Shown here: positions 1 to 58,934 of the stretch, in pieces | Layout of the letters: each line of letters starts with the position of its first letter | Numbering within the stretch: position 1 is the first letter of the stretch | DNA from: a virus | Lineage: Duplodnaviria > Caudoviricetes | IMG/VR virus record: IMGVR_UViG_3300037258_000356 | Coordinates: 1-58,934 of that record | DNA: 58,934 bases | Direction: 5' to 3' (one strand) | Position numbers and translations under genes: made by a program | Notes under the pieces: generated by a model | The model's database searches: none | Told to the model about the DNA's origin: nothing | What the model saw: only the letters and a program-made list of their open reading frames with translations

Positions 1-94
1 GGATGCCTACCGAACGGCAGACGACCGGAGAATGCGTCTACTTGCCATGCATCCCTAGCATAGCGATGCTACCTGCTGTAAAGGGATAATCGCC
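1..94 (+). mobile_element. Right end of a second, truncated copy of the IS1595-family element
   Basis: 1-94 is identical to 57991-58084 and ends in the right terminal IR (...AAGGGATAATCGCC). Confidence 0.9.
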
Positions 95-1021
95 GAAGTT
101 GGTGACCTTGCACAGCAGCTCGTAGCGCTGCCGGCGACGTAGAACGTCCCAGCCTTTCTCGCTTGAGTGGCCGTCCGCTTCGACGCCTTTCACGGCGGCG
201 CGCCACACCTGCTTGCGCATCGTGACCAGGCCGGCGAGTGCGGCCGCGACCTGGTGCGGGTGGACGTGCGGGTGCTTCTCGAGCTGCTGGTAGTGCTGCA
301 CCGCCGCGCGCTCCGCGGGGAGCAGAACGGCGAGCGGATTCGGCTTCGGCGGCGACGCTTTCCTCGTTGACCATTGGCCGTAGTCGGCGGCGACAGCCTC
401 GTCGATGTCGAAGCCGTTCAGGTACTGCGCCTGGTGCACCTGGGCGCGCGGCTCCCACTCGAGCGGATGCCCTTCCGACGACCATGCGGACGTCTGGAAG
501 CAGAAGTCGATCAGCTCCTGGCCGAAGAGCTCCTGCGCCGTCGCGAGGCCGCCGTACGCGCCTCTGGCGCCTTTCTGGCCGTCGTGAAGCTGCAGCGTCC
601 TGGCTGCGTACCCGCGGAAGTACGGCGTGATCTGCGACGGCTCGAGGGTGTCATCGAAGTCGACGGCGGCGAGGATCGGCCGGCCCTTCGGCATGCCGGC
701 CGCCCACGCGAGCGGAAACCAGGTGCTCGCATCCTCCTCGCCCGCAGCCGTGCCTTGGAGGGCACGACTGGCGGTCAGCTCACCGCAGAGAACGATGTCG
801 TAGCCGAGGCTCGAGAGTTCCTCGACCTCAGCGTGCGTGATGCCCTTCGGGTCGCCCTCGAAGCTCGGCGCGTACCGGATGACGAAGCTGCCACGCGGGC
901 TGAGCGACTCAAGGATCGCCCGTGCCTGGAGCGGCGTCATCGCGTAGTAGTCGATTCCCGACGCTTCGAACTGAGCCTTGGTCCACGCGCGGACGCCCTG
1001 GCGAACGGTGACGGCGCTCAT
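38..1021 (-). CDS. Endolysin, DUF1906/Rv2525c-like glycoside hydrolase; C-terminal tail read from IS sequence
   Basis: Start MSAVTVRQG with ATGA overlap on the holin stop; GIDY...FVIRY...AVDFD...GAYGG...QTSAWS motifs; downstream of holin. Confidence 0.75.
   Translation of the reverse strand: MSAVTVRQGVRAWTKAQFEASGIDYYAMTPLQARAILESLSPRGSFVIRYAPSFEGDPKGITHAEVEELSSLGYDIVLCGELTASRALQGTAAGEEDASTWFPLAWAAGMPKGRPILAAVDFDDTLEPSQITPYFRGYAARTLQLHDGQKGARGAYGGLATAQELFGQELIDFCFQTSAWSSEGHPLEWEPRAQVHQAQYLNGFDIDEAVAADYGQWSTRKASPPKPNPLAVLLPAERAAVQHYQQLEKHPHVHPHQVAAALAGLVTMRKQVWRAAVKGVEADGHSSEKGWDVLRRRQRYELLCKVTNFGDYPFTAGSIAMLGMHGK
95..102 (+). repeat. 8-bp target site duplication GAAGTTGG, copy 1
   Basis: Directly follows the IS right IR; the same 8-mer at 54406-54413 directly precedes the IS left IR; 8-bp duplications are typical of IS1595. 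Confidence 0.9.
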
Positions 1022-1494
1022 GCGCCTGGTGCCTGGGCTACCGCCGGAGCCGCCTCGACCGGCGTGACGGGCTGCGGCGGCTGCGCGGCGGCTTCCTGCT
1101 GGTCGCTGGGAAGGTTGAATCCGAGCTGCTTGAGAATCTCCGACGGGTCCTTGACGTCCTGCAGCGCGTCGGAGAGCAGCGCCTTGATGTCGGCGGTGGT
1201 GGGGAGCTTGTCGATACCGATCTTGCCGGCGACGTTCGACGCGAGCTGGTCGAGGTCGATCGACTCGGGGGTGATGCCGGTGGTGCTCTTGATCGCGGTG
1301 ACGGCCTTGATCGCGGTGCGCGACGCGGCGAGGGCGATGCCGCTGATGACGCTCCACTTCGCTGCCGCACCGTGCGAGAGCGACGCGGGGTTGACGAGCG
1401 AGACGATCCACGGTGTGACCGCGGCGGCGGCGAGAATGATGCCTTCGAGGGTGCGCACAGCCTTGGTCAGCGGGGCGCTGAGCTTCGGTATCAC
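1018..1494 (-). CDS. Holin-like membrane protein
   Basis: Two N-terminal hydrophobic segments, AAGGA RBS, immediately upstream of the endolysin. Confidence 0.6.
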   Translation of the reverse strand: MIPKLSAPLTKAVRTLEGIILAAAAVTPWIVSLVNPASLSHGAAAKWSVISGIALAASRTAIKAVTAIKSTTGITPESIDLDQLASNVAGKIGIDKLPTTADIKALLSDALQDVKDPSEILKQLGFNLPSDQQEAAAQPPQPVTPVEAAPAVAQAPGA

Positions 1495-1531
1495 TGCTAG
1501 GTCCTTTCGGAGGAGGAGAGGCGCTTGCGGC

Positions 1532-1963
1532 TTAGTGGCTGGCGTGCGGGTCGCTCGCGCACGGAAGGTCTGGAAGGACGAACGGGTGCAGCTTCTCGAG
1601 CGCGGGGTTCGCGATCTCGGCTTCGACGAGCGCGTCGAGGACGCTGCGTGCGAGGTGGGCGTTGGCGGTGTCGCCGGGGATCTCGCTGTTGATGACGCCG
1701 AGCTCGGTGCGCAGCTGCTTCGGCGTGGCTGGCGCGTTGAAGATGCGGAGGTAGTCGATGACGCCGTCGACGGAGCAGGAGAAGTGCGCGTTCGTTTGCG
1801 CCTGATCGTGGTGGTGGTTGTTGATGTAGAGGACGAGCGCGAGGACCATCACGGTCAGACCGATGCTGACGAGAGTGAGCCAGCCGTAAACGGTCACGAG
1901 CGCGCGCGGGATGGGCAGCTGCTCGCGCGGCGTTCTTTTCCTGCGCGGCGGCGTTGGCGTCAT
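1532..1963 (-). CDS. Single-TM membrane protein (lysis cassette)
   Basis: MTPTPPRRKR basic N-terminus followed by one TM segment; ATGA overlap with the upstream gene. Confidence 0.55.
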   Translation of the reverse strand: MTPTPPRRKRTPREQLPIPRALVTVYGWLTLVSIGLTVMVLALVLYINNHHHDQAQTNAHFSCSVDGVIDYLRIFNAPATPKQLRTELGVINSEIPGDTANAHLARSVLDALVEAEIANPALEKLHPFVLPDLPCASDPHASH

Positions 1964-2160
1964 CGTCTGCGTTCCCTCCAGACTGCTGCGTCGATCGCGA
2001 TGACCGTGAGGACGGTCACGGAGGCGAGGACGTAGCCTTCGGTGTGGCAGAACCGCCACGGCACGAGCGCGACAAGCACCCCGTACGCGGCGGCGGCCGC
2101 GGCGGCGAAAGCAAGGATGCCGCGCCGGCGCCGGTAGATGCGGTGCAGCGCCCGGGTCAC
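1960..2160 (-). CDS. Small 2-TM membrane protein
   Basis: GTG start overlapping the upstream stop; two hydrophobic stretches. Confidence 0.45.
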   Translation of the reverse strand: MTRALHRIYRRRRGILAFAAAAAAAYGVLVALVPWRFCHTEGYVLASVTVLTVIAIDAAVWRERRR

Positions 2161-2381
2161 ATGATCCTCCGGCTGACCGCGTCGGCGAACTTGCCGCCGA
2201 TCGCGAGGGTGACGCCGGCGCCGAGGACGTAGGGCCTGTCGAGCCTGTCGAACAAGGTCTCGTAGGCGATGACGAGCATGCCGAGCGCCTGGGGGACGAG
2301 CGGCCACCACCACGGGACGCGGTGGCGAGGCTCCTCCTCTCGGGCTGGCCTTGGGGCCTGGGGACGGCGCGGCTGCGTCAT
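2157..2381 (-). CDS. Small 2-TM membrane protein
   Basis: 74 aa with two hydrophobic stretches, coupled to its neighbours. Confidence 0.5.
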   Translation of the reverse strand: MTQPRRPQAPRPAREEEPRHRVPWWWPLVPQALGMLVIAYETLFDRLDRPYVLGAGVTLAIGGKFADAVSRRIM

Positions 2382-2708
2382 TCATCCGGCGCGTTCGGCA
2401 TCGGGATCCCCCTTCGCAGCAGCAGCATGCGTTTGCTCGCGGTGCGCGGTGTCAGCGGCGAGCTGCGCTAGCGACGCGCAGCCCTGCCCGAAGTCGGTTG
2501 CGGCGTTTGCGTAGAGCGAGATGATCGCGACGAACGCGACGTCTCTGAACAGGCTTTGCGTAAACGGGACCTTGACGAGGTAGAGCACGATGAGCGCGGT
2601 CCAGATGACGGCGCGCACGAAGCCGCTGATGACGAGGATGAGCGCGACGTGGCGCTGCCGGCGGACGTGACTGTGGAGGCGGTGAGCGCGGAGCAGTACG
2701 CGGCTCAC
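2382..2708 (-). CDS. 2-TM membrane protein
   Basis: 108 aa with two TM segments; GTGA overlap with the tail fibre gene. Confidence 0.55.
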   Translation of the reverse strand: MSRVLLRAHRLHSHVRRQRHVALILVISGFVRAVIWTALIVLYLVKVPFTQSLFRDVAFVAIISLYANAATDFGQGCASLAQLAADTAHREQTHAAAAKGDPDAERAG

Positions 2709-3697
2709 GTGTTGCGAACCTCGTAGTAGATGTAGGCGTTCTGAGCCTGAATGCCGCCAGCGGCCGCGGACGCACAGTATTCGCCGGTGAGTGTGTGCAC
2801 GCCGGCGTTGAGCTGATTATTGGCAAGCACGGCGCCCGAGGTCACAACGGCGAATCGTTTGAGGACCAGGCCGCCGGGTGCTGCGGTGCCGAGGGCGGTG
2901 GTGATGCTGCCCATGTTGGTGGAAATCATGGGGTTGACGGCTGTGCCATCCACCACCAGCGCCGCCATGATGTTGTTGCCGTTCGCCACGATGGCCGGGT
3001 AGAACCTGACTACGAGGACTTGCCCGGCCAGTAGAGATGGTGTGGTGACGCTGAGTCCGGCGATGGTCTGCGGTGAGTTGCTTGCCGTGCCGGAGGCTCC
3101 GCTGTCGTAGTCGATGCCGCTCACGGGAAGACCGGGCACCGTGCCGGTCTGGGCGACGGACCGCGCGTCCTGCGACGTCGAGAGCGAGTAGGTGCCGGAC
3201 GTGTTGAGAATCACGACGTTCATCAGCCGGTACCGGCCGGACGCGACCGCCGGGGGGTTGGCGAGCGCTAGCGCGCTGGTGTTCTGATCGGTGCCTTTCG
3301 CGGACAGTGCAACGGACGCGGTGGCACCCCACGTTCCGCCGACGAGGTCGATCCCGACCGTCGCGTATTTCCCTGACGCGGGAAGCGACGGCGTAGCGGA
3401 GTAGCTGCCGGTGGGGATGGCGTTGCGAACGAGCACGCCGGATGAGAGGGCGAGGTACGCGTTGCCGGCGGCGATGCCGGTGAGCGAGACGACACCGGCG
3501 CTTGAGACCGCAGGGTTGGCGACAAGGCCGGCGCCGGCGGCCACGACGCCGGCGAGGAGCAGGTCGTTGGCGAGCTCGGGAACGATGACGTCGAGGGCTG
3601 CGGCCATGTCGGCGAGGCCCTGCGCAAAGTTCGACCCGTTGTTCGCGGAGGTCGGGTAGGGGATGCCGAGGAGGCTGGTGTCGGTCTCGGTGGCCAC
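2705..3697 (-). CDS. Tail fibre / receptor-binding protein
   Basis: LGIPYP N-terminal motif, Ala/Gly/Ser/Thr-rich, last gene of the baseplate block. Confidence 0.6.
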   Translation of the reverse strand: MATETDTSLLGIPYPTSANNGSNFAQGLADMAAALDVIVPELANDLLLAGVVAAGAGLVANPAVSSAGVVSLTGIAAGNAYLALSSGVLVRNAIPTGSYSATPSLPASGKYATVGIDLVGGTWGATASVALSAKGTDQNTSALALANPPAVASGRYRLMNVVILNTSGTYSLSTSQDARSVAQTGTVPGLPVSGIDYDSGASGTASNSPQTIAGLSVTTPSLLAGQVLVVRFYPAIVANGNNIMAALVVDGTAVNPMISTNMGSITTALGTAAPGGLVLKRFAVVTSGAVLANNQLNAGVHTLTGEYCASAAAGGIQAQNAYIYYEVRNT

Positions 3698-3709
3698 TGC
3701 GCTCCCTTG

Positions 3710-4483
3710 CTAGGTGACGTCTGCGAGTTGCGCGACCGCGAGCTGCGCGGTGATCGCGGAGAAGTTCCGGGTGTACTGGGCGAGCAGCGGGGCGCCGGCG
3801 ACGCCGCCGATGATGTTCACGAGGATGCCGGCGGGTTTGACGGCGTCGATCGCGGCGAGCAGCGCCGTGCTGTTCCCGGACGGCGTGAGTTGTGCGGTGT
3901 TGACGACGACGGCGATCTGGTAGGCGTCAGCGGCGAGCGTTGATGTGGACCGCTCGTACAGCTGGTACTGGCTGGTGATCGCGATCTCGGTGAGGTTTGT
4001 TGTCGCGAATGTCGCGCCGCTGGTGAACGAGCTCGTCGTCAGGTAGTAGACGGGCGAGCCGGGTGTCGCGGCGTAGGAGACGATCACGCCGGACGCGTAG
4101 GCGGTGTTGGGCTGCCAGACGGTGCTGATGTTGCGCTCGATGGCGGAGCGGATGGATGCGGGCGTGCCGCGGTGCATGCCGGCCTCGGCCTGGATGAGTG
4201 CGCGCGCGGTCGCGTCGTCGGTGCCGTCGGGGATCGACACGCCGACGAACTGGCCGAGGTAGGGGAGGTCGGCGGTCGGGCACTTTGTGACGTCGAACAG
4301 GCTGCCCCAGCCGGGGACGTAGTCGTCGTCGCCGTCGGTGCCTTGTTCTGCGACGAGGGTGTAGACGGGGTCGAACATTGAGCCCCATGCGTCGCAGAAG
4401 ATGGCGAGCGCGTCGTTTTGCGCGGCGGGCGGGAATTCGTCGTAGAGCAGCTGCCCGTACGGGCTTTCGATGACGAACGACAT
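3710..4483 (-). CDS. Baseplate wedge protein, P2 gpI-like
   Basis: CPTADLPYLGQFVGV...RGTPASIR...KPAGI motifs; follows baseplate J. Confidence 0.75.
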   Translation of the reverse strand: MSFVIESPYGQLLYDEFPPAAQNDALAIFCDAWGSMFDPVYTLVAEQGTDGDDDYVPGWGSLFDVTKCPTADLPYLGQFVGVSIPDGTDDATARALIQAEAGMHRGTPASIRSAIERNISTVWQPNTAYASGVIVSYAATPGSPVYYLTTSSFTSGATFATTNLTEIAITSQYQLYERSTSTLAADAYQIAVVVNTAQLTPSGNSTALLAAIDAVKPAGILVNIIGGVAGAPLLAQYTRNFSAITAQLAVAQLADVT

Positions 4484-4538
4484 CAGCGCGGCTCAGCGAG
4501 CTTGGGAGTTGTTCGCAGGCACCGGTAGAGTGGAACGG

Positions 4539-5231
4539 ATGCCAAGGCTGATTCCTCCAGGGACTCGGTTCGGGCGGCTCGTTGTGAGCGAACCGACTGG
4601 GGAGATCAAGTGGCGCTACTACCTCGTCTATAGCTGCATCTGCGACTGCGGCAACACGGCCGAGGTCCCCTCAGGATCTCTACGGAGTGGGACCACCCAG
4701 TCATGCGGGTGCCTCAAGATCGAGCTCGCGGTCGAGCGCCTCCCCGCAATGACGTCAACTGCGACTCATCACGGACACAGCCGTCGCCGACGCAAGCACC
4801 CGCTCTACAGGGTCTGGCAGCAGATGCGCGACCGCTGCAACAATCCGCGCAATCCCGCTTACCACAACTACGGTGGACGCGGAATCAGCGTCTGCGAGCG
4901 ATGGGAAAGCTTCGCGAGCTTTCTTTCCGACATGGGCGAGCGCCCGGATGGAATGACCCTCGACCGCATCGACAACGACGGCAACTACGAGCCCGGAAAC
5001 TGCCGCTGGGCAACTCGCAAACAGCAAACCGAGAATCAGCGGCCAGCAACGTTCACTCGCGAAAACCGTCCCCGGGGCGAAGCGGCGCCAGCGGCAAAAT
5101 TCTCCGACGAGCAAATTCGATGCTTGCGCAACGACTGGGCCACAGGGGCGTACCAGCAGAGAGATCTCGTCGCGCGGTACGGCATCAGCGCAAGTCAAGT
5201 CAGCCGTCTTGTTCGTGGCCTGTCGCGCTAG
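4539..5231 (+). CDS. Free-standing HNH homing endonuclease with C-terminal HTH
   Basis: FGRLVV...CICDCG...SCGC; YGGRGISVCERW...TLDRIDNDGNYEPGNCRWAT; TAGAGT -10-like element 7 nt before the ATG. Confidence 0.85.
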   Translation: MPRLIPPGTRFGRLVVSEPTGEIKWRYYLVYSCICDCGNTAEVPSGSLRSGTTQSCGCLKIELAVERLPAMTSTATHHGHSRRRRKHPLYRVWQQMRDRCNNPRNPAYHNYGGRGISVCERWESFASFLSDMGERPDGMTLDRIDNDGNYEPGNCRWATRKQQTENQRPATFTRENRPRGEAAPAAKFSDEQIRCLRNDWATGAYQQRDLVARYGISASQVSRLVRGLSR

Positions 5232-6655
5232 ACGGAAGACCCCTGCACCGTTGGTGTGGTCAAGTCCGTTTGTGGCAGCGGCGCGGGTCCGGGGAGCGTG
5301 AGGTCGCTGGTGCCGGTCGGTGATGCGGTGAACCCGATCGCGAGGCCCGAGGATCCCGGTGGCACGTAGTCGACGCCGGGGACGTTTTCGATGAGGCCGA
5401 GGACCTTGTTGTAGCGGACGGTCGCGAAGCCTTGGACGCTGTTGAGCCACGGGGACTGCCCTGCGGCGTTTGCGGCGTTCTGGGGGTTGCCCCACAGGAA
5501 CGGGTTGAGGTAGGTGACGAGCGCCGCGTCGATGTTCGCGATGACGGCTGAGGCGCTGTACCCGGGAAGGATGTGCGCTTCGTAGGTGATGTAGACCTTG
5601 GTGAATGTCGGGGCGATGACGAAGACCTGGAAGTTGATCTCGCGGAAGCTTTCGAGCCATGTCGCGATGTCGCCCATGTCGGTCGAGTCGAGGGCGTTGC
5701 CGTTGGGGTCGGTGACGAAGACGGTGACGCAGCGGCTGTTGCCTGTGGTCCCGGCCTGGATCGAGACGCCGGAGGCTGTAGCGGTCGCGGCGGCGCTCAT
5801 GACGAGCGTGCTGGCGCCGGTGTTGGTGGAGACAACGGTGGTCCCGGCGGGGATCCCGTTGCCGGTGAGGACGGTGCCGGCGGCGACGTCGGTGAAGCTT
5901 GAGACGGAGCTGAGGGTGGTGCTGCTCGAGGTCGTCGATGCGGTGAACGTCGCGGCGTCGGGGTTGTACCCGTCGATCGCGGTCGCGCGGCCGATCGCGG
6001 TGGCGGACGCGATGATGCCGGACGGGATCGCAAGGGTTTTGACGGCGTAGTCGTTGGCGGTGATCGGCGCCTCGTTTAAAAGCGACAGCGCCTGGGCGAG
6101 CATGTCCTGGTAGGCGGGGTCGGTTTGCTGGTCCTGGCCTCCGGCGGTCTCGCCCGTGACGCTGATGGAGGTGACCCAGTCCAGGGCGTCGACGAGAGCG
6201 ATGGGGCTCGACAGGCCGTTGTAGGCGCTGCCGGTGTCGGAGGCGACGAGGTTGACCGTCGCGGTGCTCGATCCGGAGGCGACGATAACGTCGGTTTCGA
6301 CGTAGAACGCGTAGTCGGCGATCGTGACCTGCGTGCCACCGGGGATCGTGTGCCCGAGAGTGTCGGCCAGGGTCCAGGTGCTCGCCACGACTGCTGCGGC
6401 GCCCTGCTGGTAGGGGGTGTCGAGGAGCTGCGTTCCGAACTCGCGGAAGATCGCGGAGGGGACTTGGGCAGCGACGTTTGTGAGGTCGGCGGCTTGCGCG
6501 CCGCCGACGTTTAGAAGGACGATCTCCTGGTTGCCTTCGTTCGGCACGTAGCCGACGACGCCGTTCGCGGCGAGGTTCGCGGCGAGCCTGGCGATGGCGG
6601 TGTCGGTGATCGTTGCGGCGTCGGTGGTGAGCGCGATGTCGAGAAAGTCGGTCAC
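5228..6655 (-). CDS. Baseplate J/gp47 family protein
   Basis: TIPGGTQV...GSAYN...AGGQDQQTD...PITANDY...VPGVDYV motifs; synteny. Confidence 0.85.
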   Translation of the reverse strand: MTDFLDIALTTDAATITDTAIARLAANLAANGVVGYVPNEGNQEIVLLNVGGAQAADLTNVAAQVPSAIFREFGTQLLDTPYQQGAAAVVASTWTLADTLGHTIPGGTQVTIADYAFYVETDVIVASGSSTATVNLVASDTGSAYNGLSSPIALVDALDWVTSISVTGETAGGQDQQTDPAYQDMLAQALSLLNEAPITANDYAVKTLAIPSGIIASATAIGRATAIDGYNPDAATFTASTTSSSTTLSSVSSFTDVAAGTVLTGNGIPAGTTVVSTNTGASTLVMSAAATATASGVSIQAGTTGNSRCVTVFVTDPNGNALDSTDMGDIATWLESFREINFQVFVIAPTFTKVYITYEAHILPGYSASAVIANIDAALVTYLNPFLWGNPQNAANAAGQSPWLNSVQGFATVRYNKVLGLIENVPGVDYVPPGSSGLAIGFTASPTGTSDLTLPGPAPLPQTDLTTPTVQGSSV

Positions 6656-7011
6656 TCACTGCTCCCGTTCACGGCGACGTCGATGACGATGTCCCATGAG
6701 CCTGGGGCGACATCCGGGCCTTGGGTGATGGTCAGCAGTGCGCGCGGCTCAAGCGCGTTGATCGCGTCGGCGATCGCCTGCACGTCCATCGGCGTTGACG
6801 CGAAGAGCGGGTCGGGAATTCCGAAGGTGGGCTGGTCGGCCCGGTAGCCCTGCGGGGTGTCGCAGATCAGGTGCACGCATGCTTCGATTTCGTCGAGGGT
6901 GTCCTGCTCGACTACGACGGCGCCTTGCGCGGTGATCTGGAGGGGGTAGGCGAGGTGCGGGGTGTCGACGGGCTGCTCGCTCAAGACACCGCCTGAGATC
7001 ACGACAGGCAT
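6652..7011 (-). CDS. GpW/gp25-like baseplate protein
   Basis: TPQGYRADQPTFGIPD...EPRA motif. Confidence 0.8.
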   Translation of the reverse strand: MPVVISGGVLSEQPVDTPHLAYPLQITAQGAVVVEQDTLDEIEACVHLICDTPQGYRADQPTFGIPDPLFASTPMDVQAIADAINALEPRALLTITQGPDVAPGSWDIVIDVAVNGSSE

Positions 7012-7041
7012 CAGGTCCTCCCGGGCGCACGGACGCCAGCC

Positions 7042-7461
7042 CTACGGGTTGTAGTAGGGCAGCTTGTAGAGCGTGCCCGAGACGTTTATCTCCAGGAAGC
7101 CGGCTGGACTGCTGGGCAACGTTCGGGTGCCCGCGGTTGCCGTCGTCGCCGTCGGGCTCGTGAAGTTCGCGACCCCCGTGCTTTCCTGCTCCCACCACAC
7201 GACGTATGAAGCGCCTCGGTTGTCGTAGGCGACGAGAACGTCGGCTCCTTGTTGCGGTAGCGCGGACCCGCTGCCGGCGAGCCACTGGCATGGCATCGAC
7301 AGATCTGGCGATAGGTCTGGGATGACCACGTAGAGATCGTCGCCCGGTGCGGCTGGCGCCGGTTTGCTTGTACTGACGTAACCGGCGAAGAGCACGGGTT
7401 TGGTTGCGGGCGCCGGGGGCCGGGGGCCGCCTTGGCGGACGAGCTGCGCGGGATCAGCCAA
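7042..7461 (-). CDS. Baseplate spike, gpV-like
   Basis: OB-fold-like LPQQGADVLVAYD; position upstream of gp25. Confidence 0.6.
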   Translation of the reverse strand: MADPAQLVRQGGPRPPAPATKPVLFAGYVSTSKPAPAAPGDDLYVVIPDLSPDLSMPCQWLAGSGSALPQQGADVLVAYDNRGASYVVWWEQESTGVANFTSPTATTATAGTRTLPSSPAGFLEINVSGTLYKLPYYNP

Positions 7462-7471
7462 CAGGCGCCTC

Positions 7472-9721
7472 CTACGGGAGCGGGCTGGTCAGCGGCGACG
7501 ACGGGCCGCCCGTGGTCAGCGGGCCCTGGAAGTTCGACACGACCGAAAGCGGCGATGTCTTCGGCCGCCAGTACCCGAGGAACCCTGCCGGGCCCATTTC
7601 GGCGGCCGGGCCGATCGACGGGTCGCCCTGCTTGCCCATTGAGATCACATTGCCGTTGCCGACATAGACCGTCACGTGCTGCGTGTCGGCGGTCGACGGG
7701 CCGTAGAAGCAAAGGTCGCTCGCGAGCGGGTTCGGCACCTGCACGCAGTTCGCGATGATGCTCGTCGTGTTGCCGTTGCCGTTGTAGTCGTTGCCTGACG
7801 GGTCCTGCCAGCCGGCGGCCTTGTGGGCGAGGATCGCGAACGACGAGCAGTCCATCGTCCGTGGCGCCGGGCCGAAGAGCGTGCCGCCGTTCATGCGGGT
7901 CGGCAGGCCGTTCTTGCCGATCACCAGTGACTCGGTGTACACGTACATTGAGCGTTGCTGCAGCGCAGCGATCGCCGCGGCCGCCGGGTCCCCGTAGCTG
8001 CCACCGCCCGTCGAGGTCGACGCCGCGGCGCCGCCGGTCGCGCCCGTCGGGAACGAGTTGGTCGCGGCCGGCGCGTTGACGCCGGTCGCGGTGGCCTGCG
8101 GCTCAGGGTACGGTGCGATCGCGGGCTCGAGGGTGAGCTGGGTGAACGTGTCGCCGAGAACGTTGCGCGTGGCATCGGCGACGATCCACCGGCCGTTCGC
8201 CGGCCCGAAGTTCTGGAGGACGATCACATCGCCGGCACGGAAGTCATCGATGCCGCAGATCAGGTCGAGCGGCACCTGCGACGGCGTCTGCGGCTTCGAG
8301 ATCTTGCTCTTGCGCTGAACGCGGCCCTTCACCTTGTGCGTGGAGCGGTAGTTGAAAGCGGTGTTGTCGAACGTCCAGTTCGTAGCCGGCAGGATCCGCT
8401 GGCGGTCCTTGACGCGGTCGATGTAGGCGGCGGGCTTCTGGCCGATCAGGTCGTCGCCGTTGAGATAGTAGAAGCAGTTGCCGTTAGTGAACGCGAACCA
8501 GCCGACCTCCTGGGCCAGGCGGGTGACGCAGTCCCAAGAGTCCTCATCGGGGTTCTCGCTGGTGCCGCGGGTGAGCTGCGACACGTCGCTCGCGGTCGTC
8601 TCGGCCGCGTCGAGCGTGCCGGAGTGCAGGCCGCCAGCGGCGTAGATCGCCTGCGCCTCGGAAAGCCACTGCTCGTACGCCGAGCCGTCGCTCGAGCTTG
8701 AGCCCTGCGTGGCCTGGGCGATCTGGCCTGGCGAGAGCGTCGGGTTGAGCCGGGCGATCGTGATCGCGCCGCCCGGCGGCGTGCCGTAGTTGACGGCGAC
8801 ACCTGCAACGCCGCCGCTGTAGTAGTGGTCGCCCAGGAACGCGTTGACGCAGGCGGCGACGTCGAGCGGGCTGATCCCGAGATTCGCGGCCGTCGACGCG
8901 AGGAACTGAAGGATCCCGGTGCTTGACCCGTCGCCGAAAGTGAGGTTCGTGAACGACGACTCCTGGATGCACGCGCAGAACAGCGCAAGCGCCGCGGCCT
9001 TCGGTGCGGCGAGCTGGTTGGCGATCGAGATCGCAGTGTTGATGTTCTGCAGCTGCAGGTTGCTCGGCGGCTGGCCCTTCACCGTGATCGCGGCCCCGGC
9101 GCCGATGCCGCGCTGCTTGTTCGCTTTCGTGCCGGCGTTTTGCTGATCGACAGCGGTTGAGATCGTGACCTGGCCGAGGTCGTTGGTGAGCGAGCTCGCG
9201 ACGGGCTGAATCACGTTCAGCTCGGGGCACACAAGACGAATCGGCGTTTCGAAGTACGGGGACCGCGCGTAGGCGCCGCGGCCGACCTCGTCGACGAGGC
9301 GTTTGATGAACTGCGCCCTGGTCGTCGTGCCAGCGGCGGCGCCGACGGGTCCCCAGTGGTCGCGCAGGTAGCTGACGATGCGATCCTGGAAGGTGAGTGT
9401 CAGGTTCGGCTGGCTGTTGTCGAGGCCGCCCTCGAGCATGCACAGCCGCCACCACGCCTGCGACCCCCCCGGGAAGTTCACGTCGATCGCCGGGAGCAGA
9501 CCGTCGGGGGTGACGTTGAGAAACCCGCTCGTTTGCAACCCAAGGTCCGGGTCGAGCATCGTCACCGTCAGAAGGCTCGCGCCGGCGATCTGCGTTTCGA
9601 CCGTGACCTCCTGGATCGCGCCCGCAAGCTGCTCCTGCTTCGGTGCGCCGGGCTGCGCCGCGAGAGCGCGAGCAATCAGGTTGCGGATCGGGCCCGCGTT
9701 CGGGAGAGGGACGCTCGCCAT
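7472..9721 (-). CDS. Baseplate hub with lysozyme-like insert and C-terminal NlpC/P60 domain
   Basis: Late-control-D-like architecture; CIQESSF...GILQF; DCSSF...QHVTVYVG. Confidence 0.75.
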   Translation of the reverse strand: MASVPLPNAGPIRNLIARALAAQPGAPKQEQLAGAIQEVTVETQIAGASLLTVTMLDPDLGLQTSGFLNVTPDGLLPAIDVNFPGGSQAWWRLCMLEGGLDNSQPNLTLTFQDRIVSYLRDHWGPVGAAAGTTTRAQFIKRLVDEVGRGAYARSPYFETPIRLVCPELNVIQPVASSLTNDLGQVTISTAVDQQNAGTKANKQRGIGAGAAITVKGQPPSNLQLQNINTAISIANQLAAPKAAALALFCACIQESSFTNLTFGDGSSTGILQFLASTAANLGISPLDVAACVNAFLGDHYYSGGVAGVAVNYGTPPGGAITIARLNPTLSPGQIAQATQGSSSSDGSAYEQWLSEAQAIYAAGGLHSGTLDAAETTASDVSQLTRGTSENPDEDSWDCVTRLAQEVGWFAFTNGNCFYYLNGDDLIGQKPAAYIDRVKDRQRILPATNWTFDNTAFNYRSTHKVKGRVQRKSKISKPQTPSQVPLDLICGIDDFRAGDVIVLQNFGPANGRWIVADATRNVLGDTFTQLTLEPAIAPYPEPQATATGVNAPAATNSFPTGATGGAAASTSTGGGSYGDPAAAAIAALQQRSMYVYTESLVIGKNGLPTRMNGGTLFGPAPRTMDCSSFAILAHKAAGWQDPSGNDYNGNGNTTSIIANCVQVPNPLASDLCFYGPSTADTQHVTVYVGNGNVISMGKQGDPSIGPAAEMGPAGFLGYWRPKTSPLSVVSNFQGPLTTGGPSSPLTSPLP

Positions 9722-9731
9722 CGCCGGACGG

Positions 9732-10613
9732 TTAAGAGAGGCCTTGGATGACGGTGAGCGGCACCTTCAACTTCGTCCCCGTCGGGAGCTGCTTGTTGAC
9801 GCTCGTGCCGATCCTCGTGTTGCTCTTGTTCGCAGCGAGGATCTGCGAGGCCGCAGTCGGGTCGCCGGGGGCGACCTTCGCGGCGAGCTTCTGCACGGTG
9901 TTCAGCGCACTGGTGGTGGTGTAGGTCTTGTACTGGCCGCTGACCGCGCCGTTCGCGACCGCCCGGGCGGAGCTCGAGTCGGCGGAGGCGGAGAACTGGT
10001 CCTGCACCCACTGCATCAGCGTGACCGTCACGTCCTGGCGGGTGCGGTACCCGGCGGCGTTTCGGATCGGCGATGTGTCGTAGTCGATGCCGCTAACGAC
10101 CCACTGGACTCCCTGCGCGTTCGGCGGGATCAGCGGCGTCTGCTTGCCAGCACTGTCGATGCTCGCCACGCGGACGAGGGGGCTGTCGCCGACGCCGGCG
10201 ATGCCGACGCCGGTCGGGCCGAACAGCTTGCCGCGGCCGCCCATCCACTCGAGCTTCTGAATGTCCTGCTCGAGCGCGGCAGCGTGCAGGTTCGCATTGC
10301 CGTTCTGAGTGTCGAGCCAGTCCTGCTGGTAGCAGTCGAAGCGGACCGGCACGGTCATCGTGTACGGGTCGTAGCCGGCGAGGGTGGTGACCGCGACCTG
10401 CTGCAGCCGTTGGACCTGGTTCCAGTTGGAGAAGCCGTCGGTGACGGTCGGCGCGTTCTCGCCGGCGAGAACGGTGAACTCGTAGCTCGCGGCCTTGCTG
10501 CCACCTGCGAGGCTTCCCTTGAAGCGGATGTACTGGCCCTGGCCGATGTTCGGGAGCTTCGCCTTCGGCTTCTGGGGGCCGCCTTCGCCGCGGCCGAAGC
10601 TCGCGGGGCTCAA
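9732..10613 (-). CDS. Tail tube initiator with LysM-like C-terminus
   Basis: Between tape measure and hub; ILAANK...LPTGTKLKVP LysM-like end. Confidence 0.6.
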   Translation of the reverse strand: MSPASFGRGEGGPQKPKAKLPNIGQGQYIRFKGSLAGGSKAASYEFTVLAGENAPTVTDGFSNWNQVQRLQQVAVTTLAGYDPYTMTVPVRFDCYQQDWLDTQNGNANLHAAALEQDIQKLEWMGGRGKLFGPTGVGIAGVGDSPLVRVASIDSAGKQTPLIPPNAQGVQWVVSGIDYDTSPIRNAAGYRTRQDVTVTLMQWVQDQFSASADSSSARAVANGAVSGQYKTYTTTSALNTVQKLAAKVAPGDPTAASQILAANKSNTRIGTSVNKQLPTGTKLKVPLTVIQGLS

Positions 10614-12409
10614 GCGAACGCCGCTTTCTTCAGCGACGTCTGCGTGATGCCCTCAGCGAGGACCCTGGGTCCGAGGCGCAGCACGATCGGTGCCTGCTCG
10701 ATCTGCACGTTGATGCACTCCGCACCGCCGAGACCGCGGCCGCCGTTGAGCGCGTTCAATGCGCCGACGCCGACCTGGTTGACGACCTCCTTGCGCAACA
10801 CGAACTCGCCGGGGGTGAGCATCGCGGGGATGCTGTCCTGGTCACCGACACCGGGGACGAAGCCGCCCGGCGCGTAGCGGCGCACGAGGCCGCCGGAGTG
10901 GAACGGGTTGAGACTGCCGAAGAAGTGGCCGACGCTGCTGAACGTGTGACCGAAGAAGTGGCCGATTCCGCCGAAGATCCCGGAGATCTTGCGACCCAGC
11001 CAGGTGAATTTGCCCCAGATCCAGTTGACGACGCCGGTGATGATGTGCTTCACCGCGTTGAACGCGCCGACGACGGCCTTCGGAAATCCGGTGAACGGCC
11101 ACTCGAGAACGGTGAGGACCCCGCGCCAGATCCGGGTGACGACGTTGACCACTCCGACGATCGCGGTGCGCAGCCAGCTGAAGACGCCGGTGACGATCGC
11201 GCGGAAGGTCTTCGAGCGGGTGTACGCAATGACGATCGCAGCCGCAAGCGCCGCGATCGCCGTTGCGACCAGCACGAACGGGTTGGCCTCCATGACGGTG
11301 TTGAGGATCGCCATCGGCTCCGTGAAGGCGACCACTGCGATCTTCGCCAGCGCCTGAGCGATTGCGAACACCTTGCTTGCCTCGGCCGCCAGAAATACCG
11401 CTGTGCGATATGTGGCGAACACGCCGACGGCGGCGCCGACGACCTCGAGCACCGTCTTGGTTTGGATCAGCCACTTCACAACGTTCACCAGGGGCGCGAA
11501 CGCGGTACGGATCACGCGAGAGATCCCGGGCCAATTGCGTTCCAAGGTGCTCGCAACCCCAGCGAGCCAAATCGCCACCTTCGAGACGATCGGCAACACG
11601 ACGCGGCCGATTTGCTCGGCGAGCAGATCGAAGGCGTGCTCGGCGTTGGAGATCGCACCTGCGGCCTTTTGGCTGTACGCGGTGGTGGCGCCGCTGTAGC
11701 GCTGCATCACCCGGGTATTGATCTCCTGGGCGGTAGCCATCTTGTCCAGCAGCTCCATGTGCCGGTAGAGCTGCGGGTAAAGCCGCTTCTGCGCGGCGGT
11801 CATGCTGTCGACGTACTTGGTGACCGGGAGGATCGCGCCGACGTACTTGCCCATCCGGCCGACCGTCCCGGTCTGCGCCTGACTGACGAACCGCAGCGCC
11901 TGGGTGTACCCGAGGTTCGCGCCGCGCGCCAACGCGAGCGCCTCGCGGTTCAGCCGGATCGCCTTCGTGCTCGAGCCGGTCAGGCGAATGAACTGCGCGA
12001 GGCCCTGCGCTTCCTCCTGCGGAGTAAAGCCACCGTGCGTCGACGTCTGCGCGATCGCCCGATCGAGCATGTCCATCGCACCAGCACCAGCCTGCCCCGT
12101 GTTCTTCAACGCGTTGCGCAGCTGCGCCTGCTGCGTCTGCCACTGCTCGCCCGCGCGAATCGCATCGCGCATCCCGTACAGCAGCGACCCAAAGCCTGCG
12201 GCGCCCCCGACGAACGCAACGGCGGTACGAAGCCGCTTCGCGCTGCCCGTCATCACATCGAAGCCAGCACTGCCGGCGACCGCCTCATCGCCGGCCTTAC
12301 GGGAAGTGCTCCCGATGCCGGCGATCGCCCTCTGGGTTTTCTTCGCTTCGAGCTGGGCGGTCTTGGCTTCGAGCAGCCGGACGCGAACCTCGAGATTGGT
12401 GAGCGTCAC
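10610..12409 (-). CDS. Tape measure protein
   Basis: Ala-rich helical protein with periodic W/F residues and ANPFVL, DSIPAMLTPGEFV motifs; follows the chaperones. Confidence 0.85.
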   Translation of the reverse strand: MTLTNLEVRVRLLEAKTAQLEAKKTQRAIAGIGSTSRKAGDEAVAGSAGFDVMTGSAKRLRTAVAFVGGAAGFGSLLYGMRDAIRAGEQWQTQQAQLRNALKNTGQAGAGAMDMLDRAIAQTSTHGGFTPQEEAQGLAQFIRLTGSSTKAIRLNREALALARGANLGYTQALRFVSQAQTGTVGRMGKYVGAILPVTKYVDSMTAAQKRLYPQLYRHMELLDKMATAQEINTRVMQRYSGATTAYSQKAAGAISNAEHAFDLLAEQIGRVVLPIVSKVAIWLAGVASTLERNWPGISRVIRTAFAPLVNVVKWLIQTKTVLEVVGAAVGVFATYRTAVFLAAEASKVFAIAQALAKIAVVAFTEPMAILNTVMEANPFVLVATAIAALAAAIVIAYTRSKTFRAIVTGVFSWLRTAIVGVVNVVTRIWRGVLTVLEWPFTGFPKAVVGAFNAVKHIITGVVNWIWGKFTWLGRKISGIFGGIGHFFGHTFSSVGHFFGSLNPFHSGGLVRRYAPGGFVPGVGDQDSIPAMLTPGEFVLRKEVVNQVGVGALNALNGGRGLGGAECINVQIEQAPIVLRLGPRVLAEGITQTSLKKAAFA

Positions 12410-12424
12410 CGGCGCCTCCTCGAA

Positions 12425-12610
12425 CTACTTGGCCCGTTCGGCCCGGGCGTTGGCTTCTTTGTGGATCGCGAGCGTGCGGTCAATGACCATGTCGAGCCAC
12501 ACGAAGTAGCCTGGGTCCTCGTTGCGGTAGATCTGGTCGATGTCGACCGGGATCCGCAGGACGGTGCACATGGCGGCGAGCTCGACCGGCCGCCCGCGTC
12601 TCAGTTTCCC
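12425..12610 (-). CDS. Tail assembly chaperone GT extension (-1 frame)
   Basis: Slippery GGGAAAC at 12604-12610 just before the G stop; the -1 frame is open to TAG at 12425. Confidence 0.65.
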   Translation of the reverse strand, partial: GKLRRGRPVELAAMCTVLRIPVDIDQIYRNEDPGYFVWLDMVIDRTLAIHKEANARAERAK

Positions 12611-13128
12611 TGCGCGATCCCCCTATCGACGGACAGGTCGACGTCGGCGCGCCACTGGGCGTAGGTCGAGTAGGTGAGAACGACACGGGTCTCGTCGTCG
12701 AAGATCAAGAACACGGCCTGCCGCGGGTTCTGCGGATCTGCTGTGTCGTCGAAATACCGGGCGAGTTCAACGCCAAGCGGCGGAAGATCGTGGCGTTCGC
12801 CGTCGATTACAGCGACGGTCTTCACGCACGCGGCGGCGAGCGTGTCCGCGGCCTCGTATAGCTCGCGGTCGGACTCGTCGCTGACCGAGTTGAGCGCTGT
12901 GCTGCCGATCTGCTTCGACTGTTCCCACGAGAGCGCGCGGAACACGCCAAAGAGCTCGACGCCCGCCGCACGGTAGCCGGGGATCCTGATTTCAACGGTG
13001 GTCTGTGCTTGTTTTGCGGCGCGCGCGGCACGGATGCGCGCCTGAATCGAATCGGGCGTCGATGTTGGTGCCGGCGGCGGCGGTGGTGCGGCGGTCTCGA
13101 CGGGCGGGTCGAGTGGCTGTTCGCTCAT
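12601..13128 (-). CDS. Tail assembly chaperone G
   Basis: MSEQPLDPP start with TAATG overlap; lies between tube and tape measure. Confidence 0.7.
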   Translation of the reverse strand: MSEQPLDPPVETAAPPPPPAPTSTPDSIQARIRAARAAKQAQTTVEIRIPGYRAAGVELFGVFRALSWEQSKQIGSTALNSVSDESDRELYEAADTLAAACVKTVAVIDGERHDLPPLGVELARYFDDTADPQNPRQAVFLIFDDETRVVLTYSTYAQWRADVDLSVDRGIAQGN

Positions 13129-13553
13129 TAGCTGACCGCCACGTCGGCTGCGAAGACGAGCGAGAGCTTGGCGTCCTCGGCGGTCCCAGCCTGGTAGGGC
13201 GGGACGGTGACGCCCTTGAGCGTGCCAGTGTAGGTCTCGGTTGAACCCGGGACGACGCTCTTGTTCGCGCCGAGCGTTGTCTTGGTGATCGTGGCGCGCG
13301 CGGCGCCGACGCCGTTCTGCAGTTGCTTCGACACGCTGATGAGGGTGTCGCTCCACTCGCGAGCGGTGGTGATGTCGCTGCGGGATGGGATGCCGCCGAG
13401 GTCGATCTTGTTGCCCATGCCGCCGGGCGGGTAGGTGACGGTTTCGGCGGTGATGTCGCCACCCTCGAAGCTGTCCCAGACGATGTTGTCGATGGTGATC
13501 CCATCGATCGAGACGTGGATCGCTTGCTGGTCTGACCTGTAGTAGGTCGGCAC
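13128..13553 (-). CDS. Tail tube protein
   Basis: 141 aa, follows the sheath; GGDITAETVTYPPGGMG motif; GGAGG RBS. Confidence 0.75.
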   Translation of the reverse strand: MPTYYRSDQQAIHVSIDGITIDNIVWDSFEGGDITAETVTYPPGGMGNKIDLGGIPSRSDITTAREWSDTLISVSKQLQNGVGAARATITKTTLGANKSVVPGSTETYTGTLKGVTVPPYQAGTAEDAKLSLVFAADVAVS

Positions 13554-13563
13554 TTGGCCCCTC

Positions 13564-15186
13564 CTATGCCGCGAGCGGCTCGTAGACGATGGTGATCGGA
13601 ACCTGCAGAGCGGACTCGGTGAGGTTCACCGTGAGAGTCGCGAGGAGTTGGCCGGCAGCAGCAGTCGTGGGGGTGTTGCCGGACGTGTCGACGGAGCCCG
13701 CATCGGTGGCGTTCGCGCCGAAGAGTGCCTTGGCCGCCCAGTGCGCGGCGATGGTGCCTTGAAGCTTGCCGGCCAGGGCCGCGACGGTGAGGCCCTGGCC
13801 GTCGATCGGGTCGAAGAGGTAGCCCTCGGCGTCCTCGAGCGCGTCGGCGGTGAGGGCCATGCGTTCGCGGCCGCAGTTGGCCTGCCAGAACACCTTGTCG
13901 GTGGCGGCTGCGGAGACGAAGCCGAAGAGGCAGAGGGTGCCGTAGCGGTTGGCCCAGGTGTTGATGCCGGCGGCTTCGAGGGTGTTTGTGTCGGCGGTGT
14001 TGTAGGTCTCGGTGAAGCCGGTGACGTAGTTGAGCGGCCAGTTGATGCCGCAGGGCATCTGGTTGTCGTTGCCGGTCGCGGCTACGCGCGCACAGAGCGC
14101 GGCGGCGACGGCGCTCGCGGCGACGGTGCGCGTGGTGCCGGGCGTGACGCCGGGGATAATCGGGCTGCCGGCGACTGGAAGGACGTGACCGGTGTGCTGG
14201 CCGATATTGCCGGCCAGCGCGGCGACGACGGCAGATGCGCTGGAGTTGTCTGCGAGGTCGATGAGCGCGTACCGGTTGTTGGTGTAGGCGTGCGCGGCGA
14301 GCGCGGCCCACACCGTCGCGTTGGACTGGCCGGGCACGGCGACCTGGCCTGGGCCGAGGGAGGCGGGGATGTTGTTGAGCGCGGCCGCGTAGCTTGAGGC
14401 GCTGATGTCGTTGGGGTTCGCGCCGCCGGTGAGCGCCGCGGCGCTCGAGGCGACCGGCACGTTGGTGGTGTTCCCGCTGCCGCTTGACTGGCTGAAGGTG
14501 ACGTACTCGGAGCTGGTGTCGGCGATGAGCTGGGCGGTGGTGATGTAGGGGCCGTGGCTCTCGAGGATGTCGCCGGCGGAGTCTTCGATCTCGACGGTGA
14601 ACGTGGCCGGGGTGATCGTCACGCCGGTGCCGCTGGCGGTCGCGTTCGCCGACAGCGTGAGCGTGCTTGCACCGGGGTTGACGGCGCTGACGTAGGTGCC
14701 GGCGGGGATGCCGGTTCCCGAGACGGGGGTGCCGACGCCGATGTTGGCGAAGCTCGACACGGCGCTGACCGTCGGGCTGGTCGAGGTGGTGGTGCCGGTG
14801 AAGGTCGTGCCGCTGCCACGGATGACGGCGACGTAGACGTTGTCACCGTCGATGCCGGGGGTGTCGGCGGTGACGACGACGGTGGGGTGCGGCGTCGCGT
14901 CGTTGAGCGTCAGAGCGGCGGCGACGGCGGTGTTGTCGTCGACGCGGACGATGTAGGCGTAGGTGCCGCCTTCGTGGAAGAACGCGTCAAGGGCGTCGTA
15001 GAGCACGCTGTTGGTCGAGCTGCGCGGTCCGATGACGGCGGCTGCGGCGGCGATCGAGTTGACGCCGACCGGGGTGGTGGGGCCTTCATCGGCGAGGCCG
15101 ACGAAGAACGCGACGCCGGTGGTGGTGGGCGGCCCGCTCGGGGTTTGGGCCTCGGTGTTGGTGACGGTGACGCCGATCGGGGACAT
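13564..15186 (-). CDS. Tail sheath protein
   Basis: GVTVT...FFVGLADEGP...FFHEGG...AAALCAR...LEAAGIN motifs. Confidence 0.88.
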   Translation of the reverse strand: MSPIGVTVTNTEAQTPSGPPTTTGVAFFVGLADEGPTTPVGVNSIAAAAAVIGPRSSTNSVLYDALDAFFHEGGTYAYIVRVDDNTAVAAALTLNDATPHPTVVVTADTPGIDGDNVYVAVIRGSGTTFTGTTTSTSPTVSAVSSFANIGVGTPVSGTGIPAGTYVSAVNPGASTLTLSANATASGTGVTITPATFTVEIEDSAGDILESHGPYITTAQLIADTSSEYVTFSQSSGSGNTTNVPVASSAAALTGGANPNDISASSYAAALNNIPASLGPGQVAVPGQSNATVWAALAAHAYTNNRYALIDLADNSSASAVVAALAGNIGQHTGHVLPVAGSPIIPGVTPGTTRTVAASAVAAALCARVAATGNDNQMPCGINWPLNYVTGFTETYNTADTNTLEAAGINTWANRYGTLCLFGFVSAAATDKVFWQANCGRERMALTADALEDAEGYLFDPIDGQGLTVAALAGKLQGTIAAHWAAKALFGANATDAGSVDTSGNTPTTAAAGQLLATLTVNLTESALQVPITIVYEPLAA

Positions 15187-15243
15187 GCGTGATTGGCCTC
15201 CAGTGAGGGGGAGCGATGGGGGTGCGGATGGCCCCGATGGGGC

Positions 15244-15858
15244 TTAGGGTGCTTCGCCGACTACGGTAATTTCGGGCGTCTCGACGAGCGGCCACGGCGA
15301 GATCGGTGCTTCCGGCTCGGTCGGCGGGTCCGGTGTGGCGGGTCCGCCGGTGCCGGTGAGGATGCTGTTGACCCAGACGTGCAGGTCGATCTCACCGAGC
15401 GCGAAGGTGCGGTTATTGGGGTCCGGCAGGCGGAGGTCCCAGTCGAGCATGTCGGTGTTCGTGGCGATGCCGCCGAGCGAACCGTTCTGGACGAGCAGCG
15501 CGCCGACCGCGGCGACGTAGGTTGATGCGGCGTTGCGGACGGCCTGTTCCGTTTGGTCGGTGACGAAGATGCCGACGCTGAACGGGAAGAGCGCGTTGTA
15601 GCGGTCGCCGCCGGCCTTGTCGAACGGCGGGAGCTTGTCACCGACGATCACGACGGCGGGCTGGTTAAGGCCCTCCCAATTCGCTAGGTCAAACGACGGT
15701 CCGTAGGACTGCGGGCGTTCGATGGTCGGGACGGTGAGGTCGAGAACGCGCTCGAGCTGCGCGAGATACGTGTCAACCCACTTTTCGATCGTCGCGAGCA
15801 CAGCGGCCTCGACCTGGGATTGGGTGACGATCGGCCCGAAGACGCTCGGTGTGCTCAT
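15244..15858 (-). CDS. Tail/sheath terminator protein
   Basis: Position immediately upstream of the sheath; size. Confidence 0.5.
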   Translation of the reverse strand: MSTPSVFGPIVTQSQVEAAVLATIEKWVDTYLAQLERVLDLTVPTIERPQSYGPSFDLANWEGLNQPAVVIVGDKLPPFDKAGGDRYNALFPFSVGIFVTDQTEQAVRNAASTYVAAVGALLVQNGSLGGIATNTDMLDWDLRLPDPNNRTFALGEIDLHVWVNSILTGTGGPATPDPPTEPEAPISPWPLVETPEITVVGEAP

Positions 15859-16331
15859 AGTCCGCGGAGGCTGTCGAGCGGGTTGGCACCCATGATGTAG
15901 GTCTTCAGGATCTCGACGGCCGCGAGGCGCTCTTTGAGGCTGAAACGCAGCACGCGGCGGCGAACCTCGCCAGTGTGCGAGGCGGAGCTTGTGGTGCCGA
16001 ACTGAGCGAATTTGGCGTAGAACTTGTCGGTGCCGAAGACGAGCTCGGTCGAGGTGATCAGGCGCACGCCGCCTTCGATGGTGGTGACCTGGTGTTTCAT
16101 CTCGCCGGTCGCGACGAGCCGCTCCGACGACTGCCCTTTCGCCTGCTTCGACGCGACGGTCGCCGGCGCGAGCTGCGGGCCGCGACCGTAGAGCCGCTCG
16201 TTGCTTTTCGCGATCAGCTCCGCGATCTCCAAGAGCGCGGCCTCCGGCGCGCCGACGCGCTTTTGGAAGCGTTCGAACATGTCGGTGACTTCCTTCTCGC
16301 CGCTGACGGTGATGAGCGCGGTCAGGCCCAT
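15855..16331 (-). CDS. Virion morphogenesis / tail completion protein (Mu gpG-like)
   Basis: LAPATVASK...LVATGEMK...FGTDKFYAKFAQFGT motif. Confidence 0.7.
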   Translation of the reverse strand: MGLTALITVSGEKEVTDMFERFQKRVGAPEAALLEIAELIAKSNERLYGRGPQLAPATVASKQAKGQSSERLVATGEMKHQVTTIEGGVRLITSTELVFGTDKFYAKFAQFGTTSSASHTGEVRRRVLRFSLKERLAAVEILKTYIMGANPLDSLRGL

Positions 16332-17221
16332 TAGAAGGAGTCTTCGAGGTAGGGGATGCCGTCGCCGAACGGGCCGGCGCCGAACAGCCATGGCCAGAGC
16401 GCGAAGATCTCGGGGCTGATGCCGCCGGGGCCGTTGGGGAACCACATGTCGGGCGGGAACTTCGACGGGTCGAACTTGCCGTTCGCCATCGCGGCCTGCC
16501 ACGCCTGAAACCGTGACTGGCGTTCGCTGAGAACGGGCACGGACCAGAACGAGGGGGCGGGGCTGGCGACGTCTTCTTGTGCGATCGCGCGTTTGAGCGC
16601 GGCGAGCTGGGTGGTGTAGAGCTGCTCGTACTGCTGGTAGCTCGACTGGTCGCGGTTCACCTCGTTGCGGTAGAAGGTGAGCTCGACGAGCATCGCCGCG
16701 TACAGCATCGAAACCCACCTGGTTTGCGCGTAATACGCGGGTGGGATGTCGACGCCGATCTCCATCAGGACGCCGTTGACGGCCTGGGTGAGCAGCATCT
16801 GCGCCTCATCGCCGGTGGGGCGCGTGAGGTCGTTGAACGTGCCGGCCTCGCCGCCGCCGCTGCCCGCGGTGACGGTGCGGGCGCGCATGAGCTTGCCGAG
16901 GTCGTCGACGGTGGGGCGGATCTCGTCGCCGACGCCCGGGGCGTTCTGGACGGGGTCGGATGGCGGCGACGTGTTGCTGCCGTCGAAGAACGCGATCTCA
17001 TACCAGCCCTGGTTGAGCGTCGCGTTGAGCGTCGTAAGGTTCCGCGACTGCGGGCTGGTCGGGTCGGTGTCTACGCCGTCAGGGAGGACCGACATCTGGA
17101 TGGTGTCGATCAGCGTCCACGGCCCCGTCGAGGCAGCTGCTTCGTAGATGTAGGCGGCGGTCCACGGGCGCCCGTCGTAGCGGGGTTGCGGCTGGACGTC
17201 GGCGAAGGAGACGACGCTCAA
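16331..17221 (-). CDS. Head-tail adaptor
   Basis: GGAGG plus TTG start; RPTVDDLGKLMRART...GTFNDLTRPT typical of actinophage adaptors. Confidence 0.6.
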   Translation of the reverse strand: MSVVSFADVQPQPRYDGRPWTAAYIYEAAASTGPWTLIDTIQMSVLPDGVDTDPTSPQSRNLTTLNATLNQGWYEIAFFDGSNTSPPSDPVQNAPGVGDEIRPTVDDLGKLMRARTVTAGSGGGEAGTFNDLTRPTGDEAQMLLTQAVNGVLMEIGVDIPPAYYAQTRWVSMLYAAMLVELTFYRNEVNRDQSSYQQYEQLYTTQLAALKRAIAQEDVASPAPSFWSVPVLSERQSRFQAWQAAMANGKFDPSKFPPDMWFPNGPGGISPEIFALWPWLFGAGPFGDGIPYLEDSF

Positions 17222-17237
17222 CAGGTGCCTCCCGTGG

Positions 17238-18782
17238 TCAGGTGATCTTGATGAGGCCGCCGTACATCTGCTCGATCCGGCCGATCCGCGGAGCCGTCTG
17301 ATCCCAGCCGACCGTCGGTGCGAGGAACACCCACGGGTAGACGACGGCGTTGTCGACGAGCGTGTCGGCCGCAGCCGACAGGTCGGCAGCAGAGACGGCG
17401 AGGTAGCGGGCGCCGATGAGCGTTTCAACGGCGACAGCCTCGTCGGCTACGAGCCGTCCGATGATGAGCGCGGCGAGCGTGATCTCATCGCCCTCGAGGA
17501 GACTGTCGGCAGCGGTGATGAGAATCGTCACCGTGGGGGTAGCTCCGTCGACGCCGTCGAGCTCGTCGACGATTTGGCGGACGTAGTTCGACAAGGATTG
17601 CGTGAGATCGGTGGTCGCGCTGGCGTCGACCGCAGCGATGCTGTAGGCGGATTCCTCGAGAACGGTGTCGCTGATGGCTGCCTGGTCGGCGGCGGCTCGG
17701 GAGACAACGAGAACTTGGCTGAGAAGATCGAGGGTGAGACCGATGTCAGAAATCACGCGCACAGAACCTGAGGTCCACGTGCCCGAGACGGTGTCGACAG
17801 TTGCGGAGGGATCGGTTGCGGCGCGCGCGAGGGCGCGGGTGGTGGCGAGGCTGTCGTTGGCTGCGGCGGCTTCGGTGAGCGTTCGTAGAAGGTGCTCGAG
17901 GCGAGCGGGGCTGTCTGTGAGCGCGGCTGCTTCTGAGATCGCGACGTGGACCGTGGCGGTGCGATGCAGTGCATCCGCCGCCGCGGATGTGTTTGCCACA
18001 GCGCGCCCGATCGTGACGCCGAAGACGGCGCTGTCTGAGAGGGCCACCAGGTCGCCGGCTCCCGGGTAGAGCGCGGGCCCTGGGTAGAGGGTTGGGCCCG
18101 GTAATACCGGTGCGCCGGCGAAGCGCACGAGGCTGATGAGCGGCGCTCCTACGTCTCCGGCGGCAGCCGCGCTAGAGATGATGCGCTGAAGTTTTAGTGT
18201 GCGGATGACGCCGCCGACGGTGACGAGCGCGGCGCCCTGCATGCATGCGCCTTGTGCTGTAGGAAGCGCGCCTTGGCTTGTGAAGCGGGAACCGAAGCCG
18301 CCATCGGTGGTCGTTGCCGTGTCGTTTACGGCCGCGGCGCTCGAGTGTGCCGCGTTTGCCGTGTCGACGCTTTGCGTCGTCTGGGCGACGGCGCGAAGCA
18401 GTCCAGTGAGCTGCGTCGCAGCGCCCGCCGCGGCGGCGGAGTCAGCAGCGGCTATTCCCAGGCTTATCTTCGCGGAGAGGGCCTCGGCGACAGACGCGCC
18501 GTTTGTGATCGGCTTGCCGAGGCTGATTTTGACGGTGGCCGCGTCGGCTAGAGCGGCAGTGTTGGTCGTGGGCTTGCCGAGGCTGATCAGAACCGTCGCG
18601 GCATCGCTTGAGGCCGCTGTGTTTGCGATTACGTCGCCGGTGCTGACCCGGACCGAGGGGCTGTCAGCGATTGCGGCGGCGTCAGCGGCGGTGACGGTGA
18701 TGCTGACGACGGAGCGGATCGCGCCTTGGATACACGTACCCTCGCTCAGCCGCGTCGCACCCTGGGCGGTGAACGCGCTCAT
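17238..18782 (-). CDS. Repetitive Ala/Asp-rich virion fibre-like protein
   Basis: ~21-aa periodic D-x-A-x-x-x-D repeats; LYPGPALYPG motif. Confidence 0.5.
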   Translation of the reverse strand: MSAFTAQGATRLSEGTCIQGAIRSVVSITVTAADAAAIADSPSVRVSTGDVIANTAASSDAATVLISLGKPTTNTAALADAATVKISLGKPITNGASVAEALSAKISLGIAAADSAAAAGAATQLTGLLRAVAQTTQSVDTANAAHSSAAAVNDTATTTDGGFGSRFTSQGALPTAQGACMQGAALVTVGGVIRTLKLQRIISSAAAAGDVGAPLISLVRFAGAPVLPGPTLYPGPALYPGAGDLVALSDSAVFGVTIGRAVANTSAAADALHRTATVHVAISEAAALTDSPARLEHLLRTLTEAAAANDSLATTRALARAATDPSATVDTVSGTWTSGSVRVISDIGLTLDLLSQVLVVSRAAADQAAISDTVLEESAYSIAAVDASATTDLTQSLSNYVRQIVDELDGVDGATPTVTILITAADSLLEGDEITLAALIIGRLVADEAVAVETLIGARYLAVSAADLSAAADTLVDNAVVYPWVFLAPTVGWDQTAPRIGRIEQMYGGLIKIT

Positions 18783-18847
18783 GCGGGTCCTCGGCTCTGT
18801 GGAGGCTGACTAGACAGTTCCGCGGAGAGGGCCGCGGTGAGGCAGCG

Positions 18848-19636
18848 TCAGCGGGTTGCGACGATCCAGCCGCGCAACCCGTCTTGGGACCGCTCGCGTA
18901 GATCGAGGTGGAAGCCGACGTGGGTCAGTTTCTTGGTCAAGTCTTCGAGCCGGGAGTGTTTGGCGATGTCGGCGTGGAAGAGCACGAGCATCTTCTGGAC
19001 CCGGCCGAGTACCTCTGGGGCGGCCGTGATGAGAATCGGAAATTCGGCTCCTTCGCAGTTCATGCGCAGGAAGGTGCACGCAGGGATGTGGTGCTGCTCC
19101 ATGATTGACTCGAGCGACCGCGTCGGCACTGTCTCGCCACGGCCGCGAAGCATGATCGAATGTCCCCAGTTGCCGCGATCGTGAGCGAGGGTGGTGGTGC
19201 CATCACGTTCGGCGAGCGCGCAGTGGATGGTGGTGACGTTGTCGAGTCGGTTCGCGAGGCGATTCAGCTCGAGGTAGTTGAAGGTCTCTTCACTCGCCTC
19301 GATCGCGTAGACATGTGCGACCTTCGCGGCAACCAGCATTGTGAATGTGCCGATGTGCGCGCCGACGTCTATGACGACGTCGGCGGCTGCGGGCTGATAT
19401 TCCGGGAGCCGGGGGAGAAAGATGTCATGATCGAAGCTGTCTGCGAGAACTGCTTCGTCGCTGGTGCCTGCCCGGTAGGCGACGGTCAGACCGGCGGCGT
19501 TTCTGAGCGCGAGACGGTAGTCGACTTCGCCCGGGCGGAATGACCGTCGAGCGTTTTTGGCTGACTCGGAGAGGTCGGTGATCTGCCTGCGTGGCTGCTC
19601 GAAGATTCGACGGGTGAGCATGTGCGCAGCGTACAC
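18848..19636 (-). CDS. FkbM-family SAM-dependent methyltransferase
   Basis: VIDVGAHIGTF...AIEA...LRMNCEGAEF. Confidence 0.85.
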   Translation of the reverse strand: MYAAHMLTRRIFEQPRRQITDLSESAKNARRSFRPGEVDYRLALRNAAGLTVAYRAGTSDEAVLADSFDHDIFLPRLPEYQPAAADVVIDVGAHIGTFTMLVAAKVAHVYAIEASEETFNYLELNRLANRLDNVTTIHCALAERDGTTTLAHDRGNWGHSIMLRGRGETVPTRSLESIMEQHHIPACTFLRMNCEGAEFPILITAAPEVLGRVQKMLVLFHADIAKHSRLEDLTKKLTHVGFHLDLRERSQDGLRGWIVATR

Positions 19637-19703
19637 CTGCAGCGTTGGCCGGGCGCATTTCTTGATGCGCCCAGGCGGTTAGGTTTCTGCCTACAAGGCA
19701 GGC

Positions 19704-20543
19704 CTAACTGAAAGCGAACCAGAACGGCGCGTTCGAGCCGGTCGTCCATGTCGCGGCCGTGGGAAAGGTCGTCTGTGCTCCCTGGATCACCGAGAACTGA
19801 TTGCCCACAGCGGATTTCTGGACATTCCCGTTGGGCTGACCGAATTCGAGGGCCAGCTGTGTCGTGCCCCACGTGCCGTTCGCCCAGGCCGCGAGATAGT
19901 AGCCCCCTGTCGTCGGCACCTGATAGGGCGTCGCGAGAGCGAACGAAAAGATGCCCTGAGCCGTTGTCCAGATAGAGCTGCTATTCAGGTTCGCCGTCTC
20001 GGCGAGCTGAGTCCCCGAAAGGGTGAACAGGCCGAGGCGCATGTCCGATGGCGTCGTGCCACCGCTGACCGCGACAGTGCCGATCGAGACGAAGATGTTG
20101 CTGACGATGTCGCCGGCGTAGAGGCCCATCATTGTCGCGACGACGCGCTGCGTAGCGAGCGCGCCGCTTGATGTTGCGGCCGCGAAGAGGTCGAACGTTT
20201 GGTCGGTGAATCCGAGCGCGGCGTTGCGCACCGCTTGACGGCCGGCAGAAGCAGCACGCAAGCCGGCTGCGGTGAAAACGTGGTAGATGCTCGCGCTGGA
20301 CGAGTGTGTGGCCGCGGTCGACCCCTCGACGCCGCGCACAACGGTCCACGTCGTGCCGGACTGGCCGGCGGTGACGAGCATGATTTCGGAGTCGATCAGG
20401 ATCCGGAAACTGCCGCCGAGCAGATCCCCTGCCGCCGCTGCGTTCGTCGTGATCGACGTCGCGGTCGTCGACGAAATCGACGATGCGAGGGTCGTCACAG
20501 CGGCCGCGACCCCCGGGGTCGGCGAATTGGCGATTACCTCCAT
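19704..20543 (-). CDS. Virion structural/fibre protein
   Basis: TTLASSISST...IDSEIMLVT...TVVRGVEGSTAATH module followed by a beta-rich C-terminal domain. Confidence 0.55.
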   Translation of the reverse strand: MEVIANSPTPGVAAAVTTLASSISSTTATSITTNAAAAGDLLGGSFRILIDSEIMLVTAGQSGTTWTVVRGVEGSTAATHSSSASIYHVFTAAGLRAASAGRQAVRNAALGFTDQTFDLFAAATSSGALATQRVVATMMGLYAGDIVSNIFVSIGTVAVSGGTTPSDMRLGLFTLSGTQLAETANLNSSSIWTTAQGIFSFALATPYQVPTTGGYYLAAWANGTWGTTQLALEFGQPNGNVQKSAVGNQFSVIQGAQTTFPTAATWTTGSNAPFWFAFS

Positions 20544-20566
20544 GTTCACCTCCCCGCTTGGTGCTG

Positions 20567-23371
20567 CTAGTCAGAGAGCTGCAGTAGAACGGCGGCGATC
20601 GGGCCGAGGTCGGCAACGGCGATTCCAAGTGGCATGCCGAGAGGGTCGATGTAGCTCGCGGCGGCCGTGAGCAGCCCCTGGTCGTCGGCGGCAGTCGCGC
20701 CTGTGGCGTAGCGTGCTCGGATCATCGGCGTGCCCGTCATCCCGAGCCACTGTGGCTTGAGGCTCGCAGGAGCGCCGCTCAAGGCGGTCGGGGTGCCCGA
20801 GCATCCGGTGAACGTCGTGGATGTCTTGCCGGTGTACGTGACGGTCGTGCCAGCGATGTAGATCGTTCCCGACGACGGGAATCCGCTCGTGTCAAAGACG
20901 GTCACGGTGCTAGCCCCAGATGTCGCGGCGCCGTTAAGCTGGGTGCCGCTCATGATCGGTGATCCGCCGTTGTATGAGCCGGAGCCCGCGCCGACCGAGA
21001 GGTTCGCGAGCAGGAAGCCCATGGCACCGTTGGTCGGTTGCAGTCGGTCGCGCAGCGCCGCGCTGTAGTAGATCTGGCCGAACGAGCCGCTGATCGGGAC
21101 GGGCATGATCGCTGACGCGTTGGCCTGCTTCCAGCCATCCATGATGCCGCTAAGACCAAAGACGTTGACCCCGGTGACTGCGGCGCCCGAAGACAGCACC
21201 GTGGAGCTCGTGACCTCTGACTGAACGCCGTAGAGGTAGGTGCTGCCGGAGAGGCCGGCGTAGCGGAAGTAGGTGCTTCCCACCTGGCAGACACCGGAGG
21301 ATGGGAAGCTCGAGTTGGACGCGACTTGGGCGACGCGGCCGATCGCTGTGCCTGTGGCATTGGGGGTGGCGGCGACGCTTCCGGCGCCCGAGGACGGGAT
21401 CCCGCCGAACAGGAGGACGCCCATGGTTGCGTCGACCGTCAGTGACGTGTAGCTGATCACCTGGGAGCCGATGCTCAGCAGCCCTGAGTTCGGCATGTCG
21501 CCCATGTTGGCGACAAACGATCGAGCAGCGACGGTACCGGTACCTCCGGTGCATCCCGTGAGGGTTGCGGTCGTCGCGCCGGACGTGCTTGAGACCGTTA
21601 CCGAGATGCCGGTGTAGGTGACGGTCTGCCCTCCCTGAATGACGACCGTTCCGGCTGGCGGAAAGTTCGTCACGTCATCGACCTGAATTGTCGACTGCGG
21701 AAGGGTGACTGCGGTGACGAGCCTGGTGACGCCAGCGGTGGCTTTGATCGTGGTCTGCCCGGTCGTTAATGCTTCGACTGTGCGTGGAGGAATGGCGCCG
21801 CTGCCGAGATCGAGGTTTGCGCCGAGCGTCGAGCTGCCAGCGGCGCTCGGGAGAGACGCGAAGTTCAGGCCACCGATCATGGTGGCTCTTCCCAGGTGGG
21901 CCAGGCCGGCGGTCGTCCTGCCCTTGTACGCGGCGACTGCGACGCCACCGGCAGGCACGGTCGTGAGCGCGACTCCGGCGGGCACGCCGCCCGCGGTGGC
22001 GAATTGCGAGCCAAGGTCAGAGGTGGTTGCCGGGGAGTAGCTGACAGCGTCTCCGGCGGAGATCGCCGTTTGGGCTTTTATCAGCCGGAACTGGGTGGTT
22101 CCGTACGTGGCATTCAGGTAGCGGCCGCCGCTGTTGCGGACTGCTCCGGAGACGCGCGCGAACGGAACGCCCATGGCCTGGCATGCGTTTAGCATCGACG
22201 AGCAGTCACCGAAGTCGGAGTCGTACAGATTGACGCAGTCGATAGCGCAGCCTGACGTGGGGTCAGGCCCGGGGTACTGGCCCCAGAGCATGTCTCCGAA
22301 GACCCTCATGCCCTGGATCGTTCCGCACTGCACGAGCGCGCCCATCGGAACGCATCCGTCGGTGGGATAGGGACCGGCGAACCAGTTGGAGTTCGTGGCG
22401 GGCGAATAGATGTTCCACTGGTAGATCTCGCCAAGTTTGTTGGGGTCATAGACAAAGCCGCGCGCCATACCCTCAAACGAGGGCCCGAACATGCGCCAGT
22501 TGTAGATCAGATACTGCCCGGAGACCGACGATGGGCAGTAGACAACGGGCTGGCCGGAGCCGTGGTGGCATCGGTATGTCGTGACGCCTTGGATCGCGCG
22601 GTTGGTGCCAGTAACCGACGGGAGCAGGAAGTCGCAGAACGCACCCTGAAAGACTGATTCGATGAAGGACAGATCACCGACGGTGATGTAGTTCGTCGGG
22701 AACTCAAAGGAGGCGTAGCCGCCCCAAGTGCACCGGCGGAAGTAGTTGTGGTCGCCGATCGACGCCACGGAGGCGCGGAAGGCGCCTTGGACGTACACGT
22801 TGTCGACGTTGCCGTGATTGAGAAGGATTGCCCACGGCGCGGAAGGCGGAACTGATGTGTAGGTCCACGCAGTTGGCTGCTGAAGTGCCGACTCAAGGAA
22901 GAAGCCGGCCAGTACAGCGTGCCCCCCCCTGCCGTCGCCGGACGACCCGGGGTAGCAGTTGAACACCGCGTCGCCGGCACCGAGGCCGGCGGCCGCGATG
23001 TCGGCAACGATGGTCGTACCTGAGGTCGCGGCGTCTGCCCGGAATTGGCAGTTCAGGGGAACATGTAGCAGCGCGCCGACGGAACCGTAGCTGCCGTTGG
23101 TGCGCACCGAGCGCGTCGCGAGTCTGACGACGCCTCGTGGCGCGACGAGCGTTCCCCCCGTCGTTGAGGACAGCGCGTCGAGCTCGGCCTGGATCTGCGC
23201 GCAGTTATCGGTTGTCCCGTCGGCGACAGCTTGCGAGTTGACGACGGGCCCTTTGAGCGGCTTGAATTGAGCATCGGTGTAGGCGCCCCCGGCGGCGAAC
23301 ATCGCCTCGAGGTTCGCCGCGCTGATGGGGGGATTGGTGTTGTCGTGCCAGCCAAACGTGCCGATCGTCAA
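20567..23371 (-). CDS. Large spike protein: pectate-lyase-like beta-helix plus repeat modules
   Basis: PISAANL N-terminal anchor; ADGTTDNCAQIQAELD...GGTLVAPRG beta-helix start; repeated FPSSG modules. Confidence 0.65.
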   Translation of the reverse strand: MTIGTFGWHDNTNPPISAANLEAMFAAGGAYTDAQFKPLKGPVVNSQAVADGTTDNCAQIQAELDALSSTTGGTLVAPRGVVRLATRSVRTNGSYGSVGALLHVPLNCQFRADAATSGTTIVADIAAAGLGAGDAVFNCYPGSSGDGRGGHAVLAGFFLESALQQPTAWTYTSVPPSAPWAILLNHGNVDNVYVQGAFRASVASIGDHNYFRRCTWGGYASFEFPTNYITVGDLSFIESVFQGAFCDFLLPSVTGTNRAIQGVTTYRCHHGSGQPVVYCPSSVSGQYLIYNWRMFGPSFEGMARGFVYDPNKLGEIYQWNIYSPATNSNWFAGPYPTDGCVPMGALVQCGTIQGMRVFGDMLWGQYPGPDPTSGCAIDCVNLYDSDFGDCSSMLNACQAMGVPFARVSGAVRNSGGRYLNATYGTTQFRLIKAQTAISAGDAVSYSPATTSDLGSQFATAGGVPAGVALTTVPAGGVAVAAYKGRTTAGLAHLGRATMIGGLNFASLPSAAGSSTLGANLDLGSGAIPPRTVEALTTGQTTIKATAGVTRLVTAVTLPQSTIQVDDVTNFPPAGTVVIQGGQTVTYTGISVTVSSTSGATTATLTGCTGGTGTVAARSFVANMGDMPNSGLLSIGSQVISYTSLTVDATMGVLLFGGIPSSGAGSVAATPNATGTAIGRVAQVASNSSFPSSGVCQVGSTYFRYAGLSGSTYLYGVQSEVTSSTVLSSGAAVTGVNVFGLSGIMDGWKQANASAIMPVPISGSFGQIYYSAALRDRLQPTNGAMGFLLANLSVGAGSGSYNGGSPIMSGTQLNGAATSGASTVTVFDTSGFPSSGTIYIAGTTVTYTGKTSTTFTGCSGTPTALSGAPASLKPQWLGMTGTPMIRARYATGATAADDQGLLTAAASYIDPLGMPLGIAVADLGPIAAVLLQLSD

Positions 23372-23408
23372 AGCAGCTCCTCACCACCCCGCGCGCTTAC
23401 CGCTGCTA

Positions 23409-24545
23409 CTAGGTGCCGGTGATCGTGTCGGTGATCTGGACGTTGTCGCCCGGGTTGTTCAGCGTCGCGGTTGACCCGAGCAACGTCTCGAACAGCAGCC
23501 GTCCGCCGGTCTGAGACTGGAACACGCCAACCTTCGCTACCACCACGGGGAGCACGTCGGTGCCGTTGGCGGTGAAGGTGTTGGTCAGCGTGTAGGTGTT
23601 CGTCCCGGTGGTGTGGCCGTAGACCGCCACCGCGCGGACGAGACCTCCTCCAGAGGTCGCGATCTCGCCGGTGAGCGTTGTGTCCGAGCCCCCTGTCGTT
23701 GGCGACCCGGTGTTAGCGGTGAGCGCGACCCACGCGGCCGGCGCCTGCCCTGACGCGATCGAGTACGCAGCCGTGCTCGAGGGCGTCGAGGCGGTCGCTC
23801 CGGAGCGCGAGCCAGGGGTTTCCCAGCGCGCAACGGTCACCGCGGTCGCGGTGTTGCCCGTGATGGTTCCCACGACGGCGCCGGCGTAGATGTCCTTGCC
23901 GACCCACTGGTTTGACGTCCACGACTTTGTCGTGTCGGTGAGCGTGGTTGCGCTCGAGCCGGTCGCGGTTCCCGCGACACCTGTGAGGTCTGCGAGCGCC
24001 TGCGCCCACAGGTCGCGACCCACGGCCTGGATCGCGCCGCCGGCGATCGGCGGCTGACCCTCGGCGTCCGCAGGCCCCTCGCCCTCAGCCGGCGGTGGCT
24101 GCTCGCTGGGCTCGCCGTCTGCGGGCTGCTCGGCCGTCTCGACCGGCATGCCAACGCCCATGAAGAAGTCCAAGTCCTCGTGCGTGAACTCGGGGACATC
24201 GACTCCGTGAAGCGAGCCTAGGTGGTTGGCGACAAGTGATCGTGCGACGTCGTGGTCGCTGTGCACCCACGCCGGGGCCGCGAGGCTGTGCTGTCGTGTG
24301 AACGCGAGGCCGATGTCTTTGACGGCGTCGACGATGCTCGCGCTATGCGGAATCACGAACGTCGTGATCGCCTTGTCAGCCCCGGTCGGCTGCTGCTCGA
24401 GCACGAAATGCGTCTCGCTGCCGTCAGCGGGGTTGATCTCCTTGCTGCCGAGCGGGCCGGCAGCGGCCGCTTCCTCCTCGGAGGCGGCCCGCCGCGTCGA
24501 GCTCGTCGGCGCGGTGTTTCCGATGCGAACGGTGATGTCACTCAT
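23409..24545 (-). CDS. Virion structural protein, head decoration-like
   Basis: Follows the capsid gene; DTTLTGEIA...GLVRA...LLFETL motifs. Confidence 0.5.
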   Translation of the reverse strand: MSDITVRIGNTAPTSSTRRAASEEEAAAAGPLGSKEINPADGSETHFVLEQQPTGADKAITTFVIPHSASIVDAVKDIGLAFTRQHSLAAPAWVHSDHDVARSLVANHLGSLHGVDVPEFTHEDLDFFMGVGMPVETAEQPADGEPSEQPPPAEGEGPADAEGQPPIAGGAIQAVGRDLWAQALADLTGVAGTATGSSATTLTDTTKSWTSNQWVGKDIYAGAVVGTITGNTATAVTVARWETPGSRSGATASTPSSTAAYSIASGQAPAAWVALTANTGSPTTGGSDTTLTGEIATSGGGLVRAVAVYGHTTGTNTYTLTNTFTANGTDVLPVVVAKVGVFQSQTGGRLLFETLLGSTATLNNPGDNVQITDTITGT

Positions 24546-24638
24546 GCGAACGGGTCTCCGTCGTGAAGGGGGCGGCGCGCGCGGCAACCCGGACGCACGG
24601 AGATGGCCCGGGCGCCGCGCACAGGAGCGAGATGCCTG

Positions 24639-25865
24639 CTACTCGGTGGGTGCGACCGTGTTGGACGCGTTGAGCAGCACGCCGAACGGCCAGCGCGAGC
24701 TCTCGTTCGGCTGGTCGTAGGTCACGACGTTCGCGACAGCGAATCCGAAGCGCGCGATGATTTGCAGCGCGACCGCGTTCTGCTGGGCGAGGTTGACAAT
24801 GATGTTTCCGGACGCGTCGGTGAGAACGGCCTCCTGCAGGATGCGGAAGCTGATGTCCTGACGGACGCCGAGCAGCCCCTGCGAGAAATCGCCGGCGATC
24901 GCGAGCGGCTCGTTGTCATTCAGCGTGACGCCGGACGCGGTTGCGGTAGCGTTGTTGTTGATGACGACGGTCGTCGCCGTCGCCTGCGTCGCCCCGCTGT
25001 TGTAGCCGGTGACGACCGACCCTGACGGGATGCCCGAGCCGGTGACCGCAGCGCCGATAGGCGGCGCGGTGCCAGCGGTGACCGACGTGATGTTCGGCGA
25101 GGTGCTGGTGGTGCTGCCGGTGAACGATGCGACGGCGGCGGGCCACAGGCCACGCAGCGGGTACTTGACCGGCTGGCCGTACCACTCGTCGGTCTGGACC
25201 TCGGGGAGTTCCTGGCCGGTCGTCATACGGGCGTTGCGGACGGCAAGTCGCATCGCGACCTTCGCCGCGATCGCGTCGATCTCGAAGCCCTCGCTCTCGA
25301 CCTTGTCGAACAGCAGCGCGATGTCAGCCGCAAGAGACCCGGCTGACTGGGCGGTCGTGCCGGCGATCACGCTGTTGCCGGCCGCCAGCGCCTGCGTGAG
25401 GATCGGCGCCGGGAACGACGCCGGCGAGCCGATGCCGAAGAACACGGCGGCGTCGAGCGCTCGCGCAACGGCCTCGGCCATGAGCGGCGTGACCTGCTCC
25501 CAAATCGGGTACTCCGAATCGTCGAGCAGCGTCCGCGAGATCGGGATGTTCGCCATGATCTCCTCGGCCTGGAGATACCGGCCTTCCCAGTTCGCGGTCG
25601 TCGTCTGCGAGAGCCCGTTGCCGTACGTGCCCGGGGTGATCTCGCCGGTGACGAAATACGCGGTCGGGAGCGCGCTCAGGACCGGGACGCGCTCCTGGTA
25701 GCGGCTCATCGGAATGTGGCGGAAGAACTGCAGCGCCGCCGAGCCGTGCGTGACAGCGGTGATGACCTCTGAGGCCTGCTCGAGCGGGACGAGGTTCTGG
25801 CCGCCGGCGACGGGCGAGCCGGGCCATGACCCGGTGCCGCGCGTGATGGCGTTCGAATACGACAT
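24639..25865 (-). CDS. Major capsid protein, HK97 fold
   Basis: VPVLSALPTAYFV...ALDAAVFFG...GDFS...GVRQDISF...NLAQQNAVAL; AAGGAGG RBS. Confidence 0.92.
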   Translation of the reverse strand: MSYSNAITRGTGSWPGSPVAGGQNLVPLEQASEVITAVTHGSAALQFFRHIPMSRYQERVPVLSALPTAYFVTGEITPGTYGNGLSQTTTANWEGRYLQAEEIMANIPISRTLLDDSEYPIWEQVTPLMAEAVARALDAAVFFGIGSPASFPAPILTQALAAGNSVIAGTTAQSAGSLAADIALLFDKVESEGFEIDAIAAKVAMRLAVRNARMTTGQELPEVQTDEWYGQPVKYPLRGLWPAAVASFTGSTTSTSPNITSVTAGTAPPIGAAVTGSGIPSGSVVTGYNSGATQATATTVVINNNATATASGVTLNDNEPLAIAGDFSQGLLGVRQDISFRILQEAVLTDASGNIIVNLAQQNAVALQIIARFGFAVANVVTYDQPNESSRWPFGVLLNASNTVAPTE

Positions 25866-25919
25866 GCGTTGTCCTCCTTAGAGGGCTGTGATCGGCTCAC
25901 CGCATGTCGCGGGAGCGGT

Positions 25920-26579
25920 TTACGGTTGGGGCTGGGCGCCGACGGCCTGGCGGATAAACGCGTTCATCGGCGACTGCACCTTCGGAGCGCCTTCCGGAGC
26001 GGCGCCGGGCGTTCCGCCTGTGCCGCCGTCGAAGTGCGCGGGCGCGATCCTCATGCTCGCCGAGCCGATGAGGTGCGGCTTCGCCTCGAGGAGACCCTTT
26101 ACGGCGACGTCGGCGCCTTGCACGTTGCCGTCGTCGTCGATCGTGAGCTTCGAAGCGTCGAGGAGGCGAAACACGTCCTCCCCGTCGACGGCGCCTTGCT
26201 TGGCCGCCTCGGCGACGACTGCGGCGCGTCTCAGGCGGTCGTTCGCGGCCTCGAGTGTCTGGTTGGCGCGCTGCTCTGCGTCTGCGGCCTTCTGCTCGGC
26301 CTTCTCGCGGGCGGCACGCTGTTTCTCGGCCTCGGATTGCTGTGATGCCTCGAGCTCGTCGAGCCTCGAGGCCTTCGCTTTGAGTTCGTCAACGTCGCCG
26401 AACTGTGCGCGCTGCCGCGCAAGACGGTCCTCAAGGATCTTGTCGAGCTGAGCTTGGGTGAACGTCTTCTCTGCTGCCCCGCTGCCGGCGGGTGCGGCCG
26501 TTCTGTCGGCGGATCCGGCGGGTGAATCTCCTGCTGCCGTGGTCTGCGCGCCTTCCGGCGCGGCGGGCTCGTCAGCCAT
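25920..26579 (-). CDS. Capsid scaffolding protein
   Basis: KTFTQAQLDKILEDRLAR, coiled coil, C-terminal MNAFIRQ. Confidence 0.85.
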   Translation of the reverse strand: MADEPAAPEGAQTTAAGDSPAGSADRTAAPAGSGAAEKTFTQAQLDKILEDRLARQRAQFGDVDELKAKASRLDELEASQQSEAEKQRAAREKAEQKAADAEQRANQTLEAANDRLRRAAVVAEAAKQGAVDGEDVFRLLDASKLTIDDDGNVQGADVAVKGLLEAKPHLIGSASMRIAPAHFDGGTGGTPGAAPEGAPKVQSPMNAFIRQAVGAQPQP

Positions 26580-26696
26580 GGTGATGCGGCCTCCGTTCGG
26601 AGTGAGTTAGCCAGCCACAGGGGCTGGGGACCCGCGCAACGACGCCACGCGGTCAGGCGCTACCGCCAAGCCATTCCGGCCCGGCTGAAGATGGGG

Positions 26697-28286
26697 CTAC
26701 TCGTCGCGCGCGCCCGGCGCCGACGTCACGGTGCCACCCGGGATCGGTGACGTCGAGCCGCCGGGTAGCCCGGAGGCAGCCGCGGCGGCGGCGAGATGCT
26801 CGGCAAGCTGCGGGTTCGCTTCGTTGAGGCGGAGCCAGAGCTCGATCTCCTCGGGTGACGCGCCGTACTTCTCCCACGAGACCTGCTGCGGCATGCCGAG
26901 GGCGACCATCTGCGTGAGCTCGTTGCTGAGAATCGACCCGGAGTGCGCGGCCGCGCTCGTCCACAACGTCTCGACACCGTCCTGCGCCGCTTCCTCGGCC
27001 GCCTCAGCGGCCTCGGCGAGATCTTCGTCGACCTTGTCAACGCTGAGCGCCTGCAGCGCATACGACGTCGCGGTTTCGTGGCTGACGCCGTAGTCGATCT
27101 GCTTGCCGTGCAGCTTGCCGACGAACCCGAGCTCCGCAGCACGGATCGCATCCGCGCTGAGGTTCGCCATCTTGCCGACGAGCATGTAGGCCGGCGTCTG
27201 GGTGACCATCGACAGGTGGTGAATGAACATGTCGATCGCGTTGATGTACGGCGTGAGATCGATCTGCTCGAGCTGGCCGACCTTCACGTTTGCCCCCGGG
27301 AACATCCACACCCGCTGCCGGGAGGCCTTCAGCTGCGCCTGCTCCTCGGTGATCGGGTTCCCCGTCACCGGATCCTTCGGCACCTCAACGCCGGTCACAT
27401 AGCGCTGCTGGAAAGCCTGAAACTCGGAGGCGACGAGCATGTCGCGGATCGTCTTGTTCAGGCCGTCATTGAGGGGGATCATGTCCTCGAGGTCCGAGAG
27501 GCCGCCGAGGAGAATGTCCGGCTCGTTCTCGACCGGCACGATCGGCACGAACCCCAAAGGGTTCTCAACCTCGTCGACGAGCATCCACGACGCCGGCTGA
27601 AAGACGCGGTCGGGCTGGTTAGGGAAGTAGGTGGTGGGCTTCGAGGCAGCCCGGTACTTCAACACCTGCTGCGGCGTGTAGTAGTTCAGCCGCAGGAAAC
27701 CGTCGTCGCCGACCCACTTCTTGATCGCGTCGAGCACGCACCACCGGTCGTTCGCGGCGCGGGAGGCGATCATCTGCATCGGCGACTCGACCGTTACCAC
27801 CGGCATCCCATCCGGCCTCGTCGCGACCGGATCGACGAGCGTGAACGACGTGCCGAACTTCATCGCGTCGCGGTGCGCGATCCGCGACCCCGCGGTGAGC
27901 TTGTTCGACTTCCACACCCGCCACGCAAGCTTGTCCACGTCGCTGGTGTCGCCGGTGGAGCCGACACGGAAGCCCTGAACGCGCAGACGGTTGTTGGTGG
28001 CGGAGATGATCAGCCGCATCCAGTTGTCGGAGAAACCAGAGAGCTGGCGGCCGAACCACTGCATGAACGCGACGGACGAGAACGCCGCTGAAGGGTGGCG
28101 GCCGTGGTAGTACGCCTCGAGGACCTCGTAGCGCATCTGGTTCATCTGCAGCGCCCGCTCGAGAAAGCCGACGCGCGCGGCATTCGGGTCCTGCGTCGTC
28201 GGCGCCGGCAGGATCAGCCCGGTGTTGTCGGCCTGCTTCGCCGCGTTGCGGCTCGAAACGCCGGGCGGCATGATCACAGCCAACAC
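26697..28286 (-). CDS. Portal protein, SPP1 gp6-like
   Basis: YYHGRH...NWMRLI...RLRVQGF...NPLGFVPIVP...FQQRYVTG...NLSADAIRAAE. Confidence 0.9.
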   Translation of the reverse strand: MLAVIMPPGVSSRNAAKQADNTGLILPAPTTQDPNAARVGFLERALQMNQMRYEVLEAYYHGRHPSAAFSSVAFMQWFGRQLSGFSDNWMRLIISATNNRLRVQGFRVGSTGDTSDVDKLAWRVWKSNKLTAGSRIAHRDAMKFGTSFTLVDPVATRPDGMPVVTVESPMQMIASRAANDRWCVLDAIKKWVGDDGFLRLNYYTPQQVLKYRAASKPTTYFPNQPDRVFQPASWMLVDEVENPLGFVPIVPVENEPDILLGGLSDLEDMIPLNDGLNKTIRDMLVASEFQAFQQRYVTGVEVPKDPVTGNPITEEQAQLKASRQRVWMFPGANVKVGQLEQIDLTPYINAIDMFIHHLSMVTQTPAYMLVGKMANLSADAIRAAELGFVGKLHGKQIDYGVSHETATSYALQALSVDKVDEDLAEAAEAAEEAAQDGVETLWTSAAAHSGSILSNELTQMVALGMPQQVSWEKYGASPEEIELWLRLNEANPQLAEHLAAAAAASGLPGGSTSPIPGGTVTSAPGARDE

Positions 28287-28320
28287 GCACCTCGCAAGAT
28301 CGGGGCGCGCGGCGCCCGGC

Positions 28321-29769
28321 TTAGAACCCGAACCACTCCGACGGCGCCTGCGGCACGATGCTCATGTCGGCGATCGCGGTGGAGTGCGCCATCGACGCGG
28401 CCGTGAGACAGTCGATCGGCCGACGTGCGCCGCGCGGCGGCCGGATCAGTCGGAACGCTTCGCCGACCGGCTTCTCCACAGCGTTGAGAACATGCTGACG
28501 GAGAATCTCGTGGCCGCTGTGCGCGAGCTCGCGCCGGCGGATCGCCTCCCGAAACCGGCCGTCAGCGAGCGCCATCGGCGTATCGGACTGTGCGTGCTGC
28601 ACCATCGTCAGACCGAGGTCGCGCTCGATCTGCTGCGCCAAAGCCTGCGCGCCGGCGTTCGGGTCGAAGACCACCGCTGCGATCTGAAAGTGCGCGGAGA
28701 AACCGACGATGGCAGCGAGGATCTCGCGGTCGTCGAGCATCGTGCCGTCGCCCGGCGGCTCAAGTACCACCGGGTCGCCGATCACGCGGCGGTCGGCGCG
28801 CTCAACCCAGACGGGTACGAGCGCGGTCGTGTCTGGGCCCTTGAACGCGTTGTCCCAGCCAAGGTAGACGGGCGAGCCGACTGGGATCTTGAGCCCCGGC
28901 TCCGCGAGCGCGTCCCAGTCCCTGGGGTCGATCGCGGTGTCCTCGCCGCGGACCCACACGCCGCACGCGAACCGCGCCCACTGCCAACCCGTCATTGTCG
29001 GCGAGTCGTGCCTCGCCTGCAGACGCTCGAGCGTCTGCCACGACGCCGGATTCGCCGTCTTGACCAGCGCGATGTCGTCGCGGTCCTGATCAGCGTCGAG
29101 CGCCCACTCGTGCAGCACGAACTCGCCGTTCGGCGACCGGTGGCGCCGGTAGGCGCCGTCACGAGAAGCGTCCTCGAGTTGGTGCGCCTTTGTGCGCATC
29201 TGGCCGAGCGGCGACAGCTCGTCATCGCCGGCGGTGGAGATCGTGATCAGCTGGCCGTCGCGCGCACCAAGACCGTCGCGGAACACGCCGTAAAGGTCGG
29301 CCTTGCGATGCCGGTGCATCTCGTCGACGATCGCCAGCGTCGGAATCACGCCGTCGGCGGTGTCGGCGTCGGCCGCGAGGACACGCAGGACGCCCTCGTC
29401 GTGGGTGGCGCGAATTTCGCGGTAGCCCTTCTTCGTGTCGAACGCGCCGCGCAGCGTCGGGGAGCGGCGAACGAACCCGGCGGCCTGGTTGTGCACGATC
29501 GTCGCCTGGTCGCGCGAGTGAGCGCCGACGAAGCACGTCGCGTCGGTGACCACCAGCAAGTGGAAGAGCGCGAGCGCCGCGATCATCGACGTCTTGCCGT
29601 TCTTCTTGCTGATGAGGATCAGCGTCTCGGTACAGCCGTCGAAGTAGTCCTCGAGCATCGACCGCTGAAACCGCTCGAGCACCATTCGGGATCCGTCCTC
29701 GAGCACGAGCTCGCCGCAGAATCGGGCGAACACCTCGAGGTCGACGTCGACGGCGCTAGCTTGCGGCAC
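28321..29769 (-). CDS. terL: Terminase large subunit (start uncertain)
   Basis: Walker A KKNGKT, Walker B IVDEMH, ISTAG coupling motif, nuclease LGWD...IDCLTA. Confidence 0.92.
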   Translation of the reverse strand: MPQASAVDVDLEVFARFCGELVLEDGSRMVLERFQRSMLEDYFDGCTETLILISKKNGKTSMIAALALFHLLVVTDATCFVGAHSRDQATIVHNQAAGFVRRSPTLRGAFDTKKGYREIRATHDEGVLRVLAADADTADGVIPTLAIVDEMHRHRKADLYGVFRDGLGARDGQLITISTAGDDELSPLGQMRTKAHQLEDASRDGAYRRHRSPNGEFVLHEWALDADQDRDDIALVKTANPASWQTLERLQARHDSPTMTGWQWARFACGVWVRGEDTAIDPRDWDALAEPGLKIPVGSPVYLGWDNAFKGPDTTALVPVWVERADRRVIGDPVVLEPPGDGTMLDDREILAAIVGFSAHFQIAAVVFDPNAGAQALAQQIERDLGLTMVQHAQSDTPMALADGRFREAIRRRELAHSGHEILRQHVLNAVEKPVGEAFRLIRPPRGARRPIDCLTAASMAHSTAIADMSIVPQAPSEWFGF

Positions 29770-30157
29770 GTCGCACGGCGAGCTCGTCAACGACCGACAC
29801 CGGGTCACCGCGGCGCGCGGCCACCTCGTCGTTGCGCGGCCGGCGCGCTGGTGCCGGCGCCTTGGGCCCCTGGCGGCCGACGAGGCCGAGCTGGCGAGCG
29901 TAGGTGAGGGCGCGCCGCGACTCGCGGTCAGCGTCGCCGCGCAGGTGGCTTGCGGCAGTCACCGTGTCGGCGGCGTCTGCGAGGTCGCGTAGCTGCGCAG
30001 CGGTTCGCAACGCTGCGACGTACTCGTCGAGGACCGGCCGAACGGCCGGCGTCCATGCGGCGGCCTTCTCTATCTCGGCGAGGGCGGCCCTCCACACGGT
30101 GAGCCACGGCTCGTGCAGCCCTCCGGGGGGCTGTTTGAAGTTCGATGGCCACGCCAT
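29756..30157 (-). CDS. terS: Terminase small subunit
   Basis: GGAGG RBS; helical protein with YARQLGL; overlaps the terL start region. Confidence 0.6.
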   Translation of the reverse strand: MAWPSNFKQPPGGLHEPWLTVWRAALAEIEKAAAWTPAVRPVLDEYVAALRTAAQLRDLADAADTVTAASHLRGDADRESRRALTYARQLGLVGRQGPKAPAPARRPRNDEVAARRGDPVSVVDELAVRRAAS

Positions 30158-30224
30158 GGCCGTCCTCCCGCGCACGCGCGCCTGCGCGCGGGATTCGAAG
30201 GCCGGATGGTGGCCGTCCCTGGTC

Positions 30225-30300
30225 GCGCGACGCGACTTTTTTTCCCGGTTTGCCGACGCGCGGCACGGAGCAGCCGATCGCGAAGGGGTACCCGCCCCCC
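30225..30300 (-). other. Candidate cos/packaging region
   Basis: GGGGGCGGGTACCCC...GGGAAAAAAAGTCGCG in the non-coding gap upstream of terS, as seen in cos-type phages. Confidence 0.35.
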
Positions 30301-30424
30301 ACATTGCTTGGCGGGGGTGCCGGTGGTCTTGCGGGGTGTGTCGGCGCCGCGAGGGCGCCGCAAACATTCCGGCCCGGGCTCGCTCGCTCCCAGGTGAAAG
30401 CAAAGACTCAGCGCTGGGGCGAGT

Positions 30425-30871
30425 CTACGTTCCTGGCCAGTGCCGGGCTTGCATGCCCGTGATGTTCAGGGCGAGCCAGCCAACGCCATCGTTGGGATTC
30501 GCCGCTTGCCACCACTCGTGCTGGAAAGCGGGCAGACCGTTGAATCTGAGTCCGCAGTGTTGCTCGATGTTGTCGTTGCGAACGTACAGGGTCAACCATC
30601 GTCCGACGCCTGGCTCACCCCATTCGATGAGGTTGCCAGTCGCGAGCGGCAGTGGTGGCCGCGGGTTCCACAGGATGCCGCCAGCGCGGAGTGCGAACGA
30701 CGCGCCGGCAGAGCAGTCGATGCCGGCGCCGTGCTCGCCGATGCCTTGGGCGTAGTCGAGCGACGGCTTCCACTGGCTGTTGTGGCCGCCGCTGAACACG
30801 TACGGCAGGCCAGCAAGACGGTCGCACTCGCGGTAGACCGCCTCGACCCGCTGTTGAAGCGTTGCGGTCAC
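30425..30871 (-). CDS. NlpC/P60-like peptidase
   Basis: PYVFSGGH...IDCSAGASFAL...HCGL catalytic Cys/His pattern. Confidence 0.7.
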   Translation of the reverse strand: MTATLQQRVEAVYRECDRLAGLPYVFSGGHNSQWKPSLDYAQGIGEHGAGIDCSAGASFALRAGGILWNPRPPLPLATGNLIEWGEPGVGRWLTLYVRNDNIEQHCGLRFNGLPAFQHEWWQAANPNDGVGWLALNITGMQARHWPGT

Positions 30872-31287
30872 AGGGGCGGTCGGCCGGGCGTGAACTGCGC
30901 CTGGCACACTGGGCAGGTCACCAGCGCTGGGTCGTCGGGGTCTTCGCCTTCGACCTGAGCGGGGTAGATCGCTGCGGGTCGCGCTGGCGGCGCGACGTGC
31001 ACGTAGGGGTTGATCCGCTGATCGTCGTCTGTGACGGCGGATGGCAGCGGGTCGTCGGCACCGCGCGACTTCTGTGTGTCAGGGCCGTGCGCCTGGTCGA
31101 GCACTGGGGTTTGCTGTGGCGCGTCGATGGGCGCGGGCGCTGCTGGTACGAGCTCGCGCGGCTCGGTCGGCGACGGCTGAACGGCAGGCTCTGTGGCGAC
31201 TGGCTTTTCGGGCGCGCCTGGTGTGCTGAGCGTCGGGCCGACTGGCGGCGTTTCGGGCGTCGGATGGGTTGGGTCGTTGGCGCTCAC
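30868..31287 (-). CDS. Pro-rich protein with C-terminal CxxC
   Basis: GGAG RBS; coupled to the downstream gene. Confidence 0.45.
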   Translation of the reverse strand: MSANDPTHPTPETPPVGPTLSTPGAPEKPVATEPAVQPSPTEPRELVPAAPAPIDAPQQTPVLDQAHGPDTQKSRGADDPLPSAVTDDDQRINPYVHVAPPARPAAIYPAQVEGEDPDDPALVTCPVCQAQFTPGRPPL

Positions 31288-31447
31288 GATGCTCCCTTCG
31301 GATACCCGAGCGTCCCGCTCGGCCAGGTTGACGCCGGCGCGGTCGGGAGCGGCTGCGCCGCGACCTTGCCGGGCTTGCTCTTGAACTTGCCGTCGCCGGT
31401 GCGCTTCTGCGGCACGATGCTCGGCGGCTTCGGCGCTGGGACGGGTT

Positions 31448-31729
31448 TCATCGTTTTCCCAGCTTCGTGGCGAGCAGTCCCGTGAGCCGCGCCGCTGCGC
31501 GGTCGAAGTTGAGGCGATGGTCGGGCTGCTGGATTGGCGTTGCGGCGATCACCTTGTTCTCGGCGTTGATGACCTGTAGCTCGTCGAGCGGTCGGCGGCG
31601 GCAGGCATCCTCATCGTCGCGGCGCGGTTTGATCGCAACCGGGTCGCCGGTCGCGATGCCGATCGTGCAGCCGTGCGCAGCGGCGGTGCAGCAGAGCTGT
31701 TCGTAGGCGAGCGACTGGTCGCGATGCAA
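31448..31729 (-). CDS. Hypothetical protein
   Basis: GGAGA RBS, TTG start, fills the operon. Confidence 0.4.
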   Translation of the reverse strand: MHRDQSLAYEQLCCTAAAHGCTIGIATGDPVAIKPRRDDEDACRRRPLDELQVINAENKVIAATPIQQPDHRLNFDRAAARLTGLLATKLGKR

Positions 31730-31732
31730 GGC

Positions 31733-32056
31733 CTATCTCCCTGAGGCTGATTTGACGGCGTGACAGCGGCGGCCAAGCGGCCGCAGGTACTTGAGCGCGT
31801 CGGGATTCGCGATGCCGGCGGCGACGAGCTCGCGGCGCGGCGGCTCGTGGTCCGCGACGACAGCCGGCTCGACGCCGCATTCGACGCACGGCGGTTTCGC
31901 GGCGAGGAGGATGCGGCGGTTTCGTTCGAATTCGGCGGTGTAGCCGCGCTGACGGAAGTTCGGGCGAGTGTCTGGCGTGCGGTCGGTCGCGCCGTGGCGG
32001 GCGCAGCGTTTTGTGCGACTGGGTTTGCCGCAGTCGATGCAGGCGTAGAGCGTCAG
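31733..32056 (-). CDS. Packaging-type HNH endonuclease (CTG start, absent from the ORF track)
   Basis: Manual translation: LTLYACIDCGKP...RGYTAEF...CVECG...ADH...LRPLGRRCHAVK. Confidence 0.7.
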   Translation of the reverse strand: MTLYACIDCGKPSRTKRCARHGATDRTPDTRPNFRQRGYTAEFERNRRILLAAKPPCVECGVEPAVVADHEPPRRELVAAGIANPDALKYLRPLGRRCHAVKSASGR

Positions 32057-32418
32057 CTCGCCTTTCCGCGGATCGCAGCGTTCATTCCGCCGTCGCCGCC
32101 GGCGAGCGCTTTGAGATCCTGCGGCGGGGTCATGCTCGCGGATCGGTAGAGGCCGACGAGCTTTCGCGCCGCGGCGCGCTTCGCGTCGGCTGGCGCGTCA
32201 ACGCCGCCGCGGCCGCCGGCGAGCGCAGCGGCGGCGGCCGCCATGCCGTGGACGTTGAGCGCGCCGTTGGGCTCGTAGACGGGGAGTTTGCAGTCGGCTT
32301 TCGTCCAGTCTGCTGGCGCCCCGGTGTTGAGGTTGATGAGGCACGCGGCAGCGTAGGCCCGCGGTGTCTTGTAGTCGCTGGCGTCGAATTGACCCCAGGG
32401 CTTCGTGGAGATCGCCAT
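32053..32418 (-). CDS. Stand-alone domain resembling prohead-protease-associated domains
   Basis: MAISTKPW...ACLI...KLPVYEPNGALNVHGMAAAAAALAGGRGGV; GGAG RBS. Confidence 0.55.
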   Translation of the reverse strand: MAISTKPWGQFDASDYKTPRAYAAACLINLNTGAPADWTKADCKLPVYEPNGALNVHGMAAAAAALAGGRGGVDAPADAKRAAARKLVGLYRSASMTPPQDLKALAGGDGGMNAAIRGKAS

Positions 32419-32661
32419 CAGTTGCTCCCGTCGTCGAGATGTAGGTCGCGGCGAAGCGCGCGATGGTGGTTGACGAGCTCCTGGTGGTGGGCGTCGAGCT
32501 TTCTGTACGCGGTCGAACGCGCGTTTGCCGAGCCAGGTGCCGAAGGCGAAGCCGAGCGCGCCGCAGACGACCCAGGCGCCGACGTTGGTGCCGACGCCGG
32601 CGCCGAAGAGCCAGGTGAGCAGTCCGCCGTGGTCGTCGAGCGGTGCGAAGTAGAAGAGCAT
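32418..32661 (-). pseudogene. Small membrane protein with an apparent 1-nt frameshift
   Basis: TGATG overlaps at both ends enclose 244 nt (3n+1); removing one A at 32500-32502 gives ...VQKLDAHHQELV...DGSN*. Confidence 0.45.
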
Positions 32662-33104
32662 CAGTAGAGGCCGAGGATCGCGGTGCACGACCATTCGCGA
32701 CCGTCGCCGTCGTGGCGGTAGAGCCACCATGCGCCCCAGGCGCTCCACAGTGCGCTCCAGACGGAGTGGCGGCTGATCCATGCCGGTAGGTGTTGCCAGG
32801 TGGTCCGCTCGAATTGGAAGAGGCCCATCGACGATGTGCCGGCGTTCCAGACTGCGCGGCGCTGCGCGCTCGTTGTGGCTTCGAGGCCGGGCGAGTAGGC
32901 GATCGCGCTCCAGGTGCTTTCGCAGCCGGGGATCTCGAGCAGCCAGGTGCGCTCTTCGCCGCTAACTCGCGTTTTGTCGATGACGTGCTGGACGCAGGCT
33001 TTGGTGTTGCCGGCGCGGCATTGCGCGAGCGTGCTGGGGGCGGCGATCGCGGGCGAGGCGGTTAGTGCGGCTGCGCAGGCTGCCGCGAGCAGGAGACGTC
33101 GGAT
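32661..33104 (-). CDS. Secreted Rpf/lytic transglycosylase-like protein (non-canonical start)
   Basis: Signal peptide IRRLLLAAACAAALTASPAIA; GCES...GLFQF..TTW...EWSC; GGAGG RBS 10 nt before ATC. Confidence 0.7.
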   Translation of the reverse strand: MRRLLLAAACAAALTASPAIAAPSTLAQCRAGNTKACVQHVIDKTRVSGEERTWLLEIPGCESTWSAIAYSPGLEATTSAQRRAVWNAGTSSMGLFQFERTTWQHLPAWISRHSVWSALWSAWGAWWLYRHDGDGREWSCTAILGLY

Positions 33105-33191
33105 GTCAACGGGACCTCCTCGTCGTTTCAGCGGGCCTGGCCGGCGCGCCCGGACACACCCGCTGACGGGCGTCTTCGCGATCAGCCGACG

Positions 33192-33392
33192 CTAGGCGGC
33201 GATGCGGCTCGGTTGCGGCTGGTAGGGCTGGCGTTTCAACGGCAGGACGCCGCGTGCGACGCGGTCGGCGCGTTCTGCGGTGCACCGTTCGCAGGCGCAG
33301 GTGTAGGACCCGTCGCAGAAAGCCTCGGGTAGTTCGGGTCCGATCGTGGCGACGTGAAGGCGCATCTCTGCGCAGTCTCGCGGGGCGCTCAT
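33192..33392 (-). CDS. Small Cys-rich protein
   Basis: CDGSYTCACERC; first ORF after the putative late leader. Confidence 0.4.
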   Translation of the reverse strand: MSAPRDCAEMRLHVATIGPELPEAFCDGSYTCACERCTAERADRVARGVLPLKRQPYQPQPSRIAA

Positions 33393-33492
33393 AGAAGAGA
33401 AAAGCCCGGCTCGTTTTAGGGGTCGCGAACGATTACGCTCGCACCTGGCGCTCCGCTTCACCTTGCGGGGCCCTGAGCACTCGGGCTGCCGG

Positions 33493-34407
33493 TCAAGATA
33501 GCACGCGCTCGGACAGCTTCCTAACGAGCGTGTCGAGAGCGCGTTCGATGCGGCCGATTTCGCGGCTGATCTGCCGGTGCGCGACGAGACCGACGCCGTG
33601 ATCGACGGCGCGAAGATTCGCGAGCTCGACGCGGAGCGTGGCGACGGTCTGATTGATGCTGTCGGCGCCGCTTGTTCGATCGCGTTCGCGGGCGATGCGA
33701 CTGTAGGCCTCCTGGACGCCGGCGGGGATCGCTTCGCCTGCGTCGAGGCTGCCGAGCATCGCGCGGTGGGGGTCGTTGGTGTAGTCGCCGCGGCTGATGT
33801 TGCGTGCGAGCAGCCGCGCGGATTCGACGACGTCGAGCGCGACGACCCACACGAGCCGGTGAGCGTGCCGGCGGTCGAAGACGAGGAGTTCGGCGTCGCA
33901 GCTCGTCGCTTGGCAGGCGAGCGTCGCCGCACTGGCTGTCGGCGACTGAGCTGGCCTTGAGATGAGCTTCGCGACCTGTTCCGGCGGACGCTCCACCGTG
34001 GGCTTGGCGGCGAACCAGCCGCGTTCGTGGGTGTGAACCCAGGCGGTCTTGAAGTCGACGGTGGTGCGGAATCCTTCGGCGCGCGCGCCTTTGTGGTCGA
34101 TGTCGCCGAGCTGCTCGAGCCGCAGGCCGGTGACGGCGGCTTCGGCGACGGTGACCCTGGGGCGCTGTCGGCCGGATTCGGCGGCGGCGAGCTCTTCGGC
34201 GGTCATTTCGGATCTGGCGGCGGGGCGTTCGATGGGGACGATCGCGCCGACGCGGACGGCGGTGTAGCGCAGCTGCTGCTCGAACGGCAGGTCGAGGGTG
34301 AGTTCCACGGTGGTGCCGTTGAGGGTGATCTTTGCGCGCGCGGTCTGTCGGGCCTGGGTTTTGCGGCCTTCGAGGATCTGGCGGCATTGTTCGGCGGTGA
34401 AGATCAC
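33493..34407 (-). CDS. ASCH/PUA-like domain protein
   Basis: MIFT...ILEGRKTQARQ...LEQLGDIDHKGARAEGF. Confidence 0.7.
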   Translation of the reverse strand: MIFTAEQCRQILEGRKTQARQTARAKITLNGTTVELTLDLPFEQQLRYTAVRVGAIVPIERPAARSEMTAEELAAAESGRQRPRVTVAEAAVTGLRLEQLGDIDHKGARAEGFRTTVDFKTAWVHTHERGWFAAKPTVERPPEQVAKLISRPAQSPTASAATLACQATSCDAELLVFDRRHAHRLVWVVALDVVESARLLARNISRGDYTNDPHRAMLGSLDAGEAIPAGVQEAYSRIARERDRTSGADSINQTVATLRVELANLRAVDHGVGLVAHRQISREIGRIERALDTLVRKLSERVLS

Positions 34408-35198
34408 GCGGAGCCGCCTGAGCCATCTGAAGCCAGCCAGTCGTCGTCTAGTGGCTCCCGCGTTTCGGCCCGCCGTTCTTTACTACGAGACACTTCATCA
34501 GTTGTGGGAGCCACCCCGCGCGGTCTTAGGGCTAGTTGTTGTCGTGTCCCCCCGTTAAGTGGCTCTGGCTCACTGCTGTCGTGTGGCTCTCGCCAGTACC
34601 TCGTTTTGGTGCGCTTCCGCGTGGCGCTCTGGCCGCTTCCGCTGCCGGCGTCGTACTGGACCACGGCGCGCTCCCAGCCGAGGTCGATGAGCGCCAGGCG
34701 CAGTTCGACGGTCGAGATCTGTTGGACGAGCATCGTCTTGACCCAGCGTGCGAAGTGGTCGATGTTGATGTGCAGGCGGTGGGTGCGTGGGTCGATGAAC
34801 GGTGAGCGGCGTCGTGCGGCTCCTTCGCGGTCGCGGGTGGCGTTGCTGTCGGCGTATTGGGCGATCCAGTCTTCGACGCTTGAGGCGAGTTTTTCGTCGG
34901 GGTCTTCTTCGATTTCGGTGGCGTGTCCGAGGAGGCCGACGATCATGTCCATCCATTCGGGTTGTTTGATGGCGAGGACGCCGCAGTGACGTTCGACGGC
35001 GATGAGTTTCGTCATTTGGACGCGGCTGAAGAGGACTTCGCTGTTGCGGACGGTGAGCGGCGGGGCGTCTTCGAATTCGAGGGTGAAGCGGGCGCTGTCG
35101 ACGGTGCGGCCGTGCTGGATGATCCGGGTGAGGGGTGGCATGGTGGTGCGTTCGTTGAACGCGGCGAGCATGACGGGGTGCAGGTCGGTGACGCTCAT
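34404..35198 (-). CDS. Hypothetical, possibly replication-associated protein
   Basis: MSVTDLHP start with ATGA overlap; winged-helix-like C-terminal part. Confidence 0.45.
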   Translation of the reverse strand: MSVTDLHPVMLAAFNERTTMPPLTRIIQHGRTVDSARFTLEFEDAPPLTVRNSEVLFSRVQMTKLIAVERHCGVLAIKQPEWMDMIVGLLGHATEIEEDPDEKLASSVEDWIAQYADSNATRDREGAARRRSPFIDPRTHRLHINIDHFARWVKTMLVQQISTVELRLALIDLGWERAVVQYDAGSGSGQSATRKRTKTRYWREPHDSSEPEPLNGGTRQQLALRPRGVAPTTDEVSRSKERRAETREPLDDDWLASDGSGGSA

Positions 35199-35518
35199 GC
35201 GGTGGTGCGGTCGTGAAGGGTTCGCATGTGCGCGTCGCCGCGAAGTTGCATTTCGCGGATCAGGTCGCGCGCGATCGCGGGGTCGAAGTTGACCGGCGGG
35301 TGGTGCCAGGTGCCGCGGATGCGCTGGTCGCGGTGTTGCTCGAGCAGCTGCAGGTAGTCGGGCTCGCTGGCGAGCAGGATGGCTTGGACGGTGAGCTGCT
35401 GGGGGTTGCCAGCTTGGAGTTTGATGACGGCTTGGCCGGCGGTGCGTTGGGTGGCGCGGCTGATGTGGATGGGGCCGTCGGGGCCTTGTTGGACGATGAG
35501 GATGACGTCGCGGTTCAC
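35195..35518 (-). CDS. Degenerate T5orf172/GIY-YIG-like protein
   Basis: GPIHI...LQAGNP...RIRGTW. Confidence 0.5.
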   Translation of the reverse strand: MNRDVILIVQQGPDGPIHISRATQRTAGQAVIKLQAGNPQQLTVQAILLASEPDYLQLLEQHRDQRIRGTWHHPPVNFDPAIARDLIREMQLRGDAHMRTLHDRTTA

Positions 35519-35760
35519 GCTGCCTCTTCGTCTTCTGGCTCGTCGTCGACTGAGCGGAAGCTCTCGCGCGCAAAGTCGCGCGAGAGGTCAAGACCGCACT
35601 GCAGGATCCCGACGAGCTCCCATGACTGGAGCGTCTCGGTGCTACGGACGACGAGCGTGAGGTTGCCGTCGTCGTCGAGGCATTTGACGAGCGCGGTTGC
35701 GTCTAGCGGCGTGTAGCTCGCCGGGACGTTTTCGATCTCGAGTCCAAAGATGTCCGTCAT
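35515..35760 (-). CDS. Hypothetical protein
   Basis: 81 aa ORF coupled to its neighbours. Confidence 0.5.
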   Translation of the reverse strand: MTDIFGLEIENVPASYTPLDATALVKCLDDDGNLTLVVRSTETLQSWELVGILQCGLDLSRDFARESFRSVDDEPEDEEAA

Positions 35761-36047
35761 CTAGGGCTCTCCTCGATGCTGGTGAGGATCGCAAGAGCCT
35801 GCTCGACCGAGGTCACGACGAAAGCCGCGGCGCCGGCGGCCGCGGCGCGGGCGAGCTCGTGTTGTTGGATGCGGGTGGGCTGGCGGCCGGGTTGTTTGAC
35901 TTCGAGCGCGATCGCGCGGCCTTTGTAGGCGCCGACGATGTCGGGGATGCCGCGGCGTGTGAACCCTGATCCGTGGGTTTTGAAGGCCCATCCGCCGCGT
36001 TGGTGGATGACGCGCAGGATTCGCTCTGTGAGGCCTGATTCGAGCAT
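35757..36047 (-). CDS. VRR-NUC nuclease
   Basis: GIPDI...LEVKQPG...Q PD-(D/E)xK motif. Confidence 0.85.
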   Translation of the reverse strand: MLESGLTERILRVIHQRGGWAFKTHGSGFTRRGIPDIVGAYKGRAIALEVKQPGRQPTRIQQHELARAAAAGAAAFVVTSVEQALAILTSIEESPR

Positions 36048-36051
36048 GAGT

Positions 36052-36336
36052 CTAAACCTCGACCTGAGACTTGGTTGAGGGTTGGTTGAGGGTTGCGGCT
36101 CGTTGCGTGTGGTGGGGTCGGTGGACCGCGAGGATCTCCGCGCACGGGACGTGCCAGCCGTCGACGAGCGCGAACGCGCCGGTCACGGACACGTACTCGA
36201 CGCGCCCCTCGATGCGGCCCACCAGGCACCGGTCGGTGAGGATGAGTACGACAGGTCGGCGCGTCGCCCAGTGGCCGCGGAGGTCCCACGCGATCCGTTG
36301 TTCGAACCGCTCGAGCTGGCTCGGCCGCGCGGTCAC
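36052..36336 (-). CDS. Hypothetical protein
   Basis: GTGA overlap start VTARPSQL. Confidence 0.45.
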   Translation of the reverse strand: MTARPSQLERFEQRIAWDLRGHWATRRPVVLILTDRCLVGRIEGRVEYVSVTGAFALVDGWHVPCAEILAVHRPHHTQRAATLNQPSTKSQVEV

Positions 36337-37212
36337 GCGGCCTGCAGCAGCTGCACTTTCGCGGGCACGAGCAGGCCGAAGTACCGTTCGAGGTCCATCT
36401 CGGTGTGGTGCTCCGCGTCGGCGCCGGTGACTGAGTTGTACGCGTCCAATGGCACCCAGATGTAGCTCTCGTCGTTCAGCCGTTCGTAGAAGCGGTCGGT
36501 GGCGTAGAGCGGCAGCGACCATGAGATCTCGCGGCTCTCGCCGGCGCGGGGAACACCGGTGTCGAGGATGAAGTGGCCGCCGAGGTCGGGTGAGCCAGGC
36601 ACGTAGTCCCATGGCTCGTTCGCGTTGAACTGGTCTTCCCCGGCGACGTCGAAGAGCGCAACGAAGTCGGCGTCCAGCTCCAGCAAGCCCAGGGGTGAGC
36701 TGCATGATCTGCCCGACTTCTTTTTCGACCGAACCGTCGTCGAAGGGGACGCCGTTCTGCTGGAAGTAGAGGAGACCGGCCTGCGGGTCGGTGCCGACAT
36801 CGTTCGCGCCGGTCTGCGGGTCGTAGCCTTGGCCGCCGTTCTCCTGCGCGCTGATGAGGCTGTACTGGCCGATCACCGTTTTGCCGGTGAGCGGCGGGAG
36901 CGTGCCTTTGGCGTTGTGCACGGATTCCATCGCGGCGTGGTAGAGGCCGGCTTCGAAGCAGTCGCCGGCGCCTTCGAAGCCGGGGGCGACGGTGGGGTCG
37001 GGGCCGTTGCCGAGCATGAGCCAGTCTTTGAAGTCGCCGCCATGGCCGAAGATCGCGGGTGCGGCGGGGAGGCCTGCGGTGGCCATGGCGGCTTGGATGG
37101 CGGGGCGGATGTCGCGGTAGAGGAGGATGCCGGTTTGGCGGGCTCGGGCGGGTGGTTTGCCGAGCGGTAGCCGGGCTTGGTGGCGTTCGCTCCAGATCGA
37201 GGCAACGGTCAC
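36333..37212 (-). pseudogene. Papain-like cysteine peptidase, frameshifted near 36686
   Basis: MLGN...GDCF (Cys) in one frame; QFNANEPW...GGH...ISW in another frame. Confidence 0.6.
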
Positions 37213-37245
37213 GGCGGGTGTCCTTTCAGACTGCAGGGTTGATGG

Positions 37246-37893
37246 TTAGGCGGCGGTCCACATGCCGTCAGCGGTGCGACGGCAGTGGCCCTCTCGCTCG
37301 AGCCTGTGGCAGGCGTCCTTGATGTCCTCGGTGCCGGCGTCGAGGCGTTGGGCGAGCAGCTCGCTCGTGAACAAACCGTCCTCGAGCGTCGCGAGCAGAC
37401 GTCGCTCGAGGTAGGCGGCTTCGAGTTCGCCGGGGTCGGGCTGGTGCACGCCGTTCGGCGACTCTGGTGCTTCGACGCCTGGGGGGGGGTCTGGTTCTTC
37501 GTGCTGCTGGACGGTCCAGCCGCTGGTGGTGAGCGTCGCACCGAGCTGCTCGAGGACCTGGCGCACGACGTTCTTGACGTTGACGGAGGGGACGCGCCCG
37601 ATCGCGCCGCAGATCTGGTGGACGGTCCTGGGCTGGTCCGCGATCGCGTCCCGGACCGGGTCGAGCGCATCCTCGAGCGTGAGCTTCGGCTGGCGTGGAT
37701 GCTTGTCCTTGCCGTGCGCCTTGCGCGCATTCGCCGGCGTAACCGGCGTGCGCGACGGTGCGGGAGGAGCGGGAGCGGGGTTCTGGGTTGCGTCGGCGAT
37801 CGCCGCGCGCGCTCGGCGGAGACGTTCGAGCTCCTGTTCGCCGTCGCGGATGGCGGTGTCGATGGTGGCTGTGATGTCAGCGAGTGTTGGCAC
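37246..37893 (-). CDS. Putative DNA-binding protein (coiled coil plus HTH-like regions)
   Basis: N-terminal coiled coil; C-terminal winged-helix-like LAQRLD...CHRLEREG. Confidence 0.45.
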   Translation of the reverse strand: MPTLADITATIDTAIRDGEQELERLRRARAAIADATQNPAPAPPAPSRTPVTPANARKAHGKDKHPRQPKLTLEDALDPVRDAIADQPRTVHQICGAIGRVPSVNVKNVVRQVLEQLGATLTTSGWTVQQHEEPDPPPGVEAPESPNGVHQPDPGELEAAYLERRLLATLEDGLFTSELLAQRLDAGTEDIKDACHRLEREGHCRRTADGMWTAA

Positions 37894-37897
37894 TGGG

Positions 37898-38869
37898 TCA
37901 GCTCTCTTCGGGGTCGTTGTCGATGCAGGCGGAGCAGAGGCCGGTTCCGACCCAGAAGCAGCCGCCTTCGCAGGCTTGGTCGTCGGTGCAGCCGCAGACA
38001 CGGCAACGGGCGCCGGGCGCTGGTTTGTGAAGCTCCTGGGTGAGCTCCTCGTTCATCGTTGTGTCTCCTCTGGTGGGGGTTGGTGGGTGGGCTGCGGGGA
38101 AGTCGTGCCATTCATGGCCGTCGAGCAGTGCTTCGCCGCCCGGCCGGGTGCCTCCCCACTGCTTGAAGAAGAAAGCGACGGTGCCGGCGGATCGCTCGTT
38201 GTCGATGCCCCAGCAGTCCTGCTGTAGGTCGCGGACCCAGTCGGCGCGCATCGGTCGCGCCTTTGGGCCTGACTCGCCCCCGACGATCAGCCAGTCGATG
38301 CCGCGGAGGTCGAGCCCTGCCCCGGTGTAGCCGTCGCTCCAGCCGCGCTCTTCAACGCCGTCCTCGGCGAACCAGCCTTCATCGGGCACCAGTGGTCCGA
38401 GTAGCGGTTCGGCACTGATGAACCTGATAGTCGCGGGGATGGCGCGCAGCACGTCGGCGCGGTGGACGAAGCGGCGGTTCTCGATCGACACGCCGAGCCA
38501 CACGTTGCGCCAGCCGTCGCCCCAGTCGGCGGGTAGGTAGTCGGCGATACGCTCGGGGCGCTTGGTGAGGATCTGGTAGGTGTGCTGCGGCGTCTGGCGG
38601 ACGATGTCCCACGCTTGGTCTCGCCAGGGGTCGGCGGTCTCGTGGAACCAGTCGGACCACGAGCAGGTGAAAACCATGCGCGCTGCTGCCCAGTGCAGCG
38701 GTGCGTTGAACGTCGCCGGCGACGCCTGTACAACGATCGACGGGTCGCGGCCGTAGCGGCGCTGGTCGCGGAACATGTAGCAGTGCGCGCATCCGGGGCT
38801 GACCTTGTCGCAGCCGCGCCACGGGTTCCACGTCGCGTCGGTCCACTCGATCGCCGAGCGGTCACCCAT
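37898..38869 (-). CDS. DUF5131 (Gp37/Gp68) protein, in frame with a small Cys-rich protein
   Basis: IEWTDATWNP..GCDKVSPGCAHCY...LTKRPER...VGGESG...FFKQWGG; internal AGGAG plus ATG before the CRVCGCTDD domain. Confidence 0.88.
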   Translation of the reverse strand: MGDRSAIEWTDATWNPWRGCDKVSPGCAHCYMFRDQRRYGRDPSIVVQASPATFNAPLHWAAARMVFTCSWSDWFHETADPWRDQAWDIVRQTPQHTYQILTKRPERIADYLPADWGDGWRNVWLGVSIENRRFVHRADVLRAIPATIRFISAEPLLGPLVPDEGWFAEDGVEERGWSDGYTGAGLDLRGIDWLIVGGESGPKARPMRADWVRDLQQDCWGIDNERSAGTVAFFFKQWGGTRPGGEALLDGHEWHDFPAAHPPTPTRGDTTMNEELTQELHKPAPGARCRVCGCTDDQACEGGCFWVGTGLCSACIDNDPEES

Positions 38870-38882
38870 CGCGACGGTCCTC

Positions 38883-39107
38883 TACGCCCGAGATGCGCGA
38901 TCTCTTCGCCCGAGTTTCGCCCGAACGCTCCGGGCGGTTTCGCAAACGGGTGCATTCGCCTGCACCCCGTTGCGCCCTGAAAGGCCTGCTTGTGCCGCGG
39001 TTTGCACTTGGGTGCGCCGCGGTCTGGTTAGTGGGCACGGCTGGTTCAAACGCGCTGCCAGCCGGGGCTGACCGGCTTGCGCTTCGCCCTAGTTTCGCCC
39101 GAACGCT
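38883..39107. other. Candidate intact attP
   Basis: 26-bp direct repeats at 38904-38929 and 39082-39107 built of tandem TTCGCCC(G/T)A units, flanking a tRNA-3'-end-like sequence at 39032-39046; downstream of the integrase. Confidence 0.55.
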
Positions 39108-39155
39108 GCGGCGGTTGCTCTTGACCGTGATCGCCGCGCAGCCTAACGTGCGCAC

Positions 39156-39617
39156 ATGGCGCAGGAAGTCGAGTTCGGCAAGGGCGGGTCGGGGAAGATC
39201 CGCAGCTTCGCCGTCGGGCTCGGCCTGTCGATTCTCACACTCGGCGTCTACAGCCTGTGCTGGTACTACTTCGTCAACGACGAGCTCAAGGACATCGGGA
39301 TCGCGCAGGACGACCAGCACCTCGCGCAGTCGAGTCCGGCGATGTCCGTTACCGCCCTGATCTTCGGCGGCATCCTGTTCCTGCCGCCGCTGCTGTCGGT
39401 GTACAACTACGGCCGCCGGATCAAGCGCGCGCAGCGACTCGTTGGCATTGATCGCGCACGGCAGATCAGCCCTACGATCGCGTTTCTGCTGCTGTTCCCA
39501 GGAGGGGTGCTGGTCATCCCGTACCTCTTTCACTTCTGGTACGTGACGAAGCACCAGAACATCGCTTTGCGCGCCGCCGGTGGCCTGCCGCCGTCCGGCG
39601 ACATCGTGCCTGCTTAG
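39156..39617 (+). CDS. DUF4234-like membrane protein (moron)
   Basis: LSILTLGVYSLCWYYFVNDEL motif, several TM segments, opposite strand to neighbours. Confidence 0.7.
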   Translation: MAQEVEFGKGGSGKIRSFAVGLGLSILTLGVYSLCWYYFVNDELKDIGIAQDDQHLAQSSPAMSVTALIFGGILFLPPLLSVYNYGRRIKRAQRLVGIDRARQISPTIAFLLLFPGGVLVIPYLFHFWYVTKHQNIALRAAGGLPPSGDIVPA

Positions 39618-39622
39618 CAGCA

Positions 39623-39928
39623 TCACGAGGCGTCCTCGACCGGCGACGACTCGTACCGCTGGCAGCGGAGGTCGTAGGTGCCGTCAGTCTGCCGCTCGAG
39701 CTTCACCAGGACCGGGAGCGACCATTCGTCGTCGGCGAGCATCTGGTCGACGAGCTGCCGGGAAAACCGGACGTAGGCGATCGCCGCTTCGCTGGGGAGT
39801 GGGCGCGCGTCGTCGACGATCTCGAAGCGCGTGATGCCGCGGTCGAACTGGTCGACCAGGATTCGCTGCACAGCCTCCGCCGGCGCGGCGGTGAGCAGCT
39901 CAGCGCTGAGCGCGAAGACGTCGCTCAT
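39623..39928 (-). CDS. Hypothetical protein
   Basis: GGAGG RBS; ATGA overlap with the integrase stop. Confidence 0.5.
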   Translation of the reverse strand: MSDVFALSAELLTAAPAEAVQRILVDQFDRGITRFEIVDDARPLPSEAAIAYVRFSRQLVDQMLADDEWSLPVLVKLERQTDGTYDLRCQRYESSPVEDAS

Positions 39929-40986
39929 GACGCTGCCTCCTGGCCGCCGACGACGCGCAGCGGTTTGATCTCTTGGTCCCAGGCGGCGAGCATGCGCTGT
40001 CTGGCGCCTTCCTCGCGCGGGTGGCCGTAGATAAGTTGGACGAGGCGGCCGCCGTCCATGTGGCCGAGCTGGACGGCGATGTCCCACGGTGTGACGCCGC
40101 GCTCGAGGAGCATGGTGGCGGCGCAATGGCGTAGCTCGTAGTGGTCGAGACCTGGGCGGCCGGCGAGGTTGCGTAGCTGCTTCCAGTGGTAGTGGTGGCT
40201 CGTCCTCGTCCACATCTGCTCGCGGTGGTTGACGAACAGCAGGCCGCTGCGGGTCAACGGAACGTCGTCGAGCGCGGCGCGCGCCGCCGGCGGGACGGTG
40301 ACGACGCGCATGCGGCCGTTCTTCGTCGGACCCACCGTCCGGGTCTTTGAGTCAAGCGCCCGCTCGATCGTGCACAGCTCGCCGCGGATGTCCGCGCGCT
40401 GCAGTGCGAAGAGCTCGCCGGGTCTGAGGCCGACGTAGCCGGCGAACAACACCATGGCGCGGAACTGGGGTGCGAGATCCCCGAGCTCCATTTTCGCGTC
40501 CAGAGCGCAGTCGGCGAGCGCGACGAGCTGCGGCTCGGTCAAAGCGACGATGTCGGCGCGGCCGCGCGACGTTGGCATGCGGAGGTTGGTGAACGGGTTG
40601 TGGTCGACGAGGCCGTCGCGCAAGGCGTCGGAGAACATGGCTCTGACGGCGGCGTGCGCGGCCTGGTTTTTCAACGCCCACGCGCGGGCGGTGGGGCGGT
40701 CGACGGCTGTGAGTTTCAGGTGGCCGAGATCACGGATGAACGGCTTGAGCCGGTCGCGGTTCGCGATCGCCGTCGACGCCCGGGGCCTCGGGTAGTCGAC
40801 GGGCCAACGTTCAGCGAACTGCCGGCACGTCTCCGAGCCCGTCGGATGGAAGCGCGTCTTCCAGTCGGCCTCGGCCCTGACCGCTTCGCGTTTCGTCGTG
40901 TAGGTGCCAAGGTGCTTCTTGCTTTTCGTCGCCGGGTCGTAGCCGCTGGCTATGTACCCGCGCCCGTGTTTATGTCTATACGCCAT
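39925..40986 (-). CDS. int: Tyrosine integrase
   Basis: GLRPGELFAL...K...YELRH...LGH...Y catalytic residues. Confidence 0.92.
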   Translation of the reverse strand: MAYRHKHGRGYIASGYDPATKSKKHLGTYTTKREAVRAEADWKTRFHPTGSETCRQFAERWPVDYPRPRASTAIANRDRLKPFIRDLGHLKLTAVDRPTARAWALKNQAAHAAVRAMFSDALRDGLVDHNPFTNLRMPTSRGRADIVALTEPQLVALADCALDAKMELGDLAPQFRAMVLFAGYVGLRPGELFALQRADIRGELCTIERALDSKTRTVGPTKNGRMRVVTVPPAARAALDDVPLTRSGLLFVNHREQMWTRTSHHYHWKQLRNLAGRPGLDHYELRHCAATMLLERGVTPWDIAVQLGHMDGGRLVQLIYGHPREEGARQRMLAAWDQEIKPLRVVGGQEAAS

Positions 40987-41206
40987 GGCGGTGCTCCTTC
41001 AGCCAGGTCTCAACCTCGTCCGGGTCGAAACGTAGCGACGCGCAGTACCGTCGTGCGGGCATGCCCTCCGCGATCCGGTACCGCCACCACCGCGTCGAGC
41101 CCCCAAACTGCTCCTGGAGCTCCTTCAGCGGCACGAGTCGCCGTGCGGCCGGCGCCGTGCCGGTCCGCTCGAGCGGGAACGCGATCACCTGAGCCTGCTG
41201 GCTCAC
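40976..41206 (-). CDS. Excisionase / AlpA-like HTH protein
   Basis: GMPARR...LRFDPDEVETWL; adjacent to the integrase. Confidence 0.7.
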   Translation of the reverse strand: MSQQAQVIAFPLERTGTAPAARRLVPLKELQEQFGGSTRWWRYRIAEGMPARRYCASLRFDPDEVETWLKEHRHGV

Positions 41207-41354
41207 TCCGCGTCCTCTCGGCTTATGAAAGGCCCCCATAGCGAACGCTCAGCAGACGACAGCGACACCGATCGGGTGGGAGGCTTAGAAGGCCCCCCTG
41301 CCGCCGCCGTCTGCTCAACGCTCTGCTCAAGATCCGAACCCTCGAATCGGCGGC

Positions 41355-42303
41355 TCACTTTTCGACCTCCACGGCGGGATCGACAGCGAGCATGTCTTGT
41401 GCCCACCCGATCTCGGAAAAGCCCAACGGGGTGTCGTCCGCGAGTTCGGGACAGCACTCACGGCATCGCATCGCAGGATCGTCTTGGCACCACTCGCACA
41501 GGAGCGGAGAACCATCGTCACGGTGACGGCCGGTCATTTGAGCCATCCCGCGTGCTGCAAACGGGTGAGCGCTTGGTCGCGGTCCATAATCGGCACTTCC
41601 TCCTCGTAGGAGAGCCGCACATCTGAGGCGATGCTGCGAGCGTCGAGAACGTGGTTGGCGATCATCCAGTCGACGGCAGCGCACAGCACTTCACAGCCGA
41701 GTTGCTTGTGGATTGCCGCGACCTCATCGCGCGATACCAGGCCCGGCCAAACCTCGTTCTGGCGGCGCTCAGTCGGCATCGGAAAAATCCTTCCGTTCAG
41801 GCCCGTTAGCCGCACTATTTTGCGGTCCCGCAGCCGTATTGGACGGCGCATTGCGGTAGCTCGCGATGAGATCGAACACGGCGCCGTCCTGGCTCACGAC
41901 GACGCCCTGATCCCGCAAGAGCGCGGCCAATTCGACCGGCAGCCCACAGGTAGGACAAGCCTCGGATCGGCGGCTCACGACTTTGGCTCCTGTTCAAGCG
42001 CCTCGCGAGCGCGGTCGACGATCTGCGTCAACGTCACACGCTGCCGCTCCTTGCATCCGAACTCGTCAGCCGGGTCATCCATCGAAACGAGCCATTCGGC
42101 CAGTTCCCTCAGTGTGTTCGCGGGTCGCGCCCCGCTTTGGCGGCTACTCATTTGGGCCTCCCGGCGTACCACAGCACGCGCCTGAAGCCGCCTTTCCAGA
42201 TACGGCGTCGGACCTCCATGGGGATGCCCAAGCGGTCGCAATCGCGATGAAAACGACGGCGCCTCAACGCCTCGATCCACACCACGCTTCGGCGGCCGGT
42301 CAT
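41355..42303 (-). other. Run of about five small coupled hypothetical genes, several Cys-rich
   Basis: Chained start/stop overlaps at 41537, 41779, 41978, 42151 and 42303. Confidence 0.45.
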
Positions 42304-42881
42304 GCGGCCATCGCAATCGAGGGCATCGGGACTGGGCACACGTCGGCCTTGATGTAGAGCGGGTGCCGTGGATGGCCGTCTTTGGTGAACGCAAGGGCGT
42401 GCATCGCCCCGAGCTTCATGCGCACCCGCTCGGGCCGGTCCTCCCAGGTGAAAGGCATCTTGATCGAGCCCCACGCCGCGACGACAAGCCCAGCGCGGTC
42501 GGCCATGTGACGCAGAGCCTCGTCGTTGCGATTGACGCGCCAGCTCGCGCGCCACTCGTCGGTCCATTCGCCGACGGGAGAGACGAGCTGGTTCTTGCGC
42601 ACGTCCGGCAGCGCCTTTGGGTTAGTCGCGCGGTAGGCGAACAGGTTGCCCATCAGCAGCCCGCCGTATCCCCAGTCGCGAGCGAAGCGGATGCACCGCC
42701 GGATCGTCGGATCGTCCCGCTCGGCGTCGGCCGTCGAGGGGTTGAAGCCGATGAACAGGACCGGCCGCACGTCCGGGTTCCAGACGCGCGCCAGCTCGTA
42801 GCGGTACACGCCGTCGTCGCTGAGAACGGCGCTCTTGCGCACCTCATCGGGCGCCACGCTTAGGCGGCGGTTCTCAGACAT
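42300..42881 (-). CDS. DUF1643 protein
   Basis: YRYELARVW...NPSTADAERDDPTIRRC...NLFAYRAT...PRHPLY. Confidence 0.88.
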   Translation of the reverse strand: MSENRRLSVAPDEVRKSAVLSDDGVYRYELARVWNPDVRPVLFIGFNPSTADAERDDPTIRRCIRFARDWGYGGLLMGNLFAYRATNPKALPDVRKNQLVSPVGEWTDEWRASWRVNRNDEALRHMADRAGLVVAAWGSIKMPFTWEDRPERVRMKLGAMHALAFTKDGHPRHPLYIKADVCPVPMPSIAMAA

Positions 42882-43970
42882 CTGCCGCCCTCGCGATCTC
42901 GTCAGCGCGTTCGCGCAGCGTGTCCAGCGCCAACCACGCCGCGCGAACCTCACAACAGCCCGTCTGCTCGCTACCGCTCAGCGTGCGGCCAAGCTCATGT
43001 CCGACAGGTAGGTACTTGCAATCGCATCGTGCGTGGGGCCACTCATCAGGATTACCAGCACCGGGCAGGTAGCAGCACAGCGACGATCCGATCTCAGCTA
43101 GCGCCCGCATCTGCTCAATGCGGGTGAGGCTTACGTTCTGGCGGCTCATCGGCCGAGCGCTCGTTTCGCCGCGTCGCGAGACGCAATCAGCTCGGCCGAA
43201 AGGTCGTCGTCCTCGCCCAGGTCGAGAGCGTCGGCGAGCGCCGCCTGATGGCGCATAAGCCGCGCGATCGCGCCTCGCAGCATGCGTCGCTCGGACTCCC
43301 AGGCAGGTTCCGCGATCGCGGATTCGGCGATGGATGTAGGCTCCTCGCGCCACGTGCAGACCGGGCAATAGCGGTGCGTCTCGTGCCAGCCCGGCTCCGG
43401 ACAATCCTCAGGCGCAATCTCGGGTCGCTTGCCCATAGCGCTCGCTCCTTTCCTCGAATCCTTCATCGCGTCTCCCATCGCGGCCTGATCGGCTCAAGCG
43501 GACAGCCCTCATCACAGGTCACTCCCTCGCAGACTGGGCAACACCACCAGTCGTCCGGGTCCACGTCGTCGCGTTCAAGACTCTTGGCCACCTCGTAGAG
43601 CCCATTGGCCATATCCTCGTCGTGGTCGAAAATCAGCGGCGCTGCGTAACGAAGTGTCGCTGCGGTCGCCGCGATTCGCGCGCGATCCTCGGCGGTCAGT
43701 TCAGGCACGGTGGTCCCTCTCGGTCGGTTCCAAGCAGCATGGCGTGACTTACGCTCTGGCGGCTCATCAGGCGTCGGCGTCCGCGAGTCGGCGACGTGCT
43801 TCGGAGAGCCGGTCGCGAGCGCGGTCGAGCTTCGCGACGCGGCGTTGGCGGAGGCGGTCGAGTTCGTCCTGGACGTTCTCGACGGCGGTCTGCCGGACGG
43901 CGACCATCCGCTCGAGCCGGCTGACCTCGCGCTGCCAGAATCGCTGAACGGACGGCGAGACCTTGGTCAT
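42874..43970 (-). other. Run of four or five small hypothetical genes
   Basis: Coupled ORFs starting near 43149, 43436, 43708 and 43970; several CxxC motifs. Confidence 0.45.
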
Positions 43971-44995
43971 GCCGGCACCTCCTCGCCGACCGCGACCATC
44001 TGCTCGAGCAGCTGGATGGCCGAATCCTTGATCGGCAGTCCAGCCTCAGCGAATTTGTCTTCGATGATCGGTTGTAGCTTGGTCTTGACCGCCGTGTAGA
44101 CGGTGTTGTAGACACGATCTCGCAGTCCCGCGGCCCCCGCGGCCTCCGCGGCCCACGCGGCCCCCGCGGCCCACGCGGCCTCCGCGGCCCCCGCGGCCCA
44201 CGCGGCCTCCGCGGCCCCCGCGGCCTCCGCGGCCCACGCGGCCCCCGCGGCCCACGCGGCCCCCGCGGCCCCCGCGGCCCACGCGGCCTCCGCGGCCCAC
44301 GCGGCCTCCGCGGCCCACGCGGCCTCCGCGGCCCCCGCGGCCCCCGCGGCCCCCGCGGCCTCCGCGGCCCACGCGGCCCCCGCGGCCTCCGCGGCCCACG
44401 CGGCCCCCGCGGCCTCCGCGGCCCCCGCGTGCTCTCCGTGTTCCTTCAGCTTTTCAGCGACAGCTTCCCGAACGGTCTCGCGCAGCCGAGTCAGATGCTC
44501 GTTGCGGAGACTCCACATGCGCTCGCGAACAGGGCTGACCGCTCCGCGGGCAGCCCCAGCCGATCCTGCGTCGACGATCGGGGCGAGCTCGCGCATCGTC
44601 GCGGCCGCGTCACCGGCGCCGGCGAGATCAAGCCAAACCGGCAGCGCCTGGCGGACAGCCCAGTCTGCGGCGAGATAGCCGCGCGCTTCGCTGCGACCGT
44701 CGTTCGCGGTTGCGACGAGCCGTTCGGCGTTGTCGAGGACCCAGTGGTCGATGCGGTCGCGACCGTCCTGGTCGGTGCCGTCGTTGTAGCGGCGCAGGAA
44801 CGCGCCGATGACGGGGCAACAGTTGTCAGGGTGGTCCGTCCACGTTTGACCGGTGAGCCACGCGAATTTCTCCATGACACACCATCCGCAGACGTCGCCG
44901 TTGCTTGGCGCTTCGTGTGCTCCGGTGGTGAGCGGAATGTCCTTCGCGGCGGCGACGCGTTCGGGAATGAGGACTGGCACTGGTTCTCCTCTCAT
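43967..44995 (-). CDS. Phage protein with an AA(G/E/W) tripeptide repeat
   Basis: GAH...CVME...WTDHP..CPVI...ND N-terminal domain followed by a repeat tract. Confidence 0.7.
44126..44429 (-). repeat. About 33 tandem 9-nt units GCCGCG-(GGG/GAG/TGG)
   Basis: Read directly from the sequence. Confidence 0.95.
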
Positions 44996-46638
44996 GCGGC
45001 TTGAAGCTGGTTGATGTAGTCGGCGATCGGCACGCCGGTCCACCCGGACGGCCGCAGCACCGTCAGCGATCGGCGGGCGCGGGTGATGGCCACGTAGAAG
45101 GTGCGGACGATGTGGTCGCGGGCGTCGCCTTCGGCGATCCAGCCGGCCATCCCGGATCCGGAGAGATCGGGCGCGACGATCACGTGGTCAACCTCGCCGC
45201 CTTTGACGCTGTGCGCTGTGCCGACGATCAGTCCGGGGGTGTCGCGGAGCGCTGTGCCGCCGTGCTTGCGGTACACGGCGAGCGGGAAGCGCTGCACGCT
45301 GGCTTGGCTGGCCCTGAGGTTGCGCTCCCACCAGTCGACGCTCAGCCTGATCGCGGGGTGATGCAGGCTGCGCGCGTCAAACAGGCGCATGAGATCCTCG
45401 AGCGGCACCTCCTGGTCGGCTTGGGTTTCGCCGAAGCGGTTGCGGTCGCACTGTGCGTCGATCTCGGTTTTCGCGCCGCGCGCGAACGCGTCCGAGGCCT
45501 TCAACGGCTCAGCCCATTTTTGGAGGTCGCGCCATGTCCACGCGCGGGCGTGCTCGCCCCACACGCGCTCGTCGGGCCGCAGGAACGCGAGCAGCCGGCC
45601 CGCGGCGCGCAGAGGATTCCACCCGCCTGCCTTGGCGCGGTAGGGGTTGTGGAACGGGCGGCCGTTAGCTTTGAGCTGGTTGACGAGCGGATTGAGCATG
45701 TACCCGCAGCTGGTGAGGACCATGACGGTGCCGCCGTCGCCGGCGAGCTCGTCGACGAGCTGCTCGAGATCGGTGACGTCGCGCAATGTCAGGTCAACGC
45801 CGACGGCTGAGCCTGGCTCCTCGGTGGGGTGGTAGTCGATGTCCGGTCGGTCGCGGAGCTGGCGGATCCATGACGCGGCGACGTCGTGCACGGCGGCGGG
45901 GACGCGGTACGACTGTGAGAGGACGCGCTCACCGGCGTGCTCGAGGTCCAGGAGCGCGCGCGGCGACGACCCGCGCCAGCTGTAGAGCGCCTGGTCGGTG
46001 TCGCCGCTGAACACCGTCGTCTCCGCGTGTCGGGCCCAGTGCGCGGTGAGCTTCAGTTCGAGCGCGGAGAGGTCCTGCGCTTCGTCGATGAGCAGCACCT
46101 CCGGCGCGTACGGGGCAGTGATCGTGCCTTCGGCGGCGCGTTCGATGAGGTCCGTGAAATCGAGGCGGTCGCCCTTCCACGCCTGCCATGCCTGAAAGTA
46201 GGCCTGCTGCTCCGGCGTCCACGCCTCAACCGGGGTGAGCCGGGCGCGATGGTTCATGACCTGCTGGTGAAGCCGGTCGCCGGGCTGGCCGTCGCTGCCG
46301 GCGTCGACGTCGACCGGGGTGTCCTCAAGCTGATCGGTCGCGCCGGAGACGGCGAGCTCGGGGTGCGCGCTGTTCCACTCGCGCAGGCCTTTCGCGGTTT
46401 CGACGAGCTCGGGCCGGTCGAGCGCCCTGTAACAGTGAGCGTGCAGCGTCCCCGTCTGGTCCTCCGCGAGGTCGACCCTGGATGCGATCTCGTGCGCGGC
46501 GGTCCTCGTGAGGGATGCGATCATCACGCCGTCGCGGCCGTGCCGTTCGACGGCGAGCTCGCACTGACGGGCCAGGTGCGTTGTTTTGCCGGTGCCTGGG
46601 GGGCCGTGGACGAGGTAGACCTTCGAGTCGGCGGTCAT
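44992..46638 (-). CDS. UvrD/Rep-like SF1 helicase
   Basis: GPPGTGKT, IDEAQD, GDTDQALY, SQSYR, TAHSVKGGE, YVAITRAR. Confidence 0.9.
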   Translation of the reverse strand: MTADSKVYLVHGPPGTGKTTHLARQCELAVERHGRDGVMIASLTRTAAHEIASRVDLAEDQTGTLHAHCYRALDRPELVETAKGLREWNSAHPELAVSGATDQLEDTPVDVDAGSDGQPGDRLHQQVMNHRARLTPVEAWTPEQQAYFQAWQAWKGDRLDFTDLIERAAEGTITAPYAPEVLLIDEAQDLSALELKLTAHWARHAETTVFSGDTDQALYSWRGSSPRALLDLEHAGERVLSQSYRVPAAVHDVAASWIRQLRDRPDIDYHPTEEPGSAVGVDLTLRDVTDLEQLVDELAGDGGTVMVLTSCGYMLNPLVNQLKANGRPFHNPYRAKAGGWNPLRAAGRLLAFLRPDERVWGEHARAWTWRDLQKWAEPLKASDAFARGAKTEIDAQCDRNRFGETQADQEVPLEDLMRLFDARSLHHPAIRLSVDWWERNLRASQASVQRFPLAVYRKHGGTALRDTPGLIVGTAHSVKGGEVDHVIVAPDLSGSGMAGWIAEGDARDHIVRTFYVAITRARRSLTVLRPSGWTGVPIADYINQLQAA

Positions 46639-46841
46639 GGCATCACGTCCTCTGGCTGTAGCGCGTGGCGGCGGGCGTGTTCGGCACGCGCGCAGGAGAG
46701 AACGAAGAGCACGGTGCCGTCGGTTGCGTCGCGGAGGGATTGGACGAAGTCGGTGCGCGCCGCCTGATACCCGAGCGCCTCGAGCAGCTCCGAAGACAAC
46801 TCCGGCTTCGCGTCGACGACGTCAGGCTCGAGGACCGTCAT
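46635..46841 (-). CDS. Hypothetical protein
   Basis: ATGA overlaps on both sides. Confidence 0.4.
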   Translation of the reverse strand: MTVLEPDVVDAKPELSSELLEALGYQAARTDFVQSLRDATDGTVLFVLSCARAEHARRHALQPEDVMP

Positions 46842-47908
46842 GCCGCTCGCCTCATCGCCGTTTCGGCGAGCGTCTGCTGACCGTGCGCGACACCAGCGGC
46901 CGTCAGGTCGCCGTATGCGGCGGTGTGGATCTCGTGGCCGCGACGTGCGCGGGCGATGGTGCGGCGCAGGTAGTCGGGACGTCCGGCTTTCGCGCCGTCC
47001 GGCTCGAAGCGGCGGCGGTGGTGGACGATGAGGTCGGCGAGGTCCTGGTCGGTCCAGCCGGCCTGAATGGCGATCGAGCAGAGCGCAAGGTCGTACTCGC
47101 TCAAAGACCACCCCGCGCCGCGACGGTGCTGCCATGCGGCTGCGAACTCGGGCAGGTTGTGAAGCGCGGCGGCGAGCTTGTCGTCGGGGATTTCCGCGCC
47201 CGCGCGCGCCGCGACCGTCACGGGCGCCGCGTCGGCGGGCTGCCATGCGCGTTGCGCCGCGGTCGGGCCGGCGGTTGCGGCCTTGTTGAGGAGTGCTGCT
47301 CGGTTGTGGCGCGGGCCGCACAGCACGCCGGTGACGGGTGCGGTGGCGTTGCCTTTGGCGTTGACGGTGCCAGGGAGACGCATCAGTCTCGCGAGGTCGT
47401 GCGCGTGGTCGACGCCGGCGCCGACCTTCGCGCCAGCGCGGCGGTGAAGCTCGAACCACTGCGCGGCGGCGCGCGCCGCCTGGTCCTGGTCGGTGAGTGT
47501 CGCGAACACCCATGGCTCGTCGAAGAGCCACCAGGCGTGCAGGCCGTAGCCGCTTCGAACAGTGATCGTCGGCTCGGCGACGGCGCGCGCGAGTTCTTCG
47601 GCGGCTTCTATGGTGGGGCAGGCGCCGGTTTTGCGGTCTGGTCCGCCGTTGACGTCGAGGTCGAGCCACAGTCCGGTGATCGCGCGACTGTCTGCCGCGG
47701 CCGGTCGGCCGGGGCCTTTGCGGTCGCGGCACAGCGCGACGCACGTGTAAACGTCGGGGCGGCCGGCGTACACCGTCGCGCCCGCCGGCGCGCGCAGCAG
47801 AAGTGCGCGCTTGGTGGCGAGCGTCCATGTTTGGATCCGCAACTCCGGGTGCGGGAGCCTGGCGCCCCAGAGCTGCTCGAGGAACGCCTGTGCTGTGAGG
47901 TCGGTCAC
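46838..47908 (-). CDS. AEP/RepB-type DNA primase
   Basis: LWLDLD, SGYGLHAWW, DLARLMRLPGTVN; helical C-terminus with SEYD. Confidence 0.85.
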   Translation of the reverse strand: MTDLTAQAFLEQLWGARLPHPELRIQTWTLATKRALLLRAPAGATVYAGRPDVYTCVALCRDRKGPGRPAAADSRAITGLWLDLDVNGGPDRKTGACPTIEAAEELARAVAEPTITVRSGYGLHAWWLFDEPWVFATLTDQDQAARAAAQWFELHRRAGAKVGAGVDHAHDLARLMRLPGTVNAKGNATAPVTGVLCGPRHNRAALLNKAATAGPTAAQRAWQPADAAPVTVAARAGAEIPDDKLAAALHNLPEFAAAWQHRRGAGWSLSEYDLALCSIAIQAGWTDQDLADLIVHHRRRFEPDGAKAGRPDYLRRTIARARRGHEIHTAAYGDLTAAGVAHGQQTLAETAMRRAA

Positions 47909-48853
47909 GGCTTGAGCCCGGGGTGCTTGGCGTGAAACGAGGCGCGCTCGGCGATCGCGGCGTTGAGGAGCCGCTGCCGTTTGCGGATATACGAGCCTCT
48001 GCCTGTTGCGGTGGCGCGGACGAGCTGCAGCTCGCGGTGCGCGACAAGCCAGTCCAGGTGCGCCCGGCGCTCAAGGACGCGGCGATGCTCGGCACGGCGG
48101 CGGTCGACCGCCTCGATCGCCGCACGCCGCTTAAAGGTCCTGGTGGCGAACCAGGTGTCAACCGCGAGCGCGATCCGTGGCGCGAAGACGCGTAGCCGCG
48201 CGGTCGCTGCCGCCTGCGGGAGGCATTTGCGGCACAGGCACGGGTAGGGCATCGCGATCGCCGCCATCAGTCCCGGACATCCCGCTGGGTGACGCCGTCC
48301 TGCTGGTCGCCGAGGTCCGCGGGGGCAGCCGGCGTGGCCTCGTTGCGGTGGCGGGCGAGGAACAGACCGACGAGCAGCCCGTCGAGGAACGCGCCGGCGG
48401 CAAGCTCCTCGACCGACGCGGCCTTCGACAGGTACGCGAGCTTCGCGGCGCGCTGGATCGGCACGACGGCCTCGGCGAGCTCGCCCTGGTCGACGTCGAA
48501 ACCGAGCAGGAACAACCGGACGATGTCCTCGCCATGGCCGCCGGCCGCGGCGTTGTCGTACACGGCGCGCTTGCGCGCCTCGACAGCGCCGCGGGCTTTG
48601 CGCACCCCGGTCACGACCAGCGGTCCCTCACCACGGTCTCGGTGGCTCTCGTCCGCGCCTTGAACGACCGTGCGGGCACGGCGACAAACGTGCCGGCGCG
48701 CTCGTCGATGTTGCGGTCCTCGGTGGCCTTGCGGATCGCCTGCTGGTCGTTCGCAGCTTCGAGCGTCGCGACCTCGAACCACACCTTCGCGCCCTCAGCG
48801 TCGGACACGCCGTGCGGCGGCTTGCGCTGCTCGAGAACGATGTAGTCACGCAT
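47905..48853 (-). other. Three small hypothetical genes (47905-48267, 48267-48614, 48611-48853)
   Basis: Chained start/stop overlaps. Confidence 0.5.
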
Positions 48854-49571
48854 CGGTGTCCTCCGTTCCGCTCGGCGTGGTGACCGGGGCGCGGTCGAGG
48901 ACCTCGCGGATCGACTCGGCGTACGCGCGCGCGCGGTCAGCCTCGTTCGGGTTCAGTCGCTCCGCGAGCCTGGGGACGGCGTACGCGTATTTGATGCCGT
49001 CGGCGTTGGTGTCGGTCGCGAGGGTGAGCCGGGTGACGACCTGGTTGAGTTGCAGCATCGAGTTCGTCAGGTTCAGCCGGTACTTGCGGGCTGAGGCGAG
49101 ACTCTTCGGCGGCAGCGTCAACACCAGCGGCAGCAGCGAGTCCTCGACGATGACGAACCACTGCTCCATCTGCTTGCACGCCTGGCCGCGGCCCGATTTG
49201 TCGGAGCCGAACTGGCTGAACGGGCACTCCTCGCACAGGCCGCCCGGGTCGCCGATGCCGATGCGGTTGTCGGGGCTCGAGCATTGCGGCGGCTGGGAGC
49301 CTTGGAAGTCGCCGGGCCAGTAGGAGCGGATCAGCTTGAAGTGGATGACGATCCCCTCGATGGTCTGCGCGGGCCGGTCGCCCTCGAGCGACGGGATCTC
49401 CCACGTTGTGCCGCCGCTGCCGGGGATCCGCACTCGCGGGAGGTCGAAGGGGGAGAGGGGCTGGCCGCCGAGGTTGGCGGCGATGATGTCGTGCACCTCA
49501 GCGGGGCTTCGACTCAGCGCGACGTACCCGTCATGCTCGGCGTGGCTGGGTTTCTGGAGGTCGGTACTCAC
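48846..49571 (-). CDS. ssDNA-binding/annealing-like phage protein
   Basis: RVRIPGSGG...PQCSSPD...CEECP..QFGS..GRGQACK...LPPKS. Confidence 0.65.
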   Translation of the reverse strand: MSTDLQKPSHAEHDGYVALSRSPAEVHDIIAANLGGQPLSPFDLPRVRIPGSGGTTWEIPSLEGDRPAQTIEGIVIHFKLIRSYWPGDFQGSQPPQCSSPDNRIGIGDPGGLCEECPFSQFGSDKSGRGQACKQMEQWFVIVEDSLLPLVLTLPPKSLASARKYRLNLTNSMLQLNQVVTRLTLATDTNADGIKYAYAVPRLAERLNPNEADRARAYAESIREVLDRAPVTTPSGTEDTDA

Positions 49572-49598
49572 TGTTTCCTTCCTGCTACGTGCGCGCGG

Positions 49599-50027
49599 TC
49601 AGCTGCGGACGCGTAGCTGATGGGTGTCTGAAAGCTCGATGAAGCCCTGAAGGTCCCCGGGCAGCAGATCCGTGAGGTCGGTGACGGGGTCGTGCTCGTC
49701 CGCGCGGCGTTTTGCCTGCTCGCTGAAGTAGCTGGACAGCGACTGGACGTTGAAGCCGAGCTCCGCGAACTCGGCGAGCTCGCCGCCGTGCTGCTGCAGC
49801 GCGCGCGCGGCGTCGGCTTTCGCGGTTGCCGGCCGGGCCCAGATGCGGCGGGTGATGTGGACGAGCTTGCCGCTGGCGGCGTGGCGTTTGCTGCTCACGC
49901 CCTCCTGTGCGAACTCGTCGAGCAGCTCGGTTTCGAGAATGTCGAGCTGCTCTTTGACGCCGCGGAGTTGCCGTTCGAGCGCGGCCTTCTGGTCGGCGAG
50001 GTCGACGAACTCGTCGAGGCGGCTCAT
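49599..50027 (-). CDS. Hypothetical coiled-coil replication-module protein
   Basis: Lies between the SNF2 helicase and the SSB-like gene. Confidence 0.55.
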   Translation of the reverse strand: MSRLDEFVDLADQKAALERQLRGVKEQLDILETELLDEFAQEGVSSKRHAASGKLVHITRRIWARPATAKADAARALQQHGGELAEFAELGFNVQSLSSYFSEQAKRRADEHDPVTDLTDLLPGDLQGFIELSDTHQLRVRS

Positions 50028-51652
50028 GAGCATCTCCCAGAGGTCTTTCGCAGGCCGTCTGTTTCGAAGGGGGTGACGGTCCCCGCACCGGGTTCTCCCC
50101 GGTCACCATGGGCGGCCTGCGAAAGCTGGGTGAGGACGGCGCCGATGACCTCCTGGCGGCGGCGGAGCGCCCCGTATATGGCGTGGTCGATCGTTCCGGC
50201 CGCCAGGAGGTGGGTGTAAACAACGCGGCGCTGCTGCCCGGGACGGTGCAGCCGCTTGCGCGACTGGAGGTAGTCACCGAGCGAGAAGTCCAACGAAAAG
50301 TAGATCGCGTGCCGCGCCCTGGTGAGGTCGACGCCGACGCCGCCGCTTTTCAACTGCGCACCAAGCACGTCGATGCCCGGGCTCATGGTGGCGTGGTCGG
50401 TCATGCCGTCACGCGCCCGACCGGACAGCTCGCCGTACCGGCGCCCCTGCGTCTCGCAGACCGCTTTGACCTGGTCGAGGTCGTGGTGAAAGCGGCAGAA
50501 GACGACGACCGGCTCATCGACCGGCAGGTCGTCGAGGACGTCGGCGAGCAACCTGGTTTTCTCGGGCGCGGGAAGGATCTGCCTGGTAGCGCCGGTGTCG
50601 GCGTCGACGGCGAACCCGTTCGCGGCCTGTGCGAGGCGAAGCACGTTGACCATGGCGTTCGCGGCGGTGACGACGCCGCCGTCGATGTCGGCGATCAGGT
50701 GCTTCTCGAGCTCGTAGTAGATCCGCTCCGTTGGTGCCTCGAGGTGAACGGTGCGGTGCTGATCGACAGGGTCCGCGAGTCCAAGCGTGCGGTCGAGCGC
50801 GGCCTGGTCGACCTGGAACATCAACAGGGCGATGCGCTGCGTGAGCTCGCCGAGCCGGTCGGCGCGGACGCCGTCGTAGATCGGCTGACCGGCCGGGCCG
50901 CGCAGGTAGATCGCTTCGCCCTGGTCGGTGACGCGCAGCACTTTGGGGGCGCCGTAGCGGGCACGGAACGCGGCGTGGCTGGTGCCTAACACCGAATCGT
51001 CGATCGCGCGGTATTGCGCGTAAATGTCCAACGGGCTGTGCGGCATCGGGGTGCCGGTGAGCGCGAGCGCGCGGCCGCCGTACATGCGGGTGCGGCGGCA
51101 GATGCGGTGCGCAAGCTTCGACTGTTTGCCGCCGGCGGCCTTGAGGCGGTGTGATTCGTCGAGGACGACGAGGTCCCACTCAATGTCGAGCAGGCAGTCG
51201 GCCATCGCTGTTTGTATCGACGCTTCGTAGTTGACGATCGCCGCGAACGGCCGGTCGCCGGCCATGGCAAGGCGCTGGCGCAGCGCGCCGGCTTTGCGCG
51301 CGGTCGTGGCATTGCGAAGCGGCCCGCGCTTACCGGCGACCTCTCCGGCCCATGTCACCCACGGTGTGGCGGCGTGCTCGGTGAGCTGTGTTGGCCAGAC
51401 GTCGACGACGCTGCGCGGACACAGGATCAGCGCCCGGCGCGCGTTGGCGCGTTGGGCGATCTCGATCGCGATCTTCGTTTTGCCGCCGCCCATGGGGACG
51501 GCGACCATGAACCCGCGGCGCTCGAGCGCGACCTGGACGGCTTCTTGCTGGTGCGGCCATAGCGGCGCGGGTGGCGTTGTGAGCACCCAGACGGGGGCGG
51601 CCGGGGCCTGCACAACCTCGGCGACCGGGGGAGAGAGAGCCGGGGTGCTCAC
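50024..51652 (-). CDS. SNF2-like SF2 helicase
   Basis: MGGGKT, LDESH, LTGTP, GGVGVDL, QSRKRLHRPGQ. Confidence 0.9.
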   Translation of the reverse strand: MSTPALSPPVAEVVQAPAAPVWVLTTPPAPLWPHQQEAVQVALERRGFMVAVPMGGGKTKIAIEIAQRANARRALILCPRSVVDVWPTQLTEHAATPWVTWAGEVAGKRGPLRNATTARKAGALRQRLAMAGDRPFAAIVNYEASIQTAMADCLLDIEWDLVVLDESHRLKAAGGKQSKLAHRICRRTRMYGGRALALTGTPMPHSPLDIYAQYRAIDDSVLGTSHAAFRARYGAPKVLRVTDQGEAIYLRGPAGQPIYDGVRADRLGELTQRIALLMFQVDQAALDRTLGLADPVDQHRTVHLEAPTERIYYELEKHLIADIDGGVVTAANAMVNVLRLAQAANGFAVDADTGATRQILPAPEKTRLLADVLDDLPVDEPVVVFCRFHHDLDQVKAVCETQGRRYGELSGRARDGMTDHATMSPGIDVLGAQLKSGGVGVDLTRARHAIYFSLDFSLGDYLQSRKRLHRPGQQRRVVYTHLLAAGTIDHAIYGALRRRQEVIGAVLTQLSQAAHGDRGEPGAGTVTPFETDGLRKTSGRCS

Positions 51653-52050
51653 AACGCCACCCGCAACCGCAGGCGCTGTTGAAGGTCATCGCGAACGCGC
51701 CAGCCAATGACGCTCACGACGTCGCCGCCGGGAAGCTCGTAGTCGCCGGCGAAGCGCTCGAGCACGTGCTCGCACGCCGCCGTGATCCGCACGACCACGC
51801 GGTCATTGGCCTGAAAGACGGCGTACGCGTTACCGGAGGTGGCGGGGCTGGTGACGATCGCGGTGGCGTCGAGGCCAAACGCTGTGAGCGTCGCGGCGAA
51901 CTCGTCGGTGCTCTGGCACCACACCCACAAAGAGGGGTCGACCATGCGGAGGCGGTCGGCGACATCGGCGTGCTCTGCGGCGAGAGCGGCGAGACGCAGT
52001 CCGCTCGAAGTTGCGAACACGTTGTCGATCGTGAGGTCGTCGCTTACCAC
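51649..52050 (-). CDS. Hypothetical protein
   Basis: 133 aa ORF coupled to its neighbours. Confidence 0.5.
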   Translation of the reverse strand: MVSDDLTIDNVFATSSGLRLAALAAEHADVADRLRMVDPSLWVWCQSTDEFAATLTAFGLDATAIVTSPATSGNAYAVFQANDRVVVRITAACEHVLERFAGDYELPGGDVVSVIGWRVRDDLQQRLRLRVAL

Positions 52051-52349
52051 CGGTAGGACTCCGGGTCAGCCCAGTCGAATGGCGGCCGGCGTTGCACGCC
52101 CTGGACCTCGGTGCGGGGGAAGAGGATCACCTGTGCGGCGCGCTCCTGGTGCTGTTCGCGCGTCATTCGCTGGTAGGCGTCTTGGTGGCCGCGGTAGCGG
52201 CGCACCTCTGACCGGAGGCCGGCCACGACGCCTACCGCGAGCGCGATAGCCCACAGCACCACGACGGGAACGACGCCGAAGATCACGAGGCCGATCAGCG
52301 CCTCGAGCGCGACGAGCACGCTGGCTGATGCCCGGGCGCGGGCGCTCAT
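52044..52349 (-). CDS. Small membrane protein
   Basis: MSARARAS start overlapping the cro stop; hydrophobic hairpin. Confidence 0.5.
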   Translation of the reverse strand: MSARARASASVLVALEALIGLVIFGVVPVVVLWAIALAVGVVAGLRSEVRRYRGHQDAYQRMTREQHQERAAQVILFPRTEVQGVQRRPPFDWADPESYRW

Positions 52350-52576
52350 GCGGCGACGGCCTCGGTCCAGCCCATGAGGTAGGCGACGTCGACTTCGAGG
52401 AGCTCGGCGAGCGCGAGCTTCTTCGCGTCCGGGATCTCGCCGGCGGTGCGCTCCCAGCGGTAGACAGTAGATTGGTCTACGAGGAGCGCAGCGGCGACCT
52501 GTGAGCGAAGAAGCCCGCGGGCGGTGCGGAGCTCTTCGATCCGGTTTGCCGGGGCGTTTGCATCTGGCACTTGCAC
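52346..52576 (-). CDS. Cro-like XRE HTH regulator
   Basis: NRIEELR...VAAALLVDQSTVYRWE...LAELLEVDVAYLMG. Confidence 0.85.
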   Translation of the reverse strand: MQVPDANAPANRIEELRTARGLLRSQVAAALLVDQSTVYRWERTAGEIPDAKKLALAELLEVDVAYLMGWTEAVAA

Positions 52577-52718
52577 GTCGCGCAAGGTAGCATCCGCATT
52601 GGACGGAATGCAAAGCGTGGCACGCATGACACCGGAAACTGCGGAAAGAACACATAACACGGTGCGCAGGAGCGTGGCGCAAGCGCGCCGTGGGAGCGCG
52701 TCCTACAGTGCGCGGCAG

Positions 52719-53096
52719 GTGGCTGACCGCGAGCCCGAGGACACCATGGTGTACTGGCTGGCGCTCGCTGCGAGCGAGCTACGTCGCGCCGCGGGGCGCA
52801 AGATGGTTCACGTCGCGGCGCAGGCGAGCGTCGACCAATCGACTATCTACCGCTTCGAGCAGGGCAGCAGTTACCCGCAAGACCCCGACATGATCATCGA
52901 GGCCTACGCGGGTGACTTGGACATCGACGCGCCTGCGATTTGGCGCTACGCAACCGACCTATGGCAGGAGCATCTCAGCGGTGCGCGGACAGCTGACGTG
53001 CTGGCAGAGCATGTAGCCGAGACACTCCAAGACCTTCGGCAAGCGCAGTCGCAGTTACAACGAGGCCGCGGCGCCCAGGGTCGTGGAGGTCGATGA
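52719..53096 (+). CDS. CI-like XRE HTH repressor (start uncertain)
   Basis: Divergent from cro; VAAQASVDQSTIYRFEQG. Confidence 0.7.
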   Translation: MADREPEDTMVYWLALAASELRRAAGRKMVHVAAQASVDQSTIYRFEQGSSYPQDPDMIIEAYAGDLDIDAPAIWRYATDLWQEHLSGARTADVLAEHVAETLQDLRQAQSQLQRGRGAQGRGGR

Positions 53097-53434
53097 GCGG
53101 CAATCGTTCCGTGATGAGATCGAGGACTTCCCCCAGCAGGTCGGCGCTCTTGTATCCGCTCGCGGCGGATCGTCCGCCTTCGTGTCCTCGAAGAATCGGC
53201 CGGTTCTTCATTTCCTTCCTCCATGCGCTGCCAGCCGCTTTCTCCCTCCGCCCCCTTGGAGACCCCGCTGACCGGCGGCCGGTCGGTAGCGAGGTTCGAG
53301 AAACTACGCCTCAGCCCGGATAGGAGGTAAACGCCACGAGCACCACCGAACCACTCGCACCTCGAGCAACCGCGGTCCAGTTCGACCGTGGTCTCGCGAT
53401 CACAGGCATCGGCATCTTCTGCGCCGCCATCGGC

Positions 53435-53869
53435 GTGATCGGCCCTTGGGCAACGGCTGAGCGGCTCATCAGCCTGTCCGGATTTCACACCGACGACGGC
53501 AAAGCGATCCTCGTCATCGCAGCGTTTGCGATAGTCCTCCTGCTCGCAGACCGTGCCGGGAATCTTTCGCGGAGTGTCGCGATCGTGCTGTTCTTGGTCA
53601 TCGGCGCGGCGGCTGCGAACGACGGCATCGAGATCGCGGCGGCAGCGCAGTTCTCGACTCTGGCGAGCTCGCAGATCGCTGTCGCCGACTGGGGAACGTA
53701 CGCGATCGTTCTCGGTGCCGCGCTCGCGATCGTCGGGCTTGCTGGCGGGTTCGACATGTTGGTGACGGCACCGCTGGCTGTGGCTGTCGTCGCGGTGACG
53801 GCGCTGGTGTTCTACTGGATCGAAGTGCCGCCGCAGTGGGCTGTCGGCGGCGGCACGATTCTGCACTGA
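53435..53869 (+). CDS. Multi-TM membrane protein (moron, possible superinfection exclusion)
   Basis: Four or more hydrophobic segments, co-oriented with the repressor; true start may lie upstream. Confidence 0.5.
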   Translation: MIGPWATAERLISLSGFHTDDGKAILVIAAFAIVLLLADRAGNLSRSVAIVLFLVIGAAAANDGIEIAAAAQFSTLASSQIAVADWGTYAIVLGAALAIVGLAGGFDMLVTAPLAVAVVAVTALVFYWIEVPPQWAVGGGTILH

Positions 53870-53882
53870 GCCCTTAACGACT

Positions 53883-53914
53883 GAGGGCCCCCGACCGGGT
53901 GGTCGAGGGCCCTT
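53883..53914. terminator. Hairpin between convergent genes
   Basis: AGGGCCC-C-CGACC-GGGT-GGTCG-A-GGGCCCT. Confidence 0.6.
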
Positions 53915-53945
53915 GCGCTCGGGAGAGGAGGGATCCGAGCTTGGT

Positions 53946-54368
53946 TCAGATCGCCGGCGGCGACGGCGCCTCCGGGGACGGCGCTGCCTCCGGCTCCGGG
54001 GTCGAGGACGCGGGTGCCGCGCTGGGGGGAACCGTCGGGCTACCTGGGGCGGGCGACGGCACGACGGGGTCGTTGCCGGGCTCCGGGTCGCTTGGCGAGC
54101 TTGGCTGCGCCGCGGCGGCAGGATCAGGAGCTGCTCCGGTGCCAGTCGTGCCGCCGTTGCTCGGAGCAGCGTAAGCCGGTCCGGACGGGTCGACGATGAA
54201 CGTGCCAGCCGGAACGTCGTTGCCGCCGGCGCCCGAGGTGGCCGGCGCAGCCGCAGCGGCAGCGTCGGTTGCGGCGCGGAGCTCGTCGATCTGCTCTTGG
54301 GTGACCGTTGCCCCTGGCTGCAGAGCGTTGACGGCCGTCTTCAACCGGTCGAGGTTCGATGAGTCCAT
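53946..54368 (-). CDS. Pro/Ala-rich protein, originally the gene downstream of the endolysin
   Basis: AAGGAG RBS just after the orphaned endolysin stop at 54397-54399. Confidence 0.6.
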   Translation of the reverse strand: MDSSNLDRLKTAVNALQPGATVTQEQIDELRAATDAAAAAAPATSGAGGNDVPAGTFIVDPSGPAYAAPSNGGTTGTGAAPDPAAAAQPSSPSDPEPGNDPVVPSPAPGSPTVPPSAAPASSTPEPEAAPSPEAPSPPAI

Positions 54369-54405
54369 GGGGTTGATCGGTCTCCTTGGTGGTGGTTCAG
54401 AGAGG

Positions 54406-54413
54406 GAAGTTGG
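54406..54413 (+). repeat. 8-bp target site duplication GAAGTTGG, copy 2
   Basis: Abuts the IS left IR; matches 95-102. Confidence 0.9.
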
Positions 54414-54425
54414 GGCGATTATCCC

Positions 54426-54454
54426 TTGACAGTAGGTAACAGTCGTGGGATACT
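54426..54454 (+). promoter_or_regulatory. Sigma70-type transposase promoter, probably leaderless
   Basis: TTGACA-17 nt-GATACT, 6 nt before the ATG; the -35 lies inside the IR. Confidence 0.7.
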
Positions 54455-54460
54455 TCCCTC

Positions 54461-55408
54461 ATGTCGAAGGTGGATCGCAACAATCCGAAGCGCTCAACGG
54501 CGTCGGAGTCGACGTACTCCCTGATGGAGTTCACGCGCGAGTTTCCGACCGATGCTGCGTGCCTTGAGCACCTGTGGCGCTCAAGGTTCGCTCCCGATGG
54601 CTCGCACGCGGACTGCCCAAAGTGCAAGCGGGAGCGGAAGTTCCACAAGGTAGCAGCGCGCCCGTCATGGTCGTGCGACACCTGCGGCCACCACATCCAC
54701 CCGCTCGCAGGGACAATCTTCCACAAGTCCGCTACGTCGCTGCACCTGTGGTTCTACGTCCTCTACCTGATGACTAGCACTCGCTGCGGGATCTCCGCGA
54801 AGCAGGTTGAGCGCGAGATCGGCGTCACTTACAAGACCGCTTGGCGGATGTGCAACCTGATCCGCAACCACCTGATGGCCCAGGAGTTCGCCGACAAGCT
54901 GACCGGCGAAGTTGAGGCTGACGAGACCGCTTACGGTGGCCGTCCGAAGGTGGCCGTGACTCGCGGGATGACGATGGCTCAGGCGCAGATCTTCGCGAAG
55001 GCCCGGAAGGTCGGCATCGTCGCGATGGTCGAGCGTGGCGGCAACGTCCGCGCCTACGTTCAGCCGCGCGAAGGCGCGCTAGAGACCGTGAGTCTGCACG
55101 TAGAGCCGAACGCCACCGTCTACACCGACGAGTGGGCCGGGTATCGCAAACTGCATTTCACCCATCCCGATCACCGCACGATCCGCCACACCGACAAGGT
55201 GTACGCGACCGGAGACACGCACACGCAGACCATCGAAGGATGGTTTGGGAACGTCAAGAACGGGATCGCCGGCAACTATCACGGCGTGTCGGTCAAGTGG
55301 CTTCAGTCGTACGTCAACGAGTATGTATGGCGTTACAACCACCGTCGTCGCGACGGGCGCTCGATGTTCGCGGAGCTGCTTGCGCGTGCCGTCGTCGTGC
55401 AGCCCTGA
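54461..55408 (+). CDS. IS1595-family DDE transposase
   Basis: Zn ribbon CPKC/CDTC, GTIFHKS, VEADETAYGG, YTDE, HTQTIEGWF..VK, YVNEY.WRYN. Confidence 0.95.
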   Translation: MSKVDRNNPKRSTASESTYSLMEFTREFPTDAACLEHLWRSRFAPDGSHADCPKCKRERKFHKVAARPSWSCDTCGHHIHPLAGTIFHKSATSLHLWFYVLYLMTSTRCGISAKQVEREIGVTYKTAWRMCNLIRNHLMAQEFADKLTGEVEADETAYGGRPKVAVTRGMTMAQAQIFAKARKVGIVAMVERGGNVRAYVQPREGALETVSLHVEPNATVYTDEWAGYRKLHFTHPDHRTIRHTDKVYATGDTHTQTIEGWFGNVKNGIAGNYHGVSVKWLQSYVNEYVWRYNHRRRDGRSMFAELLARAVVVQP

Positions 55409-55452
55409 TCGCTCGCTATTCCTGGGCGGAGCGAATAGCTTCCTCGCTCGAG

Positions 55453-56202
55453 GTGCTGTTCTTCATCGACGAGACTTGGCAGAAGATCGACGGCCATGAA
55501 ATTGCGGCACTCGGGGGTGTCGCTATTCGGCTGAAGAGCTACAACGCGTTCTGTCGGGAGATGTTCGCCGTAAAGAAGAACATCCTCGGCGCGGTTGAGC
55601 TACGTGACGCCGAACTGAAAGGGAAGAAGTGCTTCGCGAACCGCTCGTTTCGTACCCGGGCGGATGGCGAGCGATCAAAGCTCCTAGATGCAGCCGATGA
55701 GTTGTTTAACGCGCTCGACAAATACGGTGCCAAAACCTTCGTAATTTGGACGGCTGCCCCATCGCTCGTCAGTCTGCGGAGCGCGCGGACCACGGCGCTG
55801 TCCAAGCCATACAAGGGGCTTCTGTACGACTTCCGTGCACTCATGCGGGGAGCCGCTGCAAATCGACTCGGCTCCTTGAATTTCGATCAGCGCGACATGG
55901 GCAGCGACGAGGCGGCCACTTGCGCCCTCCAGAACTATCTCGTGCGCACCCGAGGCGACTGGGACAGGACCTTCGTCACGGTGCCGAGCTTCACGGTGAG
56001 TGCTGTTAGCCCCGGACTCCAAGCCGCGGACCTCGTTGCGTACCTTGGAGCACACTTTTCGAGACCGAGCGTTCGCCCCGAACTCGGGCCGTACTTAGAG
56101 CGCGTAACCGCCCTCCAACACGAATGGCAGCGCGGACGCACGACGCGGCGATCGATCCGAGAGGTCCGGGCAGAACAAGAGGCCGGCGGGCTTTCGCCCT
56201 AA
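55453..56202 (+). CDS. DUF3800-like protein
   Basis: N-terminal FFIDET, ELKG, FD, and LQAADLVAY motifs. Confidence 0.75.
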   Translation: MLFFIDETWQKIDGHEIAALGGVAIRLKSYNAFCREMFAVKKNILGAVELRDAELKGKKCFANRSFRTRADGERSKLLDAADELFNALDKYGAKTFVIWTAAPSLVSLRSARTTALSKPYKGLLYDFRALMRGAAANRLGSLNFDQRDMGSDEAATCALQNYLVRTRGDWDRTFVTVPSFTVSAVSPGLQAADLVAYLGAHFSRPSVRPELGPYLERVTALQHEWQRGRTTRRSIREVRAEQEAGGLSP

Positions 56203-56234
56203 GCGCCGTCGATGAGACGACACACCGGCCCCTT
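56177..56234 (+). ncRNA. Candidate DUF3800-associated three-way-junction RNA
   Basis: Outer stem AAGAGGCCGG/CCGGCCCCTT enclosing GGGC-TTTC-GCCC and GTCG-ATGAGA-CGAC. Confidence 0.45.
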
Positions 56235-56293
56235 CTGGCACGCAGAGTACCACCCGACACCCGTCGAAGCGGCCGCTGGTTTTTCGCGTGCAA

Positions 56294-56653
56294 CTACGGC
56301 GTTTTCTTTGTCGTCCGCTGGCCGAACGACGGCGGCGCGACCTTCTCGAGGTCGCGCAGGAACGCGTCACGTGTCGGGATCGGGATCTCGACCGGCTCGC
56401 CGCGGTTCGGTTCCGTGAACTGCGTCGGGCCCTGTAGCGCGTACGCGCGATCCCACTCGGAGCGCGCACGATCGCGCTCGTCATCGGCAAGCTTTCGCTG
56501 AGCCTCGGCCTGCGCGTGCTCGCCGCGCTCGTCAAGGAACACCGCGCCCTGCTCGAACACGGCGACCCGGCGTTCGTGCGCCTCGGCCGCGGCGCGATGA
56601 CGTTCGGCGTCCTTCAGCGCTTCTGGTGTCGGCTCAGGTTTGTCCGTGGTCAT
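56294..56653 (-). CDS. Hypothetical IS passenger protein
   Basis: Helical N-terminus; VEIPIPTRDAFLRDLEKVA C-terminus. Confidence 0.55.
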   Translation of the reverse strand: MTTDKPEPTPEALKDAERHRAAAEAHERRVAVFEQGAVFLDERGEHAQAEAQRKLADDERDRARSEWDRAYALQGPTQFTEPNRGEPVEIPIPTRDAFLRDLEKVAPPSFGQRTTKKTP

Positions 56654-56846
56654 CGGCGTCTCTCAGTCTTGCAGCAGCGCAGAGTTCTAGCCATCGAGTT
56701 GCCGAAGTGGCAAATGCTTTGCGCGCTGCCGGTTCGTCGGCGGCAATGACGCCCAGCCGGATCGCCTCGCCGGGGGCGCTCACGGCCAGGCAGCCGCCGC
56801 GCGGACGAGGAAGAACGATTGCTTGGGGAGTGGTGAGTGAATGCAT
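56634..56846 (-). CDS. Small HicB-like-fold hypothetical protein
   Basis: GGCLAVS...LGVIAADEPAARKAF...RWLEL beta-beta-beta-alpha pattern. Confidence 0.35.
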   Translation of the reverse strand: MHSLTTPQAIVLPRPRGGCLAVSAPGEAIRLGVIAADEPAARKAFATSATRWLELCAAARLRDADDHGQT

Positions 56847-56974
56847 GCACCGCAGCGTGGCGCGCAAACGCCTACCCTGCAAATACGCAGAGGGTTAACG
56901 CGAAGCTCGACTTGCCTTCGCGGTAGCCGATGCTGTAGCGTGTTTCGTATGAACGCGAAATCGAAAGCTACCCC

Positions 56975-57649
56975 GTGACTGTCGTTCGCGATGGTCAAGC
57001 GCCGTACCCACCGATTGAGGCCATGATGGCTGTGATCGAGGGATACCGAACGAAGCATCCGCACACCCCGTTCACGATCGAGAACATTCAGCCGCTTGGG
57101 GTTGCGCCGTCGATCGCGCAGCGCACACACCAGGGTCTCCGACTCCTGGATCTCATTGACGACGAGGGCGAGCCCACCCCGGCACTGGATGTTCTGCGAG
57201 AGGCAACGACTGCGGAGTTCCCCGCGCGGCTTGCCGAAATCGTACGGGCCGCCTATGCCGAGGTATTTGCGTACAAGGACCCCGCAACCGACTCGCCCGA
57301 AGATATGGCCGAGATCTTCCGGTTCTACCGGCCTCCATCGCAGCACGCCCGGATGATCCGATTCTTCTACGGGATCTGCGAGCGCGCCGGCATCATCGAG
57401 AGCCGTCCTGCGATCGAGGGGTCCGGCAAGTCAAGTGTGCGGCGCGCTCCGGCATCGAAGGGTAAGCCGAGGGCTACCCGCGCGGAGGCACAGAACCGAA
57501 CGCCGCTACCACCTGCGTCGAGTATCGAACAGATGAAGGCCAAATACCTTGAGGTACTTCTCAACCGCCTCCAACAAACGGATGGCGAGTTCGACACCGA
57601 CCTGGCCGATCGGATCGAACGTCTGATGGGCGTAGCGCCAACCTCATGA
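56975..57649 (+). CDS. DUF5343-like protein
   Basis: APYPP...LRLLDLIDDEGEPT...AY..VF...RFF..ICE.AGI. Confidence 0.65.
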   Translation: MTVVRDGQAPYPPIEAMMAVIEGYRTKHPHTPFTIENIQPLGVAPSIAQRTHQGLRLLDLIDDEGEPTPALDVLREATTAEFPARLAEIVRAAYAEVFAYKDPATDSPEDMAEIFRFYRPPSQHARMIRFFYGICERAGIIESRPAIEGSGKSSVRRAPASKGKPRATRAEAQNRTPLPPASSIEQMKAKYLEVLLNRLQQTDGEFDTDLADRIERLMGVAPTS

Positions 57650-57659
57650 CGCGAGGTCA

Positions 57660-58061
57660 CGAACGATGTTGAGTACCACCGGGGCGCGGTGCAGTCCGCT
57701 GTCGCGTCTCACAATCGCATAGGCCGAGCACCCCGAGCGGTCCGAGAAGTGGACCGGAACGCGCCCGAGGCACCCAAGATCGAGGTCCAGGCCCTTCCAG
57801 GGGTCGCTGCGGTTTAGTCCCGCCTCTCGGGCGAGCCGCAGCGAGCGAGTAGCGTCGCCCTGGGCCTCGTTCCTGTGCCGCAGTCTATCGAGCCGCCAGG
57901 CCGCCTCCGACGGCTGCCAGATGGATTGCGTGTCCGGGCTCTGTCAGCCCTACGCGGCCGTGGGAGCGTCACCGTTACGGCGGTCCAAGGGGATGCCTAC
58001 CGAACGGCAGACGACCGGAGAATGCGTCTACTTGCCATGCATCCCTAGCATAGCGATGCTA
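57660..58061. ncRNA. Candidate large structured RNA at the IS right end
   Basis: About 400 nt without an ORF, containing many nested stems. Confidence 0.35.
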
Positions 58062-58133
58062 CCTGCTGTAAAGGGATAATCGCCCTATTGAGTCACCTGT
58101 CAACCGGGCCGCGCTCCGAAATAGCATCCGAAC

Positions 58134-58556
58134 ATGTCCGACTTCGTCGTCAGGGCGCTCGCTCCGGAGGCGACTCGGGAGATGCGCCAGGAGATCCTGC
58201 GCCCCCATCAGAGCGTCGAGGAGCTCGCCGAGCACGAGCCGCCCAACGCGCTTGCCGTGGGCGCGTTCGAGGGCGAGGAGCTGGTTGCGGTCGGACTGAT
58301 CGGACCCGATGGCGAGGGCGGCGCCTGGAGGATCCGCGGGATGGCGACGACGCCCGCGGTGCGCGGTCGCGGCGCCGGGAGCGCCGTGCTCGAAGCGCTC
58401 GTGGAGCACGCGGCGGCGAGCGGCGCGCAGCGCGTCTGGTGCAACGCGCGCACCCCGGCGCGATCGCTCTATGAGCGCGCCGGGCTGCGGGTCGTCTCAG
58501 AGCAGTTCGAGCTGCCCGCGATCGGCCCGCATTACGTGATGGAGCTCGTCCTCTAG
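58134..58556 (+). CDS. GNAT N-acetyltransferase (host)
   Basis: WRIRGMAT...RGRGAG...WCNAR...LYERAG. Confidence 0.88.
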   Translation: MSDFVVRALAPEATREMRQEILRPHQSVEELAEHEPPNALAVGAFEGEELVAVGLIGPDGEGGAWRIRGMATTPAVRGRGAGSAVLEALVEHAAASGAQRVWCNARTPARSLYERAGLRVVSEQFELPAIGPHYVMELVL

Positions 58557-58934
58557 GAGGTTCGCTCGAAGACGATGCGGTGGTGATCGAGCAGCTCGCG
58601 CTCGAACGACACCATGTTGGCGCTCACGCCGCTGGTGAAGGCGTGGCGGAACGTCGCGCTTCGCAGCCAGTGCGGCAGGAGCGTCAACTTGAGGAGGTTC
58701 TTGCGCAGGCTCGGGGCACCGATCCGGCGATTCCACTGGGTGATCGTCTCGATGTAGTCGAGCCGCCCGCTCGAGCTTTCGACGAGGCGAAAGTGGGGCT
58801 CCGCGCAGCGCACGAGCTGGTCGAGACCCCACGGCAGAAACGAGCCGGGGAACTGGCAGCCGAGCAGGAAGAGGATGTAGGCGTCTGAGTCGCGCGGCGC
58901 GTCCGGCCCGACGCCGTCGAGGGCAATCATGTTG
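58553..58934 (-). CDS. Cyclopropane fatty acid/mycolic acid synthase-like methyltransferase, C-terminal part (host)
   Basis: FPGSFLP...GRLDYIETITQW...HRIVFE; runs off the window. Confidence 0.65.
   Translation of the reverse strand, partial: NMIALDGVGPDAPRDSDAYILFLLGCQFPGSFLPWGLDQLVRCAEPHFRLVESSSGRLDYIETITQWNRRIGAPSLRKNLLKLTLLPHWLRSATFRHAFTSGVSANMVSFERELLDHHRIVFERTS

What the first reader, a model, noticed from the sequence alone, without database searches (positions are those of the whole stretch)
1..58092. Whole phage captured between two direct IS1595 copies, with the target duplication on the inside
Seen: the order is IS right end (1-94), GAAGTTGG, phage, GAAGTTGG, complete IS (54414-58084), host-like genes. 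The 8-bp duplication faces the phage at both junctions, whereas the host-side flank is CTATTGAG. Known: IS1595 elements make 8-bp duplications, and replicon fusion leaves direct IS copies at both junctions. Inference: the IS inserted into a circular phage genome, which then fused with the chromosome by replicative transposition or IS-IS recombination, bypassing its own integrase. The result is a 54 kb composite-transposon-like lysogen that could excise by recombination between the IS copies. An assembler joining a circular IS-bearing phage to a chromosomal IS copy would give the same sequence.
Basis: partly seen in the sequence, partly recalled or inferred. Interest (0 to 1): 0.8.

Follow-up and report, generated by a model that had tools for sequence, protein, structure and literature searches.

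The report
Insertion sequence shared by phage and host
The same 3.7-kb jumping gene sits in a soil bacterium's chromosome and in the genome of one of its temperate phages, and this contig crosses from phage to chromosome through it, but the data cannot show whether the two DNAs are really fused.

Summary
Window 1-94 equals 57991-58084. GAAGTTGG flanks the phage on both inner sides, and CTATTGAG follows the full 3671-bp IS.

The IS is a bona fide IS1595-family element with three passenger ORFs. The 54.3-kb insert is a complete temperate myophage. Its integrase and an unbroken attP lie mid-map.

New evidence: a Solirubrobacteraceae MAG carries the identical IS as a simple chromosomal insertion, hostL-CTATTGAG-IS-CTATTGAG-GNAT. 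It has no phage DNA. The MAG also holds the phage's likely attB, a tRNA-Val, on another contig.

So two separate 8-bp-duplicating insertions exist, one in the chromosome and one in the phage circle. The window joins them across a 3.7-kb exact repeat.

In the probable source run, k=31 contigs give phage 11.2, host flank 12.1 and IS 21.2, roughly 1:1:2. Nothing links DNA across the IS, however. The whole record is one contig that starts with a 94-nt IS stub and ends 850 bp into host DNA, as an assembly-graph walk would.

My odds: separate molecules joined by the assembler 0.5, real IS-mediated cointegrate 0.4. Either way this is standard IS biology.

The parts
1..94 (+). Stub of the IS right end at the contig start, identical to 57991-58084
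95..102 (.). GAAGTTGG, target-site duplication copy on the phage side of the IS right end
38..1021 (-). Phage endolysin (Rv2525c-like glycoside hydrolase domain). Its last 2 codons and stop are replaced by 19 IS-encoded codons.
1018..29808 (-). Late region: membrane or holin-like ORFs, baseplate-like protein, tape measure (10610-12409), tail sheath (13564-15186), major head (24639-25865), portal (26697-28286), large terminase (28321-29808)
39029..39046 (-). attP core candidate, 18 nt identical to the tRNA-Val 3' end copy plus its native downstream flank in the MAG, unbroken in the window
39925..40986 (-). Tyrosine integrase (phrog_1 1.1e-42; PF00589)
44992..51652 (-). Replication genes: two helicases and a primase/polymerase-like protein
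52346..53096 (.). Divergent pair of XRE-type HTH regulators, a lysogeny-switch candidate
54406..54413 (.). GAAGTTGG, second copy of the phage target-site duplication
54414..58084 (+). Complete 3671-bp IS1595-family transporter IS. IR-L is 54414-54441 and IR-R is 58057-58084.
54461..55408 (+). IS1595-family DDE transposase, 315 aa
   Evidence: PF12762 1.6e-29; NF033547, 164 bits against a cut-off of 75
55453..56202 (+). Passenger ORF with DUF3800
56294..56653 (-). Passenger ORF of 119 aa with no family hit
56975..57649 (+). Passenger ORF with DUF5343, and a weak PADLOC PDC-M34A hit
58085..58092 (.). CTATTGAG, right copy of the chromosomal target-site duplication. The left copy is seen only in the MAG.
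58134..58556 (+). Host GNAT acetyltransferase
58553..58934 (-). Host ORF cut by the contig end, with no family hit

Best explanation
Two independent insertions of one IS1595-family element exist. One is a simple insertion in the chromosome of a Solirubrobacteraceae soil bacterium, between an HTH/AHSA1 regulator gene and a GNAT gene, with target duplication CTATTGAG. The other is in the circular (attP-intact) genome of a temperate myophage of that host, two codons before the endolysin stop, with target duplication GAAGTTGG. In the metagenome assembly the two identical copies collapse into one 3.7-kb node. The contig is then one walk through the graph: phage, then IS, then the chromosomal right flank. 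The 94-nt IS stub at the contig start is what remains of the other exit, IS to phage start. On this reading the phage-IS-GNAT join was made by the assembler and the two DNAs are separate molecules. The insertions and their duplications are shown. That the join is non-physical is inferred. I hold this only slightly above the cointegrate reading.
For: The MAG contig (37,160 bp) carries the identical IS with CTATTGAG on both sides and ordinary host genes on both flanks. It has one full IS copy and no phage DNA in 3.7 Mb. Runs X2 and X3 hold the IS and host flank without exact phage pieces. In X2 the IS depth is 6.9-9.1 against a flank depth of 21.8, with contig breaks exactly at the duplication, so the chromosomal insertion segregates on its own. 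In X1, contigs break exactly at 54413 and at 58055. This means two contexts exist at each IS end, a graph in which any path across the IS is arbitrary for short reads. Both record ends are contig ends: the right one cuts an ORF 850 bp past the IS, and the left one is a stub inside a repeat. The phage closes on itself with an 8-bp duplication and a restored endolysin stop. One IS1595-family member was reported to form a circular intermediate, so a cointegrate is not a required step (PMC12561309, passages read). Earlier follow-ups in this scan read hybrid-flank IS copies the same way.
Against: In the probable source run the depths are phage 11.2, host flank 12.1 and IS 21.2. This 1:1:2 ratio is what a fused single-copy lysogen predicts. 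For separate molecules it needs either coincidence or a single-copy episome. No ParB_N, AAA_31 or CbiA partition gene was found in the record, and the phage has an integrase with an attP, which makes an episomal life less likely. An integrative phage at host-like depth would normally show attL and attR, yet attP is unbroken. The depths rest on single Logan contigs of 2705, 715 and 237 nt.
Confidence: 0.5

Rival explanations
1. Real IS-mediated cointegrate. In the source population the phage is fused into the chromosome at the GNAT-locus IS, as hostL-CTATTGAG-IS-GAAGTTGG-phage-GAAGTTGG-IS-CTATTGAG-GNAT. It would have formed either by replicative transposition of the chromosomal IS into phage DNA, or by RecA-type recombination between a phage-borne and the chromosomal copy. 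It would be kept as a single-copy lysogen that can leave only by recombination between the two IS copies.
For: The flank pattern is exactly that of a replicon fusion: target duplication inside, donor duplication outside. The general rule comes from PMC7986276 (passages read). Depth in the probable source run is 1:1:2, and no empty-site break occurs at 58085 there. attP is unbroken, and its tRNA-Val match lies on another MAG contig. No partition genes were found. The MAG has only one full IS copy, the one at the GNAT locus, which is therefore the obvious donor.
Against: No read or contig links DNA across the 3671-bp IS. The left junction with host DNA is not in the record, and both metagenome scans for it found nothing. 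The contig shape, a stub plus a short host tail, is that of a graph walk. The same four junctions are expected from separate molecules. The simple-insertion form without phage is what other assemblies and runs show. Assembly joins across shared repeats are common, and natural chromosomal phage cointegrates are rarely reported (my recollection).
Confidence: 0.4
2. The phage with its IS is a low-copy extrachromosomal prophage (phage-plasmid). This would explain host-like depth without fusion. It is a sub-case of separate molecules.
For: Depth is about 1:1 with attP unbroken. Tyrosine recombinases can also serve as dimer resolvases, as Cre does in P1 (recalled).
Against: No ParB_N, AAA_31 or CbiA match was found in six-frame searches of the record, and the controls rang. 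The attP core matches a host tRNA-Val 3' end, as expected for an integrating phage.
Confidence: 0.07
3. A composite transposon made of two IS copies moved the phage as cargo into the GNAT locus.
For: Two direct IS ends bracket the phage.
Against: A composite insertion would put the duplication outside both IS copies. Here CTATTGAG already brackets the single IS in the MAG, and GAAGTTGG lies inside.
Confidence: 0.01

Closest known systems
Replicon fusion (cointegrate) by replicative transposition, as described for the IS6/IS26 family, IS1 and Tn3
   Same: [quoted passage not shown] The new target duplication faces the target replicon. Resolution by homologous recombination leaves one flanked copy in each replicon (PMC7986276, passages read).
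   Different: The element here is IS1595-family, whose mechanism is not settled. The fusion itself is not demonstrated. The target is a whole temperate phage and not a plasmid.
IS copies with hybrid flanks from IS-IS homologous recombination, including Hfr-type integration of F and integration of P1 through its IS1 (recalled, not checked in a paper here)
   Same: An episome carrying an IS recombines with a chromosomal copy, giving direct IS repeats with mismatched flanks at each copy.
   Different: The evidence here comes from one metagenomic contig. My search for the P1 case in the held library found no relevant paper.
'IScream' IS30-bound prophages (bioRxiv 10.1101/2025.05.09.652943 / PMC12247996, passages read)
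   Same: Prophage genomes bounded by IS elements at both ends, likened to composite transposons.
   Different: Those use IS30-family enzymes, lack any other integrase, have one decayed inward copy and form a conserved lineage. Here the two ends are identical IS1595 copies, and the phage keeps its own integrase and attP. It would be a one-off recent event.
IS1595 family insertion sequences, for example ISApl4 (PMC12561309, passages read)
   Same: DDE transposase of the IS1595 type, terminal inverted repeats and 8-bp direct repeats.
   Different: This element is 3671 bp with three passenger ORFs (DUF3800, a 119-aa ORF, DUF5343), against 712 bp for ISApl4. It comes from an uncultured actinobacterial lineage.

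Membership tests
IS1595 family insertion sequence | DDE transposase of the IS1595/ISXO2 type | tested here: met
   PF12762 at 1.6e-29, 103 bits against a cut-off of 27. NF033547 at 164 bits against a cut-off of 75.
IS1595 family insertion sequence | N-terminal zinc-ribbon domain | tested here: inconclusive
   PF12760 at 24.9 bits, just under the cut-off of 25.4
IS1595 family insertion sequence | Terminal inverted repeats | tested here: met
   28-nt ends matching at 25 of 28 positions
IS1595 family insertion sequence | 8-bp target-site duplication | tested here: met
   CTATTGAG on both sides of the MAG copy. GAAGTTGG on both phage-side junctions.
Replicon fusion / cointegrate | Two complete direct IS copies, one at each junction | tested here: inconclusive
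   The right copy is complete. Only 94 nt of the left copy are present, at a contig end.
Replicon fusion / cointegrate | Each copy flanked by one donor-side and one target-side duplication | tested here: inconclusive
   Met for the right copy (GAAGTTGG | IS | CTATTGAG). The host side of the left copy is not in the record.
Replicon fusion / cointegrate | Single molecules spanning host-IS-phage | not testable with these tools
   Only k=31 Logan contigs were available.
Replicon fusion / cointegrate | Depth of phage, host and IS in the ratio 1:1:2 | tested here: met
   11.2, 12.1 and 21.2 in X1. This is also compatible with separate single-copy molecules.
Composite transposon | Target duplication outside the two IS copies | tested here: not met
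   The duplication is inside. The outer CTATTGAG belongs to the single-IS insertion.
Integrase-mediated prophage | attL and attR at the ends with attP split | tested here: not met
   The attP candidate is unbroken at 39029-39046, mid-map. Its tRNA-Val match is on MAG contig C12, and the IS is on C107.
IS-bound 'IScream' prophages | IS30-family transposases at both ends and no other integrase | tested here: not met
   The transposase is IS1595-family, and a tyrosine integrase is present.
Phage-plasmid (episomal prophage) | Partition system (ParA/ParB type) | tested here: not met
   PF02195, PF13614 and PF01656 gave 0 matches in the record, and the controls rang. Other partition types were not searched.

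The most novel reading that the evidence does not exclude
A fully equipped temperate phage, with integrase and attP intact, is held in its host as a single-copy lysogen by fusion through an IS1595-family element and not by its own recombinase. This would form a roughly 62-kb IS-bracketed unit that can leave only by IS-IS recombination. It would be a natural snapshot of the first step by which IS-bound prophage lineages could arise. On induction such a prophage would replicate and package in place, carrying neighbouring host DNA.
Probability: 0.4. Interest if true: 0.55.

Novelty: new member of a known kind. Interest (0 to 1): 0.35.

Why it matters
If the fusion is real, it shows an integrase-independent route to lysogeny in an uncultured actinobacterial lineage. 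It would also be a plausible starting point for IS-bound prophages. If it is an assembly join, it is a useful warning: virus-catalogue contigs with host DNA attached through an IS do not prove integration. Either way, three things hold. The identical IS in phage and chromosome, together with the attP-to-tRNA-Val match, ties this phage to a Solirubrobacteraceae host. The data show a recent IS transfer between chromosome and phage. They also document a new 3.7-kb IS1595-family element with DUF3800 and DUF5343 cargo.

Tried and rejected
- **Close DNA matches.** None were found for phage 95-20000 in the phage collection, nor for the IS in the plasmid collection.
- **Viral contigs.** There were no other records with the IS ends or the phage-side left junction. 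No relatives of the endolysin or large terminase were found by single-protein queries.
- **Metagenome contigs.** The IS-end pattern and the 34-nt host-left junction both returned 0. The window's own or near records may be left out of these collections, so this says little.
- **Family genomes.** The portal protein found no match at E <= 1e-60 in 301 of 301 genomes searched. No related prophage was therefore available to show the uninterrupted endolysin junction or a normal tRNA-Val integration.
- **The 13.2-kb element at the MAG's tRNA-Val.** It encodes no relative of the phage integrase by tblastn at E <= 1e-3.
- **Rfam.** No family matched in 54300-58200 at E <= 0.1.
- **Read laying.** Most of the 400-plus loose ends and pieces were not shown. 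Parts of the IS without cover in X1 are not taken as evidence.
- **Chance 8-mer match.** Rejected. The expected frequency is about 1.5e-5, and the endolysin reading frame closes across the join.
- **Record trimmed from a longer host contig at gene edges.** Rejected. Neither end is a gene edge.
- **Supplementary files.** Those of the papers were not opened. The IScream supplementary tables might list non-IS30 cases.
Full report
**What is in the window**

The window is the whole record: one 58,934-bp contig, held as a linear virus record with a CheckV completeness estimate of 74.
- Bases 1-94 are identical to 57991-58084.
- A 3671-bp element lies at 54414-58084. Its 28-nt terminal inverted repeats match at 25 of 28 positions.
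- GAAGTTGG follows the 94-nt stub at 95-102 and precedes the full element at 54406-54413. CTATTGAG follows the full element at 58085-58092.

**The element**

- ORF 54461-55408 is an IS1595-family transposase. PF12762 scores 1.6e-29, and NF033547 scores 164 bits against a cut-off of 75. The zinc ribbon is just under its cut-off.
- Three further ORFs ride along: DUF3800 (55453-56202), a 119-aa ORF on the other strand, and DUF5343 (56975-57649). DUF5343 has a weak PADLOC candidate hit, PDC-M34A at 1.9e-7.
- Eight-bp direct repeats are the family norm (PMC12561309, passages read).
- A promoter-like site lies inside the left inverted repeat, upstream of the transposase.

**The phage**

Nearly all genes of 95-54413 lie on the minus strand.
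- Lysis: an Rv2525c-type endolysin at 38-1021.
- Structural and packaging genes: tape measure, tail sheath, major head, portal and large terminase.
- Early and lysogeny genes: a tyrosine integrase at 39925-40986, two helicases and a primase-like gene, and a divergent pair of XRE-type regulators.
- There are no tRNA genes.

The IS sits two codons before the endolysin stop. In the window the ORF runs 19 codons into the IS. Read across the second duplication copy, it ends NFPL-stop. The 54.3 kb therefore closes into a circle at an 8-bp duplication. This is a simple IS insertion into a contiguous phage genome.

**The chromosomal copy**

One scan of species-representative genomes with the IS ends hit a single contig. 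It is a 37,160-bp MEGAHIT contig of a Solirubrobacteraceae MAG.
- The contig holds the IS at 100% identity.
- Its right flank is 100% identical to window 58085-58934 and continues beyond it.
- CTATTGAG lies on both sides of the IS.
- The left flank encodes a hybrid histidine kinase, an MFS transporter and an HTH/AHSA1 regulator.
- The 3.7-Mb MAG has one full IS copy, one 75%-identical transposase fragment, and no phage DNA beyond chance matches of 35-60 nt.

Among 301 genomes of the family, only this MAG has the full element. Twenty-seven others have matches at E <= 1e-14, mostly to the transposase half at 65-80% identity. The remaining matches in the 117-of-301 tally are short.

**attP**

- Window 39029-39046 (minus strand) is identical over 18 nt to a site on MAG contig C12.
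- That site is the 3' end of a partial tRNA-Val copy together with its native downstream bases.
- An intact tRNA-Val(CAC) lies 13.2 kb away and shares 15 nt with the phage site. The two copies bracket another integrated element.
- BLAST alone gives E = 0.08 for the 18-mer. Its landing exactly on a tRNA 3' end, about 0.9 kb from an integrase gene, makes it credible.

The phage thus has an unbroken attP, and its likely attB lies elsewhere in this host than the GNAT locus.

**Depth and junctions in public runs**

Three soil runs hold parts of window 50000-58934. I laid their k=31 contigs on that stretch.

*X1* is the probable source, so it is not independent evidence.
- An exact 2705-nt phage contig has depth 11.2.
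- An exact IS contig starts precisely at 54413 and has depth 21.2.
- An exact contig at 58055-58769 has depth 12.1.
- The break points mean that two contexts meet at each IS end.
- No break occurs at 58085, so no empty chromosomal site is evident.

*X2*
- The IS contigs have depth 6.9-9.1.
- The leftmost IS contig carries 29 non-phage letters upstream.
- The flank contig starts exactly at 58085 and has depth 21.8.
- This pattern is what an occupied site mixed with an empty site would give.
- No exact phage pieces were listed.

*X3* has low-depth IS pieces, one of which crosses the IS-GNAT junction.

**What this allows**

All four junction types exist. Both models predict this: a cointegrate, or a chromosome with the IS plus a phage circle with the IS. 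No data here span the 3671-bp repeat.

Points in favour of a real fusion:
- The 1:1:2 depth ratio in X1.
- The unbroken attP.
- The absence of ParB_N, AAA_31 and CbiA genes.
- The GNAT-locus copy is the only full donor copy in the MAG.

Points in favour of an assembler's join:
- The record starts with a 94-nt stub inside the repeat and ends 850 bp into host DNA. A walk through a collapsed repeat at about 11-fold depth would look like this.
- Other data show the chromosomal insertion without the phage.
- Joins across shared repeats are common, and natural chromosomal phage cointegrates are rare (recalled).

A composite-transposon origin is excluded by the position of the duplications. I put separate molecules at 0.5 and a cointegrate at 0.4. 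An episomal sub-case (0.07) counts within the separate-molecule share.

**Comparison with what is known**

- The flank logic is that of classical replicon fusion (PMC7986276, passages read), or of IS-IS recombination as in Hfr formation (recalled).
- IS-bracketed prophages have been described for IS30 ('IScream' phages, PMC12247996, passages read). Those lack another integrase and form an old lineage.
- The transposition mechanism of IS1595 elements is not settled. ISApl4 gave a circular product in inverse PCR (PMC12561309, passages read).
- Searches of the held library with IS1595, cointegrate and prophage terms listed no report of an IS1595-mediated phage-chromosome fusion among the papers shown.

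**Verdict**

This is ordinary IS biology with an unusual partner, and the one interesting claim, physical fusion, remains open.

Noticed in passing
window 39029-39046; L016 15214-15285 and about 2006-2024 (G001:C12): The phage attP core matches the 3' end of a host tRNA-Val(CAC). In the MAG that tRNA already carries a 13.2-kb integrated element, bracketed by a 43-nt repeat of the tRNA 3' half. The element has no relative of the phage integrase.
   Followed up: partly
window 55453-57649: The IS cargo is a DUF3800 protein, a 119-aa ORF and a DUF5343 protein. DUF5343 weakly matches the PADLOC candidate defence family PDC-M34A (1.9e-7). No Rfam family, including the DUF3800-associated motifs, matched 54300-58200 at E <= 0.1.
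   Followed up: partly
window 44064-44470 (ORF 43967-45043, minus strand): About 45 tandem 9-bp units encode a run of AAE/AAG/AAW tripeptides inside a 358-aa ORF that has no PHROG or Pfam hit.
   Followed up: no
window 54413-58449, run X2: In a second soil run the IS has about one third of the depth of the host flank, and contigs break exactly at the duplication. The chromosomal insertion therefore appears polymorphic in that population.
   Followed up: partly
window 54426-54454: A sigma-70-like promoter (TTGACA, 17 nt, GATACT with a TG extension) lies inside the left inverted repeat, upstream of the transposase gene.
   Followed up: no
L017 (G203:C19:19474-20468) and 26 other family genomes: Related IS1595-type elements are widespread in this bacterial family, at 65-80% identity and mostly over the left end and transposase. 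The closest also matches part of the cargo region at 71%.
   Followed up: no
whole window: The catalogue completeness estimate for the record is 74. Yet the phage part closes on itself at the 8-bp duplication and has all the main modules, so the estimate looks too low.
   Followed up: no
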